DNA of 64,000 nt from assembly GCF_964204645.1 (NCBI RefSeq), contig NC_134028.1:19413653-19477652 (forward strand), read 5' to 3'. The translations under genes and the position numbers were made by a program. Below, one piece after another: positions 1 through 64,000 of the stretch. Origin of the DNA: Tubulanus polymorphus (Eukaryota; Animalia; Nemertea). The notes beneath the pieces were generated by a model that was not told where the DNA came from, did no database searches, and saw nothing but the letters and a program-made list of their open reading frames with translations. Positions within the stretch are counted from its first letter, which is position 1, and each line of letters starts with the position of its first letter.

Positions 1-1541
1 CGCGTAACCGCGCTAGTTCGACGATTTATTAAAAAGTTAAGACGCGAAAACCATGAATCGGATGAAATAACTGCTAACGAAATAGCAAAATGCGAAGATC
101 TATGGAACAAAGGTGTTCAATCGAGTTACTTCAATGACGTGAAAGTTAGTTTAGAACATAAATCTAAGAAAAGGCCATCACCCGTAACGAAACTTCGTTT
201 GTTTTTAGAAGATGATATCATTCGTGTTGGAGGCCGTCTCCATAACGCGCCCATCGGATACGATGCAAAGTTTCCGATATTGTTACCTCATTGTAGATAT
301 AGTGAATTAATCGTACTGGATTCCCATAATAAGGTCAAACACCTCGGTACAGAATCTACTATAACCGTAGTCCGACAAAAGTATTGGATTACTCGTGTTC
401 GTCAAGTGGCTCGGAAGTTGTTGAGAAAATGCGTCATATGCAAATATATCACCGGTAAACCGTACTCGTTACCAAACTGTGCTCCGTTACAATCTTCGCG
501 TTTGAAAGAGGCTCCACCCTTCACCGTCTGTGGTTTAGATTTCACCGGTGCACTACATCTTCGGTCGAAATCCGGGGAGGAGTCACTCGCGTATATATGC
601 TTGTTTACTTGCGCGAACACGCGTGCCATCCATCTGGAAGTGGTAACGGACATGACTACGTCAACATTCCTACACGCGTTGAGGAGAATGGCTGCCAGAC
701 GTTCGTTACCACAGAAAATAATATCGGACAACCAATCAACCTTTATTGCGAGTAACAATGCTATCAAAAAGATATACGAATCGATCGAAACCCGAAAGTA
801 CTTCAGCCTACACCGATCAGAGTGGGTCATGATAACTCGTCGAGCCCCCTGGTTTGGTGGATTTTACGAAAGGCTAGTTGGAATAACAAAAACCGCGATC
901 AAAAAAGTTCTGGGGCGTGCGCGAATATCCCTGCTGGAATTGATTACGATCGTATCAGAGACTGAACAAGCTGTAAATAATCGCCCGATATCGTACTGTT
1001 CATCGCGAGTTTACCGCATCTGTTCGTAAGTTACGATGAACTGACCGACCCGACGCTTGGAAATGTGCCGTCAGAATTTGAAAAACGTTCGGTGCGAATC
1101 GGTTCATTAAAACAACATCTGTGGAAACGTTGGGCTGAGGAATACGTAACAGCCCTACGCGAAAGACACATCCAATTTAAAAATCGCGGATTAACTGGAA
1201 ATACCATCAGAAAGGGTGATGTCGTGTTAGTACACGACGACAATCATAATTCGCGTCTGAAATGGAAACTAGCACTGGTCGAGGAACTCGTTCCGGGGAA
1301 CGACGGCTTAGTTAGAACCGCTGAGATCAAAATTTCGAATGGCAGGACTAATCGACCAATTAGCAAACTCTACCCTCTTGAAGTGCGCGCCGCAGATCCC
1401 TCGAACACGTGCAAACCGGACTCAAACGTAAATTCTGCACCCGTCACACGTCATTCGACGAGAAAGGCAGCTGCCGAGGCTAGAAATAACATCAGTAGAT
1501 GGGCTAAAACGTGCTGTCTGATACATGTAGTAGTTAATTAA
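1..1541 (+). pseudogene. BEL/Pao pol C-terminus (integrase + DUF5641-like domain), frameshifted near 1005
   Basis: The PLTPxHLL segment present in the second BEL copy is missing near 1005 and the frame changes between the two ORFs. Confidence 0.8.
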
Positions 1542-1991
1542 TTGATAACCGCTCAGGTCAACGCTAGGTCACTCGGACCTAAACAACAAACACAACGCAA
1601 TGTAATAGACTGTATTATCTTAGTTTTAGAATTAATTTCAATTATACACATCATTTTTAGTTGTCAGTAGTTCCTTATCTGACTATCATAAATTTATAAC
1701 AATATACATGCATCATTTATTCGAATATCGATATTATTTAGTTGTAGTAACATTTTTCTTAATTACATCTATCTAGTAATTTTCTGTCGCCCGGGAGAAT
1801 GTCGGGAATTGTTATATGTCAGTTACCAGTAACGCACTCCCCTCAGTTCATGTAACCCCGCCTATGTAAGCCCCGCATGAAGTTATGCTGTAGCGAGTAG
1901 ATAAATAAATCAGAGTTTACTTAGACACCAAACACATCGGTCGTTGTTCACCTCTCCGGCGGTCTTGCTTATTTTACTCAAACCTGGACCA
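1..1991 (+). mobile_element. 3' part of a BEL/Pao LTR retrotransposon (integrase, C-terminal domain, PPT, 3' LTR); 5' part lies outside the window
   Basis: ORF 139-1029 has BEL integrase motifs (GLDFTG, AIHLEVV, ISDN, APWFGGFYERLVG); ORF 1065-1541 has the BEL C-terminal domain (WKRWAEEY...DGLVR...RPISKLYPLE); PPT CCCGGGAGAA ends at 1799 followed by TGTCGG. LTR right end (~1991) is an estimate. Confidence 0.9.
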
Positions 1992-2049
1992 TTTAATGTG
2001 GCAATCATAGCCCACATGCTACTCGTGAAGAATGACCAAAGGCCACAGC

Positions 2050-2935
2050 AACAAGCAAATTTGAATGTAAAATAAATCGTAAGAGGTCAGACTTACTATT
2101 ATGGGTGTAGGCCATGGGCCTGACAAAAAGTTTTTGACCCCAGTATCCTTAAGGTACTACATAAAACTAGGAGTCCAGGGACATCATGGGAAGTGGTTTC
2201 AAATGCTCAACAATCTAACAATTTCAATATTCAACGCCCCCTGGTGACCATATACAAAATCAATGACCTTGAAACTCACCACAATCATAGAACATGTCAG
2301 CAGCTACAATTTTGTAATTGATTGTGATAACAAAATATGCCTCCTGTAATATGGAGATACTCAAGTTATTCTACTATTCAACAACCCCTGGTGACCATAT
2401 GCAAAACCCTATGACCTTGAAACTCAACACAATCATAAAAAATGTCATGAACTACAACATTGCAATCCCTTTCCATATAGAATACCCATCACAAATTACA
2501 ATGAAAAATAGCAAACCAGTAGGAAGCTACAGGACTCAGAATTCTGACCAAAATTGACGTTTTTGGGCACTAAAAAGGTCATAAGACGGCCATCTTGCGT
2601 CCAATCCACCCACTTTTCTTATGCTGATGGGCCCTTATGGGATTCAAATATATACCAAAGATCAAGGTAATTGGTCAAAGCGTCTTCATAATTTCCCTCA
2701 TAATGTTCAAAAATGTGTAATACGTGCTGATTTTGGCGAACAACAATGGCTACCAGTCGGCCATCTTGATTCTGACAAGGCCAGTTTTTGGGCTGAAGAT
2801 GTGTCTAGGGTAGATACATGAGTAACTAAAATATCAGATTCAGATATACCTGGATTCCATCTACAGACGGACGAAACGGACGAAAAGTGAACGCAATAGC
2901 CCGCTGGGACAAAAGTCCCAAGTGGGCTAAAAAAG
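2050..2935. mobile_element. Possible Helentron-associated (HINE/DINE-1-like) non-autonomous element
   Basis: Internal imperfect duplication (~2225-2320 vs ~2375-2465), short GACG repeats at ~2865-2883, terminal stem-loop TAGCCC.GGGAC-AAAA-GTCCC.GGGCTA at ~2897-2929 followed by an A run. Family assignment is inference. Confidence 0.4.
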
Positions 2936-3108
2936 ATTTCCCAAGTCCCAAGTGGGCTGAAATGCCAGCAACTGAGCAAGTCTGAGAGTTTACCCAGTCC
3001 AGGCACTCACCAATGGGCTTGGGATACAGTTCCTGAGACCAGTTGCACAGTTGTGACTTACGTCCAAAAGTGGTCTTAAATCTTAAGTAGTCTTAAGACT
3101 GGTCTTAA

Positions 3109-3861
3109 AGGCCCACTGGCAGTATAAAAGCCCAATCAATGTCAGACATGGCAGTATCTTTGAACCCGTGGAGCAGTGAGGAGCTCCAATGGTGGAAACT
3201 GGAATTCTCCTATTTTCTCTGTCAGTTATCCGATTTGGATCCTCCTTTTTGTCAGACATATATACTAATGTATAATATATCCATTTCTGCAGTTAAAATT
3301 ATGTTTTAGACCCTCCTCTTCGAGTAATTAAGCAATTTCGTTGGTATTTTCTTCAAAATTTGAATCTTTGAATGACGTAAAGGGAGGAGTTATCCAGTGA
3401 ATCAGCGTAGCTTGCATGGCACAGTAACAGTAACATGATACCCTAGATCATCACTACACATAAACAAAAATATAGGCTAATTCATAGTACCAAAATCTCA
3501 CTACAACAAACTTTTTTCCCGATCAAGGAATCAGTCTGAAATTTCATACACTTGTTAAGTGTTATGCCCAAATTTCATCAAAATCGGATAAAAAATTCTT
3601 TAATCTTGGTCCTTTGCTTACAGAAAATGATCACAAGCTTCAGATTTTCATCCCCAATAAGACTGCACCATTTAAAAGTACCTCAGAACTTTATATGAAA
3701 ATTCATGAATTTGTCAGATATTACAGTGTGTGACCTCTACAGTTACAGTTGTAACCCACCCTTACTCACTGTAAACATCATCAACATGTTACTGTAGCTA
3801 GTGGGACGGCCCATCTCAAGTGCTTACCACCCGGTTTACTACTGCTCATACCAATGGGCCT
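3109..3861. mobile_element. Non-autonomous DNA transposon, Kolobok-like
   Basis: Termini AGGCCCACTGG / CCAATGGGCCT flanked by TTAA on both sides (3105-3108, 3862-3865); it interrupts a GGTCTTAA-repeat element spanning ~3040-3940. Confidence 0.65.
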
Positions 3862-5108
3862 TTAAGTAGTTAGATTGGCTATAGAACTAAGTTGGTCTTA
3901 GACTGGTCTTAAATCTAAGTCATGACTATGCAGCCAGCCCGTGGGGTTTTTGATAGTGTATCTGTGTTTTGAGTGGTTATTCTGCCATAAATCCGAGAAA
4001 AATGTCTAGGTACTGATACGTTTAAAAGATAATGGCCATTGGCACCACACAGGGCGACCTCACAAAAAACACTAACAAACTTCGTTTATCAATCTAAAAT
4101 TAAAACTTTTATTTTATGACACTTACTAGTGATATGAGTTAAGGTCGGTATCAGACGGTTTTTGTCTGTATTGGACGGTTTTGGTCGGCGTTTAGAACTA
4201 CCCCCTGTGTAGGGTGGTTGCTAGTCTAGTACCTAGTCGTTGTTCCCCAAACAACGTCTAGGGCGAAAGTGCTCATATAAGGTTAATTTTCGTCCCTCAT
4301 TTTGAGGGACGAGGCTTTGAGCGTCTATTTCACCCCTTAAAACACCATCAACTTACCTCAAACTGACTGTTCTGTAATCAGACGGAAGTTAACTATTGTT
4401 TGCGCATAAATTTGTAATCCTAAGTAGCTTTTGACTATCGTAGTAGCTCAAAAAATAGTTGAAGTGAGCAACATAACAAATATGGTGGCTTTTTGTGGTG
4501 CATGAGGGGAGTGTAAATTACGGATTCGGACTTGAACTTGGACTGACATTAATGCCAATGGAGATATTATTCTTGTTTCAAAATCTTACTGTTAAAATTG
4601 ACAAAATTTTTATAAATCAACAAAAATTAACATTTAGAGTAATTTTAGAGAGACATTGAGAATTTTCACATTTTATTAATTTAGTCCGCATTGGAAATCC
4701 CGATTGTGGCAATCAATTTAATTCAAATCAAATCAATAAATTCTCTGGTTCGCGATTTAAATCATCAAAAATATTATTATAAAACACGTTTTCAAAGTCA
4801 ACAAGGTAACTAATTAATTTATTTTAGTACAAAGGTTTGATTTGACACTAAAATCAGTTGTTGCATTGCAATTAACAGGAGTAAACCTCTATATGATACT
4901 TGAGCGTCAGACGTTGTACGGAACCGTAACAACGACTGGTATTCAGACTATAGTCTGTCACACATGCTCTTCGTGCGACGTTTTGATCCGTAATTTCGTT
5001 AATAATCAGTTGATCTGTAAATATTATGCATCAATTTGTTCAGTAAGGAATTTGCATACAGAAATAAATCATGAACTGGCAGAAATTTGTTTGTGTTTTC
5101 TTCTATCT

Positions 5109-5293
5109 GCGATAGTTTACCTAGCATACGCTCGCGTAATGCTGAAAAACGGCTTTTATGGCCCGTCACGTGGCGCCACCTGCTGTATTTTGATATGCTA
5201 ATGAGCAGGTGATGACGTCACTGTAACGTTTTCCGAGCGTCCGCGGAGCGGATTTTTCAGCATTACGCGAGCGTATGCTGAGTAAACTATCGC
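5109..5293. repeat. Small palindromic MITE-like element
   Basis: GCGATAGTTTACCTAGCATACGCTCGCGTAATGCTGAAAA is mirrored by TTTTCAGCATTACGCGAGCGTATGCTGAGTAAACTATCGC. Confidence 0.75.
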
Positions 5294-5719
5294 TCATAAA
5301 TGAAAACAAAAACAACTTTAGTGATAAAGGTAGATAAACCAATTATTAACGAAATTACGGACCAAAACGTCGCACAGAGAGTAGGTGTGACAGACAGTAG
5401 GTGGTTGCCATCTTCACCCGTCAAGGGATTCGAACCCACTAGGCCTACACTAAAGCTGTTCCCCGAACCCCTTGACCTCACGAGTCGTTGGAGTCGTTAC
5501 AAGCTTGTTACTTCTGTTGGTTTTCCTGTCAAATGGACCAATCAGCGAACATTTTACGGAACAAGGAAGTATTTCGCAAATCGATATATGACGTCATGCG
5601 CAACAGCGCCATGATGAAATCACGCTTCGTGGGGGCTGGTGGAAGCTAGTTCGGGAGTGATACCGGACCCCTGGCAAGCGAGGATGGGTGGTTGCAGGTT
5701 GGCTCCCTATGCTATAGGC

Positions 5720-6267
5720 CTAATGTCTATTTATTAATTGATGAGACCTGTTTTTCTTGGATATTTTGCTCACTTTTTGGGGTACATACCTCATTTATGT
5801 CTTAACAGAATGCCAAAAATCGCGGACAACAACTGAATATCCGATATATTTCCAGTTCTGTACCAATTAGATGGATTGGCAAAAAGACTCCTTAAGTCCA
5901 GTTGAATGAGAGAGAAAATCCTCCATTTTGTCAAATTTCTTGGATTTGAACATTGTTACCATGCCTACGCCACCCTGATTTAGTTGTTGAGACCCCACAA
6001 GAAAAATAACTTCATTTCGTAGGCATGGTGACAATGTAAAAATTCAAGAAATTTGACAAAATGGAGGATTTTCTCTCTCATTCAATTGGACTTAAGGAGT
6101 CTTTTTGCCAATCCATCTAATTGGTACAGATCTGGAAATATATCGGATATTCAGTTGTTGTCCGCGATTTTTGGCATTCTGTTAAGACATAAATGAGGTA
6201 TGTACCCCAAAAAGTAAGCAAAATATCCAAGAAAAACAGGTCTCATCAATTAATAAATAGACATTAG
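5720..6267. repeat. Near-perfect long inverted repeat (foldback MITE), ~250-bp arms, ~48-bp loop
   Basis: 5720-~5968 is the reverse complement of ~6017-6267 with only a few mismatches. Confidence 0.9.
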
Positions 6268-7659
6268 TATGTATAGCCTTCTTCTTTCTTGGCTTTTTGG
6301 GGGTCAAAAAATTTTGCCCTGTTGTGGCGTAGGTTAGGTAAGCTTGGGTCAGATTATGAGACAGTTATCATCAGAATCTACTGCCCTGAACAATAGTTAC
6401 ATTAAATCTTCAACAGTAATCAATCACGCACGATACCCACCTTCCTTCGATTATCGTGAATTGAATTGAATATCATGTACTATCAGAGGACATACGAGTT
6501 ATAACATAAGATATACGAGATACGATTGTTTTCAAGTCCGTCCGCTAGCTCCACCTAGGTAGCGCCGATTACAGTCATGCATGGATAACCCACAGGGGCT
6601 CGTATCATAAGTTTGGGGGTGAACTGTAGCTTGGATCATCCAGTATCCCTGGTTTATATATATAGTACGAGGGATACAGGATGATCTAAGCTTGTGGTAG
6701 AGATTCCACTAGAAACAGGATCGAGAACAGCTGGGAAGAATTCCGTGTGTACCATATAAGAAACTTTATTAGAGTGCCAAGTGGCGGGAAAGGGGGCTGC
6801 ATGCAGAGTTACATATAGGTCATATTGATTGACAGTTCAGTCATATATATATATGAGCCATCCACGTTCCCGTCTCGACCCGTTACTGTCTCGACCCGTT
6901 CCCGTCTCGACCCTACCGTACAATAGCGCCACCACAGTCGATTATTTGAACTAAAACACTACGGCGCGTATCGGATTCGTTTTTCGCATGTGAACCTACC
7001 AACAATTTTAAAAAATCAAATTAGATTTTTGAAAACTTTTCATTGAAAAGATCGAATGATGGAAACGGTATAAGCTTAAGTGCAGATCCGCACCTCCCCG
7101 CGTAAACGGTTCAATCAATTACATTTAATATCAACACGTATTTCAGATTCAAAATTCAGCAATTCAGTGGTTTGCCATTGGTTAATTTTTAGATATCTTC
7201 ACTAGAAAGATTTTAGCCTGGATTCTGTCATTCAGCAGATTGCGTCAATCACGAGAGGTGTGGATCTGCACTTACCAAGAAAACGCCTCCAATGTCAACA
7301 GAAGTAAAAATTCAAGATGCGAAGTAAGCAATTTCCCGTCGAGATTTCCTCCCAGAAATAATATATATTTACTGGTAAAGCTAAACTAATTTCAAATATA
7401 ATCTTGAATGAATTACACGAGTGTAATTATTTTGGTTTCTAAAAAATAAAATCAACTTTCTTTAAATCTCTCAAACCGTTTTTTTCAAAAAACGACCCGG
7501 CCCGGGGCATTTTGTTTGGGGCATGTTTATTGCCATTAATCAATTCGAATTCATCAAATTTATGAAGAAAATTAATGTCTGAATTTTGCAAAAAAAATAA
7601 AGATGATTGTTAAATTCATGACGCGTTATCTTTCTCTACAGATCCCGTGGGTCTTTCTC

Positions 7660-8207
7660 CATGGACCCTATGTTCCTGTCTCGACCCTTCAAACCTGTCT
7701 CTAGTCTCTACACAGTCCCGTGGACACTATGTTCCTGTCTCGACCCTTCAAACCTGTCTCTACTCTCTACACAGTCCCGTGGACACTATGTTCCCGTCTC
7801 GACCCTTCAAATCTGTCTCTACTCTCTACACAGTCCCGTAGACACCATGTTCCCGTTTCGACCCTTCACACCTGTCTCTGCTCTCTACACAGTCCCCTGG
7901 ACACCATGTTCCCGTCTCGACCCTTCTAACCTGTCTCTAGTCTCTACACAGTCCCGTAGACACCATGTTCCCGTCTCGACCCTTCTAACCTGTCTCTACT
8001 CTCTACACAGTCCCGTGGACACTATGTTCCCGTCTCGACCCTTCAAATCTGTCTCTACTCTCTACACAGTCCTGTGGACACCATGTTCCCGTCTCGACCC
8101 TTCTAACCTGTCTCTAGTCTCTACACAGTCCCGTGGACCCTATGTTCCCGTCTCGACATTTCACACCTGTCTCTACTCTCTACACAGTCCCCTGGACACC
8201 ATGTTCC
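7660..8207 (+). repeat. 59-bp tandem array, left arm part 1 (~9 units)
   Basis: Unit CATGTTCCCGTCTCGACCCTTCAAATCTGTCTCTACTCTCTACACAGTCCCGTGGACAC with variants. Confidence 0.95.
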
Positions 8208-8432
8208 TATTGGGGTGATAAATTAGTAGTTTGCATAGAGGGAGGGAAGCCAGAGTTCAGGGCAGTGGCTGAAGTTAGTAAACAACCTACGTAGATGCTT
8301 ACGTCGCACACAAGACACTGAATAGAAGATAGGTGAAAGTGAAGTGAGTATCTGCGTAGGGTTGCTGGTTATAGCGGCAGCCTTGAGCTCTGGTATGGCT
8401 AGGAAGTAAACAAGTAATAAACTCGTGACGTA

Positions 8433-8699
8433 AGTAATAGGGATAATAGGCTTTCAAGCCAAAGGTCGAACGGTCGAGCTCGTAAAAAATGAAAAACATA
8501 AAAATAATTACAATTTCTACTTGAATTACTCGCGAAACTCATAAAAATGAAAAATTAATTCTCACACGCTCGAATTAATTTTTCATTTTTATGAGTTTCA
8601 CTCCTAATTCAAGTAGAAATTGTAATTATTTTTATGTTTTTCATTTTTACTCACCCGCCCGTTCAACCTTTAGCTTGAAAGCCTATTATCCCTATTACT
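8433..8699. repeat. Left terminal hairpin of the Polinton (267-bp imperfect palindrome)
   Basis: Begins AGTAATAGGGATAATAGGCTTTCAAGC and ends GCTTGAAAGCCTATTATCCCTATTACT; arms pair to a loop near 8560-8572. Confidence 0.92.
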
Positions 8700-8868
8700 C
8701 TTAAAATATTCATATATATGAATAAAATATAAATCATTGAACTTCTAAAATCAATTTTAATAAAAAATATAGTATTAAAATGGAAGCAAATAAATACTAC
8801 TGCCCAACATGTAATATCGATATAGATAAATCCCAAAAAGCAAGACACAATAAAACTAGAACACATTT
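8700..8868 (+). repeat. Inner TIR segment, inverted copy of 25641-25794, including the first ~29 codons of PolB
   Basis: ATG at 8780 reads MEANKYYCPTCNIDIDKSQKARHNKT, the same as the PolB N-terminus. Confidence 0.92.
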
Positions 8869-9737
8869 GTTTTTAATCCAGTTGGCGGACGTTAGCGAAT
8901 CACAAATCTCATAATTTACAAGTATCAACGCGCTTTTTAGATGTTTCTGGACAATTAAGCTCTAACCAATCAAAAGTCTCATAATTCGCAAGTCTCAACA
9001 CACTTGTTCTAGATGTTTCTGAGCATAGAATAGTATAAATAGGCGCGCACATCAGACGCTTAACAGAGCTATAGAATAAATCTATAAATTCACAGCTGTT
9101 ACAGCTGTTACTATAACGCCGAGATATTATGAATCATAATCAGAAACGTGTAGAATATTCTAGAAAGGCGCGCCGGAACTAGATGACGTGGCATAATCAA
9201 CGACGTGTTCATTCTAGAAATCACCCCCGGAAATGGATATACGCTGTAATATTGTGCTCAGGATATTCTATCTTTCGAAACGAAATAAGGAGTTTATAGT
9301 TTACAATTATAAATCTAAATGTAAGTACTGTTTGTTGTAGTTGTTAGGGCTATTAAATATGAAACCTTTAGATATATTTAAGCGTATTTAGTATATCTTT
9401 TAGATAGTTAGAGTTACCGCTAATATCTTTTAGATTAATAAAAAGTCATACGCATCAAGAAGCGATAGAGAAACTCAAGACTGAGGAATCAACAGCAATG
9501 GATATCAAACCAATAGAATCACCAAAAGATCGAAGAAGAAATATAAGAATTTCAAAAACATTAAGACTCCAATGATTAAGTTTAACATTTATTGATGTAG
9601 TTAAATATTTACCAGCAATTGAAAAAATGTTTGTAATTATAAATTGTATTTATAGAAATCAAATGATGTATTAGAAGAAATGACTGAACAACTTGTATAA
9701 TGTATTGTGTAAATCTGATTTGTGAATTTTTATGTTC

Positions 9738-10056
9738 AGTCGTTTCTATTATGTTTAACGCATGCGCATTGATCAAAACCGGCCATAAATGGCCGCATGT
9801 GACACATGTAACGCATGTGACGAGAACATGAATGCGTTTGAATTTTCTATATTCAGTTGTTTCTATTTTACAGAATTTATAGAATGAATATACAATTATG
9901 ATTAACACATGTGCATTAAGCAAAACCGGCCATAAATGGCCGCATGTGACGCATGTAACGCATGTGTTGTTTCTATTTTACAGAATTTATAGAATGAATA
10001 TATAATTATGATTAACGCATGCGCATTAAGCAAAACCGGCCACAAATGGCCGGCCG
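9738..10056. repeat. ~110-bp direct repeats in the Polinton non-coding region
   Basis: Three copies of TTAACRCATGYGCATT....AAAACCGGCCAYAAATGGCCG (near 9755, 9902, 10012). Confidence 0.8.
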
Positions 10057-10339
10057 CTTGTATTATTTAGATATCAAGGAATCGAAAAAACTTATCAAAA
10101 GCAGCGAGGAATGAAAAAGGATGACGTTGGTCGAAGAAATGGAAGAGGATTCTAAAATTATTAACCAATTTAGTAAAAAATATTTTTATTTATTTATATT
10201 TTGAATAGATCCGAATAGAAATTCTTTAAATTCAAATAGCTAGTATCAGTAGTCAATACTAGAATTCTTTAGCTTTAACTATCTAGTATCATTTGAAGAA
10301 TACTTATAATACTATTTTTATTAAATTTCTCTAATATAA

Positions 10340-10945
10340 ATGTCAAAGAAATCGAATAAGAATAATATTAAAGTTGAAAAAACTTTGGAAGATTTAGGTC
10401 TAACAGATGATAATGATAATGTGGCAACTAAATGTGATAATAAAATTGATAGTGATATTGATTATGAATACTATTTATATTGTAAGCATCATCTAGAACT
10501 ATTGATTGCGAGTGGAAAAACTAAAGAGTTTATTGGTAAAACAATAACTTTTCAAGAATTAGATAATATGAATAAAGAAAAAGTAATAAAATATTTTAAG
10601 ATTTATGAAGAGGCAAGATTATCTAAAATAAATGATTCTATTTCTAATGGTATTGTCAAATGTTATTCAAAGTTATGTAACCAGTTAATACCAATTGATG
10701 ATGACAATAAATTATATAATGATTTGAAAAATGACTATTTAGTTATGACTGAATTACAAAAATGGGTTGGATATGCTTCATTTCAATTAGGATCGGTTAT
10801 GACATTAATTTCTACTGGTGTCATAACATTTTCGAATATCAAACCTATGGAATATAAATCAGGTAAGAACGAAACAGATGTACTACAACCAAACAGTGAA
10901 ACAGAAAATGAATCAGAACAAAAATTAACTAAAATAAATGAGTGA
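10340..10945 (+). CDS. Polinton hypothetical protein (201 aa)
   Basis: Intact ORF with TAAATG start, overlapping the next gene; function not recognised. Confidence 0.8.
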   Translation: MSKKSNKNNIKVEKTLEDLGLTDDNDNVATKCDNKIDSDIDYEYYLYCKHHLELLIASGKTKEFIGKTITFQELDNMNKEKVIKYFKIYEEARLSKINDSISNGIVKCYSKLCNQLIPIDDDNKLYNDLKNDYLVMTELQKWVGYASFQLGSVMTLISTGVITFSNIKPMEYKSGKNETDVLQPNSETENESEQKLTKINE

Positions 10946-11309
10946 TGGAGTTAAGAAAAAGGCTAGATCCGAGAAACAAATTAAATGGGCAAGAGAATTA
11001 GGTAAAAGATCTTCAGAATTAAAAAAAGCTAAGAAAAAGAAATTAACTGATATAAATGAATCACCTGATGGTGCCGTACAGCACCCACACGGTGGTATTG
11101 ATTCAAATAATAATCCATCTAATTCTTCTAATGCTGGAAGTAATTATAAATTATATATTACAATTGGATTAGTAACACTTATTATATTATCCGGTGTAAT
11201 ATATAAATCAAAATTCAAATCTGATGATAAAGATGATTCCGATGATAAACCTATCATACCAGAAAATAAATCAAATGAAACTAAATCTAAATTATTATTA
11301 ATGGATTAA
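10938..11309 (+). CDS. Polinton small protein, basic N-terminus and one predicted TM helix (123 aa)
   Basis: LYITIGLVTLIILSGVIY hydrophobic segment; TAAATG start. Confidence 0.75.
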   Translation: MSDGVKKKARSEKQIKWARELGKRSSELKKAKKKKLTDINESPDGAVQHPHGGIDSNNNPSNSSNAGSNYKLYITIGLVTLIILSGVIYKSKFKSDDKDDSDDKPIIPENKSNETKSKLLLMD

Positions 11310-11312
11310 AAT

Positions 11313-12428
11313 ATGATGAAAAAAGAACAATATTTAAGAGCGTTATATTACAACCCAGAAAGTGAAGTATCATATTCTAACGTTTCAGAATTATGGAATA
11401 AAATTAAATCTGATAATAGCAATGGTGCCGTACGGCACCCACACGGTGATATAAAATATAGTGAATTAAAATCATGGTTACAAAATCAACCCACATATCA
11501 AATTCATAAAAAGATGGATAAAAAATATTTAACAAGAAAAGTAATGGTTTCATATATTGACCAACAATGGCAAGCTGATTTAATTGATATGAAAAACTTA
11601 GAAGAATATAACAAAGGATATTTTTGGATACTGAATGTTATAGATATATTCAGTAGATACGCATGGAGTATCCCGATTAAAAATAAAACTGGTATAGAAG
11701 TTACAAATTCTTTCAAATTAATATTTAAAGAAGCTATCCCAGATAAAATACAATTTGATGAAGGTAAAGAATTTTATAACAAACATTTTAAAAAACTATT
11801 AACTGATAACGATGTAGAATATTTTTCAACACATTCAGATAAAAAAGCATCTGTTATAGAAAGATTTAATAAAACATTGAAAACTAGAATGTGGAAATAT
11901 TTTACTGCTAACGAAACATATAAATATATCAATGTATTAGATGATTTAGTTAAAGGTTATAATAATTCAAAACATAGTTCTATAAATATGAAACCTATAC
12001 AAGCTAGAAAAGAAGAAAATTCAGAAATAGTTTGGAATAATTTATATGGAGCATTTGTTACACATGATTTTGGAGAACCTAAATTTAAAATAGGACAACA
12101 TGTTAGAATTTCTAAATATCGAAAAACATTTTATAAAGGTTATACCCCAAATTTTACTGAAGAAATATTTAAAATTAAAAAGATAATATTAACTAAACCA
12201 TTTGTTTATAAATTGTTTGATTTAAAAGATGAAGAAATATTAGGTTATTTTTATGAACAAGAATTATCATTAGTACCAAATCCAGATGAAATAGAATACA
12301 AAATAGAAAAAGTATTGAAAACAAAAACATTACGCGGTAAGAAATATTCTCTGGTGAAATATAAAGGATATGATGATAAATTTAATGAATGGATTTTATC
12401 TAGTAAAATTAAAAGAATAAATGAATAA
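11313..12428 (+). CDS. Retroviral-like (rve/DDE) integrase with C-terminal chromodomain-like region
   Basis: WQADLIDM, IDIFSRYAW, IQFDEGKEF, ASVIERFNKTLK; C-terminal YKIEKVLK...LVKYKGYDDKFNEWI. Confidence 0.95.
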   Translation: MMKKEQYLRALYYNPESEVSYSNVSELWNKIKSDNSNGAVRHPHGDIKYSELKSWLQNQPTYQIHKKMDKKYLTRKVMVSYIDQQWQADLIDMKNLEEYNKGYFWILNVIDIFSRYAWSIPIKNKTGIEVTNSFKLIFKEAIPDKIQFDEGKEFYNKHFKKLLTDNDVEYFSTHSDKKASVIERFNKTLKTRMWKYFTANETYKYINVLDDLVKGYNNSKHSSINMKPIQARKEENSEIVWNNLYGAFVTHDFGEPKFKIGQHVRISKYRKTFYKGYTPNFTEEIFKIKKIILTKPFVYKLFDLKDEEILGYFYEQELSLVPNPDEIEYKIEKVLKTKTLRGKKYSLVKYKGYDDKFNEWILSSKIKRINE

Positions 12429-13035
12429 AGATTTATTTATATTTGAACCTCATAATATGTTAGTTACTGGAGTTACAAATTGTGGTTAAACACACTTCAT
12501 ATTATATTTATTAGAAACTATTTATAAGAATCATTTCGATAATATAATATTATTCTGCCCAACTTATGAAATGAATGAAACGTATAATAGAGATATAGTT
12601 TTTAAAGATAAAAAGTTTATTATATTAAATTCTAAAACAGTGAAAGATAATTTAGATAATTGTATAAAAATTGCATTAGATATTTATAAAGGATCAAATA
12701 CATTATTTATTATTGATGATTGCGCAAATTTACATGATTCTAAAATTAGAGAAAGTGAGTTATGTTATTTAGCTTTCTCTGGTAGACATTTTGGGATAAC
12801 AACATGGGTTTTAAATCAGAAATATAATTCAATTGTGAAAGATTTTAGAGAGAATATAAGATTTCTAGTTTTATTCTACAACAAAGATAGAAAATCTATG
12901 CAACAATCATTGGAAGAAAATCAAATTATACCTCCTGAATTACATGATGAATATATGAATAAATTAAAGAATAATAAAGGTTCCAAATTATTAATGAGAT
13001 TACAATTTCCATATGAATATAAATTTATAAAATAA
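12421..13035 (+). pseudogene. A32/FtsK-like genome-packaging ATPase with a stop codon in Walker A
   Basis: ATG 12421 reads MNKDLFIFEPHNMLVTGVTNCG*THF (TAA at 12487-12489), in frame with ORF 12571-13035 carrying LFIIDD (Walker B) and GRHFGITTWVLNQKY. Confidence 0.9.
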
Positions 13036-13079
13036 CTATTTCTATATCTATGTATTAGATATGTATTAGATATGTATTA

Positions 13080-13626
13080 TATACCTCCCCCTAATGTCTT
13101 TATTATCTTTAGTACTTTAGTACTTTTAGTACATAAAGAATAAATCTTTATTTTATTAATACTTTAAAAATAAAATAGAACTACTAAACTACTAAAGATA
13201 ATATAGACATAACAAACACACATAGATTTATTATTACTGAATCAAATATATATAATAAATATGTTAGATAAATAAATCTATGATATTTATTACATCTATA
13301 TGTGTTTGTTATATCTTTATTATATTTTATACTTTTAGTACATAAAGAATAAATATATAAATAATTTTTATAAATGATAAATCTATGATATATATAATAA
13401 ATATGTGTGATAAATAGATTTAATTATTGAAACAGTAATATATAAAATCCATCAGATGAATAAATATAATTATTGAAACAGTGTTATATATATATTTATG
13501 TCTTTATTGTCTTTAGTAGTTTAGTAGTTTTAAAAATAATTTTATTCACTACTTATAAAATAAAGATTTATTCTTTATGTACTAAAAGTACTAAACTACT
13601 AAAGACAATAAAGACACAAGGGGTAT
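13080..13626. repeat. Internal AT-rich inverted repeat between the two convergent gene blocks
   Basis: ~13085-13212 pairs with ~13497-13626 (e.g. TTTAGTACTTTTAGTACATAAAGAATAAATCTTTATTTTA vs TAAAATAAAGATTTATTCTTTATGTACTAAAAGTACTAAA). Confidence 0.8.
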
Positions 13627-13643
13627 TATATTCATATTTTAAA

Positions 13644-14843
13644 TTACTTTTCTGATTCTAATTCTGAAAACAATTTGCTCCATGCATCTCTTAATTCTTG
13701 CGATCTTCTTTCACCTAACAGTTTAAAATGATAACCATTACCATTCAAACCCTTAACCCAGAATTCATAAGTTAAATAAATATATTGGTTTAATTTGTCT
13801 TCACTTATATTTTTATATTCATTTTTTGCTTCATTTCTTATTTTATTTATAACATCCTGTGAAAAATCTTCATAACTGTAGTATTGAATTATTTCATCAA
13901 AGTTATCACTTATATTATCATTAGCAGCAACTTTTTTCAATTCTGTTAAAAAATCTCTACTTTTAAATTTGATGAAATAATATATACCCCAATAATTATT
14001 TAGATCAATTTTTATAATCGCCCGATAAATTTTAATATCTGATAATACTTGTTTTGGATTATTTCTTACATAATCGATAAAAATTGATCTATATAATTTC
14101 CTATGATCATTATTTTCGATATCAAAAAATACACTTGGTACTCTATAAAGGATATTTAAATCAGCAGCTTTTATTGTATGTTCAAAAGAATTATCATGTT
14201 TAATTCTATCTTTAGGTAATACAACAACATTACACTTTTCACATATATTTCTTTCTATATTATCCAAATGTATCTGTGTTAATTTATGCTTTGAAAAATT
14301 ACTACGACTTGTATATTTATCACATTCTTCACAATATTTATCTTCTTTAACATTATCATTATCAATTTCACTATCATTATCATTATTCTTATTTTTCTTA
14401 TGCTTGAGTGAATTAAGATGAGTTGCCCAATTCTTATAACTTTTATACTGTTTACATACGTCACAATATTTTTCATTTATCTTTTTTGATTCAATATCAT
14501 ATGTTGTAGAGGGTATATTATAAGATATATATCCTGTTACATCTTCTATTTTATATTCAATATCATTCTTATCTTCTACTTTAGTTTCAATATTATTACT
14601 ATCTTCTATTTTAGTTTCAATATTATCTTCTATTTTATATTCAATATCATTCTTATCTTCTATTTTAGGTTCAATATTATCTTCTATTTTTGTTTCAATA
14701 TTCTTATCTATTTTACTTATTCTATATTTGAATTGATTAAAGTAATCTCCAAAATACTTACTGTATTCATCATAAGGTAATATATAATATATATCTGATA
14801 TCATTTCACTTGGAGTTTGTATTTCATATATTCCACCTTCCAT
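13644..14843 (-). CDS. Zinc-finger protein (three CxxC...H...H fingers) with KIED repeats (399 aa)
   Basis: YCDVCKQY...HLNSLKH, YCEECDKY...HKLTQIH, CEKC...HDNSFEH; tandem IE(T/Y)KIED units. Confidence 0.8.
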   Translation of the reverse strand: MEGGIYEIQTPSEMISDIYYILPYDEYSKYFGDYFNQFKYRISKIDKNIETKIEDNIEPKIEDKNDIEYKIEDNIETKIEDSNNIETKVEDKNDIEYKIEDVTGYISYNIPSTTYDIESKKINEKYCDVCKQYKSYKNWATHLNSLKHKKNKNNDNDSEIDNDNVKEDKYCEECDKYTSRSNFSKHKLTQIHLDNIERNICEKCNVVVLPKDRIKHDNSFEHTIKAADLNILYRVPSVFFDIENNDHRKLYRSIFIDYVRNNPKQVLSDIKIYRAIIKIDLNNYWGIYYFIKFKSRDFLTELKKVAANDNISDNFDEIIQYYSYEDFSQDVINKIRNEAKNEYKNISEDKLNQYIYLTYEFWVKGLNGNGYHFKLLGERRSQELRDAWSKLFSELESEK

Positions 14844-14873
14844 TTAATATAAGATTTTTTATTAGTTAAAATT

Positions 14874-16121
14874 TTAATACATAACACTATCTAATTGTGA
14901 ATTTACAATATTTAATTGCGCGTCAGATATAATATAAATATGCATTTTAAAATTTTTGATTCCTTTATTCTTTGTCATGAATAATTGTATTCCATCTTTA
15001 GTGTTCTGTAGTTTTTTTCCAGAACCATGTAATGAATTATCCTCTGTTGTTCTAAAATCTAACCATAATGCATATTTATTACCGGTATAATAATCAATTT
15101 GATTAATATTACAATTTTCAAATGATTTTACTTTTTCATTCATAAAATGTTTTTTAATTTCTACCCATTGATCAATCATTCTCATTCCTTGACAAAATAT
15201 TTTATTCGCTATTCCTTCGATAGTTATTTCTACTTTTGTTATTTCAGGATTATAATAATTATCAACATTTATTGCACCATTAGAATATGTTGCAATAGTA
15301 AAAAATATTAATATACCTTTAATAGATCTTCTAGGAAAGTTAATATTCTCATTAATTATTTCATCATTTGCATTAATAGTTACAGTTTTAAATTTATCAA
15401 TATAATCATATAATAATGAAAACCCTTGATTGTATTGAGTTTGAATTATACTTGAAATATTTTCATCAGTTACTGTATCATATTCTAAACATATATTCGA
15501 TAATTTATAACTCATATCTTTATTAACGCTAGATAATACAATTTCATTTACAGGAGCAAATGTTATCTCAAATATAATATCTTCTTGAATTGCGTATTTA
15601 TATAAAGGTGCATTATTATTTATCAATTCAAAGTCTAATGGAATTTTATATTTGCTTCCATATATACTTTTTATCAATTTATCTACATCATTAGTTAATA
15701 TTGCGCTATTAGCTTCTGATCTTAATTTATTTTGGTTTTCTGATTGAATACCCTGAAATATCATATTATTTCTATTTTCTTTAGTTAACCATAAATCTTT
15801 ATAATGTGAAAATAAATTATAATCATCTAATGAGAAAACTGTTTCTGGACCAATCTTTATTGTTAACTTTTTAATCAAATATCTTCCAACATTATCAACA
15901 ACATAATTATTATTATTACCGATTACTTTTATATCGGCTGATAAATAAATACTATTTGGAACATAAAAAGTATTTTGTGTTAATCGAGGGATTCTAACAT
16001 ATAAAGTTTCATCGGGATTAATATTTGAAGGGTTATGAGTAATTATATGATGTGATCTTTCTGCTTTAATAGCATTAGATATTCTATGATTCTTCGAAGG
16101 ACTTATATAACTCCCACTCAT
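14874..16121 (-). CDS. Probable major capsid protein (double jelly-roll type)
   Basis: 415 aa, beta-strand-rich pattern, motifs NPSNINPDETLYVRIP, NICLEYD, SIKGILIFF, ALWLDFRT...LHGSG that I associate with invertebrate Polinton/adintovirus capsids; fold not verified. Confidence 0.78.
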   Translation of the reverse strand: MSGSYISPSKNHRISNAIKAERSHHIITHNPSNINPDETLYVRIPRLTQNTFYVPNSIYLSADIKVIGNNNNYVVDNVGRYLIKKLTIKIGPETVFSLDDYNLFSHYKDLWLTKENRNNMIFQGIQSENQNKLRSEANSAILTNDVDKLIKSIYGSKYKIPLDFELINNNAPLYKYAIQEDIIFEITFAPVNEIVLSSVNKDMSYKLSNICLEYDTVTDENISSIIQTQYNQGFSLLYDYIDKFKTVTINANDEIINENINFPRRSIKGILIFFTIATYSNGAINVDNYYNPEITKVEITIEGIANKIFCQGMRMIDQWVEIKKHFMNEKVKSFENCNINQIDYYTGNKYALWLDFRTTEDNSLHGSGKKLQNTKDGIQLFMTKNKGIKNFKMHIYIISDAQLNIVNSQLDSVMY

Positions 16122-16162
16122 TTATTTAACAAAAAAAATTAATTATTTATTTTTAATCATGT

Positions 16163-17644
16163 TTACTTGATATTTTTTGATATCATATTTACTAAACCAA
16201 AAATAATAGCACTTACAACTGTAATTAAAAATAAAATAATATGTTCAGCAGCAAAGTTAATAATGTTTCCTGCTGATTTCAATATAAAACCAACAATTGA
16301 AGCAATAACTCCTGGTAAAGCTGCAGCAGATTTCTTTGATAGTTCCCATAAATATTTTGCTAATTTCTTTAAACCATCCTTAACTTTATCTTGTATAGAA
16401 TTATTACCTGGAGGTTTATCTGGTTTATTGGGAGTAGGAGTAGATTTTAAAGCATTTGATATTGCTAAACCAATTGTTGTAAATAACATAGTTACAGCTG
16501 TTACAATTGAAAGAATTGTTATACCTTCTAATTTAAATAATAATCTTATTCTGTCTTTTAATGATATTTCAGAATTTGGTTTAATCAACAAATCTTTAAA
16601 AATAACTTTTAATCTATTAATATTATAATCATATGATTTTAACAATGTATCTCTTTCTTCTTTTTGTAATTCTTTGTTATATTTTAAATCATCTATTTCT
16701 TTTTCTAAACGTAATTCTTTTTGCTTATATTCTATTTCATCAATTACTTGATGATCTAAATCAGACATTAATTGTTCTATTTCTTTATTTTTATCACTTA
16801 ATTCTTTTTCTAAAGTTCTAATTTTAATATCTCTTATACTTTTATTATGTACAATTTTATCAGCTTCATTTCTTATACTGATAATTTCTCTAATTGCTTT
16901 ATCAGAAAATATACTTAAAGCTTCTATTTCTTGATCTGTTGCATCAAGTAATCCATTCGGTAAAAGTTTTTCAGTTTGAACTTCAGTGTTTGATTTAAGT
17001 TTACTAGTTTTGGAAGTTATATTCTGTTCAGAAGTTGTTTCTGTTTCTAAATTATTATCGATTGTTTCAAATAATTCATTAATTCTTTGTTTAAATACTC
17101 TTTTATTTTTAATAATTTCTTCTTGTGTTACATCTTCTATTTCATTACTATTTCTTATTCTCTTAATTCTAGATAGTAATGAGTCAGACTTAAGCAAAGT
17201 TGATTTTGCTAATATTTTTTCTTCTTTTTCATAAGAGATATCAATATAATAATCATCTTTCAAACGATAATAATATTCACCATCTAAAAACTTTAATTCT
17301 TGTACTAAAAGTCTGGCACCTCTGTAATTTATATTATATCCAGAATCTTTAAATACATATTGAAACTTATATATAAATCCAATATTTTCTAAATCTTCCT
17401 TTTTTAAACCTTGATTTTCATTTTCAGGATTTATTCTCGATCTAGTTCTTCTATCAAATTCATCTGTTGATGGGGCTTTAGAACCACTATCTGCTAAATT
17501 AGAATTATATGCTGATTCATCATCATTATCAATATTAGTTTCATTAAGATTAGCGCCTGCATCATTATAATCATCATCAATATATCCTTCATTATTATTT
17601 CCCATGTCATCCAATGGAATATCTTCTCCACCTTCTACATCCAT
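16163..17644 (-). CDS. Acidic N-terminus / coiled-coil / C-terminal multi-helix membrane protein (493 aa)
   Basis: Heptad-rich middle; hydrophobic ITILSIVTAVTMLFTTIGLAI, AAALPGVIASIVGFIL and IILFLITVVSAIIFGLV. Confidence 0.8.
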   Translation of the reverse strand: MDVEGGEDIPLDDMGNNNEGYIDDDYNDAGANLNETNIDNDDESAYNSNLADSGSKAPSTDEFDRRTRSRINPENENQGLKKEDLENIGFIYKFQYVFKDSGYNINYRGARLLVQELKFLDGEYYYRLKDDYYIDISYEKEEKILAKSTLLKSDSLLSRIKRIRNSNEIEDVTQEEIIKNKRVFKQRINELFETIDNNLETETTSEQNITSKTSKLKSNTEVQTEKLLPNGLLDATDQEIEALSIFSDKAIREIISIRNEADKIVHNKSIRDIKIRTLEKELSDKNKEIEQLMSDLDHQVIDEIEYKQKELRLEKEIDDLKYNKELQKEERDTLLKSYDYNINRLKVIFKDLLIKPNSEISLKDRIRLLFKLEGITILSIVTAVTMLFTTIGLAISNALKSTPTPNKPDKPPGNNSIQDKVKDGLKKLAKYLWELSKKSAAALPGVIASIVGFILKSAGNIINFAAEHIILFLITVVSAIIFGLVNMISKNIK

Positions 17645-17660
17645 TTACATAATAAAAAAA

Positions 17661-19049
17661 TTAAAATTTAAAATATAATATTCCTCCGATTACAATTCCT
17701 ATACAAGTTATAGCTAATTTAGTATTTTCATGTGATTTATTATCATCATTTAGTTTAATTATATCATGTTGAATTTTATCAGTTTTTATATTTTCTGATG
17801 TATTATAATCTTTTATTTTAGAATCATTAACCAATTTAATATTCTTAGTTTTAGTTTCAGTTGATTGAATATGTTTTTTATTTTTTTCACCTTCCATTAA
17901 TTTTGGAGCAGTAATAATCTTTTTATTTATATCATTTAACCCAAATGAATTATTTATTGTTGCAGTTTTAATTAGATTATTATAACCAATTATATTTCCC
18001 ATCTTCAATACTAAATCATTAGAAATAATTAATAGATTAGGGCCTATACAATAATTAAGTCTTACATGAGATTTATCTAAATAATTTTGATATCTTATAA
18101 TGTTTTCTGGAATCGATCTATTTTTATCATTATGTATGGAATCTTCAAATAATACTTTAAATTGTTTTTGTGTATCGAATGATGTATTCAAATTTCGAAT
18201 TATCGGTGATCTTGTTTCAACTTGCGCACCTAAAATACAAATTAAATAAGTTCTAATAGATTGATTTATTCTTTCTATACCTGATTTAGTAAAACCTTCA
18301 CTATTTTCTAAAATAAAATAAACCCAACCATTATTGTTTTCTTGTTTTAAATGATCATAAAATTTCGGTAATTTATTGAAATTTAATGTTTCTAAATCCT
18401 TTGTTTCTATTTTACCATAACCTAATTCATTATTATAGATATTATAAAAACTATTAGATGGTATGGGAAGTGCACAATATTCTGCAATCTTTCTAGGGCA
18501 TGGAAGTGATCTTATTGTTCCAATTTTTGTTCTAAAATCAGAATTATTTATATCTATATTAAATTCATTGCAAATTTTATAAAACTTTGATAAATTAATA
18601 TTATTATCTAATTCTTTGAAATACCTAGATCCTGGTAAAGCGCACTCTAATTCATTTAATATTATTCTGATTTGAAAGTATGTATGAAATCTAAATAAAC
18701 TTTGAATTAATTTATATTTAGAATTATTCAAATGATCATTCCAACTAATTCCACATCCTGTTGTTGCACAATAAACAGCAAAATTTAATTGATTCTGCCA
18801 ATACTTCATATTAGATTTTAATAACCATTGTTTTTCATCTTTCAATTTTTTAAAATTAATTAAATATACATGAAATATATTTTCCATCTTTGCATTAAAA
18901 TTATTAGTTTCAGTAACATAAATATATAAATCAATTAATGAATCTAAAACTTCATTTCTATATGTAATATCTTCATTAAAATCTATTGCTGGAATATTAT
19001 ATTTAATTGATTTATTATATTGGAAAGCTTTTGGAAAACTATCTACCAT
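17661..19049 (-). CDS. Polinton hypothetical protein with C-terminal membrane anchor (462 aa)
   Basis: Intact ORF; WQNQLNFAVYCATTGCGIS and SIRTYLICILGAQ blocks; terminal LAITCIGIVIGGILYF. Confidence 0.8.
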   Translation of the reverse strand: MVDSFPKAFQYNKSIKYNIPAIDFNEDITYRNEVLDSLIDLYIYVTETNNFNAKMENIFHVYLINFKKLKDEKQWLLKSNMKYWQNQLNFAVYCATTGCGISWNDHLNNSKYKLIQSLFRFHTYFQIRIILNELECALPGSRYFKELDNNINLSKFYKICNEFNIDINNSDFRTKIGTIRSLPCPRKIAEYCALPIPSNSFYNIYNNELGYGKIETKDLETLNFNKLPKFYDHLKQENNNGWVYFILENSEGFTKSGIERINQSIRTYLICILGAQVETRSPIIRNLNTSFDTQKQFKVLFEDSIHNDKNRSIPENIIRYQNYLDKSHVRLNYCIGPNLLIISNDLVLKMGNIIGYNNLIKTATINNSFGLNDINKKIITAPKLMEGEKNKKHIQSTETKTKNIKLVNDSKIKDYNTSENIKTDKIQHDIIKLNDDNKSHENTKLAITCIGIVIGGILYFKF

Positions 19050-19065
19050 TTATATAACTAAAAGA

Positions 19066-19500
19066 TTAATAATCAACTAATTCTTTTAATAATTTATCTT
19101 GTTCTTCAACTGTTATATGACCATTTAAACTTATTATATAATCTAGTGTGTTCTTTAATTTATTAATTTCTTTTATATTAGTTTTAATTTTTTCTTTATT
19201 ACTTTTTATATTTAATTTTGAACTTATACCAGTTAAAACACTTGAACTTAATCCTAATACACCAATTGATATAGCTAAAGGTGTTAATGGACTGAATATT
19301 GCTAAAAATGTTATTACAGAACTAATTGTAACCGAACCACTTATAATCAAATAATATATAATTTTACTTTTTAAATATTTTTTCTTTTTTATCTTTAAGT
19401 CACTTTCAAATTCTAATATTTGTTTTTCTAAATATGTTTTTAATTTAGTTTTATTTATATCATGAGGAATAATATCAATACTATCAACTTTATCTTCCAT
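19066..19500 (-). CDS. Two-TM small membrane protein (144 aa)
   Basis: Two adjacent hydrophobic helices between coiled segments. Confidence 0.75.
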   Translation of the reverse strand: MEDKVDSIDIIPHDINKTKLKTYLEKQILEFESDLKIKKKKYLKSKIIYYLIISGSVTISSVITFLAIFSPLTPLAISIGVLGLSSSVLTGISSKLNIKSNKEKIKTNIKEINKLKNTLDYIISLNGHITVEEQDKLLKELVDY

Positions 19501-19519
19501 TTATTTAGAATAAAAATTA

Positions 19520-19942
19520 CTAATTAGTAAACTTATAAGCAACAAATATAACAATAACTGTTCCACCTAAAATCCATATTATTTCATATTTCTGTTGTTC
19601 TTTACTTGGGGTATAATAATCTGATAATTTAGGTTTGTATAGATGTAATTTTTCTTTATTTGTTACTGCGTTATATAAACTCATTGCATCATCAACTGAT
19701 TGAAAATCTCTATGTGAAATCTTCTGATCATATAATTCTTTATTGATGTAATCCATATAGTTTTGTCTCTTTTCTCTATATTCTTCTGCAGCTTTATTGT
19801 ATTTCTCTAACGCTAAGTTATGTCTTCTCTGTTCTCCTAATGAACTATTTTTATCAATATGTTTAAATAAATAACCACCACCAGTAAATGCTAAAGCGTT
19901 AACAATTGCCGATCCTATAATAGTTATAATTGCAGAAGCCAT
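19520..19942 (-). CDS. Small membrane protein with hydrophobic N- and C-termini (140 aa)
   Basis: MASAIITIIGSAIVNALAFTGGGYLF ... IIWILGGTVIVIFVAY. Confidence 0.78.
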   Translation of the reverse strand: MASAIITIIGSAIVNALAFTGGGYLFKHIDKNSSLGEQRRHNLALEKYNKAAEEYREKRQNYMDYINKELYDQKISHRDFQSVDDAMSLYNAVTNKEKLHLYKPKLSDYYTPSKEQQKYEIIWILGGTVIVIFVAYKFTN

Positions 19943-19966
19943 TTATTTAGCAAAAAAATTATGCAT

Positions 19967-20187
19967 TTATATGGGAGGAATATATTTTTGTTTTTCCAAA
20001 TAATCAATAGTTAAATTAGATAAAGTAACTGCTAATGTTAACTTTAAAATATCACTATATCAAATCTATCAACATTAACACTTCCCATTTTGAATACTTT
20101 TTTTAATACCATTGAATAACCAACCGTTCCAACTGATAGTAATGCGCCATTATATAATCCAGTTATTATCCACTTATTATCACTCAT
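19967..20187 (-). pseudogene. Small hydrophobic ORF absent from the ORF track, apparently frameshifted near 20055
   Basis: TAAATG start at 20187 reads MSDNKWIITGLYNGALLSVGTVGYSMVLKKVFKMGSVNVDRFDI, then continues in another frame as DILKLTLAVTLSNLTIDYLEKQKYIPPI*; fills the gap between neighbours. Confidence 0.65.
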
Positions 20188-20190
20188 TTA

Positions 20191-20529
20191 TTAATCAAAA
20201 AAATTACTATCTTCAAAATATTTAGTTAACTTATTTATGATTAATTCAACATTTATTTTATTACTAGTTTTATGATTATCATATATTTTGGATAATATGT
20301 TTTTAATATCTTCAATAATTCCATCTTCATTTAATTCATAATATTCTAAAGGTGATTTAATTAAATCAATTACTTTTTCTATATTATACTTTTCTTTATC
20401 AATCATTGATGCATTGTTAAATGATTTACTTTTTATATCAGTAATTACATCATTTAGTTTAATTCTCATTTCTTTACCATGTTTAAAATCAAATCCAAAA
20501 CATATACTCGGTCCAACAGTTATATTCAT
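20191..20529 (-). CDS. Polinton hypothetical protein (112 aa)
   Basis: Intact ORF, TAAATG start, tightly packed. Confidence 0.7.
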   Translation of the reverse strand: MNITVGPSICFGFDFKHGKEMRIKLNDVITDIKSKSFNNASMIDKEKYNIEKVIDLIKSPLEYYELNEDGIIEDIKNILSKIYDNHKTSNKINVELIINKLTKYFEDSNFFD

Positions 20530-20545
20530 TTATATAATGAAAAAA

Positions 20546-21307
20546 TTACTCTTTACATCTTATAACTAATTCATAAATTACAGGAAAATTATTTAAATCA
20601 ATTAAGTATCCATTATGATTTCTAATTTCTAATCTAAAATTATTAAAATGAGGAATGCAAGGTTTGAAATCACATTCTGTTAAATTATAATTTATTTGCG
20701 TTCCAAATTCTTTAACATTCTTCAATGGTAAAATGTTTAGTAAACCAGAATTACAAGTTATATCTTTAGTTGCTTCGAATGTTTTTGTAGGATCGATTAA
20801 ATTGCAATAAATATAAAAATGTGTGTAAGGTATTAAGTTTGGTGTAGTAGCGTCAATATTTGTAAAAGATCTATCTGGAATAATTCCTAACAGTTTAGCT
20901 ATAGGTTTTTTTACCATAAATTTATGTTTTTCACTATTAGACAACCTTATCTTTATTCTATCAGAACTCTCATTTTTTAAAAATATAATACTAAACCCAG
21001 AACTACTACCTAATTTGTGCCAGGCTTTTCTATTAATTTCTTGTGCTAATGTATCTAAATTATATAACCCTGGTTTTAAATATATATAGACCCATTCATT
21101 TTTATTTTTATTAAAAACTAAAAAGGCTCTATGTTCAATAGTTTTATTCGATATATTGTAAAAAGAATTACATAAACTTATATTTACTAATTTCAAATCT
21201 ACACAATTCTTGAATTCTCTATCTAATTGTACTAATAAATTATGTGATTTATAATTTGTAAGTTTTCTAGAATCAACAAATATTCTGTATTCTTTTAATT
21301 CCGCCAT
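20546..21307 (-). CDS. Probable minor capsid (penton, single jelly-roll) protein
   Basis: IFVDSR, LKPGLYNLDTL, FYIYCNLID, C-terminal FRLEIRNHNGYLIDLNNFPVIYELVI pattern typical of Polinton/virophage pentons. Confidence 0.78.
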   Translation of the reverse strand: MAELKEYRIFVDSRKLTNYKSHNLLVQLDREFKNCVDLKLVNISLCNSFYNISNKTIEHRAFLVFNKNKNEWVYIYLKPGLYNLDTLAQEINRKAWHKLGSSSGFSIIFLKNESSDRIKIRLSNSEKHKFMVKKPIAKLLGIIPDRSFTNIDATTPNLIPYTHFYIYCNLIDPTKTFEATKDITCNSGLLNILPLKNVKEFGTQINYNLTECDFKPCIPHFNNFRLEIRNHNGYLIDLNNFPVIYELVIRCKE

Positions 21308-21324
21308 TTATTTTACATATTTTC

Positions 21325-21666
21325 TTATTCGAAATCTATTTCATGGTGCCCTTTTTCATTCTTACCTTTGTATACGAAATAGAAATCTCCAGAACATAAT
21401 TCTTCTAGATCTTCACTTGATAATCTATGAAATCTATCTGGTAAATAAGTTCTGAATTTATATGTATTTCCTTTTAATCCTTCATATTCTAAATGAATTA
21501 CTAATTTATCTCCATATTTATTAGTAATTGTTTCAATGTTAGTAATTAAATATTTCTTGTGAATTGTTAACTCAGTTAGTTTTTTAAATTTATAATCTAC
21601 AGATTTGACGCTTGAAGTATCTTTAATTCTATCTAAGAATTCACTGTGTACTTGTTTACTCTCCAT
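21325..21666 (-). CDS. Small beta-rich protein next to PolB, possibly OB-fold/ssDNA-binding (113 aa)
   Basis: FKKLTEL...KYLIT...TNKYGDKLVIHL...YLPDRF...YKG; the function is inference. Confidence 0.6.
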   Translation of the reverse strand: MESKQVHSEFLDRIKDTSSVKSVDYKFKKLTELTIHKKYLITNIETITNKYGDKLVIHLEYEGLKGNTYKFRTYLPDRFHRLSSEDLEELCSGDFYFVYKGKNEKGHHEIDFE

Positions 21667-21694
21667 TTATTATACAAATTTTTATTGAAATTGA

Positions 21695-24600
21695 TTAACA
21701 CGTTAGAATCCTTTTCATAATCTCATTTTCTTTTGTTTCTTCTCTTTTGAATTTTATATATTCATCTAAATTGCAACCATAGGCGACTGTGCGGATTCCA
21801 TCATCTAAAATATATCTTTTATCATCAAATGGGTTTAGACTTATCTTCTCTATTTCTTCAATATACATTTCATGATCTTCAGATCTTAAACATTTCATCT
21901 TATGTTTTCTAACTTCTTCATTAAATATACAATTGATGTAATCTTTGAAATGAATATTCTTTTCAACAACGCTTTTGGTAATTCCTTTTAACTTTTTAGC
22001 TTCATGTTCTTTAGTTTTATATGAATACATTTTAGATCTAATACCAATGAACTCTATCATTTCTTCACCACCTAATTCATCCTTAAACTTCCCAGGAACT
22101 TTTTTATTATCATTGCTAAACAATTCATGATTTTTAGGATAGTTACTGAAATCAAAATGATGTTTTAATGTTTTTAAATCATCAGTTATGTTATCAGTTT
22201 TTATCTTTAATATGTAAGAATCTGTATCAAAATATAAGATTTCTATGTGTTTTTCCCCAAAATGGGGTTGTAGTATATTATAGTAAAATTTATACATTAG
22301 GAATTTTGATAATTTTAAAACTGCAGCTCCAACATAAATCGGTTTGTTAAATTTCATACTTGTTCTTCTCATTTTAACTGCAGCTAAATGTTCATCAAAT
22401 ATTCTGTTACCTATAAACTTAGGATATGATTGTAAATGCCTTATCCTTTTACCATTACTAACTAACTCAATATCATTTCTATTTCTAATATTTTCACAAG
22501 TCTTACCATAGAACGCATTATTCATTAACTTGAAGAAGTCTTTTTCAAAATCAGTTTTAGATTTAGTTCTCTGTGTAGTATTAAAATCTATATATTTTTC
22601 TAACCATTTAGATTGACTGAATGAAATATATCTATGTACTTTTTTAAATATCATTCCTTGTCTCAAATAAAACTTCAACATTCTATAATGCACAACGTAA
22701 TTATATTTATCTTCTTGAGTTACCATTAACTTTTCAGTATGAATATGATTTTCGGGTTTAATTCTTTTTTGATAATTTGATAATTCTTCATGTTTAACAG
22801 TTTTATGTTCGGGACAATATGCTAGATTTCTAGATTTGAATTTAATATTTTCAGGGTATTCTAAATCTACAACGAAGAAGTAACCAGTATCTGAATCATC
22901 TGCAATATCTAGGATTCTTTTCTTCCAATCAAATTTATCAATTTGTAAAACTTCAGTTATTTCAAACATCCCATAAGGTTGTGGTTCCATTATTGCCCAA
23001 CCATAAAGATTATTTGCATCTATGTATAATAATTTATATCCAGGATTATCATTTACATTGAAATATCTATCACCCAATACACCTGAAACACCTCCTCTTA
23101 TAGATTTTTCAAATAATAGTAATTGATCTATATTTGTTAACAAATCCATTTTTATATCTGTAAATTTTAATCCACAATCCCATGTTAAACCTGGACTAGA
23201 ATAACAAAGACATGGATCAATGTTAAAATATTTTAGGTTTACATCTCTAAACCTTTCGAATATATCGGTTAATAATAATACATCTGATTTTAAATATAAA
23301 TCTACTAATTGCCCATGATTTTCTATTTTGAAATGATTCCAAATATTCAATGTTCTATTATAGACTTCATCTTTAACATATTCATTTTTTAATTCATCAT
23401 AAAATTGTTCTTTCAATAATTCAGTTATTTTAAAATCATTATGATTTTTATAGAAAGAATATGGAATTGCTCCTTTATATCTCATTAATTTAAAATCATC
23501 ATTATTTGGATAGTGTTGCTTTAATATTTTTAATTCATCATCAACTAATGATTTTGATAAGTTATCTAATGAACTACTTAAAAATCTATACGAATCTATA
23601 AATCTTAAACACCCAAATTGGAATGATATATAATTCTCAGATGTTTTAGCTAACATTCTAAATTTATAAGTTGGTATTTTATCTTTTGATCTATTTGAAT
23701 TTAATATTTCTGTTTCATTATTGATTTTTTCTATTTTATAACATAGCTGTTTGATAAATAAATGTGCATCATATCCTGATAGATTATGAAATATAACTGG
23801 TACAAAGTTAATTTTCTTAGCTTGTAAGTTACAATTCTCATGTGCAGCGCCTCTAAACTTTCCATTCAAATGATCATGGTCTCTTACTTTTTTATCTTTA
23901 TAATTAAATATCTTTTCACAATAATAACATTTATCTGCAAACGCAAATTCTTCTTTATCTTCTTCTGTCATTATAATTTCTATATTTTTATTTAACTTTT
24001 CATTAAATCTTATTTCATATTCAATTAATAAGTCACAAAAATGATTGATAACATTTTCATTTCTATAATGATAATATTCACTTTTAATTAGTTCTGGATA
24101 ATTAGATTTAATATATAACCCGAAAGCTGCAGCTGATTGATGAATCTTTTTAATTGTATTTGTTATTGGTGGTTCTTCTGAATAATCACTTTCATTAGAA
24201 TTTAATTTCTTTCTTTTATAATATATATCTTTTCTATCTTTATCTGTTAATTCTTTATTTAATGATTCAAAATCTCCATATATTACAAATGGTACTTTAT
24301 TTTTGTAATCATATTTTTTGAATTCTAATATTTTATCTTTTTCATTTGGTAAAACTAATTTACAATAATCATGATTATCACATAGTTGTTTATGATTTAA
24401 TAATGTACTTTCATTACTAAATTTATGTAAACATTTTCTACATAGATATATTTTATTATGGTGATCACTTTCTGTTCTAAAAAATAAATCTATTTGTTTA
24501 ATCCACATATAATGATTCTCATAATATAGTATATCTATAACATCATTTGAATCATAATCTTTTGATAGGTATAAAGGTTCTAATGTATAATGTTTTATGT

Positions 24601-25729
24601 TGTTACCTTTTGTATTTGGTAATTTGATTAAATCAAATACATTTATCTTTAAATTATTATCTCTTTCTATTTTTGGGATATTTTTAATTCTAACAGGATA
24701 CTTATCTATCTTATAATTACTTTCAAATGGTTTATAATGAGTTAATCTAAAACTATGTTGTTTATAATCTTCAACTGGGTGTAAACAACTTATAATTGTC
24801 CATAGAAAACATTTATTGTCAAAATTTTGTATATTTATTACACCATTAGTTTTAAATGGTAATTTAATATAACTTGTTCCATTTATACTATCATCTTTAT
24901 AATATGATAAATTATTTTCATCAATTGGTTTTGATTTAGTTAACTTATTATATTTTGTGTTATAAACATGTAAAGTTATAAATATTATCTCATCAAATAT
25001 TAAACCAGATCCTTCAAAATATTTCTCTTCTATTTTAGTTTTTATTTCATTATAACATTTATTTAATTTATCATCTATATGTTGTTTAGATATAATATGT
25101 TGTGAATGAGAATTTATATTATATATTGGTTTATCTTCAGATTTTATAAACTTTACTTTAACTGATATACTTATCTTAGGATATTCAACATCTGTAATTA
25201 TTTTTATTATTTCTTTCATATTTTCTAAATGTTTTTTATTTTCTTCTAATGTTTTTCCTTTATGAAATTTAAACTCGATAGCTGCTGGACCAATATCACT
25301 TTTAAATGCTTCGGTTATCTCTATATCTTTTTTATTATCTAATGAATTAATATAATTTCTTACATCTTCCATATATGGTCTTTTATTGTTTAATTTATTT
25401 TTTATTCTTTTAATTGTCTTCTGTTTCTTATCGTTATCATTATCAAAATAATCTTCACCTAAAATATCATTATTCTTATTTCTAATATGACTTATAGATT
25501 TTAAATGTTCTTTATAATATCTTTTATCACTGAATGATTGATTACATGTATCACATTTATATGTTTCCTTTTCATTCTTTAATTCTTCTAATTTAGTTTC
25601 TAATATATCATCTTTATATTCTAATTTCAATTTATTTTCTAAATGTGTTTTAGTTTTATTGTGTCTTGCTTTTTGAGACTTATCTATATCGATATTACAT
25701 GTTGGGCAGTAGTACTTATTTGCTTCCAT
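21695..25729 (-). CDS. polB: Protein-primed family B DNA polymerase with N-terminal C2H2 fingers and an endonuclease VII-like domain (1344 aa)
   Basis: Exo motifs YGDFES, FHNLSGYD, YLKSDV; pol motifs YIDANNLYG, KLMNNAFYGK, YFDTDS; CYYC...RDHDHLNGKFRGAAHENCN. Confidence 0.95.
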   Translation of the reverse strand: MEANKYYCPTCNIDIDKSQKARHNKTKTHLENKLKLEYKDDILETKLEELKNEKETYKCDTCNQSFSDKRYYKEHLKSISHIRNKNNDILGEDYFDNDNDKKQKTIKRIKNKLNNKRPYMEDVRNYINSLDNKKDIEITEAFKSDIGPAAIEFKFHKGKTLEENKKHLENMKEIIKIITDVEYPKISISVKVKFIKSEDKPIYNINSHSQHIISKQHIDDKLNKCYNEIKTKIEEKYFEGSGLIFDEIIFITLHVYNTKYNKLTKSKPIDENNLSYYKDDSINGTSYIKLPFKTNGVINIQNFDNKCFLWTIISCLHPVEDYKQHSFRLTHYKPFESNYKIDKYPVRIKNIPKIERDNNLKINVFDLIKLPNTKGNNIKHYTLEPLYLSKDYDSNDVIDILYYENHYMWIKQIDLFFRTESDHHNKIYLCRKCLHKFSNESTLLNHKQLCDNHDYCKLVLPNEKDKILEFKKYDYKNKVPFVIYGDFESLNKELTDKDRKDIYYKRKKLNSNESDYSEEPPITNTIKKIHQSAAAFGLYIKSNYPELIKSEYYHYRNENVINHFCDLLIEYEIRFNEKLNKNIEIIMTEEDKEEFAFADKCYYCEKIFNYKDKKVRDHDHLNGKFRGAAHENCNLQAKKINFVPVIFHNLSGYDAHLFIKQLCYKIEKINNETEILNSNRSKDKIPTYKFRMLAKTSENYISFQFGCLRFIDSYRFLSSSLDNLSKSLVDDELKILKQHYPNNDDFKLMRYKGAIPYSFYKNHNDFKITELLKEQFYDELKNEYVKDEVYNRTLNIWNHFKIENHGQLVDLYLKSDVLLLTDIFERFRDVNLKYFNIDPCLCYSSPGLTWDCGLKFTDIKMDLLTNIDQLLLFEKSIRGGVSGVLGDRYFNVNDNPGYKLLYIDANNLYGWAIMEPQPYGMFEITEVLQIDKFDWKKRILDIADDSDTGYFFVVDLEYPENIKFKSRNLAYCPEHKTVKHEELSNYQKRIKPENHIHTEKLMVTQEDKYNYVVHYRMLKFYLRQGMIFKKVHRYISFSQSKWLEKYIDFNTTQRTKSKTDFEKDFFKLMNNAFYGKTCENIRNRNDIELVSNGKRIRHLQSYPKFIGNRIFDEHLAAVKMRRTSMKFNKPIYVGAAVLKLSKFLMYKFYYNILQPHFGEKHIEILYFDTDSYILKIKTDNITDDLKTLKHHFDFSNYPKNHELFSNDNKKVPGKFKDELGGEEMIEFIGIRSKMYSYKTKEHEAKKLKGITKSVVEKNIHFKDYINCIFNEEVRKHKMKCLRSEDHEMYIEEIEKISLNPFDDKRYILDDGIRTVAYGCNLDEYIKFKREETKENEIMKRILTC

Positions 25730-25794
25730 TTTAATACTATATTTTTTATTAAAATTGATTTTAGAAGTTCAATGATTTAAATGAATATTTTAAG

Positions 25795-26190
25795 AGTAAT
25801 AGGGGTAATAGGCTTTCATATCAAAGGTTTAATGATCGAGTTCATTAATAACATATATTAAAAAACTATAATATATTTTCATAACCGCGTGCATTTCAGT
25901 TGAATAATAGAATAATTATTATCATTTGAATATATTTGATTATTTGAATTTGTGTATTGTAATTAAATCAATTGGTCGCGGAGCGGAGCGGTAGCGAAGT
26001 GGAGCGACCAATTGATTTAATACAATATGCTTTTTATATTATTGATATCTTAGAATAAATATTTAGTTTTGATATAAAATGCACGCGGTTATGAAAATAT
26101 ATTATAGTTTTTTAATTACTTTTAATATTTTGTTTTTTAATGGGCTCGACCGTTCGACCTTTGGTATGAAAGCCTATTACCCCTATTACT
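25795..26190. repeat. Right terminal hairpin of the Polinton (396-bp imperfect palindrome)
   Basis: Begins AGTAATAGGGGTAATAGGCTTTCATA, ends TATGAAAGCCTATTACCCCTATTACT; inner stem ATTAAATCAATTGGTCGC / GCGACCAATTGATTTAAT around a GGAGCGGAGCGGTAGCGAAGTGGA loop. Confidence 0.92.
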
Positions 26191-29100
26191 GACGTATAAC
26201 ATATGTAGAAGTATACGTCACGAGTAACATGAAATAAGATAAAAAAGGGAGGGTCAGCACAGTAAGGGGGAGAGAGATGCTAGAGTGGCGGAGAAGCCTA
26301 AAAATACGAGCTGTAGGAAGGATTAAGAATTGTGCGGGAAAATAAAGAAAGAACGTAGACCCACGAGAAGAGTTGTTATTATTCCGGAGTCAGAGGGATA
26401 TCACTTATCGGATTAATCGGAACCAACAACGACAACACGAGGGGAGAACGCAACGTGGCCCCCACAACAATTGGTTGAGAAACTCAACTCCACAACATTG
26501 TTGGAGAACCGAAAGCAACCCCACAACATTGGTGGAGAACAGTGGTGTATCCTGCACCTCTCGCTGCCAAGCGATCGTGTATATTTGGTGAGTGAACAGG
26601 GGTGAAGTAAAAGTGTAAGATGAACGTTACATTCCGTAACCGTTATAATTACATGAAATACGGACCGCTACCGCGGGTTAAGTTGAAATATTGCGGATAA
26701 CTCGATCTGTGTATAAAAATTATTCCCGTCTGGATTTAATAGCTGTTTGTTTGTCTTATTCGAGAAATATATAATCTTCATATCTTCAGATTCAGTTGAA
26801 ATGAATTATTGAGCTTCCAGTGCGGAAAGTAGTTGTTTCTTTCCATATTTAAATTAATTGAATTATCCGATTTGGTGTGGCGTTTTCGTAAGATCGTGTT
26901 TTGGATACTACGTTTTACATGGCAGCAAATTGGATTCACTACTCCGAATTTAGATTCGTGTGAATTAACGGACATACTGGCGTTCGGAAACGAAGCGATT
27001 CTGCGACCATAGCGCGATAAATGAAAAACAGTGGAGTATTAGAGGCAGTATACAAACGCATTTCATCATCGGACAGTTCATAGATCTGCTACGGGAAATC
27101 GACCTTGGAGACGTTCAACGGACTACGATTGCGGCTTATAGTAATTGTAACTAGTATGATATGTATTGCTGCATGTTTTGATTGCTTTTATAGAATAATG
27201 CTCAGCGTTTTTTGCTTGTGTGCTGGGTTATTGTATCTACGTAGATATAAATATGCACTACGTAAATCTTTTATACTTTGCTAAATTTGCTGGATGGTAT
27301 TTCCCGAAAGAATGATTTATTAGTCTAGGTAAGCCACTCGGTTATCAGTGTAACGATAGTTGAAAGCGCTCACTGCCTGTATATACCTAACAAATAACTG
27401 TGGTGTTTATGTGGTTTTAAGAAATATAATGAGTATCGCGAGTTAGTATAGAATATGTTTATTGTGCAAAGGTTAGATTGGGCGCTCAGTGGTAAATCTT
27501 ACCGGAGGGGGTTTGAATAGAGTAGTTTATATGAGATGAATTAAGGTGGACCAGGGACCTGGATGAAGAGTAAGGGATGCTCTAGGGATGGTCCGGAATA
27601 AAACGGGGGATTATAGCCCGATGGATTAATTCTGAAGATCCTTTGAAACAGTATAATGTTTAGTGGCTAGCCTCTGGGAAAGATTGGATATATATGTTGG
27701 ACATTATTAGGGTCGAATATCAAGAAATACCAAATGGGTGATTCGTCGGCCGGTTCCCTATTTATCCATTGATTTTATTTTACTCCGGTAAGGCGTGACA
27801 TGGGGGATGATACGGAAATGAGAAATGTCACGATACAGCTATTTGTTAGGTATGCTGAAATGGCCATTCAGGGGATTGGTTTTTTAGAAGTAAAGGGTTG
27901 CTCATTGCGTAATACAATAAGTATGATAAGTATTATTCGGTAGATTGGGTATCTTAACTGAATGGTCGTAGATTGCAGGGATGTGTGAGCGCTATGTTTT
28001 TTTTCCGAACTTTCAGTCCGTCTTGACCGGTTTATATACAGGATGAGGCGTCGGCCGTTTTACATGTGGGGTTATATCCCCTGATTTGCGGGAAGGAATT
28101 AGAACAATTCGAATATCAGATGTGGGTGGTTTGGAAGACCATAGGCCCAGGAGTTAAAGTTAATTTTTGAGAATCGGCTGTTTGAATGGCACTGAATGAG
28201 TAGTGTCCAGAGGAATTTTCCCTAACTTTTGGGTGATGCATCTTAATGAGTTTTGTGGTCACTTTATGACATCCTTCCATAAATATATGGCGGCCTGCCT
28301 GTCTATTTCAACGGTTCCAAGCCGCAAATAGCAGTTCATGTTATCCCTGCCTAGACTACGGATAAACGTGCTTTCTGAGGCAATGGGTGGGGACTAGCAG
28401 CTGACATCTCAATAATGCGAATGTACGCATGCGGTATATTCATTTTTGGTATGTTTTGGCTTACCTTTATGTTACGTACACATAGAAAAATTATTATGAA
28501 ATTGTTTGTGAATTCATTGTTGAGCATGTCTGTTGCCAACGTGTGCTGGGCACATAATAATCAACTAAATGATGTATCTGGCATCTGTATTAATTTACGT
28601 CGTTGATTGGGGTCGGGACAGGTTTGACAAATCATCTGATATCGGTTAAGGTAACGGCTGATAGTTTGGACAGTGGGAAATTGACATGTTTGCAATGGTA
28701 ATTTTAAAGACAAATTAGGCTGCACACACTGATTATTTTTTTTGGTAAAGATAACGAGAACGAGAAGAGTCAGAAAGTTGAAGTGGTTGGTCATATATTG
28801 TTAAATTATTAGACTACATAAATGTGGATATAGAGAAATGGGTGATTGTCTATGAAAGCTATTTGGGAAGTTGTGTTTGATATGTTTTTTTTTGCATGAC
28901 TACAATTGTATAGGCTTGTTCTCATTAAATGTAAGATCAATATACAGATGTACATGCCTCATAATTGTTATATATTACTGATGAAAAGAGTCTCATATTT
29001 GATATTTTTAGATGATTGCTTTCCCTTTGATAAAGTTCGTGTGTTAAGTTTATAAGTATTTAGAAATTTTTTTGGCTTACCGTAAAATTCTATGGGGTCC

Positions 29101-29459
29101 ATGTAGGTCTCGTTGATGAATAAGATGAACTGATGATGAGTGGGGTGTGTTGCTTAGTTTAGGTAGAAGTTATGCGGGATGGGATAATAGGGGAAAGGGT
29201 CAGAAATTGTGATTTATGGCTACTTTACAGGTGTTGTAAATTGATGTACGGAATGGTGGTTGTGTATCATTAGTCTTGATGTTCTGAAGGTTTTGTGTAA
29301 TTTTCATTACCCTGCGGCTGGCTTTAAGTTGTAAGAGATGTTGCTTATAAATGATGTTCTGAAGCCTGTACACTTTTGAAAAGATTTTTTTGGGGAAACT
29401 ACAATAGGGTCTTGTGAATTTTTGGCGATTGGGGACCAATCGTCTGGGGAGGAGGATAG

Positions 29460-30015
29460 TATTGGGGTGATAAATTAGTAGTTTGCATAGAGGGAGGGAA
29501 GCCAGAGTTCAGGGCAGTGGCTGAAGTTAGTAAACAACCTACGTAGATGCTTACGTCGCACACAAGACACTGAATAGAAGATAGGTGAAAGTGACGTGAG
29601 TATCTGCGTAGGGTTGCTGGTTATAGCGGCAGCCTTGAGCTCTGGTATGGCTAGGAAGTAAACAAGTAATAAACTCGTGACGTATAACATATGTAGAAGT
29701 ATACGTCACGAGTAACATGAAATAAGATAAAAAGGGAGGGTCAGCACAGTAAGGGGGAGAGAGATGCTAGAGTGGCGGAGAAGCCTAAAAATACGAGCTG
29801 TAGGAAGGATTAAGAATTGTGCGGGAAAATAAAGAAAGAACGTAGACCCACGAGAAGAGTTGTTATTATTCCGGAGTCAGAGGGATATCACTTATCGGAT
29901 TAATCGGAACCAACAACGACAACACGAGGGGAGAACGCAACGTGGCCGCCACAACAATTGGTTGAGAAACTCAACTCCACAACATTGTTGGAGAACCGAA
30001 AGCAACCCCACAACA
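29460..30015 (+). repeat. Intact 3' LTR of the non-autonomous LTR element
   Basis: Direct repeat of 8208-8432 joined to 26197-26528, about three differences. Confidence 0.95.
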
Positions 30016-30322
30016 TTCCCGTCTCGACCCTTCTAACCTGTCTCTAGTCTCTACACAGTCCCGTAGACACCATGTTCCCGTCTCGACCCTTCTAACCTGT
30101 CTCTACTCGGTACACAGTCCCGTGGACACTATGTTCCCGTCTCGACCCTTCAAATCTGTCTCTACTCTCTACACAGTCCCGTGGACCCTATGTTCCCGTC
30201 TCGACCCTTCACACCTGTCTCTACTCTCTACACAGTCCCGTGGACCCTATGTTCCCGTCTCGACCCTTCACACCTGTCTCTACTCTCTACACAGTCCTGT
30301 GGACACCATGTTCCCGTCTCGA
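30016..30322 (+). repeat. 59-bp tandem array, left arm part 2 (~5 units)
   Basis: Resumes in register with the unit interrupted at 8207. Confidence 0.95.
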
Positions 30323-30902
30323 CATTTTTAGTGGACACAGGTTTAGTGAAGCCATTAAGATGGTGGCTGTGTGTTACGTATCTTGTATCAAGATATTTCG
30401 ATATAAGTAATGATTTGTCATTCACGATTTGTCGGGCTACAACAGGCAGAAAAAAAAAGAAAATTAAGATGAGAATGAAAGCCTTTCGTATTGAAGACCA
30501 TGGGATTCAGCCAAGGAACATTGTAGCCTAGTTATACTTCTGATATACCTACCGAATTATCGATTATCAAAAATCTAGAATTTCGACTATTAGGACAATG
30601 TCGGTTGTAATCTTCTGGTTCTTTGAGTTCGTTCTAATGAGTTTTCATTGTAATGTGTATGGTACATATTCCTGAAAATTTCACTGAGTTTGATTGAAAA
30701 TTGTAGAAATTTTCCTTATGTATACATGTATCAATATTCAGTCCGTCGGCATCGATTTTGTAGATTTCTCATCTTTTTAATCAATGAATATTCGACCAAT
30801 TTTAATATTAATTTCCATCTTTTTTAAAGGCTCGTCCCACTGAGTGGAAATATTACAAGCCGATTAGATATGTCAGAGTATCCCAGAAACTGTCTAGAAA
30901 CG

Positions 30903-33527
30903 GATGTGAAGGGTCGAGACGGGAACATGGTGTCCACGGGACTGTGTAGAGAGTAGAGACAGTTTTGAAGGGTCGAGACGGGAACATGGTGTCTACGGGA
31001 CTGTGTAGAGACTAGAGACAGTTTTGAAGGGTCGAGACGGGAACATGGTGTCCACAGGACTTTCTAGAGAGTAGAGACAGATTTGAAGGGTCGAGACGGG
31101 AACATGGTGTCCACAGGACTGTGTAGAGACTAGAGACAGTTTTAAAGGGTCGAGACGGGAACATGGTTTCTACGGGACTGTGTAGAGACTAGAGACAGTT
31201 TTGAAGGGTCGAGACGGGAACATGGTGTCTACGGGACTGTGTAGAGACTAGAGACAGTTTTGAAGGGTCGAGACGGGAACATGGTGTCCACAGGACTTTC
31301 TAGAGAGTAGAGACAGATTTGAAGGGTCGAGACGGGAACATGGTGTCCACAGGACTGTGTAGAGACTAGAGAAAGTTTTAAAGGGTCGAGACGGGAACAT
31401 GGTTTCTACGGGACTGTGTAGAGACTAGAGACAGTTTTGAAGGGTCGAGACGGGAACATGGTGTCTACGGGACTGTGTAGAGACTAGAGACAGTTTTGAA
31501 GGGTCGAGACGGGAACATGGTGTCCACGGGACTGTGTAGAGAGTAGAGACAGATTTGAAGGGTCGAGACGGGAACATGGTGTCCACGGGACTGTGTAGAG
31601 ACTAGAGACAGTTTTGAAGGGTCGAGACGGGAACATGGTGTCTACGGGACTGTGTAGAGACTAGAGACAGTTTTGAAGGGTCGAGACGGGAACATGGTGT
31701 CTACGGGACTGTGTAGAGACTAGAGACAGTTTTGAAGGGTCGAGACGGGAACATAGTGTCCACGGGACAGTGTAGAGAGTAGAGACATGTTTAAAGGGTC
31801 GAGACGGGAACATGGTGTCCACGGGACTGTGTAGAGAGTAGAGACAGGTGTGAAGGGTCGAGACGGGAACATGGTGTCCACCAGGACTGTGTAGAGAGTA
31901 GAGACAGATTTGAAGGGTCGAGACGGGAACATGGTGTCTACGGGACTGTGTAGAGACTAGAGACAGTTTTGAAGGGTCGAGACGGGAACATGGTGTCTAC
32001 GGGACTGTGTAGAGAGTAGAGACAGGTGTGAAGGGTCGAGACGGGAACATAGTGTCCACGGGACTGTGTAGAGAGTAGAGACAGGTGTGAAGGGTCGAGA
32101 CGGGAACATGGTGTCTACGGGACTGTGTAGAGAGTAGAGACAGGTGTGAAGGGTCGAGACGGGAACATGGTGTCTACGGGACTGTGTAGAGACTAGAGAC
32201 AGTTTTGAAGGGTCGAGACGGGAACATGGTGTCTACGGGACTGTGTAGAGACTAGAGACAGTTTTGAAGGGTCGAGACGGGACCATGGTGTCCACAGGAC
32301 TGTGTAGAGAGTAGAGACAGGTGTGAAGGGTCGAGACGGGAACATGGTGTACACATGACTGTGTAGAGACTAGAGACAGTTTTGAAGGGTCGAGACGGGA
32401 ACATGGTGTCCACAGGACTGTGTAGAGAGTAGAGACAGATTTGAAGGATCGAGACGGGAACATGGTGTCCACATGACTGTGTAGAGACTAGAGACAGTTT
32501 TGAAGGGTCGAGACGGGAACATGGTGTCTACGGGACTGTGTAGAGACTAGAGACAGTTTTGAAGGGTCGAGACGGGAACATGGTGTCTACGGGACTGTGT
32601 AGAGACTAGAGACAGTTTTGAAGGGTCGAGACGGGAACATAGTGTCCACGGGACTGTGTAGAGAGTAGAGACAGGTTTAAAGGGTCGAGACGGGAACATG
32701 GTGTCCACGGGACTGTGTAGAGAGTAGAGACAGGTGTGAAGGGTCGAGACGGGAACATGGTGTCCACCAGGACTGTGTAGAGAGTAGAGACAGATTTGAA
32801 GGGTCGAGACGGGAACATGGTGTCCACAGGACTGTGTAGAGAGTAGAGACAGATTTGAAGGGTCGAGACGGGAACATGGTGTCTACGGGACTGTGTAGAG
32901 ACTAGAGACAGTTTTGAAGGGTCGAGACGGGAACATGGTGTCTACGGGACTGTGTAGAGAGTAGAGACAGGTGTGAAGGGTCGAGACGGGAACATAGTGT
33001 CCACGGGACTGTGTAGAGAGTAGAGACAGGTGTGAAGGGTCGAGACGGGAACATGGTGTCTACGGGACTGTGTAGAGAGTAGAGACAGGTGTGAAGGGTC
33101 GAGACGGGAACATGGTGTCTACGGGACTGTGTAGAGAGTAGAGACAGGTGTGAAGGGTCGAGACGGGAACATGGTGTCCACGGGACTGTGTAGAGACTAG
33201 AGACAGTTTTGAAGGGTCGAGACGGGAACATGGTGTCCACGGGACTGTGTAGAGACTAGAGACAGTTTTGAAGGGTCGAGACGGGAACATGGTGTCCAGG
33301 GGACTGTGTAGAGACTAGAGACAGGTTAGAAGGGTCGAGACGGGAACATGGTGTCCACGGGACTGTGTAGAGAGTAGAGACAGGTGTGAAGGGTCGAGAC
33401 GGGAACATAGGGTCCACAGGACTGTGTAGAGAGTGGAGACAGATGTGAAGGGTCGAGACGGGAACATAGGGTCCACGGGACTGTGTAGAGAGTAGAGCCA
33501 GATTTGAAGGGTCGAGACGGGAACATG
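30903..33527 (-). repeat. 59-bp tandem array, right arm (~44 units), inverted relative to the left arm
   Basis: Unit GAAGGGTCGAGACGGGAACATGGTGTCYACGGGACTGTGTAGAGASTAGAGACAGTTTT. Confidence 0.97.
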
Positions 33528-34364
33528 GTATGGGGAACAACGTGATCTAGAAATCAACGCGTCATAAAATTGAACAAGATCTTTATTTTTTTGCAAAATT
33601 TATACAATAATTTTTTTTTCATAAATTTGATGAATTACATTTGAATTGATAAATGGCACAATGAAACATGTCCCAATTAAAATGCCGCGGGCTGGGTCGT
33701 TTTTAGGAACATGGTTTGAAGGATTTAAATAAAGTTGATTTTATTTCTAAGAAACCAAAATAATTCAACTCGTGTAATTCATTTGAAATTAGTGTAAAGC
33801 TTTTAAACAGTGAATATATTCTTCCCAGATTCTGGGAGGAAATTTCGACGGGAAATTGTTTTTCGCATCCTGAATTTTTACTTTTATTCACATTGGAGGT
33901 GATTTCCTCATTCGATCTTTTCAATCAAAAGTTTAAAGAATCTAATCAAGTTCTAAAATTGTTGGGAAGTGTCACTGATCGTTCTGTGAAAACCGAATCC
34001 GATACGCGCAAGTGTTATGGTTCAAATAATCGACTGTGGTGGCGCTATCGTACGGTAGGGTCGAGACGGGAACGGGTCGAGAGAGTTACGGGTCGAGAGG
34101 GGAACGTGGATAGCTCATATGCAACTCAGTTCAGTAGTAACAGTATCAAGTTGTTTCCGACATTCTCCCGGGCCACTTAAGGTGATACCCTAAAACAATT
34201 AAGTGAAATAGATTGGTTATATTGCGTTGTGTTTTGAAATTGCATAAGAACATTTTACGAAGTTATTCAGATTAAGTAGAGTAAATATTTCGATATAAAC
34301 GTATATAAGATTAGATATTAATATAGATATAAGTACACACAGAGTTAATTAATCAAGATTTGAG

Positions 34365-37300
34365 TCAATTAGAAATCAATCCGGTCCATTTTTTAATGTT
34401 CTGTTGAGCTCTGATCGCCGATTGTCTTTTAGTTTTTGCGTTTCGCTCTGGTTGATCACTCATAGAGCTATCGGGCGCGATATCGGGTTTATCGGTTTCG
34501 ACACTAGACACCTCTAGCGGATAAAGTTTACTAATCGGTCTCGAAGTTATAATATTGTTCGTACGTATTCTAGCTGATCGAACTAAACCATCGTTTCCGC
34601 GACAGAGTTCAGTAACGACGGTCATCTTCCAGTTAACACGGTTTTTTACGTCATCGTGGACGAGTACGACGTCTCCAACCTTTATGACGTTTTGACCCGC
34701 TCGTTTCCGAAGTGTAATATGTCTTTCACGTAACGCGGTCACGTATTCGGACGACCACCTATTCCAAAAATGTTTCTGTAGTTCGGAAAGTCTTATCGCG
34801 CGTTTTTCGAATTTAGAACGGTCTGTACCGAAAGTAGGGTCATTTATTTCGTCATCCGAGATTACAATGTGAGGAAGGTTATTTAACATACGGCCATACA
34901 ACAAGTGTGCCGGGGTCAATGGCATCGGATCATTGACATCCGTAGAAAAATACGTAAGCGGACGATTGTTTAACACCGATTCGATTGATCTCTGTTACGA
35001 CAGTTATTAACTCTTGAACTGATAGAAGGGCACGTCCCAACACTTTTTTGAGGATAGACTTGGTAACACCCACTAAACGCTCCCAAAACCCTCCGAACCA
35101 AGGTGCACGTTTGGGAATGAACGACCATTCGCAGCGGTTTTTAAGCAGATATTCGTGTACTGTTAAAGATTCGTAGATATTCCGAATCGTCTCGTCCGCG
35201 GAGAGAAATGTTGAGGCGTTGTCCGAAATTATTTTGTTTGGAACGGAACGACGAGCCGCGAAGCGACGAAACGCGTGTAAGAACGTTGGAGTTGAAAGGT
35301 CGGTTACGACTTCCAGATGAAGCGCGCGTGTACTGGCGCATGTAAACAACAGAATGTAGGCTTTATTTGTCCCTAGCGAATTGGGACGAACATGTAAAGC
35401 ACCGGAGAAATCTAGTCCACACGCTGTAAAGGGCGGAGCTTCGCTTAAGCGATCTTTTTGGAGCGGTGCCGGTTCTGGTAGTGCGTATGGTAATCCCGTC
35501 ACTAACCTACATGGAACGCATTTCCGTAGGATGGGTTTGACAGCCTGCCGTATCTTTATAATCCAGAATGCTTGACGTATGTGGGTCATAGTTGACTCCA
35601 AACCGGCGTGTTTCACGTTATGGTGGGCGTCTAATACAACGAGTTCGGTTAACCTTGATTTCGACGGCAAAAGAGCCGGGAAGGTTGTGCTGTAATTTAG
35701 TGGCGCATTCTGTAATCTTCCCCCAACGCGCACAATTCCATCGTTATCCATGAAGAGGCGTAACTGTTTGATTAACGTTGAATTTGTTTTTTCCTGAAGT
35801 AGTTCATTATATTCCTTCGTAAAGTATGTCTTTTGTACCGATCTAATGATAGCATTTTCGGATTTTTGTAACTCGGTAACTGTTAGGGTCTGACCTGTCG
35901 CCTGTTTGTTTCCCCTTAAGAGTGAGACAAATCTGAGAACATACGCACATTTCCGAACCATTTTCGGTAAGTCGGGATAAAACGCCGGATTTACTTCTTT
36001 AATGATTCCGAATTTCTGGCGGACTTGAGAAGCGATTGCGCTTCTCTGGGAGTCTAATGATTCCGTTTCAGTTAACAGGATTGTTGAATCGAACAGGTCG
36101 CAAATGGGCCAATCGCCTTGGCCTAACCAATGTGGTCCCTTCCACCATAGGTCACAGTTCTGCAAGTCGGCTGCGCATATTCCACGAGAGAGAATATCAG
36201 CCGGATTATCTTTCGTCGGGCAGTACTTGAATTCATCAATATTTACCGATTTGATTTGAGTTACTCTGTTCGATACAAAAACAGGTAGTTTCTTGTCGCT
36301 ATGAATCCAATGTAATACGATTTGGCTGTCGGACCACAGAATAGTTTTAGATATATCTATTTTCGACGCGAGAGCACGATAGACATATGTGATAAGCCTG
36401 GCAGCAGTAAGCGCTGCAAGCAGCTCGAGCTGAGGAATGGCAAGTTCCTTTACCGGAGCGACGCGCGTTTTTGCCATCACTAAGGATGTGTCGGTGAGGT
36501 TACGTAAGTAAACAACAGATCCATAGGCTTCCTTGACCTTGCTACTATCTCCGAACGCGTGGATCTCGTAGTCTGATCCACGGTCAGATTCCTCGAAGTA
36601 TTTCCGTGAAATGTGGATCTCTGAAGCGTCGCAAAGATCAGTCGCAATATGTATCCATTTAAGCTTTAAGTCATCGGGTATGGGTTGGTCCCAATCGAAT
36701 TTCTCTTTCCACAGTTCCTGAATAAAGATCTTAGCCCTTATCTGAACTGGGGCTAAAAACCCTAATGGGTCATATACTTTCGAAGCTCGACTGACGACTT
36801 CGCGTTTAGTAACAACATCGCATGACAGTTCATTTTTAAGCTTATGTGGAAATCCGATAGAATCCCGTTGGGTGTTCCAGATTAAGCCAAGAATTTTCGA
36901 TTCGGTATCTGAGTCGGCCACTTCATCGGTTTCTAGTAGTTCGCGTAATTTTCCGGAGTTAGTTGCCCAGGATCGTAGGTTGAGTCCGGCGGATTTGGTA
37001 ATGTCGACGGATTCGTGGTAGAATCGAAGCGCTTCGGTATCGGAGCTTACACCCGTGACAACGTTATCAACATATATGTTATCAGAGATATCCCGAGCGG
37101 TTTCCGTATCTATACTGCGTAAGTGTGATTTCACGGTGACGTTTAAGATGTATGGGCTGCAAACCGCTCCAAAGAGCACTGAACGAAATTGGTAAGCCTT
37201 CAATTCACTTTCTGGGTTTGATTGGTCGGAAAGCCAAAGAAATTTTGTGAATTTTCGATCGTTTGAGTCAAGGCCGATTTGTAGGAAGGCCTTCTCAATG

Positions 37301-40300
37301 TCTGCAGATATCGCGAATTTGTGTAATCGGAAGCGTATTATGATCGACGCTAGATCGTTAAGCAATGGCGGTCCAGTCTCAAGGCAATCGTTCAAACTAG
37401 GTTCAGCTGCAGTCGAATACTATTCTCAAAGGTGTGGTTACTGAGTCCTTTTTTACCCCACGGTGAGGTAAGTAGTGTCCCGAGTGATCGTCGTTTTCGA
37501 CTTCTTCGATGAAGCCACGTGATAATTGTTCGTTGATAATATTATTGTAGGCAAAAACCGTAATGTTTCCAATGTCTCCGTTTTTAACGCATGCGCATTA
37601 GGCTTAGTAAGTGTTGGAAAAGTCGAGAAATCAGTACAGTGCGCAGGCGTCATGACAGTGTTTACATGTTTCAAAACTGGGTCATGTCACACACAGTACG
37701 GTATTCGCTTGAAATGAACCAGCGTGAACTTTAGCAGCGGGTCGTGATGTCTAAATAATCTCGTATCATATGCTTGCGTATTATATGTTAATACAATTAA
37801 AAGAATTGTCCAAATAAATAAACAGTGACATTGGGGATCACCATAGAAAGTGCACCAAAGTTCATAATGGTTACCATTTCGAGATCAGCATTTTCGGGAT
37901 TCGAACGTGATAGCGTCGTATAAAATAAATCAGCGACACTGGAGTCATCAAAGTTCAAATTGAATTGAAATAAGTTCAGTATTTTTCGGGGCTCGAATCT
38001 AGTAGCGCCGCAAAAATAAACGAGTGACACTCGGGTCATCAATGTTCAAATCGAATTGAAATAAGATGAAATAAGATAATTATTTATTGTGGGATTCGAA
38101 TCTAATAGAAACGGAAACATTGGAGTCATCAAAACACACATTCATTATGCGTCCTGACATGACCCAGTTTTGAAAGTTCTGACATGTAGTGACGCCTGCG
38201 CACTCAACCGATTTCTGGACTTAGAGAATTTCACCAACACTCACTAATGCGCATGCGTTAAAAACGGAGACATTGGAAACATTACGGTTTTTGCTTATTG
38301 CAGACGCTTCGCATTTCCGGTTCAAGTCGGCGGATCATACCACGTGTTCGTCTCTCAGCCACCATTCGGTTGGTTGGCAAGGGGGCGTGGTCATCTTTCC
38401 AGGGTAGTTTCGCGGTGTATTTTCCATTTTCAAAGCGCAAGTGTGTCTGACTGTAATCCGACATGGATTTGCTGACTGCAGTTCCGGTTGTATGCGCGTC
38501 ATCTTTGGTCCCAGAAACGTTGTAGATTTATTTCCTCGCGTTTGTTTTCGACAGCACATGTGTTAACTTTCAGCGCGCTAATGAGGTTAATATGAGTTGT
38601 AGGCTGACATGTGGGTCCTGATGGTAGATAACCGATTGTCGAAGAAATTGCTGTTGGTCCGGGGCCACGTACGATATCATTTCCTACGATCGCCCAATAG
38701 TAATCTGCACCGATTAAGAGTTCTATTTCGTGATTTTCGCAGTCCGAATACGGATGTGCCAATTCGAGATTTCGTATATGCGGTAATTCGAGCACCTTTC
38801 GCGACATGTGATTGTGAATGGGAGCGGAAATCGACGGCACAATCAGGGTTCGAATTTTTAAATCTCCATCACTGGTATTTAGCTTTATGGTCCCGACGTC
38901 TAAAGACCGAGCAGGTCCTGATATTCCACCAAAGGCCGATATCTGAATGTCTTCGGACTCATTTGACACTAGATGTAGGGCTTGTGCCATTTTCTGTGTG
39001 ATGAAGGATCTTTGGGCGCCTTCGTCAAATAAGATGGTCGCATTAATTGATGTCGATTCAGAAGAGATACGGGCGAACGCTGTTTTTAGTAGAACGGCTC
39101 CTCCAGTTGGAGTTATTTTTACTTCCACTTGATGGGTGGTAGAGTCAGTGTTAGTTTGTAGCGGTTCTGTTGCCATGTGGTTTCTCTGCGGGTCACATAG
39201 AGATGAATGATGTTTCCGTTGGCAATTTCGGCATCTGAGTTTGGATTTGCAGTCGGCGGAACGGTGTGAACCTAAACAGTTAAAACATAAGCGGTCTCGA
39301 ATTACTATTTCTCGCCTTTTTCCGGGTCCGTTGAAAACGCGACATTCGTGAGAATTATGGTTGTTCGATTTACAGTAAGCGCAATTAGATCGTGAGAATG
39401 TTTTCGGCTTGGACGTAGATACACGGGTATGGAAGGCTGCGGTTGGGTACGTGAGATCGTGGTCTTGAAAATCGTTATTTAGCGTATCCCCCGCGCGAAG
39501 GGCTTCGATTTCTTTTAGTAGCGAAGTTCTGAGGTCAACGATATTCCAATCATTATTTCCGCGCTGTCTCGTCATTTGTTGGCGGATATGACCGGGTAAC
39601 TTATCCAATACGACAGGCACGAGTAAATCTCCGTATGTTTCTTCTGGTTTACCCAGAGATCTTAAACCTCTTATGTAAGCCTCTAAACGGTCGTAAAAGT
39701 TACGTAATGATTGGTGGTTGGCGCTAGGTGGTTCAAGCTCCCACAGCGCGCGCATATATGCGCCGATGATAACATGAGGTTTACCGTATCGATCTTTGAG
39801 CAATTCCAACGCGTGATTGTAGTTACCATCGGTGAGTGATAACCCGTTTATCACCTGAGCCGCTTCGTCCGTTGTTTGAGCCCGTAAGTATTGGAATTTC
39901 TGGACGTCAGTAAGGTTTTCGTCCATCCCAACTGCCGAATTAAAGGAATCGAAGAATTCCATCCAGTTCAGTATATTTCCATCAAATTTCATTAAGGAGA
40001 GTTTTGGTAAGTTGACCGTTCGTCGCGAGTTACGGTCGCTGCGCGCAGACTGATCTGAGATCAAGCTGGTATCGTGTTGATCTGCAGCGAACCTTCTATC
40101 GATTTGTCTTTGTAGTACCCGGTAATTTTCTTTGATATCTGTTAGGTATTCGTCTGCGTCCGTAATGAATTTATCCAAGTCCGCCTCCTCGACGGTCAGT
40201 AGGAGTTTTTGATCTAGATCAGCGAGAATGTTAATTTTCTCCTTGTACGTCTCCATGGCTGCGAGTAGCCGATCGCGATCCAATTCCGAAATAGCTTTGC

Positions 40301-40394
40301 TTCTTAGAATAATTTGAATTTTAGAAATAGTTTTGGTCAAAAGTCCTCTGTTGGTCGTGCGGTTTTGCATCAAGCGTTTGTCCTGAGCTGCCAT
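34365..40394 (-). pseudogene. BEL/Pao gag-pol polyprotein (DUF1759 gag, Zn knuckles, protease, RT, RNase H, integrase), disrupted
   Basis: LPKLSLMKFDG, CFNCLGSH, ILFDEGAQRSF, ADIEKAFLQI, IYVDN, GLDFSG, RPISKLYPLE; frameshifts near 38500, 37405 and 34980 plus a MITE at 37548-38297. Confidence 0.93.
37548..38297. mobile_element. 750-bp MITE inserted into BEL pol
   Basis: ~50-bp TIR GCAAAAACCGTAATGTTTCCAATGTCTCCGTTTTTAACGCATGCGCATTAG; removal restores ...MRSVCNNIINEQLSRGFIEEV; short duplication (TTG, exact length ambiguous). Confidence 0.85.
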
Positions 40395-40410
40395 CCTGGT
40401 CACGGCACCA
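40393..40410 (-). promoter_or_regulatory. Primer-binding site, complementary to tRNA-His 3' end
   Basis: TGGTGCCGTGACCAGGAT 4 nt after the 5' LTR; overlaps the gag ATG (40394-40392). Confidence 0.75.
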
Positions 40411-42169
40411 AAAATGTGGTAGAGATTCCACTAGAAACAGGATCGAGAACAGCTGGGAAGAATTCCGTGTGTACCGTATAAGAAACTTTATTAGAGTGCC
40501 AAGTGGCGGGAAAGGGGGCTGCATGCAGAGTTACATATAGGTCATATTGATTGACAGTTCAGTAGTAACAGTATCAAGTTGTTTCCGACAAAGCTACAGT
40601 TCACCCCCAAACTTATGATACGGGCCCCTGTGGGATAACCTCCTTCGTTGGCAATTATTTTTTTCTTAAAAATGAATTACTTTTGGATAATGGACCCCTA
40701 GACCAGATAACCAAGACCAGCGTCAAAAACTACAGAACGCCCCACAGCATCCTCCCCGGCACATATTCGGAACCTGATCGAGATTGTAACGATTTGGCTC
40801 CCTGGTTCCTGTCCCATTCTTCAATATGAAATCGCTTTACAAAAAAACAGGAACAGGAGCAAAGGGGAATCACCTGTTGAGTTTAACTAATTTACAAAGG
40901 AATTGAAATATAAGTTTATCATGGGGGAGTAAATCCATCGTTAAGATTATCAACGTCGCATTGGAATTCGATGCAGACCCAAAATGTGGTTGGCATTGCG
41001 GCAGTGAGCGTTTTGAAATACCGAAAGCATCTCCTCTTTCGAGTTCAAAGTTTTTTTACGTCATTTTGTGCTCTTTCAACGCTGGTTGACGTTCCGACCT
41101 GCTTCTATATAGGCCTACTGTGTCGCAAACTTTACGCGCTATTCTATAGATTCCACAATTGAGGGATCTTCGGAGTTAGGTTTGGGTATTAATCAATGTT
41201 GTGGAGGTCTTGCAGTTCCACAGGAGAAATCAGTTCGATGCAGAGAAAGAATGAGAGAAGACCCTTTTCGTTTGATATGCAAAATACAACTGTTTATTTC
41301 CGACTCCGCGGACAGCACATGCTCATGCTAATATGATTGACATGCAGGGCGGGGATACTACAGAGATGACCTATTTCTACTAACATAAACTATTTACTGG
41401 CGTTCGCCACAAATGTTGCTTTATTATTATATTCAAAGATAAGTTCTTTTTAGGCCACACAAAGAAATACCCTAGTTTCTCGAGAAAGTCATATGCCACC
41501 CTTCACCAAGAACCTTAGTGTGTGATGTATTTGTGGTCGTCATCACCATGAAAACTGCGTCTGAATTTGAACATTGTTAAAATTTGAGTGCAATTTGTAG
41601 ATCCATTTGATCCATATAGTTACCCTGTTGTAAGCAGCATATTGAAAAGAGAAATATCGTTTCCGGACAATTCGACGTTTCTCTTTGAATGGTGATGAAA
41701 TATTTCGCATTTGCTTGATAATTCTCGGTGTCTTTTAAGAATGATTGCAAAAAATTCTATATTTTTATGACAACGCTTCTATTACGTTTACTGTATTGTG
41801 GGGCTAGGTGGTAAAATATAATCAATCGACATGTTTGATAATTCTACATAATCAGGGGTCTCCAATGAGTCTCGAACGACGACCTTCGTACCAAACCTTC
41901 AGGGTCAAATGAACTCGTCAAAAAAAATGAACTGGTCAAAAACAACGTCGACTCATTTTGAGCAAAATGTCAATTTTTATCATGAAATATTTGGATTTTC
42001 CCATTAACAATTTCCCCCAACAAAGAAATCGAGATCCAACTGGAATATATATTTCAAAATAAATTCAACCCACGTTTTCGATACGTATATGTTGACAATA
42101 TTACATATAGAATTGATTGATAGTTACGTTAGAGTCAACTTTAGTTAGGTCCACAAGTCCCACTGCAGC

Positions 42170-43215
42170 CACATACGACAGTACGTTCTAAACCGCTCTC
42201 AATGCAGCTGCATCCTACTTTACATCTTTTTTACAGCTGCAAACAAATTCTCAGAGGAGTTCACTTGATGTTGGGCCCTTAAACATGATGGGTTCCAACA
42301 TTTCTCCATTCGATTGCCATCCATAGTGTGTTGGTGATAATACTGGTGGTCTCTAAATCGCGGCCGAGTGCCAGATCTAGCCCGGAGAGTATGCTGCTTG
42401 AAACTCGCTTCGCAGGGAGGAATACTACACAAATCGGCAAGTTTAAAATCCGCTAGCCGTGCTCTCAGCGAATTTAGATTGGTTACGTCACAATATTTGC
42501 TTTTTGGATCGTACATTAAGGATATTAGTAATCGAGCGCAATCTACAAGTTAATCTGGATCGTCTGATGTTATCATAGTATCCAATGATTGTAATCTCTC
42601 TGCTTTGTTCATTAAGATGTTAACTGCTTGCGCTTTTCCTTTTCCAAAGAACGACTCGACGGTATCACAACCTGTATTGATATTGAAGAGTACAACATTA
42701 TTAATACATGTTTTCTACTGAAATGAAAGTCTGGAGAAAATAATGTCTCTAAGGTGCTAATGGCGGGTAGATTTCGACATAACTTACCGGTTAATGCGTG
42801 TACGACAGGGAGGAGGTTTGCGGCGCGTCCCATTGATTTTGCTATCATATGTACTGGTATGAATCTGAGGAATTTAGAAAAATGATATACTCCTATTGCG
42901 ACTTTTCATACATACATTATGTTCAATTGAATGAAGCGTGATGCTTTCACGTACACCTACTTACCTTCGTTTATGTCCAGTGCCCGTTCGAAACCAAACT
43001 TCGTTAACATTTTCCATCACGCTGAAGTAATGAATGGCCAGTACTAGTACGTCTGTATCTGGAGACTTTATAATGATTCTGCTTGGTTTTAGGGTCTTAT
43101 CAGCTTGTACGGCGTTATAGATAATCCTAGTATCAGCCTCTTCTTGCAAACACCCCATGTCTTCATTCGCTTGACAGCCAGATGATGTTACTGTTTTAGC
43201 AGACCTGACATTATT
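42170..43215 (-). pseudogene. Decayed, intron-containing gene for a PIN/FEN1-like nuclease-type protein with Cys-rich tail (probably transposon-derived)
   Basis: QEEADTRII, SPDTDVLVL, GTG..RR|FIPVH, HALT|GCDT, IPP..ASFKQHTLRA; GT-AG introns at ~42866-42964 and ~42672-42787. Confidence 0.6.
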
Positions 43216-43220
43216 ATAGC

Positions 43221-44398
43221 TTGTTCGGACGCGATCGGTCAGTCGCGCTTGTCAGCAATCGCTTCTTTTGGCCAGGTATGAGAGCCGATGTGGAAGGGTA
43301 TGTACGTTCGGTTGAACGAGCCCCACTTACGTCAATAGTCACCACATACCCATTTCAGCTGTTATGTATCGATCATTTGAAAATCGAACCATCGGGAGGA
43401 ATCGAAGATGTGTTGGTGGTGACGGACCACTTAACGAAGTATAGTTGGGCCTTTCCAACCCGGAATCAACTTGCATCTACCGTTGCCAAGGTTTTGCACG
43501 AGCAGGTGATCACTAAGTTCGGTATCCCGCTAGTGTTGCATTCAGATCAGGGTCAGACCTTTGAAAGTAAAGTCATCAGAGAACTCTGCAAGCGGGCCGG
43601 GGTGACCAAGTCTCGAACCACACCATACCATGCCATGGGCAATGGGGCGTGTGAGAGATTTAATTTCACTCTAATTGGCATGTTGGGTACATTAGAAGAG
43701 GGAAATAAAGGTGCATGGAAAGATTATGTCAGTTCGTTGGTCTTTGCCTGTAACTGTACCCCGCATCGGGTAACTGGCTTTGAGCCATACTATTTGATGT
43801 TCGGCCGACAGCCACGGTTACCGTTTGATTTACGTTATGGGTTAAGAGCTGATGAGGTGGAGGAAGTTGGGGAGTTCGCTAAAACGATTGATGAGAATTA
43901 GAGTATGCTTGGGGAGTTGCGAAAGAAAGGATGGAGACAGTCGGGGGTTATGATAAGGTATGATAAAGCTGCGCGGGGAGGTGTTCTGGAAGTTGGGGAT
44001 TTAGTACTAGTTAAACGTACTGGATTTAAGTCTAGACACGAAATCGCCGATATGTGGGAGGCAGACCCATACATTGTGGAATCGAAGCCGGCGGGTGAAG
44101 TACCAGTGTATGAGGTCCGAAACGTAGTTTCTAAGAAAAAACGTTTTGTCCACCGCAATCTTTTATTGGTTTTTGCGGTAGAGCTTCGCCCTCGCGAAGT
44201 TGAGAAGCCTAGGGTGAAACACGCGAGGGAAAAGCAGTCGCCGGTTGATGACGGAAAGGTGGGCGAATCCAGTGATGGAGAGGGAGATTAGTTCTTCGTT
44301 CTTCATAGGATGCCCGATGTCGGACACGGGTGTAGTCGGAGTGAAGTGCCGGCTGACAGTGGTGACGAACTCGGTCGCGTAGGTAGCATTCCGCCCCC
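43221..44398 (+). pseudogene. Gypsy/Ty3 integrase fragment
   Basis: FFWPGM, IDHL, VVTDHLTKY, LHSDQG, TTPYHAMGNGACERFN, GPY-type tail; internal deletion and stop. Confidence 0.9.
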
Positions 44399-44987
44399 CA
44401 TAGAGTTTCGGCGATCATGCAAAAGATCAAACACTATAGCAATCTCTGATTGGGGAAAAACGACTTTCAACGACTCAATGCCATCCTCAAAGACTTTCCG
44501 ACACAGTAAGCCATCACTTAAACAAAACGAATCCGCAAAACGTTGCCACTTTCGATCCAAACGAGAACACGGATGATACCGCCCCGTTCTAGAAATCTGT
44601 CCAATAATTCTACTCGGATCGGAGTCTAACTCTTGCGCGGCGACCATAGTCCTCCGGCCAACTTCCAAAGCCTGGCAGGGATTAAAAGACGGAAGAGGAG
44701 ACGCAAAAACAGACTGACAAACGGCATGGACGGCATCAGAGGATACGCACTTACGACTCAAGGCATCAGCATCCACGTTGGATTTGCCGGAAATATACTC
44801 TAAAGTTAAATCGCAAATGGCTAAAGACTGTAACCAGCGATGGCTGGTCGCATCCAGTTTCGCCGTAGAAAGCACGTAAGTTAACGGATTCGAGTCCTTT
44901 TTGACAAAACATGCATTAACCATACAAGTAGTCAAAAAAGGCCTCAGACACTGACCACTTGAGAGCCAGAAATTCCAACTTGGGGAC
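44399..44987 (-). pseudogene. Gypsy pol fragment (RNase H end and linker)
   Basis: KLEFLALKWSVSE, NPLTYVLSTAKLDATSHRW, SGKSNVDADALSR. Confidence 0.85.
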
Positions 44988-46057
44988 CATTATGAGAATG
45001 CCGGTTTGCTAGCGTATCTATTTAACACCCGTATTGCTCGGGTTAGTTTTACTACTAACGGGTGGCGCTGTGTGTAAATTTCACATAAATCAACGACTTT
45101 CGGCTATTAGCGGTACTTAAGACCACTTGAAAACATCATAGTCAATTACGGTAGTAGTGAAAATAAAAAGTTACAGTTCGGTGTACAGCACCATAGCACC
45201 CATATAATACCACATACATTTTATTCAGACTAAGGACTTAGTTAACATGATCTTCATTTCCATTAATTAATGATCTGTTGAATTTATTAGTAATTCAGTC
45301 TTTCGGTGGTTCGAGATAAAATGCCCGCAAAATAAGAACTAACGAACCAGGGCTGACCACAAATTGCCCAACAGATAAATTTTCCGAAACGACACAATAA
45401 TGTTTAGTATCAAATAACTCGTGGCGTGGACCTTGGTCTATCAACTGACCAATGCATGACCAGTACTGGCTATATAGTAAATTATCTGTTTTGCAAACAA
45501 TTAAGTTATTTGGTGTCAAATAACTAGATATAAAGTGGACATTAAACTAAAAATTGTTTAACTGACCAATGCTTGACCAGTACTGACCAGTTACCACTAA
45601 CTAGAACCCACCATATGTAATTTATATGTTTAGTAAAGCAATAAAATCGTGTTTGGGCGTCGAGCTACTAGATACGGTGCGGGCTATGATCTAACAACTA
45701 TTTAACTGACCAATGTTTTACCAATACTGACCTTAAAGTAATTTGTTTATTCTAGAAGCAACACAGTCGTGTTTGTTGTCAAATAATTAGAAATGGTGTG
45801 GGCTTTCATCTAACAACTATTCAAGTGACCAAATCTTGACCAATACTGACCACATAGCTATATTTATCTGTTTCGGACACAACTTAGTCGTGTCTCGTAT
45901 CAAATAATTTCATTCGGTCTGAACGTAAATATAATAACTCTTTTACCTGTACAAGCTACACCAGTACTGTCTAATTACCGGTTAAATGTTTTTAGAATTA
46001 ACACGGGGTATTGCCTGAATCCTTCCTCAGTACTACTCTTATTAAATGTGTCGTTTT

Positions 46058-46166
46058 AATATCATATCATATCATATCATATCATATCATATCATATCAT
46101 ATCATATCATATCATATCATATCATATCATATCATATCATATCATATCATATCATATCATATCATA
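46058..46166. repeat. (ATATC)n microsatellite, ~21 units
   Basis: Perfect pentanucleotide run. Confidence 0.97.
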
Positions 46167-47964
46167 TATATGAATAATGAATAGATGGAAGATAATGTAG
46201 TAGTTTTGAATGTTTCGTAACTGCTGTCCACTGACCGCAGATCATCAAAGTTAATCGCCTCATATGAAATATATATTCGTTATAAGGGATGTAGTAGTTC
46301 AGTGAGAATTCAAACTTATGGGTAATTTTAAGTGATCACAACGCTGACCAATAGAGAAAGCTGTATCACAACAAAAGTGCGACTTACGTATCTTATTGAA
46401 ACATTGTAAAATACCGGAGAGTAAATGGGAGAACCCTGAATTCGAAACAATTCCACACTCGGATCGTTTACTTTGAAAACACAATTTGCAATTTGTGGAC
46501 ATCCATTATTTCTGCACCAAAAGCATGAAGTATATTATCTTTGCTCGTAAAAATTTGAAATTTTGAGGAAGATTTTTGGCCTCGTTAACCTGTGAACACG
46601 TCCTTCATATATTTTCTAAGACCGATCTTGATATAATGCTGAGAGTTTAGAGAAAATTATGGTAGGATGTAAACTTAGGCCGCTTCGTATCCGTGGAAGG
46701 TTGCTAATTATTGATCTTATACACAATAATCATACCATGAGATTCGATAGAATATCGTTTTTCAATCATACGTACACGAATTATCGCGATATACAGATAA
46801 ATAGTACTCTAATATACTTTTTACTTCTTATACTGAATATTTCTTTAGAAGTATTAATAAAGAGTGGATCAGCAGGCTACCTGAGCCCATTCCAAGATTT
46901 GAGGTCAGTTGCCAAAAGTTAGTAAGTTTACATACCAGTGGATAGTTAACATTTAAAATGACAATTAAAACTTCATTGCTAAAAATAACTTTGTATTCGT
47001 AGAATAGTCACACTCAAATGCGGAGAATTGATAATACCATAATACGATACGAAAATTCACTGTGTACAAATTCAAAAAGATGATCTCTAGTGAACGATCG
47101 AACGTTGTGTCGTTATTTTCTAATGATAAAACTTGGTTTGAGATTTGAAATGTGTACATATTGGATCTTTTTCATATCAACAGTGTATTTGGTCATGTAT
47201 CATATTGTATAATGGTTAATTTAAACTAACTGGTTTTAGAGTTGTATCCTTAAATCCTGTAATAGAGGATGCAATCTTTTTGCGGCAAACAGTACAAATA
47301 GCTAGAAAAAGCAACGATAGTGCATTGGTAAACTTCAAGCAAGCGTACATTGGTTGTTTAGGTTTTTCGTTGGGAAAATTAATGTTTAATCATTATTGAA
47401 ATATCCGAGGCGAGCTTTTCCAGGAATTTACAAAGTTGAGCTTTACACAAGGAATTTTTTTGTAGTCCGATATCCGTGATTAACTCTGGCTTGGAGAGAT
47501 ACAATCTTAAAGCAACCGTCGAGTCAAATATTTCACCACAATTTTCTATGATTAGTAAAAAGATTAAGTAATAGCGTGGCTTGAATTATTACGATAACTA
47601 AAATCAGGGACCACGATACTTGCTCATCTACACTGGCTTCCAATTTAACAAAGGATTGAATTTGAGTGTTTGATGTTGTAACAATAGGCCTACCATACTG
47701 AATTACGGATTCACTTTCTACTTTTTGATTGAACATTTATATCACATATTGGGTCATTTAATTTTTACCAGTATAGGCCTAATTGGAAGAACCTATCCGC
47801 ATATCATGTTTAATTTTATATAATCTGACTTTTGAGATGTCATTCAATCAATGCATTCATATGCGGTCGTCGCTTTCAAAAGCCACCACGGACTGACTCC
47901 TTAGCGATACCTTGGCGGACGATCCCACACGTTTCTTGCTCCAGCCCTAGAATGCTCAATTATA

Positions 47965-48371
47965 AGGCGCTTTTACGAAATTGAATCTGATTCGGTTTAG
48001 CTAAATCCGATTCGATGTTGGAAAACGTAAGGATTAGTAAATCGAATCGTTTTTCGTAAATGAGTCGAATCAATTTATCAATCTAAAGGTCGCGATTCGA
48101 AAGAAAATGGGCGTCAATGGTGACCGAATTATTGATAGATGATGGTCTGCAATAGATGTCTTTAGCCCGCGGTCGAAGAGGACGCCATGTTGGATTTCAC
48201 TGACTAAATCGCCACTAACTTGCTCGCCGAGCAAGTTAGTCGATTTAATAAATCAATTTACTAAACCGCGTCCATAAACGAGTTGATTTATCATATCGGA
48301 TTCACTAAACCGCGTGCCGTAAACGTGAAACTTAAATCGATTTACAAAGATTCAGTTTCGTAAAAGCGCCT
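47965..48371. mobile_element. MITE
   Basis: TIR AGGCGCTTTTACGAAAYTGAATCT; ATA on both flanks. Confidence 0.7.
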
Positions 48372-50129
48372 ATAGTCGTCATGAACACCCGATTTGAATT
48401 CAAATTCAAAAGACTCCTAAAAACGCACCTGTTTACTCGATTACTGTAAAGCGCCTTTGAGCATTTATATGCAAGAATCAGTGAAATTGGCGCTTTATGA
48501 GTTGTATTCATCATTCAAACCATTATTCTCCTTATCCTATGAATTTGGAGACCCATCCTCGCATGAGAATGAATATAATGTGATTTCAATTAAAGATGAC
48601 ACATGGCCTCATATCATTACGTTATGTTTTTAACGGGTGGGCGAGATTATATTCTTATGTTTTTGTTTCTCTGAATGTCGCTATTTAAGAGTTCAATAAT
48701 AATTTCAGTCAACCAAACAAAGGATTTTTCTGTATGTTTCATGTCCTGTTTTTCCATAACCCTAGGACTGCATTTTAGGTATTTTTTGTGGATGACCGAA
48801 CGCTGCTGTCCCTTCCTAGTAATTTGATGATATCTGTCGAAATCTAAATTTTAAAAAGGAATCAGGCATATCTCCTTGTTTGACTAAGTAAGAACTCAAC
48901 TTTAAGGGACACTCCCTTAAAGGCGCCGAAGTAAAATCATGTGTCGAGTGGAGATGATATTGTGTCAGAATTTCTTCAAAAGCAGAGAAAATTGAATATT
49001 TTGAAAATAATGATTTCACATGTATGCTTGAATCCGCTATAACTGGAGCAATTTTCATAAAAACATATCTATGGAATCAACGAAATGTAATTAAGAAGAA
49101 TACTATGTTTAAGATGTTATCAAAGGCATTTGAAAAAAGTTTTCTGATTTCGTCAACTGTGAAACTAGTGTCAACCAGATGTGTTCCCATGAAACGAACC
49201 GACTGCGAGCCGAGTCGATGTGAGATGTGACCTACACTGAAAATCTCAAGCGCTACCACTGGTTTTTAGGTGCTTCTGAATGTCGGCCGTTAAAAAACTA
49301 AACAATTGCCATTTGGAAAGGGCCTAGTTAGAGAAAATGCTAGATGTGTATATTGTGTGATATTTCATGTGCGTTTGGAATTTAACCTTGTTTATAACGA
49401 AACACACATGTTCTTTTCTATTTTAGAAGAGCGCATGATAGTGCAATAAAGAACTGACAATGAAAAAGGGGTAACAGGTGACTGATATCACACCGAATTT
49501 CAATTCCTATGAACACTTTTCATATAGTGAATTCTGTACAAGAGTTAAAAAAAACTTGAAATATTAACGAAATAGTTTTTTGACGGACAAATCGTTACCA
49601 TCGAATTTTCAAAACTTTTTTAATGCCTTGGTGACCACTGGTCTAGTACGCGGTTTTCTGAAACAAAAGTGGCCAAGTTTAAAGAACGACAAATGATTAC
49701 AAATATTAGGAGCCTAATGCGTTTAATGATTTAATTAATTGGCATCGCGCTGATTGGTTGAAACGGTTGTTAGTCATCTTGCCTGTGATTTAATTGTTTT
49801 TTTAAGCATCGATTAACCATAGATTTAATCTTATCATAACTTATTTGCAGGTGCTTCTCGCAAACATTTTCTATTCGTTTTCAAACGCAGTACTGTTCAG
49901 ATGATTCGCGTCAAGCTTTGAGTCAAGTAGTAAAAAAGTTTATGTATTAGCATTACTATGCAGTCAAAATTACGCACTGCGGCAAGTGAGGTGCTGTGAT
50001 CCAGATGTGTAACCTATTTAGGAGTAATATATTTCCATCATGTCAACGCCATTCAGAAACAGTAGCAAAACATACTGCTGGTCTCTAGAAATAACAATAC
50101 GACGACAACCACTTTCGAATTCGACGATA

Positions 50130-50640
50130 TTCGAGAAGTTTCACTTGGGCAGTGGTGGTCAGTGATGGTCAATTTATAAATTCTAATGGGGAATGCTTTC
50201 TAGTTTCACACCAAATGCGGTACCGGTATATCTTTCTTACATTCGAGAAGTTTCAATTGGTCAGTGGTGGTCAGTGATGGTCAATTCATGAATTTTCAAT
50301 GGCGAATCCTTTCTAGTTTGACACCATAACGCGGTATATCGTTCTCATATTCGAGAAGTTTGAATTGGTCAGTGGTGGTCAGTGATGGTCAATTTATGAA
50401 TTCTCAATATTTATGGCGAATCCTTTCTAGTTTGACACCATAACGCGGTATATCGTTCTCATATTCGAGAAGTTTGAATTGGTCAGTGGTGGTCAGTGAT
50501 GGTCAATTTATGAATTCTCAATATTTATGGCGAATCCTTTCTAGTTTGACACCATAACGCGGTATATCGAACTCATATTCGAGAAGTTTGAATTGGTCAG
50601 TGGTGGTCAGTGATGGTCAATTTATGAATTTGCAATGATG
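50130..50640. repeat. ~115-bp tandem repeat, 4-5 units
   Basis: TTCGAGAAGTTTGAATTGGTCAGTGGTGGTCAGTGATGGTCAATT repeated five times. Confidence 0.9.
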
Positions 50641-51187
50641 ATACCTCGGTAGTTTGAAAACAAACATGACTTGATAAATTTCCGAAATTCGCAGTCAGGT
50701 GTTCAGACTCGGGAATATCTCAATTGGTCAGTTTCTGACCATCATGGTGTCACCATGTGGTCTATAGCTCAAATGAAACACGTGGGACCGACGAAAGGGC
50801 CCTAAAGCGTAAGTCATTTCCTGAGTGATGTGATCCAAAAATGCCCTAACTGGAAAAGGCAGTCTTTCAATTGGACGAAACCAAATCGGACAGAACAATT
50901 AAAATTTGGGAAGGCCACAGGCAGTGGTCTTTCTACGAAGCCCACGCGGTAGGCCTATACTTTGAGCGTATCATTATGAAATCTTTTTTTAAACCACCAT
51001 GTACCACATTAAGTAATAAGCATCGTTGTAAGCACTTGAAACACCCATTAACCACTTGAAACTGTCAGATCAAACATCGTACCGCATCCCCGAAAAGAGG
51101 GGTAGTTCAGCAAACCGGAGCTTTCATTTGCCTATCTAGACTACCCCGCCAGTACGGGTAGCCGAGCAAACCGGAAAACTCATAATG

Positions 51188-51856
51188 CGGATAATTTCTC
51201 TCCGATGGTTTAAGGCCGCGGCTAGCAAAAGCTATAGGTCGTAATTTTCCTTCCTGAGTTTGATAGAGGCAGGCCCCTAACCCACCCAGACTCGCATCGG
51301 TATGCAGTTCGAAAGGTAAGGAATAATCAACATCCGCCAAAACTGGCGGTTCAGATAATAACTCTTTCGATTGATCAAAAGCGGACTGCTCAACTCCACC
51401 CCATTCAATGGGTACAGAGCACTTGAACTTCCTCGTAGGGTTCCTCGGAGACCCCTTTAAAAGATCGTTTAGTGGCTTCGCCATTTTGCCGGCAAAACCC
51501 ATTATAAACCGCCGGTAGTAAGAAGCGAATCCCATGAAACTCTGAACTTCACTTACAGATTTGCGGGTTTTCCACGCTTTAATGGTTTTAGTCTTTTCAG
51601 GATCAGGCTCGATACCCGCCTCGGAAACTACGTGGCCAAGGTAAAGAACTTTATCCTGGAAGAACGAACATTTCGACGGTTTAAGTTTCAGGCCAGCATT
51701 TTTCAGCTTCTGGAAAACATTGTCTAACCGCACTATAGATGTTGTTCAATCGAGGTCGAAAATACGGATGATGTCATCGATATAAACGAGACACTCGTTC
51801 AACTAAAGATCACCGGGGCTACGCCCCATTAAGCGTTGGAATGTAGCCGGAGCTCC
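51188..51856 (-). pseudogene. Gypsy RT/RNase H fragment
   Basis: APATFQRLM, VYIDDI, LKPSKCSF, GFASYYRRFI, LHTDAS, IAFASRGL..SERNYP. Confidence 0.9.
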
Positions 51857-52176
51857 AGGGTCCGGGAGATTATCGTAGCGGACGAAACTGCACGTCGAAC
51901 ATGCAGAGCAAAGAAGGACCTGCGACAACAGATATGCTTGAATAAATAATCACGTTTAATTACTACAATTTAACTCCAGAGATGTCATCAGACCGATGAC
52001 CAGTCTCAAACTGGATCTGTTGCCGCCAAAAATCATAATACAAAACCGCACTGTAGATGGCAGCACCTAATAGCAAATCTCCCGGCCACATCAATCTTCA
52101 TTCGGAGCTATCCTTTATTGCTTTAGTCCGCGCTCCGCGTTGTTAGGTTTGACATTGCACACAGTAAACATACAAA

Positions 52177-55100
52177 ATGGCAGCCGATGAAATGTCATTT
52201 CATGGAACCTGGAAGGTAATTATTGAAACGTAGCGACAAATGTACTACTTAAATCAACAGTGAATCAATTAATTAAAGTGAATAATTAGTATATTCATAG
52301 AATCAGAAATGAATTCAATCATGACATGGAATCAAATAAGGTGTAAATAGCCTTTAATCACCTGACTGAGCAGTGCTGAGTCGTGAGTGAGGTAACGACA
52401 ACGTTGATTATATGGACGAGTCATTATTAGTCAAGCACCTGCTAACAACTCTAACAAAAAGTTTTTAGAGGGAACCGTAACAACGACTGGTATCCAGACT
52501 AAGGTCACGTCTGAATGAATGATAGACTCGACGACGACTATTAGTCTTAACTTAGTAGCTCACACATCTTCCCACGGCCACGACAGGGATTCGCTACACT
52601 AAGCCACATAGGAACCCCTGCCACAGTAGACCGAATGTTCAGGTACATGCGCAGCGTTGCCGCACGAAAACTTGTTGCACCAATCAGATTGCTCGGTGTG
52701 TGTAATCGCTTAGGTAAATTTCACGGAAGAACTATAGTCAGTAACCTGTCTGTGGTTTATTTTCACGATCGGATATTTTCACAAACCACAGTCAGGAATG
52801 GGAAGGTCATTTTTGTATGAGATCTTCGTCAGCCAATTTGACTGACGAGTAATTTGCCTGGCATTTCATTGTCTCTTAAGATATCCGTGAATAGAAAGTA
52901 TATTTTTGAAGTGTTACTTTTTTCAACCGTGTTTTGGCCCTTGTCATCCCTAACGTTGGTATAAGCTCATCCGATTATAAAAAGCTTACCACCAACGATT
53001 AGGTAACTAACTAGGAAGAACTATAGGCCTAAATGGTTAAACCCTGGCTAAAATGAAACGGATATCCGATTGGCTGATCATGTATCATGACATCATGTAA
53101 GCTGCACTCAGTTTAATGTGGCAGGGTTTCGTACCGTGGAAATCTCGATGCCACCCGGTTCAATTCCCTGCCGCCTAACCGGGGGAGGATGCCTCACAGC
53201 ACTCACTTGACACTCGTCTCATCTGTCACAGAAACTGATCAGCTCCTCTTTAGTTTCTGTCAGGTAGCCAGTACAGTAAAAAAGCCTGAGAGAGACGGAT
53301 GACCTCTCCCTGACCATTATCCCATTCCATTCCTGCGCTGCAGTCTCCCACACAGCAGACCAACATGACCAGGCGTCTCGCCAACTCTCACAGTCGCAGG
53401 CCCTCTTGCATTACCTGACACTGACCCTCTCCCAGGCAGTGAACCCACCTGACCAATTCCTTACTCTCAGACCCCCTGATCAACCGCTTCTATATGTAGA
53501 CCTGTTTTATTCTATGTATGTATGTATTTGATGTTATTTACAGATAGTCGAATGTGTTTCGTTAGCTGGAAATGTTGAACCTACAGGAATAGAAGGGTAA
53601 AAACTGACCGACCACTGCACTAATAAGACCCGCAGGGACTTGTCACAATTAATAGTGAATGAATAAAACCAGGATAAATGACCAACTCCATTATCCCTGC
53701 AGGCTATAATAAAAACTAAGTGTCTACACTGCCAGTACTGGTATCCCCTTCAAGCCTACCGTACTCAGAGTGCCGTTAAAACAAAATGACCTTTTTTTAC
53801 ACAAGAAAATTAGGGCTTAGTGTCTGAAGGATGAGAACAGGGTCCAGAGGGTGAGGGTTTAGTGTCTAGAGGGTGAGAATAGGGGGTTAGGGTTTGGATT
53901 TGGTTATGCATTATAGCCTATTAGGGTAAGGCTATAAGTAGTTTAAAATGTTTTAGATCCGTCAGTGGCCCTGATGGCACCCTGAGTCAGAGAGTACTGC
54001 GTAAGTACTTTCGTGTTTGCGTGTTTGAGTCCCAATTTTCGACCGGTGCCGGCACTGTAGAAATCACGATCTGAGTACCCATTACAAACTTTTAAAGACA
54101 GTGGCAACTATGCACGCGCGAGTTCTGATAGTTATCGCTGGCAAAATTAACTGCATTTCTGAAGCCGTAACATCTTACCGGTTATTACTAAAATATCATT
54201 AGTAAAATCAAAATTTTGTTGTATCATTTTGTTTAAAAAAATTGCGAATCAATGATATAAAATAAGTATGGGTAGTTTAAAAAAAATCATTTCCAATCCA
54301 AAAATTATCTTTTTTCGCCATTGATTGTCAATTTGTAATGTTAAAATCACCTGTTTCTCCGTATTCCGACGATGATTACATGGAAATAGAACTACCAATC
54401 AAAAAATTGTCATCAAACGGCAAAAATATAAGTCATATACTACAGAAAAACCAAAAAATATTGACTTGGTTTGGAAAAAAACATATCACTTTTTAGCTCC
54501 AAAAACACCATTTCGCGGATTCGATGAAAACCTGTCAAGGTTGGAAGAAATTGGAAATTCACTCCAAGACAGCAGATTCCGTTTGATGAATCTGATATGA
54601 ATGAAAACTTCAGAACATTTCAAACATTGTTTCTCGCTGGTTGTGATGGTCTATCTAAAATAAAAAAGTTTTACACAGGTGAACGTTTTTAAGTCACGTT
54701 TTTTCTAATAAGAAAAAAACAATCACTCCATTTTGAAAAATAATTGCTACGCTTCAAGGTCGGCAACAATTGAAAACAAATTAATGGCAGTCTGTGCAGC
54801 GGCCAGATATTAAACTATTATGACCGAAATAGTTGGTAATGCGGTACCGGCACTGTAGGCACGGTGTAATAAAAACAGCAGAAAGTCTTCTAATTTGTAT
54901 CAAAGCTCATTTCATGTGAATCGATTGAGAAGTTTTGGAATTACCGTTGAAGTTGAGAGGTCATTTTCAGATTGACGATTAGTTGCCACCTTGTTTTATC
55001 ATACAGGGATACTGGGGCTGCCGGATGGTCATAGATAGATATATTTATTTTGCACTGTAGTTACAAGTATAAACTTACAAAATTAATTAACATATGTAAT

Positions 55101-57174
55101 ATATTTTCAGTAATAAATTTCAAAATTACAGTGCTGGGATGCATCACGAGCCTAAGAGGCTGTACTCAAAAGAGGCAATGAACCCATGATATGAAAATAG
55201 GGAATTACAAATGGGAATGTGGTGAAATGAGATGAAATGATAATGAAAGTGAAATGAGCAGTATCAATTAGCCTAGTTGAAATTATAGTTACTTCAAGTT
55301 TTTCAGAAATTATTCGTATGATCGTTTTAATACCTTGATATTAACTGTTTTTTAATTAATTTAACAAAACTACCTATATTCTTTGCATTTCTAACAGAGG
55401 GGGAGGTGTTTTGCCAAAGAATTGGAGTCCTTGCTAGAAACGATTCGTTGAATAAAGCTGTTTTATGTTGAGTGGTTCTTGGGAAATTTCTTCCTCATGT
55501 ATTATAATTGTGAAGTAGTTGTGTTGGTTGAAAGAGTTGGAGAATGGGTCCAGGGAGAGATTTATGTGTAACATTATATGCAAGTTTGGCGAGTTCCTGA
55601 ATTTAACTGAATTAAGTCAACAAATTTTAGATTGTTATACTTTTTATATAAGATAGTGGTAGGTGCATTATATTTTGCATTGCCGATATAACGTAAAGCT
55701 CTGTTTTGCTATAAGCTAATTTGTGACTGTGATAGAAGTCATTTGTATATATAAGGAAAAGCAGTGGTCCAAGTACTGAGCCTTGTAGCACGCCATAAGT
55801 AATATTTTGTAGTTTTGACTTTGAGTTCCCATATTTTACGTAACATTTTCTGTCATTGATACTGGTTTTATTCATTCACTAACAATTGTGACAAGTCCCT
55901 GTGATAAGACCCGACCCTACTACTGTCTCAGTCAATTACTGTCAATTGATGATTTTTTAAACGATTATTTTTTTTTGTTTGTTATTTAGAACTGAATTTA
56001 TTCTCGATGAAAATGGAGATATAACATGGAAAATATCCCACAATGCTGAGTTCATGCCGTTTTTTAATTGTGAAACTTATGAAGTTTATTCGCCAACTTT
56101 AAGAATGTTTGGACATTTCTATTCGGTGATGAATGTCATTGAATTCAGGGTAAGTAGTCATCAATCCTCTGTCTGAACCTAGTTCCACAGTTCTCGGCCC
56201 TGTTCCTCACTTTCAGGATTTTAATTCTGACCTCCCTCTCCGCCGATGGCTAAGATTTTGTATCTTTATTTTGTAGGTTGAAATCTCTGATGATTTAATG
56301 TTATTAACCTATGAGAGATGTTGTATGTTACAATGCCAAAAGGTCCGTTCACAATTTCAACTGAAGAAACTAAATAAGACGCAAAGTTTTCCAAATGTTA
56401 AATCACTTTTATTTATGTTTAGGTTTTTACATGTGACTCTAAAGAGGAAACACCGTTTTCATTTCTACAAGCGAAGGACGAAGGCTATTTTTCTGATTTA
56501 GTCATTACAGCTGATACTGGAAAACAGGTATCTATCCAACTGTGTGCAAGGATGATTTTATACCCACAAATGTGGATTGTTAACGGTTTGAGTTTGTATT
56601 TTCCAGTTTAACGTACATAAAACAATATTGATGTTGAGCTTACCGAAGGTGGACTGGTGTAAAACGCCAACGCCCCTCACCGGGTTACCAGAGAATGTCT
56701 TGCACACTGTTATACATTATTTGTATGCCGAATGTTTACCTAAAAGTTTGACGGAAGAAACTGCGAAATGCTGCGTTAAGTCATTATCAAAATTATCAGG
56801 TTTTACGAAATTAACCGATTTGTGTGAAATATTCCTGAAAAACACGGCTGTTAAATTACGTAAGTTTCACTTCAAATTTACAGTAGTATCCTGCTTAATT
56901 TGGAACATTTGGGACCAACAAAATTCATCCAGTTTATGGGAAATCCCCATTAAAAGTTATTTTCTTGTATATTGAACAAATGGATTGCAAATGTTTTTGC
57001 AGATTAGATGAAAATCCGAATTAAGCCGATCCGGATTGTTTTGACTGTATCTCAATGGTCAGTTTGTGATTTGTGGTGAAGATATTTGATTTTTTACAGA
57101 AATCACGAGTCTAATGAATGAAATGCATTCATGCGTAGATAGAATCATTGATATGTTCAATGGAAAAGTTGGTG

Positions 57175-57205
<31 letters not shown>

Positions 57206-60200
57206 GGGGGAAGAAGAAAGTCTCATGGCAAATCCTGCTAAATTGTGTTATATATTAAAACAAGCAATTAGAGAAATGACTGTCGGTAAGAAATGCCCCT
57301 TATTCCTCCCCAGCACCCAATCACCTTCCGCCCGACTTTTTTCGCCTGCCGAAGTGTTCTGAATATTATATCTCTATTTTCAGCTGGTGCTAAATTTCTA
57401 ATTCTCTGTGATTTATTTACGAGGAAAAAAGCTCAGCTTTCACGCGATGAAAGGAATGATATCATCAGATATTCAAAATCAAGGTTTGTTTATTTCTGTA
57501 CCAGATAAAACTGTAAAATATTCTGAAATTCATCTGTTAATTGTAAACGAGTTTTGATTGTGTTTTTCAGAATTCCTGTTTTTATGAATCAATTACTGAA
57601 ACTGATCAGTGTTTGCAAACAGCACGCAAGGTCTCTATCAGCAAGTCAACGATATGAGCTGGCGACTTATCTAGTACCAGAGGTCAGTTTAATTACGCTT
57701 TGCAGGGACAAATCAAATGGTGAAGGAAAATGGATGTCTGCTTAAAAATTGGAAAAATTTGAACATGTTGTTAGAAACCATGTCATGTCAAAAAGTATTT
57801 GGGTCTCCCATCAATGCTATGTACTGTGGTGCTCAGAATTGTCTTAGATTTGATACTTGGTACATGTAGTTGGTTACCTTTCAGTTCGTGTTACGTTTAG
57901 AAACAGTTGATACCGTTACGATGAAGTCTAATAAATCTTATGCACAAGCTCTATATATTAAAAGTTTAAGATATTTCATTTAAACCAGTCAAATTGTGTA
58001 TCGCTTACGTTATTGTAACAACAAGAATCATTGATGTAATTTTTGATGTAAAAAGTGAAAAAAAATATCTGAAAAATCCTGGTATTTTCTTGTGAAAACT
58101 TGTAAGAATATGGAAATATGTGAAACTCCCAAGAGTTCATTCATCTGATTCCTGACCTCGTTTGATCACACTCGGTTTATCTAGACCTGGTCAATCTGTT
58201 CAGTTTTATTAGATCATGTATGTTTTATTATCTCTAGATTGAAAACACGTTAGAAATGGTTTCCAAATTCATATTAGAAACGAAAACAGCTTTAGAGCAA
58301 GTGATCAGCAGCACAAGTAGCAGCCAGCGAGAAAAACACGAAACTAAACCCGATAGTAAATTGAAGAAACCTCGAGTCGGGGACGTGCTCGGCAAAACGC
58401 TTAAACATGTAACAATTCTTGCACTTTATGTCAATCGAAACTGATATTGTATACACAATTGTATTAACATACACGAGATAAATTGATGTATGATTGATTG
58501 ATTTCAAGGCTTTACACATGAAAGAATTAATGAGATTGAAAAACTTTCATGAGAAAACGTCGGAAATTGTCATCAATTTAATGATGAAAAAGTGAGTATT
58601 TTACTCATATTTGTCTTGCAATTTAAATCAATTTCACCGTACATAAGTAAATTTCTAACTGTTTTGAAAATTTTAGAGAAAGTTTTACAACGATGTCTGA
58701 AGGAGAGAAAATTAGATTGATTTCGCGTAATTTAGAGCAACTCGGAGAAGAGGTAGCCCCCTTCACCCCTGAATCTCTACCCGCTGTCCCCGGTATGTAT
58801 TCAATGTATTGTTGTGTATTTTGCAGGTTCTATTATTTTTTTCAATTCGAGTTGAAGAATTAATGGCAGCACTAGACGAGAAATTCTCGTGGAGAGAATG
58901 GAAATATTTCTTCAAACTCGGCACGTCTAAAGTCGTAAGTTTGCGCCCGTTGGTGACAGGTTGCTGAGGGTACATACAATGCCCACGAGTGATAGTTGTC
59001 TGTTTTATTTTTGTAGGCTTGGTTACTGAGTAAACTGGTGTCGAATAAAGAGAATTTACCGGTTCAAACGATGCTCCATGAATTGATAATGCTCGTTCAT
59101 AGAGATCAGTTAACATTATCGCTAGTGACACTAGGTTTAGTAGAACCCACTGAACCTACTCAATATAACTCTCAACCTACTCAACCCATCATTCACACTA
59201 CTAATCATGCTGTAAGTATCCTATACAAGTGCTCCCTACTGTGTGCTTTATGAACTTATGTATATTGTATTTCACAGTTAAATGCAGTAGAATCGTTGTG
59301 TATTCCGCCGCGACCAAGAGACAGTCGTTTAGCTCAATCATCATTAAATCTACTGCGAGATGCACTTTATACTGATATGCTGTTTGAAGTCGTTACTATA
59401 ACAGGTAAACATAATGTGGAGCAAGTTCCACAGTTAAATGGGCTAGTCCTGAAGATTGAACTAGGCCAAGCCCTTGTGGTTGAATAATAAATGTAAATGA
59501 CAGATATCATTTATATAGCGCAGGTATCCTAAACGGAGTCCAGTTCTAATGCGTTCCAAATTGGTATTATTACCCCCAGCTTATAACTCTATTACATGTA
59601 TCAGTCATCTCTCCCTGGGGAGGAGTAACACCCTAGCAACTACTAGGCGCTCAAGAGTCATCTTTCAGGCTAGGTACCCATTCACTCCTGGGTGGAGAGA
59701 GGCAATGCGGATAAGTGTCTTGCCCGAGGACTCTATGGTGACGTACAGGGTTCGAAACCCGCAACCTGTCTTCCCAGAGTTGAACGCTCTAACCACTCTC
59801 CCACTCCGCTCGTTGGTTGAACTGGCACGTGCTGGGTTGAACTGGGGATAGATCTGCTGGTTGAAATGGATGTAGTCCTTCTGGTTGAACAGGGACTAGC
59901 AGGGACTGCTGGGTTGAACTTAGAACCGGGGCTTGTTGAATACTTCTGTATTTACATCTTATGTATTTGTAGATGATGGAGATACAATAATAGATCACAA
60001 TGTAGATGGTGCTACTCCAGTTACTCGTACAGATAGAGAAAGGGATATCAATGTCCGCAGAATCCCGGCCCATTGCGTTATAATAGCAGCACGCTGTGAT
60101 TGGTTCAGACGAGCTTTACTCAGTGGTATGAGGGAATCAATAGACAAGTGAGTCACACTTCTGCCTTCTCCCTGCTTCCCCCTCTAACTTCTCGTTCCCT

Positions 60201-61797
60201 ATCAATGTATCGACATTGTATATTGTATTTTACAGGAAGATCGTTGTACATGACACAAACCCAGTTTTATTCCAGATGTTTCTGGAATATTTATACAGTG
60301 GTCAGTTAGATATGAATGAATTAACTACTGAACAAATGGTTGATATGTTACAGTTAGGAGATAGATATGAGGTATTTATGACTATTGCTTGCTTGTCACT
60401 GGTCTCTTCTCTGGTCTCTCTCATTGATCCCTCGCCTCTAACTGGTCTGTTTCTCTTCTCACTGACCTCTCTTTCCCTTTTACAGTTCTCTTTCTCCTCT
60501 TTCACTGGTCTCTCCTCTCACAAGTCTCTCTCTGCACTGTACTCTCTTCACTGGTTGCTCTCTACTCTGACTTGTTTCTCTCCTTTCACAGGTCTCTTCT
60601 CTTGCTGGTCTCTCTCCACTCTCACTGGTCTCTTCCCTTTCTCACTGGTCACCCCCTCATCTCTGCCTCTCACCGGGCTCTTTACTTTTTCTTCACCGGT
60701 CTGTCTCCTCTCTCTCACTGGTTTTTCATTTCACTCGTCCCTCTCTTCTCTCTCTCATTGGTTTTTCCCCTCACTGGTCCCCGGTCCACACAAGGTTTAT
60801 GTATGTTATTATCATTTGTAGGTTGATAGTTTGAAGTTTATTTGTGAACAGAGTCTTAAACACCGCTTAGATGAAGAAAATGTATTGTTCTTATTGAGTC
60901 TCGCAGATCAGTATAACGCTAAAACGCTGAGGGTAAGTTACAGCACTTCACAGAAAGGGGCAGAATTAAACAAACCAGGGGTTAGGGAATGGAGATTTGA
61001 AGATCAAGGATCATGATATTTGACATGATGTGATTATTTGATATTTTTCAGGCGGCTTCTTTAACATTTATTTCTGATCATCCAGAAACTTTACAGAGTG
61101 AAATATTCACCGATCTACCAGAGCATTTACAAACTGAGGCTGAAACTGCTATAGGGTGGCCGGGGTAAGTCTCAAACAGACTAGTAGAGGGATTAGGATG
61201 GACTAGGTATACCAGAGTGTACAAGGGCTTCTATACCGGGTTCTAGGCGTATTTCAGAGAAAGACCTTCCATTAACTTGGTTCTAGGGGTATTTCGAAGT
61301 AAGGGTTTCTATCAGTTATAAGGGTATTTCAGAGTAACTGGGTGGGTTTTAACGGTGTTTCACATGTAGTGCAAGGGTTTGTGTCTACTGGTTACGTATA
61401 TTTTGTAGACTTGTTTCTGGAAGTGCTCATGGTGAAACCACTCATAGTTCTGTATCAAGTCTCAGTGAAGCTGGTATAAGTGACGTGTTAGATCAGGTAA
61501 TTATGTTACACACATCCCCTGTCCCCTCTTTCTCCCCCTCTCTACTCTCTTTGTTTTTCATTAAGTCTTTTATTTATTAATATTATTATAATAATATTAT
61601 TATTGCAGCGTCAGTTCACGTCGTCAAGCTCCTCTGATGAAGCTGGTTTCATGGAAGATTCAACTCGTTTAGAGACGTGTATTTCAGCATTAAGAGATAT
61701 AGTCGGCGATGATGTTCCTCGTGATGAACTCGTGAACATTGCTTTAGCAGCAGACTATGACACAAATAGAGCTCTAAATTTCTTCTTTTCCTCCTGA
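52177..61797 (+). CDS. Host multi-exon gene (~21 exons): protein with two BTB/POZ domains and a C-terminal UBA-like helical domain
   Basis: GT-AG exons 52177-52215, 53544-53596, 55990-56149, 56277-56342, 56423-56527, 56607-56859, 57100-57285 join in frame; later exons (to 61609-61797) read by eye. BTB motifs FSDLVI..FNVHKTIL and IPAHCVIIAARCDWFRRALLSGMRES..FLEYLYSG; tail LRDIVGDDVPRDELVNIALAADYDTNRALNFFF; AATAAA at ~62132. Confidence 0.88.
55020..55860 (-). mobile_element. Degenerate non-LTR (CR1/L2-type) RT fragment in intron 2
   Basis: ITYGVLQGSVLGPLLFLIYTND in ORF 55627-55875. Confidence 0.7.
59510..59815 (-). mobile_element. tRNA-derived SINE in an intron
   Basis: Minus strand has A-box-like AGTGGTTAGAGCG, B-box-like GGTTTCGAACCC, then GGGCAAGACACT and CACCCAGGAGTGAATGGGTACC, typical of conserved-domain SINEs. 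Confidence 0.65.
60395..60785 (+). repeat. CT-rich low-complexity intron (CTCACTGGTCTCT-type repeats)
   Basis: Pyrimidine-rich degenerate repeats; account for spurious Ser/Leu ORF tails. Confidence 0.85.
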
Positions 61798-62764
61798 TCT
61801 CAAAATACAAATCGAACAACAGCGGCAACAGTGACAGCAGTTACACCGGAATGAGCCCTCAATGAAACCAGGAGTTCACTCCCACGTCCCTGCTGAAACC
61901 TAAGGCTCCAGTGATAAAGCGGTCGTCCGTAGTGTAAATATTTTATCAACTCTAAAAACAGTTAATTTAAAATCATTCCTTAGATTTAATGATTAGTCCC
62001 TATTGATCCTTCCTCTCCATTTCGATGACTGACGAGAGAGGTGGAACCTCACTGGTAGGTGTATGTATCGAAGGTACTTGAGTGAATGGCAAAATGTAAA
62101 AAATGTATATAAAGTTGTAAAATGAAATTGTAATAAAGTTGTTTGTGATAAAATGTGTAAAAAATATTCATTCATTTTTCAATTTAGAATTCTGTATAAA
62201 CTAATTCAATTACAGCAGGGATCTCAAATAAAAATTCAATCCCAATTTAATGCTAAAGTTCTTTAGTTTGTTTGGTTTTGTTTGCGTTGACGAGGAATTA
62301 AAATGACTGAGTATTACTCAATGAAACGAGAGCTGTCGTTAACAAAACAGGTCCCGACTGACTAACGTTCCTATTCCACTGCCACATATAGTACCAGTAT
62401 ACACAGTACTGCGCTGTCATTGTGTTACTATGTTCAAGATATGTAGGATCGAATTCATGGCGAAGGCAAAATGAGAGAATTGAGGATCATTATACATCGT
62501 GTTTTATTGATCTGTTTATGTTTTCCTGGTGAGTTCCAGTCCACAATCTTCTCGCTCGGTATCCAATCAAACAAATTGGTAAAATGATAATAGGGAATTA
62601 GACTTTAAGAATTTCGGTAGAATAAGAAACGTGGAAACGTTTTATATAAATGAGAACTTAAAGTTTAGGAAAAGTGTCTAGAATATTAGATGAGGGGCTC
62701 AATCTCAAAAGAGGACTAAATACGACCGAGAGGGTTCAGTATCAAATGAAAGGACTGTGATACA

Positions 62765-62887
62765 GGACCCAGTTCCACAGTTCTTGATTAACTTTTAACT
62801 CAGAGGTAAATTCCCTATATCAGACTTAGTTTCTGAGTTAAAAACTAACTCTGTGCCAGATTCAATCAAGAACTGCGGAACGGGTCC
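62765..62887. repeat. Small palindromic MITE-like element
   Basis: GGACCCAGTTCCACAGTTCTTGATT ... AATCAAGAACTGCGGAACGGGTCC. Confidence 0.65.
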
Positions 62888-64000
62888 AGGTGTATCAAGT
62901 GAGGATTTCGTAAATGTATATATTGAATTGAGTGGCATTTTTCTCTGGGACCTTTTCTATTCAAATGAATGCTTTTTTCTGTATTGAATGAGGATATGAT
63001 GAGGGTCATTTTCTGTATTGAACGAGGGTTATGTTGTGTGGGACATTAGGTTTTTTTTCTGTATTGAATAAGCGCTCTATGAATTTTAAGGCATTACCTG
63101 GTATTTCTAGTATATATGTATATGTATGTACGTATGTGTGTATAAGGCACTAGGAATGCGGACACCACTTGATCGAGTGTCGTCGTCTTAAATTAATATT
63201 ATTTATTACTAAGCTGAAGTCAACAATCACAGGTAGGGCGGGTTTTACTAAAAACTTGAGTCTTTTCTGTCGACGGTACAGAAGATTCGCCGAATTTTTT
63301 CTTTATACATGTTTTTCTACATAATAGATATATTTTTGTACGTGTCCCACCCGAACCAGTTCACTTCTTTAATTACCAAATCGCACGAGGCCTATACTTA
63401 AGAACTTGGGCAACAAAGATCTTTTCTTTCCGATTGTCAGCATCTGACCCTGATTGATAAAACAAAGCGTGGGTGTGCGCAGATAATACACTAATCAAGT
63501 AATAATCAAATATTTCATAACAGAACTATACAACGCAGTGGTAAAGAACAGTTAAACTGTCTGCCACAGGTTAAGCGGTGTGGGTGACGAGAGTCTTTGA
63601 AGGCTTCAATGACTCTCAGGAAACACTACAGAAATGTAATTTTCCATTAGCAATTTTTCCAACCACTCTTCTACGTGGTTTTTCTCACGAAAAAGTCACG
63701 GCGATTTGTCTGCGTGTTTAAGCTTTGTCACCCAGTAATTTTTGGTAGATTTTTACCACAATGAAACGTTTTAAGTGCCTAAGATGACTTAATGTAATGC
63801 GAACGCATGTACTTTATACTATAAAACGTCCCCTGAAAACATCGATTTTTTTTTCTCATCGACGTGTTTAAAGATCAATTTGTTGACCGGATAAAGGTTA
63901 GAGCTCGGGCCGAATATGGGGCGTTCTTGGAGTTTGAAAAAACATTGGACCCGTTCATCGATAGTGGCCTAAACATAATTTGCCGCATCAATTAACAAAG

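What the first reader, a model, noticed from the sequence alone, without database searches (positions are those of the whole stretch)
8433..26190. Both Polinton ends are long hairpins with different interiors, each bounded by the element's own terminal motif
Seen: 8433-8699 (267 bp) and 25795-26190 (396 bp) are each self-complementary, start AGTAATAGGG and end CCCTATTACT, so the ~40-50-bp terminal motif occurs four times. The hairpin interiors are unrelated, although the TIR just inside them (8700-8868 vs 25641-25794) is near identical. Known: Polinton TIRs are normally simple near-identical inverted copies. Inference: (a) heterotelomeric hairpin ends used in replication or resolution, possibly with the PolB endonuclease VII-like domain; (b) each hairpin is a mini-element the integrase can move alone, making this a composite element and a source of palindromic 6-bp-TSD MITEs; (c) the inner motif copies are alternative ends.
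Basis: partly seen in the sequence, partly recalled or inferred. Interest (0 to 1): 0.82.

Follow-up and report, generated by a model that had tools for sequence, protein, structure and literature searches.

The report
Polinton with two different fold-back ends
A virus-like jumping element (Polinton) ends on each side in its own long DNA hairpin, a different one left and right, and sister copies and a related family have such hairpin ends too; each end likely folds back on itself to restart copying, instead of the two ends pairing with each other as the textbook model assumes.

Summary
Observation confirmed. The 17,758-bp Polinton (8433-26190) ends in 267- and 396-nt hairpins with unrelated interiors and four copies of the terminal motif. 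It inserted as one unit: a 6-bp GACGTA duplication flanks the outer ends only, and an empty target lies at 29462-30017. Illumina reads from many sister copies show both hairpin types at 1.1-1.4 times polymerase-gene depth, attached to the inner junction, so solo hairpins are at most a minority. A related family (L004) has a 257-nt hairpin with co-varying arms; another (L001) has part of one; a third (L005) ends plainly. The terminal 26 bp match within each hairpin, while a subterminal box is intact in all 4 outer copies and altered in all 4 inner ones. The polymerase keeps terminal-protein and vOTU folds; its endonuclease-VII-like domain also occurs in plain-ended relatives. The near-identical inner 'TIR' is a polymerase-start duplication that many copies lack. 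Best reading, inferred: each displaced strand's 3' end folds locally to rebuild a protein-primed origin, freeing the two ends to diverge. In print I found only short palindromic tips of protist virophages; this scan noted single hairpin ends in other Polintons.

The parts
8427..8432 (+). Left target-site duplication GACGTA
8433..8699 (.). Left terminal hairpin, 267 nt: simple stem, 10-nt loop, one symmetric internal loop
8433..8479 (+). Left outer motif: 26-nt tip plus intact subterminal box with a GGTCGA direct repeat (8464-8478)
8653..8699 (-). Left inner motif copy: tip identical to left outer, box altered (5 of 21 positions)
8700..8713 (+). 14-nt inner junction shared by both ends (pairs with 25781-25794); no target duplication here
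8727..8868 (+). Inverted duplicate of the PolB upstream region and about its first 30 codons; absent from many sister copies
11313..12428 (+). Retroviral-type integrase with C-terminal chromodomain, 371 aa
   Evidence: rve 7.4e-9, Chromo 2.8e-4
12571..13035 (+). A32-like packaging ATPase, short (154 aa from ATG; open frame 181 aa)
14874..16121 (-). Likely double jelly-roll major capsid protein, 415 aa
   Evidence: feature score 0.97-0.98 to viral clusters, some carrying DJR/Capsid_N; lead only; no Pfam or PDB sequence hit
21695..25729 (-). Protein-primed PolB, 1344 aa: zinc fingers, terminal-protein fold, vOTU with invariant Cys and His, endonuclease-VII-like insert, polymerase motifs
25795..26190 (.). 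Right terminal hairpin, 396 nt, branched interior unrelated to the left one
25795..25841 (+). Right inner motif copy: tip identical to right outer, box altered (6 of 21 positions in this copy)
26144..26190 (-). Right outer motif: tip plus intact box; positions 27-47 identical to left outer
26191..26196 (+). Right target-site duplication GACGTA
29462..30017 (+). Empty copy of the host target repeat: left flank joined to right flank with a single GACGTA
   Evidence: same joint in 302 reads

Best explanation
The two hairpins are the true, family-wide ends of an integrated protein-primed Polinton, and each likely works as a local fold-back that rebuilds a double-stranded origin at the 3' end of a displaced single strand. 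Shown: end anatomy, insertion as one unit, presence across sister copies and in a related family, a terminal-protein fold in PolB. Inferred steps: (1) the free linear form is copied by strand displacement from either end; (2) the 3' end of the displaced strand pairs with the inner motif copy 270-400 nt away rather than with the far end; (3) the perfectly paired 26-bp tip serves the terminal-protein/PolB complex as origin and as repair template; (4) the subterminal box is needed only at full duplex outer ends, probably for integration, and its decay in inner copies keeps them from acting as ends; (5) because each end pairs with itself, left and right interiors are free to diverge.
For: Outer-only 6-bp duplication and empty target. 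Hairpin interiors at depth 1243 (left) and 1392 (right) against 978-1110 in PolB; motif depth 4500-4752, about 4.1-4.9 per PolB. Left-type arms leave the inner junction in 423 reads and right-type arms in 335. Relative L004 has a 257-nt AGTAAT...ATTACT hairpin upstream of PolB, -69.4 against shuffle mean -22.7; L001 has an inverted inner motif and a 17-bp stem at its contig start. Over tip positions 1-26, both arms change together at 3, 7 and 9 positions in the three pairwise comparisons, against 0, 2 and 2 changes that break arm identity. Arm mismatches: tip 2 of 78, box 20 of 66, stem 27 of 191. On the strand whose 3' end is the outer arm 8 of 11 motif mismatches are G-T wobbles, on the other strand 1 of 11, and that strand folds better by 11 and 5.4 kcal/mol. 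Whole hairpins (-105 to -116) outweigh the end-to-end pairing of the outer 90 nt (-60). PolB N-terminus models as a little-finger/PAD-like fold (Z 8.3) followed by an OTU fold (Z 7.6), the layout that 10.1101/2024.03.18.585575 assigns to terminal protein and vOTU.
Against: No replication intermediate or free form was observed. L005 (63% PolB identity) ends without a hairpin, so hairpins are not required across the clade, or that assembly collapsed it. Tip/box/stem borders were drawn after seeing the data; box conservation among outer copies (15 of 20 invariant columns against 13 of 26 in the tip) is not significant (p=0.13). At two right-inner box positions most reads carry the outer-type letter (450 of 556 and 412 of 527), so this copy overstates inner decay. 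The wobble bias could partly be CpG deamination and is absent as an energy difference in L004 (-69.4 and -69.5). Over the first 90 nt the right local arms (-56.7) are no stronger than end-to-end pairing (-60). A folded 3' end is also a ready primer, which favours the self-priming rival. L002, L004 and L005 share one assembly prefix, so the relatives may be from one host. Structural Z-scores near 8 are moderate.
Confidence: 0.47

Rival explanations
1. Self-primed (parvovirus-like) copying: the folded 3' end would be extended directly by PolB, giving a covalently closed end that is later opened by a nick or by protein-primed initiation at the embedded motif.
For: A 3'-terminal fold-back with a 5' overhang is a primer-template by geometry (sequence). 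The same model is proposed for palindromic tips in 10.64898/2026.07.28.741278. PolB has an endonuclease-VII-like domain. Strand bias of wobble pairs fits this too.
Against: Nick-and-transfer predicts flip/flop, yet the intact box is outside in all 4 outer copies and reads leaving the inner junction into the left hairpin resemble the inner-type arm (agreement 0.84). No Rep/HUH family among 14 ORFs. The nuclease domain is in 84 of 118 loci including plain-ended ones. Terminal-protein and vOTU folds are retained.
Confidence: 0.2
2. By-product: fold-back template switches during end replication duplicated each terminus once or repeatedly; the hairpins are tolerated and kept alike by intramolecular conversion but do nothing for the element.
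For: Each hairpin is built from the element's own end. Shortened hairpin variants exist (128 reads skip 8535-8598; others skip 300+ nt of the right hairpin). L005 lacks one. Interiors are unrelated between ends and families.
Against: Both ends carry one, across hundreds-fold read depth and in two related families at about 78-81% PolB identity. Mismatches concentrate in the box rather than spreading evenly.
Confidence: 0.18
3. The hairpins act at another step: cruciform or single-strand signal for integrase-mediated excision, or for genome packaging by the ATPase.
For: Integrase and A32-like ATPase are encoded; strong stems at both ends would form on any single-stranded or supercoiled intermediate.
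Against: No direct evidence; the strict tip identity and 3'-strand wobble bias are more simply read as fold-back copying.
Confidence: 0.1
4. Composite element: each hairpin is an independently mobile palindromic mini-element (MITE) that has docked at, or can leave from, the Polinton ends.
For: The host DNA holds several other fold-back elements. Hairpin depth exceeds PolB depth by 10-40% and outer junction reads (2259) slightly exceed inner junction depth (1879-1975). Earlier unchecked scan notes describe palindromic gene-less elements with Polinton ends in other genomes.
Against: No duplication at the inner junctions, which are identical at both ends. No solo copy in the 64-kb window. No dominant loose end at the inner motif border. 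Inner box altered. The excess depth can also come from internally deleted elements.
Confidence: 0.05

Closest known systems
Polintons/Mavericks of animals (PMC8097293, passages read; racket model as summarised in PMC4196379, passages read)
   Same: About 18 kb, AG...CT ends starting AGT, 6-bp duplication, integrase, A32 ATPase, likely DJR capsid, protein-primed PolB.
   Different: Described ends are one pair of near-identical TIRs (46-1447 bp) that pair end to end. Here end-to-end similarity is about 85 nt at 84%, and each end has its own 267/396-nt hairpin with an inner motif copy.
Terminal palindromes of Halocafeteria seosinensis endogenous virophages and PLV subtype 4 (10.64898/2026.07.28.741278, section 7 and passages read)
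   Same: Palindrome directly next to the target duplication; hairpin role in replication proposed, untested.
   Different: There about 52 nt in the figured subtype, within the TIRs and preferentially with non-pPolB replication genes. Here five to eight times longer, unrelated left and right, imperfect in a patterned way, in an element with an intact terminal-protein PolB.
Bombyx mori bidensovirus ends (PMC4938981, passages read)
   Same: pPolB, a common terminal sequence of 53 nt shared by otherwise different inverted repeats, panhandle formation.
   Different: The repeats lie at opposite ends of two separate segments and the paper states there are no terminal hairpins; here each pair lies within 400 nt at one end.
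Heterotelomeric parvovirus hairpin ends and adenovirus panhandle repair (recalled, not read here)
   Same: Different fold-back ends on one genome; 3' fold-back rebuilding a duplex end.
   Different: No Rep/HUH endonuclease found and no sign of flip/flop; integrated with 6-bp duplications.

Membership tests
Polinton/Maverick | 15-20 kb with 6-bp target-site duplication | tested here: met
   17,758 bp; GACGTA both sides; empty site
Polinton/Maverick | 5'-AG...CT-3' termini | tested here: met
Polinton/Maverick | Protein-primed PolB with terminal-protein and vOTU domains | tested here: met
Polinton/Maverick | Retroviral-type integrase | tested here: met
Polinton/Maverick | A32-like packaging ATPase | tested here: met
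   the ORF is short
Polinton/Maverick | Double jelly-roll major capsid protein | tested here: inconclusive
   Atlas feature match 0.97-0.98 with low recognition value; no Pfam or PDB sequence hit
Polinton/Maverick | Adenovirus-like maturation protease | tested here: inconclusive
   no Pfam hit in 14 ORFs of 100 aa or more; not sought by structure
Polinton/Maverick | Terminal inverted repeats | tested here: met
   86 nt at 84% between outer ends, inside the 46-1447 bp range of PMC8097293 but short and imperfect
Halocafeteria-type palindrome-tipped virophage/PLV | Short palindrome within the TIR next to the duplication, mostly with non-pPolB replication genes | tested here: not met
   long, unrelated hairpins; pPolB present
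Rolling-hairpin (parvovirus-type) replicon | Rep/HUH endonuclease | tested here: inconclusive
   no such Pfam family in 14 ORFs; several ORFs stay unassigned
Rolling-hairpin (parvovirus-type) replicon | Flip/flop hairpin orientations | tested here: inconclusive
   fixed orientation in 3 complete hairpins and in the read majority; copies could not be phased
Rolling-hairpin (parvovirus-type) replicon | Covalently closed replicative ends | not testable with these tools
   needs extrachromosomal DNA
MITE | Own target duplication on both sides of the hairpin | tested here: not met
MITE | Large excess of solo copies over the master element | tested here: not met
   depth 1.1-1.4 times PolB; a minority of solos not excluded

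The most novel reading that the evidence does not exclude
A clade of protein-primed Polintons has replaced the end-to-end panhandle with two independent local fold-back origins: each end carries a disarmed inner copy of itself as pairing partner and repair template, making the element heterotelomeric and bridging adenovirus-type protein priming and parvovirus-type hairpin ends.
Probability: 0.45. Interest if true: 0.8.

Novelty: new variant of a known kind. Interest (0 to 1): 0.64.

Why it matters
How Polintons copy themselves has rested on a racket/panhandle model proposed from sequence (summarised in PMC4196379). These ends cannot rely mainly on end-to-end pairing, and they give a short, defined substrate (under 400 nt) on which folded, duplex and inner-copy origins can be compared with a purified polymerase. 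Polintons are considered ancestral to several eukaryotic DNA virus groups, so a natural step from panhandle to hairpin ends bears on how hairpin-ended genomes arise. Practically, TIR screens that demand 100 bp at 98% identity (the setting in PMC11131425) would miss most copies of this family.

Tried and rejected
No whole genome is held, so solo copies could not be counted directly, and the metagenome records behind L001-L005 could not be searched further. PolB alone found no relative in viral or metagenome contigs; an alignment did. Motif patterns found nothing in viral contigs. Assembly artefact rejected: arms are imperfect in a patterned way, Illumina reads cover both interiors, and an independent contig has the layout. 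Endonuclease-VII link rejected. Inner 142-bp repeat as the family TIR rejected. A scan for AG...CT-bounded hairpins hit 4 of 118 loci (L004, L076, L078, L091), but most loci are short contigs without element ends, so this is no prevalence figure. Left interior against L004 interior scored 30 against a shuffle maximum of 29: marginal in AT-rich DNA, not taken as homology. PDB sequence search of the presumed capsid gave nothing. Literature: nine searches found no description of long, unequal terminal hairpins in pPolB Polintons; Kapitonov and Jurka 2006, Starrett 2021 and Repbase entries were not seen, nor any supplement, and could hold such ends.
Full report
Check of the observation. Both stretches start AGTAATAGGG and end CCCTATTACT. 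The left one (8433-8699) matches its reverse complement in 236 of 268 columns, the right one (25795-26190) in 306 of 420. Their DNA folding energies, -105.4 and -107.1 kcal/mol, lie far below 15 dinucleotide shuffles each (means -18.6 and -30.9). The 24-nt motif occurs four times in the window and never in 100 shuffles. The interiors are unrelated (58 of 100 shuffles score as well).

The element. Between the hairpins lie an AT-rich 17 kb with an rve integrase plus chromodomain, a short A32-like ATPase, a 1344-aa PolB with an endonuclease-VII-like insert and a likely double jelly-roll capsid protein (lead only). A model of PolB residues 120-470 from a 46-sequence alignment (pLDDT 84) matches the little-finger domain of Y-family polymerases (Z 8.3, rmsd 2.8, 103 aligned) and viral OTU proteases (Z 7.6, rmsd 3.2, 102 aligned), with Cys and His invariant. 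That is the terminal-protein/vOTU layout in 10.1101/2024.03.18.585575 (passages and section 7 read). Protein priming is therefore likely retained. A Pao retrotransposon nearby suggests an animal host; this is inference.

Where the ends are. GACGTA flanks 8433 and 26190; the inner junctions have no duplication and share the same next 14 nt. The window holds an empty copy of the target: 29462-29684 is 99.6% identical to the left flank and runs straight into a 99.4% copy of the right flank with a single GACGTA. 302 reads show the same joint. The element thus inserted with both hairpins as one unit.

Sister copies. About 12% of one Illumina run (12.9 million reads, 1,934 Mb) was laid on each end at 85% likeness; 13,722 and 13,188 reads were laid, fewer than 1,000 of them 99% alike, so most come from other copies. 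Depth is 978 on average over six PolB bins (1,110 in the last two), 1,243 in the left interior, 1,392 in the right interior, 1,879-1,975 at the shared inner junction, and 4,500-4,752 summed over outer and inner motif positions. That is close to one left and one right hairpin per element, with a 10-40% excess that could be solos or internally deleted copies. By arithmetic the depth means roughly 500 copies per gigabase of genome; genome size is unknown. 1,769 reads leave 8433 and 1,868+391 leave 26190/26191 into mixed flanks (agreement 0.34-0.35), i.e. many insertion sites. 423 reads leave the inner junction into a left-type arm and 335 into a right-type arm. No loose end at 8699/8700 is among the six rows shown (smallest 302; 328 more were not shown). 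Shorter hairpin variants exist. 609 reads leave at 8734 into another left interior against 963 that continue into PolB at 8868, and depth falls to 55-180 after 8874, so the 142-bp inner repeat is a PolB-start duplication of a subset of copies. Limits: short reads, one run, best-place mapping, truncated tables; left/right swaps and phase could not be tested.

Relatives. An alignment search returned 118 loci. Three close families have DNA upstream of PolB. L004 carries a 257-nt hairpin bounded by AGTAAT and ATTACT (-69.4 against -22.7). L001 begins inside a 17-bp stem followed by an inverted inner motif. L005 has the outer motif and no hairpin (-15.6 against -14.5). PolB identity is 79-81% for the first two over residues 450-1300 and 63% for L005 to the alignment's first row. 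L002, L004 and L005 share an assembly prefix, so host independence is uncertain. Distant L082 has a classical 437-bp TIR and no local end hairpin.

Pattern inside the motif. In positions 1-26 the arms of one hairpin change together: 3, 7 and 9 paired changes against 0, 2 and 2 others in the three comparisons (one search shows the same). Positions 27-46 hold a box with a GGTCGA-like direct repeat that is intact in all 4 outer copies and altered in all 4 inner ones. Arm mismatches are 2 of 78 in tips, 20 of 66 in boxes and 27 of 191 in stems (Fisher p=3e-6 and 0.005, borders chosen after inspection). Against this: box conservation among outer copies is not significantly above the tip's (p=0.13), and at two right-inner positions most reads have the outer-type letter. 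On the strand whose 3' end is the outer arm, 8 of 11 motif mismatches are G-T wobbles, on the other strand 1 of 11 (C>T 7 against G>A 1, p=0.02); CpG decay may contribute, and L004 shows no strand energy difference.

Mechanism. The simplest account is a local panhandle. A displaced strand's 3' end pairs with the inner copy, giving a perfect 26-bp duplex tip for protein-primed initiation and repair; the box matters only on full duplex outer ends, probably for integration; and left and right no longer need to match. All of this is inferred (0.47). Self-priming from the folded 3' end (0.20) fits the geometry but predicts flips or closed ends that the limited data do not show; the endonuclease-VII-like domain is in 84 of 118 loci, including L005 and L082, and is known from other pPolBs (PMC10748475, passages read). 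A tolerated by-product (0.18), another step such as excision or packaging (0.10) and mobile mini-elements (0.05) are the remaining rivals.

Comparison with print. Vertebrate Mavericks have TIRs of 46-1447 bp and the text has no hairpin or palindrome (PMC8097293, passages). 10.64898/2026.07.28.741278 (passages and section 7) reports terminal palindromes in protist virophages and one PLV subtype, mostly with non-pPolB genes. Bidensovirus segments share a 53-nt terminus and form panhandles without hairpins (PMC4938981, passages). Passage searches of 10.64898/2026.10.13.758929, PMC11296320, 10.1101/2025.02.07.637071, PMC12747079, PMC11131425 and 10.64898/2026.06.19.733378 showed nothing like this layout in Polintons. 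Original Polinton papers, Repbase and all supplements were not seen. Unchecked notes of this scan report single terminal hairpins of about 200 nt in other Polintons, which suggests the feature recurs; I did not test them.

Verdict. A real, family-wide end architecture of a Polinton, apparently undescribed in the searchable literature for pPolB elements, with function untested: new variant of a known kind, interest 0.64.

Noticed in passing
window 13088-13623: A 536-nt fold-back (CCCC...GGGG, 83-nt arms 88% complementary, -108.6 against shuffle mean -40.4) sits inside the element between the two convergent gene blocks; no clean target duplication; unrelated to the end motif.
   Followed up: partly
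window 5109-5293, 5720-6267, 37626-38216, 47965-48371: Four host fold-back, MITE-like elements unrelated to the Polinton motif.
   Followed up: partly
window 9709-10052: Three direct repeats of about 87 nt containing GGCC palindromes in the element's non-coding left region; possible promoter or binding array.
   Followed up: no
window 8210-8432 + 26197-26530 and 29462-30017: The target is a host repeat at about 400-480 read depth, each copy next to an array of a 59-bp satellite (7662-8207, 30016-30323, 30907-33529); the two copies here are 99.5% alike, so the insertion is likely recent.
   Followed up: partly
L076:7526-7708 and L091:4657-4840: Two distant relatives (33-37% PolB identity) each have a hairpin of about 184 nt just upstream of PolB whose arms begin at or near ACTACTATA; whether these are element ends is unresolved.
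   Followed up: partly
window 8893-8929 and 26171 (reads): Some sister copies carry a further degenerate copy of the motif tip in the left interior or a variant tip (357 reads at 26171); possibly another subfamily or relics of older ends.
   Followed up: no
window 34365-40430: Pao/BEL retrotransposon coding region on the minus strand.
   Followed up: no
window 21325-21666: The 113-aa ORF downstream of PolB lies upstream of PolB in L001 and L004 (64-65% identity), and L002 has integrase downstream of PolB: gene order differs among close relatives.
   Followed up: no

Follow-up and report, generated by a model that had tools for sequence, protein, structure and literature searches.

A TAAATG Start-Codon Motif Resembling Poxvirus Late Promoters in a Polinton-Type Provirus of Tubulanus polymorphus: a Predicted Link to a Helper Virus

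Introduction

All genes of the virophage mavirus are preceded by the late promoter of CroV, its giant helper virus (PMC6723459). As described there, mavirus is an integrating element of about 18-19 kb that encodes an rve integrase and a polymerase B together with its own capsid and ATPase (PMC6723459). These features are shared by the Polinton-type element analyzed here, which is located in a 64,000-nucleotide stretch of the Tubulanus polymorphus genome, herein referred to as the window. Both also are without an RNA polymerase and have one conserved motif before essentially every gene. The differences concern the host (a flagellate for mavirus, an animal for the element), the motif (TCTA in CroV (PMC5294985), poxvirus-type TAAAT(G) in the element), and the protease, of which none was found in the element. 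For the element, a helper and reactivation are predicted.

The Polinton-like viruses AHEV_PLV1 and AHEV_PLV2 as well as CBEV_PLV1 were detected within entomopoxvirus occlusion bodies and, like the element under the reading proposed below, were suggested to parasitize a poxvirus in an animal (PMC11296320). Unlike the element, they are 11-13 kb long, have a cysteine protease, and are without an rve integrase (PMC11296320). They were tied to the helper because both occur together in occlusion bodies and have genes in common, and the main text of that paper contains no promoter or motif analysis; for the element, the proposed link is the promoter, and the element is integrated at multiple sites. 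For vertebrate Mavericks, helper-dependent activation by iridoviruses has been put forward as a hypothesis (PMC8097293, PMC8502044). As presented in these sources, helper dependence of Mavericks/Polintons was proposed without promoter evidence (PMC8097293, PMC11296320).

Two further systems are of relevance. Gezel-14T/PgVV is also a Polinton-like virus that has a promoter motif in common with its giant helper, and its RNAs are thought to be monocistronic (bioRxiv 10.1101/2022.07.28.501842); it differs by its algal host, the early AAAATTGA motif, and a tyrosine recombinase. The yeast virus-like elements pGKL1/2 are replicons that are likewise linear and AT-rich and whose TAAAN initiator is read by a pox-related polymerase, but they are cytoplasmic and capsid-less, require ATNTGA upstream, and have the polymerase encoded by one of the elements (PMC6211774).

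In vaccinia virus late promoters, TAAAT(G) lies on the start codon and a conserved T is located ~10 nt upstream amid other Ts (PMC11980589), with a spacer of 5-7 bp (PMC5294985). TAAA is read by the poxvirus polymerase itself (PMC12917281). In the intermediate promoters, an A tract is located 15-19 nt before TAAA (PMC11980589). A question of long standing is whether the Mavericks/Polintons of animals live as autonomous viruses, as transposons, or as virophage-like parasites that exploit large viruses.

Boundaries, Copies, and Classification of the Element

The element occupies 17,758 bp (8433..26190), has 24% GC and AGT...ACT ends, and is flanked by GACGTA target-site duplications on the forward strand (8427..8432 and 26191..26196), with reads of the empty site joining 8425 to 26190. 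Its terminal inverted repeats (8433..8868 and 25641..26190) are internally palindromic in their outer parts, and in the left one the predicted promoter of PolB and its opening codons are present as a further copy. The non-coding, CpG-rich stretch with short repeats at 8869..10330 contains host-type motifs, which we take to be CCAAT as well as ETS-, CRE-, NRF1-, and YY1-like motifs. At each end of the element, more than 1,000 loose-ended reads were found; their low agreement points to many flanks, i.e., many insertion sites. The copies differ from each other by several per cent. The element is a Polinton-type provirus present at many sites in the animal genome.

Terminal inverted repeats, AG...CT ends, the 6-bp duplication, a family B DNA polymerase, an rve integrase with a chromodomain, an A32 ATPase, and a double-jelly-roll capsid are all shared with Mavericks/Polintons (Polintoviricetes, adintoviruses; PMC8097293, PMC8502044). 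In contrast to these, the gene set is divergent, and the adenain-like cysteine protease of Group 1 Mavericks/adintoviruses was found neither in the element nor in 75 capsid relatives. In a tblastn search, the protease domain of L138, a protease-bearing Maverick, matched eight other polymerase B loci but nothing in the element or in L001-L075, and the HW motif is absent from all 15 proteins of the element. The features of Virophaviricetes were not found either: the protease is missing, and the capsid matches that of mavirus at the fold level only, below NCLDV capsids. No relative was found in the viral contigs scanned with the capsid, the capsid alignment, and the 140-aa and ATPase alignments. 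The element may be part of the animal lineage that falls outside the main groups of Mavericks (bioRxiv 10.64898/2026.06.19.733378).

Genes of the Element

On the forward strand, a 201-aa conserved family gene (10340..10945; TAAATG start), whose profile had no sequence match in PDB, is followed by a 123-aa gene (10938..11309; TAAATG, A tract), the rve integrase with a chromodomain (11313..12428; PF00665, E=7e-9), and the A32-like packaging ATPase (12421..13035; PF04665; TAAATG, A tract). The integrase has TAAAAT three bases before its ATG (TAAAAT-ATG). In this copy, the ATPase gene is broken: its frame of 204 codons is interrupted by an in-frame stop at codon 23.

All other genes are located on the reverse strand. 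The 399-aa zinc-finger-like gene (13644..14843; TAAATG, A tract) lies in a slot that a small minority of copies have. The major capsid protein (MCP) gene (14874..16121; TAAATG, T8 tract) encodes a double jelly roll: its structural model (pLDDT 84.5) was matched by Foldseek to the capsids of PBCV-1, an iridovirus, and mavirus (E 5e-17 to 2e-11); the capsid profile had no sequence match in PDB. Next are a 493-aa coiled-coil gene with a hydrophobic C-terminus (16163..17644; TAAATG, T7 tract) and a 462-aa conserved family gene with a C-terminal hydrophobic helix (17661..19049; TAAATG, short T tract), for which neither a fold match (low-confidence model, pLDDT 59) nor an Atlas or PDB match was found. 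They are followed by a 144-aa membrane protein gene (19066..19500; TAAATG, T5 tract) with a weak SLATT-like match below the cut-off, a 140-aa conserved family gene (19520..19942; TAAATG, T7 tract), a 47-codon gene (20044..20187; TAAATG, T7 tract) shortened relative to its 75-78-aa homologues, and a 112-aa gene (20191..20529; TAAATG, T6 tract). The 253-aa gene (20546..21307; TAAATG, A tract) has a weak DUF5901 match and no match in PDB; by its resemblance, its product is a candidate minor capsid (penton) protein. The 113-aa gene (21325..21666; TAAATG, A tract) gave a weak lead to single-strand-binding proteins. The family B DNA polymerase gene (PolB, 1344 aa; 21695..25729; TAAAATG, A6 tract) is the only ORF longer than 493 aa. 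PolB has the polymerase motifs, and its homologues carry PF03175 (protein-primed type), which PolB itself did not match directly at E<=0.01.

The starts at 12421 and 20187 are probably genuine, judging from homologues that are intact and start with this TAAATG as well (the ATPase in L001, L003, L009, L012, and L013; the 47-aa gene in L001 and L004).

No RNA polymerase or transcription factor was recognized among the proteins of the element, in agreement with the earlier note, by which the element is without an RNA polymerase of its own. Pox-specific Pfam families were found neither in 14 proteins of the window nor in 40 scans of ORFs of the relatives.

Start-Codon Motif in the Element

The earlier note had placed TAAATG at 13 of the 15 gene starts. 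Each of these 13 starts is indeed an ATG after TAA on the correct strand, and the integrase (11313) and PolB (25729, TAAA-ATG) are the only exceptions, as claimed. All other ATGs in the same DNA (10300-25760) carry the motif in 36 of 597 cases (6.0%; Fisher p=1.0e-13), and out-of-frame sense ATGs in 24 of 290. When three bases per gene were drawn at random from its own upstream 30-mer, the mean was 1.3 and the maximum 8 in 100,000 trials.

Upstream of the motif, T tracts had been claimed for the capsid/membrane block and A tracts for PolB, the 113-aa gene, and the zinc-finger-like gene. T tracts were found for the MCP and the 493-, 462-, 144-, 140-, 47-, and 112-aa genes, all ending 6-8 nt upstream of the T in TAAAT; A tracts, located at about -18..-12, were found for the three genes named but also for the 123-aa, 253-aa, and ATPase genes. 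T at position -12 is present in 12/13 TAAATG starts versus 15/36 non-start TAAATG, and the combination of T at -12 with an all-A/T block at -18..-12 in 9/13 versus 2/36. The signal described here has two parts, an A/T block whose last base is the T at -12 and, downstream of it, a TAAAT that overlaps with the ATG.

The genes are tightly packed, as had been noted, with same-strand gaps of at most 41 nt at 12/13 junctions and gaps overall ranging from -8 to 101 nt. TAAATG is retained even within the last codons of upstream genes (the 201-aa gene for the 123-aa one, the integrase for the ATPase).

Conservation of the Motif in Relatives

In 16 close relatives (capsid identity 49-77%, some of them near-duplicates; ORFs of at least 120 aa counted), 54 of 64 ORF starts have TAAATG versus 96 of 2,323 other ATGs; the motif is conserved in this clade irrespective of gene order. 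T at -12 is present in 48 of these 54 starts. Among the 10 remaining starts, five have TAAAT or TAAAAT within 8 nt and three are internal ATGs of broken genes. The motif holds at 36-44% GC (9/11 starts in L004-L006). Back-to-back gene pairs at ten loci carry TAAATG on each strand, with 14-34 nt between the two. Gene orders are reshuffled among the relatives and new cargo genes have been gained, each with its own TAAATG. The motif is not Kozak-like: of 33 starts anchored by homologues, 30 have T at -3; in distant relatives, a purine was found at this position in 16/22 and 20/22 starts. G at +4 is present in 67% of 67 start contexts.

In relatives with the same core genes, TAAATG is found at 4 of 56 starts in AT-rich representatives (26 loci) and at 1 of 149 in GC-rich ones (29 loci), while L138, which has other gene content, carries it at 7 of 8 ORFs. 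Such a distribution agrees with adaptation to machinery from outside the element. The PolB tree (support 48) neither shows nor rejects that the motif of the element and that of L138 go back to one origin. Since the relatives keep the motif despite rearrangement, 44% GC, and back-to-back pairs, while AT-rich relatives are mostly without it, the motif is not a product of base composition, Kozak bias, or stop-start coupling. No earlier report of a TAAATG start motif in Polintons was found in the literature searched.

Likeness to Viral Promoters

The architecture of poxvirus late promoters, in which TAAAT(G) coincides with the start codon and a T-rich core lies 5-7 bp upstream, was found as the earlier note had proposed, in the two-part geometry of vaccinia. 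As in vaccinia post-replicative promoters, the T-rich core is located 6-8 nt upstream of TAAAT(G), the strongest T is 9-10 nt before TAAAT, and a TAAA(A)TG variant has A-rich upstream sequence. Unlike in vaccinia, nearly all genes of the element carry the motif, replication genes included, and its activity is predicted from sequence. The proposed division into late and intermediate promoters by T or A tract is partly conserved, but the class flips in the 113-aa, 112-aa, and several capsid orthologues. Measured against intermediate promoters (TAAA, an AT-rich core at -26 to -13, a spacer of about 12 bp), the AT-rich sequence upstream of PolB fits loosely; the A tracts of the element are closer than in vaccinia, about 10-15 nt before TAAA, and the A-tract genes share T at -12 with the T-tract genes.

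The motif is not exclusive to poxviruses. Two bins found through the motif scan, and hence selected for it, have TAAATG at 9/34 starts and TAAAATG at 8/34 (the non-pox giant-virus bin G035; Capsid_NCLDV E=9.5e-59) and TAAATG at 6/15 (G019). In G035, T at -12 is present in 7 of the 9 TAAATG starts. Because of this bin, the poxvirus-specific part of the proposal is weakened. When viral contigs were scanned for the motif, which gave 51 loci (46 records counted), no poxvirus-like record could be recognized; the Pox_Rap94 search gave no match anywhere, controls included, and is uninformative. Depletion of the pox early terminator TTTTTNT in ORFs (7 vs. 13.8 expected in the window, 14 vs. 39.3 in the relatives) was rejected as evidence, since all A and T runs are equally avoided, also in motif-less relatives.

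Discussion

The compact two-part signal is probably a promoter that is read by a co-infecting large DNA virus through its RNA polymerase; a poxvirus is the leading candidate for this virus. Having no RNA polymerase gene but a poxvirus-type start signal, the element likely borrows the machinery of such a virus; that the helper is specifically a poxvirus is a reasonable suspicion, falling somewhat short of an even chance. Transcription would begin at the first A of TAAAT, and every gene would yield its own mRNA, near-leaderless and possibly headed by 5' poly(A). In cells without infection the genes would stay silent; they would be activated once a helper infection has entered its post-replicative phase. 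Replication by the element's own polymerase B, packaging in its own capsid, and reintegration by the integrase would then follow, as for mavirus with CroV.

Some points count against this interpretation. A cytoplasmic polymerase needs an extra step to act on a chromosomal copy; helper machinery might reach it through nuclear entry of viral factors, or after excision driven by a host-transcribed first step. In addition, the motif is short, AT-rich, and not exclusive to poxviruses, as seen in the two bins and in the TAAAN initiator of the yeast elements (PMC6211774). Within 14 ORFs, AATAAA occurs 66 times (66.7 expected; 17 of them in PolB); no avoidance of nuclear polyadenylation signals is visible, which counts weakly in favor of the interpretation. 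The positive control for this count, host retroelement frames (3 vs. 3.3 expected), did not work. Depletion of splice donors gave no signal.

Instead, host RNA polymerase II may use the motif as a compact promoter, for instance as an initiator to which a host factor such as YY1 or TBP binds; a helper would then be unnecessary. Expression of the family in the nucleus would be the simplest arrangement for an element at many chromosomal sites, the CpG-rich stretch holds host-type motifs, and the frequent G at +4 yields AAATGG, which we take to be a YY1-like core. One third of starts, however, are without this G, T at -3 is the opposite of the purine of distant relatives, in back-to-back gaps of 14-34 nt a TATA at -25 to -30 on both strands would enter coding sequence, and the ORFs do not avoid AATAAA. 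This explanation is considered unlikely.

A helper of another kind, a cytoplasmic linear plasmid or sister element encoding a pox-related RNA polymerase in the manner of pGKL2, would account for the initiator, since TAAAN of the yeast elements is read by an element-encoded pox-related polymerase (PMC6211774). The ATNTGA sequence essential in yeast is nevertheless not characteristic of the 67 start contexts, the scanned ORFs of the relatives (whose loci are fragments) include no polymerase gene, and no animal example of such plasmids was met in the literature consulted, so that the odds are set at a low level, about one chance in ten.

Relic promoters of a helper-dependent ancestor, in a family that now spreads as a transposon via read-through or host transcription, would agree with the two broken genes in this copy and with copies several per cent apart. 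This reading is very unlikely: relatives that are 25-50% apart in capsid sequence, with reshuffled gene orders and new cargo genes that each have a TAAATG of their own, retain an intact motif at almost all starts, which implies continuing selection. Least credible of all is that TAAATG acts in translation, either by coupling stop and start on polycistronic RNA or through an in-frame stop that protects the start codon: TAA is in frame with ATG and the genes are tightly packed, but TAA is never the stop of the upstream gene in the window, the motif is found on both sides of back-to-back pairs without an upstream ORF, TAA is the stop used (29 TAA, 1 TGA, 0 TAG), TAAAT is retained where the ATG shifts out of register, and the fixed T at -12 is left unexplained.

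Returning to transcription by a helper virus, an animal element that is integrated in many copies here bears a viral promoter signature that is sharp and specific to its clade. The signature predicts the kind of virus to seek in the host and offers a means to divide Polintons, from genomes only, into those dependent on a helper and those transcribed by the host. More tentatively, the widespread, protease-less animal Polinton lineage could represent heritable provirophages of a poxvirus of aquatic invertebrates that is yet to be discovered; they would be silent in the germ line, turned on by the poxvirus late machinery, and possibly serve as an inherited antiviral defence. If this is true, the helper virus of each Polinton clade could be read from the start-codon motif of that clade, as from a fingerprint.

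Start Motif of the Element

The hexamer TAAATG, overlapping the start ATG, was found at all 13 of the start codons to which the earlier note had assigned it, and the two exceptional starts among the 15 genes of this Polinton-type element still have TAAA(A)T at most three bases from the ATG. At two of the 13 starts the gene itself is broken in this copy, and its intact homologues begin at the same motif. TAA lies ahead of 36 of 597 other ATGs in the same DNA (p = 1e-13), and resampling of each gene's own upstream bases never gave more than 8 of 15 in 100,000 trials.

The signal extends past TAAATG. Across 67 start contexts, a nearly pure A/T block occupies positions -18 to -12 (90% have T at -12 and 76% have it at -13), followed by a looser spacer and then by A/T-A/T-A-TAAATG. 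In the window, T at -12 was found for 12 of 13 starts vs. 15 of 36 non-start TAAATG, and the A/T block together with this T for 9 of 13 vs. 2 of 36. At two window junctions the motif is embedded in the final codons of the gene ahead, and both of these upstream proteins end in INE.

Distribution of the Motif in Related Elements

An alignment search with the capsid yielded 72 metagenome and 3 genome-collection loci. The expectation that related Polintons would share the motif was borne out in the 16 close loci (capsid identity at least 49%, some of them near-duplicates), where 54 of the 64 ORFs that reach 120 aa carry it at their start vs. 96 of 2,323 other ATGs. The remaining 59 loci have TAAATG at 12 of 214 starts, 7 of these in L028, L029, L059, and L065. 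In a capsid tree of 38 rows, a quick tree rather than a careful search, the window and 14 of the 16 close loci form one clade (SH-aLRT 96). Gene order and cargo genes vary among the close relatives, every gene still having its own motif. A deoxynucleoside kinase cargo gene (PF01712, E = 2e-31) with its own TAAATG start was observed in one close relative (L001:10343-10981, minus strand).

AT-rich background does not account for the motif, which was found at 9 of 11 starts in relatives of 36-44% GC. The composition control used 26 distant loci that are AT-rich and share the core genes; the motif was found there at 4 of 56 starts, and in 29 GC-rich distant loci at 1 of 149. A further 21 polymerase B loci, taken from viral contigs, gave 9/212, and the 13 of them below 35% GC gave 8/117. 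The motif is real, sharp, and clade-wide, and it is largely missing from composition-matched relatives.

One protease-bearing Maverick (L138, 1-8742) starts 7 of its 8 ORFs with TAAATG, and the 8 other protease-bearing loci are unlike it; its integrase is fused to the protease. In a PolB tree the support value (48) speaks neither for nor against a shared origin of its motif with that of the window. Patterns in other loci include TATATA-type runs at the ATG or immediately ahead of it (L046, L051, L127, L131, and L133), a preference for TA(n)ATG (L022, L048, and L073), and GTTCAATAC ahead of the capsid gene, common to GC-rich loci. Different Polinton clades may use different transcription machines.

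Boundaries and Copies of the Element

The AT-rich block at ~9-26 kb (GC 20-26% vs. ~40% in the flanks) is a single element of 17,758 bp (8433-26190) with ends AGT...ACT, flanked on each side by the 6-bp duplication GACGTA. Its terminal inverted repeats are imperfect (8727-8868 vs. 25641-25782, 96% match). An internal palindrome in each end (8433-8699 and 25795-26190) places the terminal motif in both orientations at both ends; such an end could form a long hairpin or work as a small non-autonomous unit. Within the left inverted repeat, 8780-8868 duplicates the promoter and first codons of PolB, facing inward.

In a whole-genome run with the same species label, 1,143 loose-ended reads were found before 8433 and 1,059 behind 26190. 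Because these ends agree poorly with one another, the family is placed at many sites. The empty form, with 8425 joined to 26190, was found in 195 reads of this run, which may originate in other copies of the repeat that the element landed in. The 20-kb stretch, flanks included, accounts for ~0.7% of all sequenced bases. A large number of other copies part from this one beyond 8734, where 485 reads have loose ends. Depth at 13170-14500 is ~5% of that of the remaining element (23-35 vs. roughly 500-950, sequencing run X7), and because of this drop the zinc-finger gene and the adjoining repeat-rich spacer are regarded as a variable slot occupied in few copies. In run X4 the depth maximum lies at 8992-10319 (1,800-3,600), with most viral gene bins low (4-63), and runs X1-X3 show the reverse. 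This region is CpG-rich and contains three 87-nt repeats with palindromic GGCCATAAATGGCC; the CpG ratio is 1.37 at 8869-10330 vs. 0.49 in genes.

A 59-bp tandem repeat family (7659-8207, 30009-30323, and 30895-31881) has opposite orientations on either side of the element and no relation to its inverted repeats. The host flank contains a Pao retrotransposon and Gypsy-like fragments (34365-40430 and 43209-51745). The Pao retrotransposon indicates an animal host, BEL/Pao elements being metazoan.

Gene Content

The element encodes an rve integrase with a chromodomain, an A32-like ATPase (interrupted in this copy by a stop at codon 23), a capsid protein with a double jelly roll, whose model (pLDDT 84.5) best matches PBCV-1 and iridovirus capsids, and a family B polymerase (21695-25729, minus strand). 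A 47-codon gene is likewise broken here. Neither the element nor any of its 75 capsid relatives yielded a protease; proteases are present in 8 other polymerase B loci. No poxvirus genes were found among 14 window proteins or 40 scans of relatives' ORFs. The proposed lack of an RNA polymerase holds: the element has no candidate ORF for one, and its genes gave no Pfam or NCBIfam match to transcription proteins.

An ORF at 19066-19500 (minus strand) has weak SLATT-domain matches below the cut-off (E 5e-5 to 5e-3); SLATT membrane proteins are known from defence systems and Polinton-like viruses. The element's PolB groups apart from the polymerases of four distant capsid relatives (L016, L020, L042, and L045), which suggests exchange of the polymerase module. 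Intein/homing-endonuclease Pfam families were found in one PolB homologue (P0130). A 2026 framework describes octocoral, hydrozoan, and bivalve elements outside the main Maverick groups (10.64898/2026.06.19.733378), and the present element may belong to this animal-derived set.

Comparison with Poxvirus Promoters and Giant-Virus Start Motifs

In vaccinia late promoters, TAAAT is followed by the G of the start codon, the tenth base upstream is a conserved T with other Ts around it (PMC11980589), and the spacer is 5-7 bp (PMC5294985). TAAA is read directly by the vaccinia polymerase (PMC12917281), and late genes of a fish poxvirus are likewise marked by TAAATG (PMC4542343). In the element, T peaks at the ninth base upstream, with the tenth second. 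The proposed match to poxvirus late promoters is upheld in its vaccinia-like geometry but not as a pox-specific feature, since the motif also occurs in giant-virus bins and in yeast virus-like elements, which use TAAAN (PMC6211774).

The giant-virus bins G035 and G019 were reached via a motif scan and thus selected by motif. In 39 kb of G035, TAAATG marks 9 of 34 starts, 7 of them with T at -12, and TAAAATG marks 8 more; in 22 kb of G019, TAAATG marks 6 of 15. G035 contains a Capsid_NCLDV capsid and giant-virus genes. This non-pox bin (L154 and L155) shows a T-run with TAAA(A)TG at many starts, possibly an undescribed late-promoter motif outside poxviruses.

The equation of upstream T tracts with late and A tracts with intermediate promoters was only partly sustained: the ATPase gene is A-type in 5/5 relatives and the zinc-finger gene in 2/2, but the 113-aa and 112-aa genes change type. 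Of 13 capsid genes, 7 have a T tract, 3 an A tract, and 3 a mixed one. Vaccinia intermediate promoters have their A tract 15-19 nt from TAAA, whereas that of the element is closer. One kind of promoter whose A/T core varies is just as probable as a late/intermediate split.

Transcription of the Element

Judged from sequence, the best account of the motif is that this integrated animal Polinton carries promoters of a large-virus type. Its genes are probably transcribed by post-replicative machinery that a co-infecting virus of the Nucleocytoviricota supplies. A poxvirus is the tentative candidate for this helper; another family of Nucleocytoviricota is a less likely one. A host Pol II initiator is an unlikely reading of the motif; AATAAA in the element's ORFs (66 vs. 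66.7 expected, a count made without a positive control) is consistent with transcription that bypasses the nuclear Pol II pathway. Avoidance of TTTTTNT was dropped as evidence, being general homopolymer avoidance. A polymerase-bearing plasmid or sister element acting as the helper is still less probable, and a relic motif seems quite improbable. Least probable is a translation signal: stop-start coupling is contradicted by the placement of TAA, which in the window is never the upstream gene's stop, by the use of TAA alone (29 TAA, 1 TGA, 0 TAG), by the retention of TAAAT despite a shifted ATG in 5 of 10 exceptions, and by ten loci with back-to-back genes, where the motif occurs on both strands 14-34 nt apart. 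Nor is Kozak bias involved: position -3 is T in 30 of the 33 starts anchored by homologues, and a purine in distant relatives (16/22 and 20/22). Such behaviour is expected of a DNA promoter coupled to the start codon.

With a large-virus helper, the element would follow a mavirus-like cycle, in which the provirus starts silent, the helper then drives expression of all element genes, and the element's own polymerase replicates it before packaging and reintegration. The weak step would be access of a cytoplasmic polymerase to the chromosomal copy; a Pol II first step could, as a guess, be hosted by the CpG-rich region at 8869-10330.

Sharing of helper promoters is established for mavirus and Sputnik (PMC6723459) and for Gezel-14T (10.1101/2022.07.28.501842), and iridovirus activation of vertebrate Mavericks is a published hypothesis (PMC8097293). 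Entomopoxviruses were found with Polinton-like viruses in a study whose main text contains no promoter or motif analysis (PMC11296320). The word "promoter" is missing from the main texts on adintoviruses (PMC8502044), a coral polintovirus (PMC11131425), egoviruses (preprint 10.1101/2024.03.23.586382), and mosaicism (2026 preprint 10.64898/2026.10.13.758929). Among the literature matches listed, with subscription journals largely outside their scope, there was no description of TAAATG promoters in Polintons. With this feature, whether animal Polintons are virophage-like can be tested directly.
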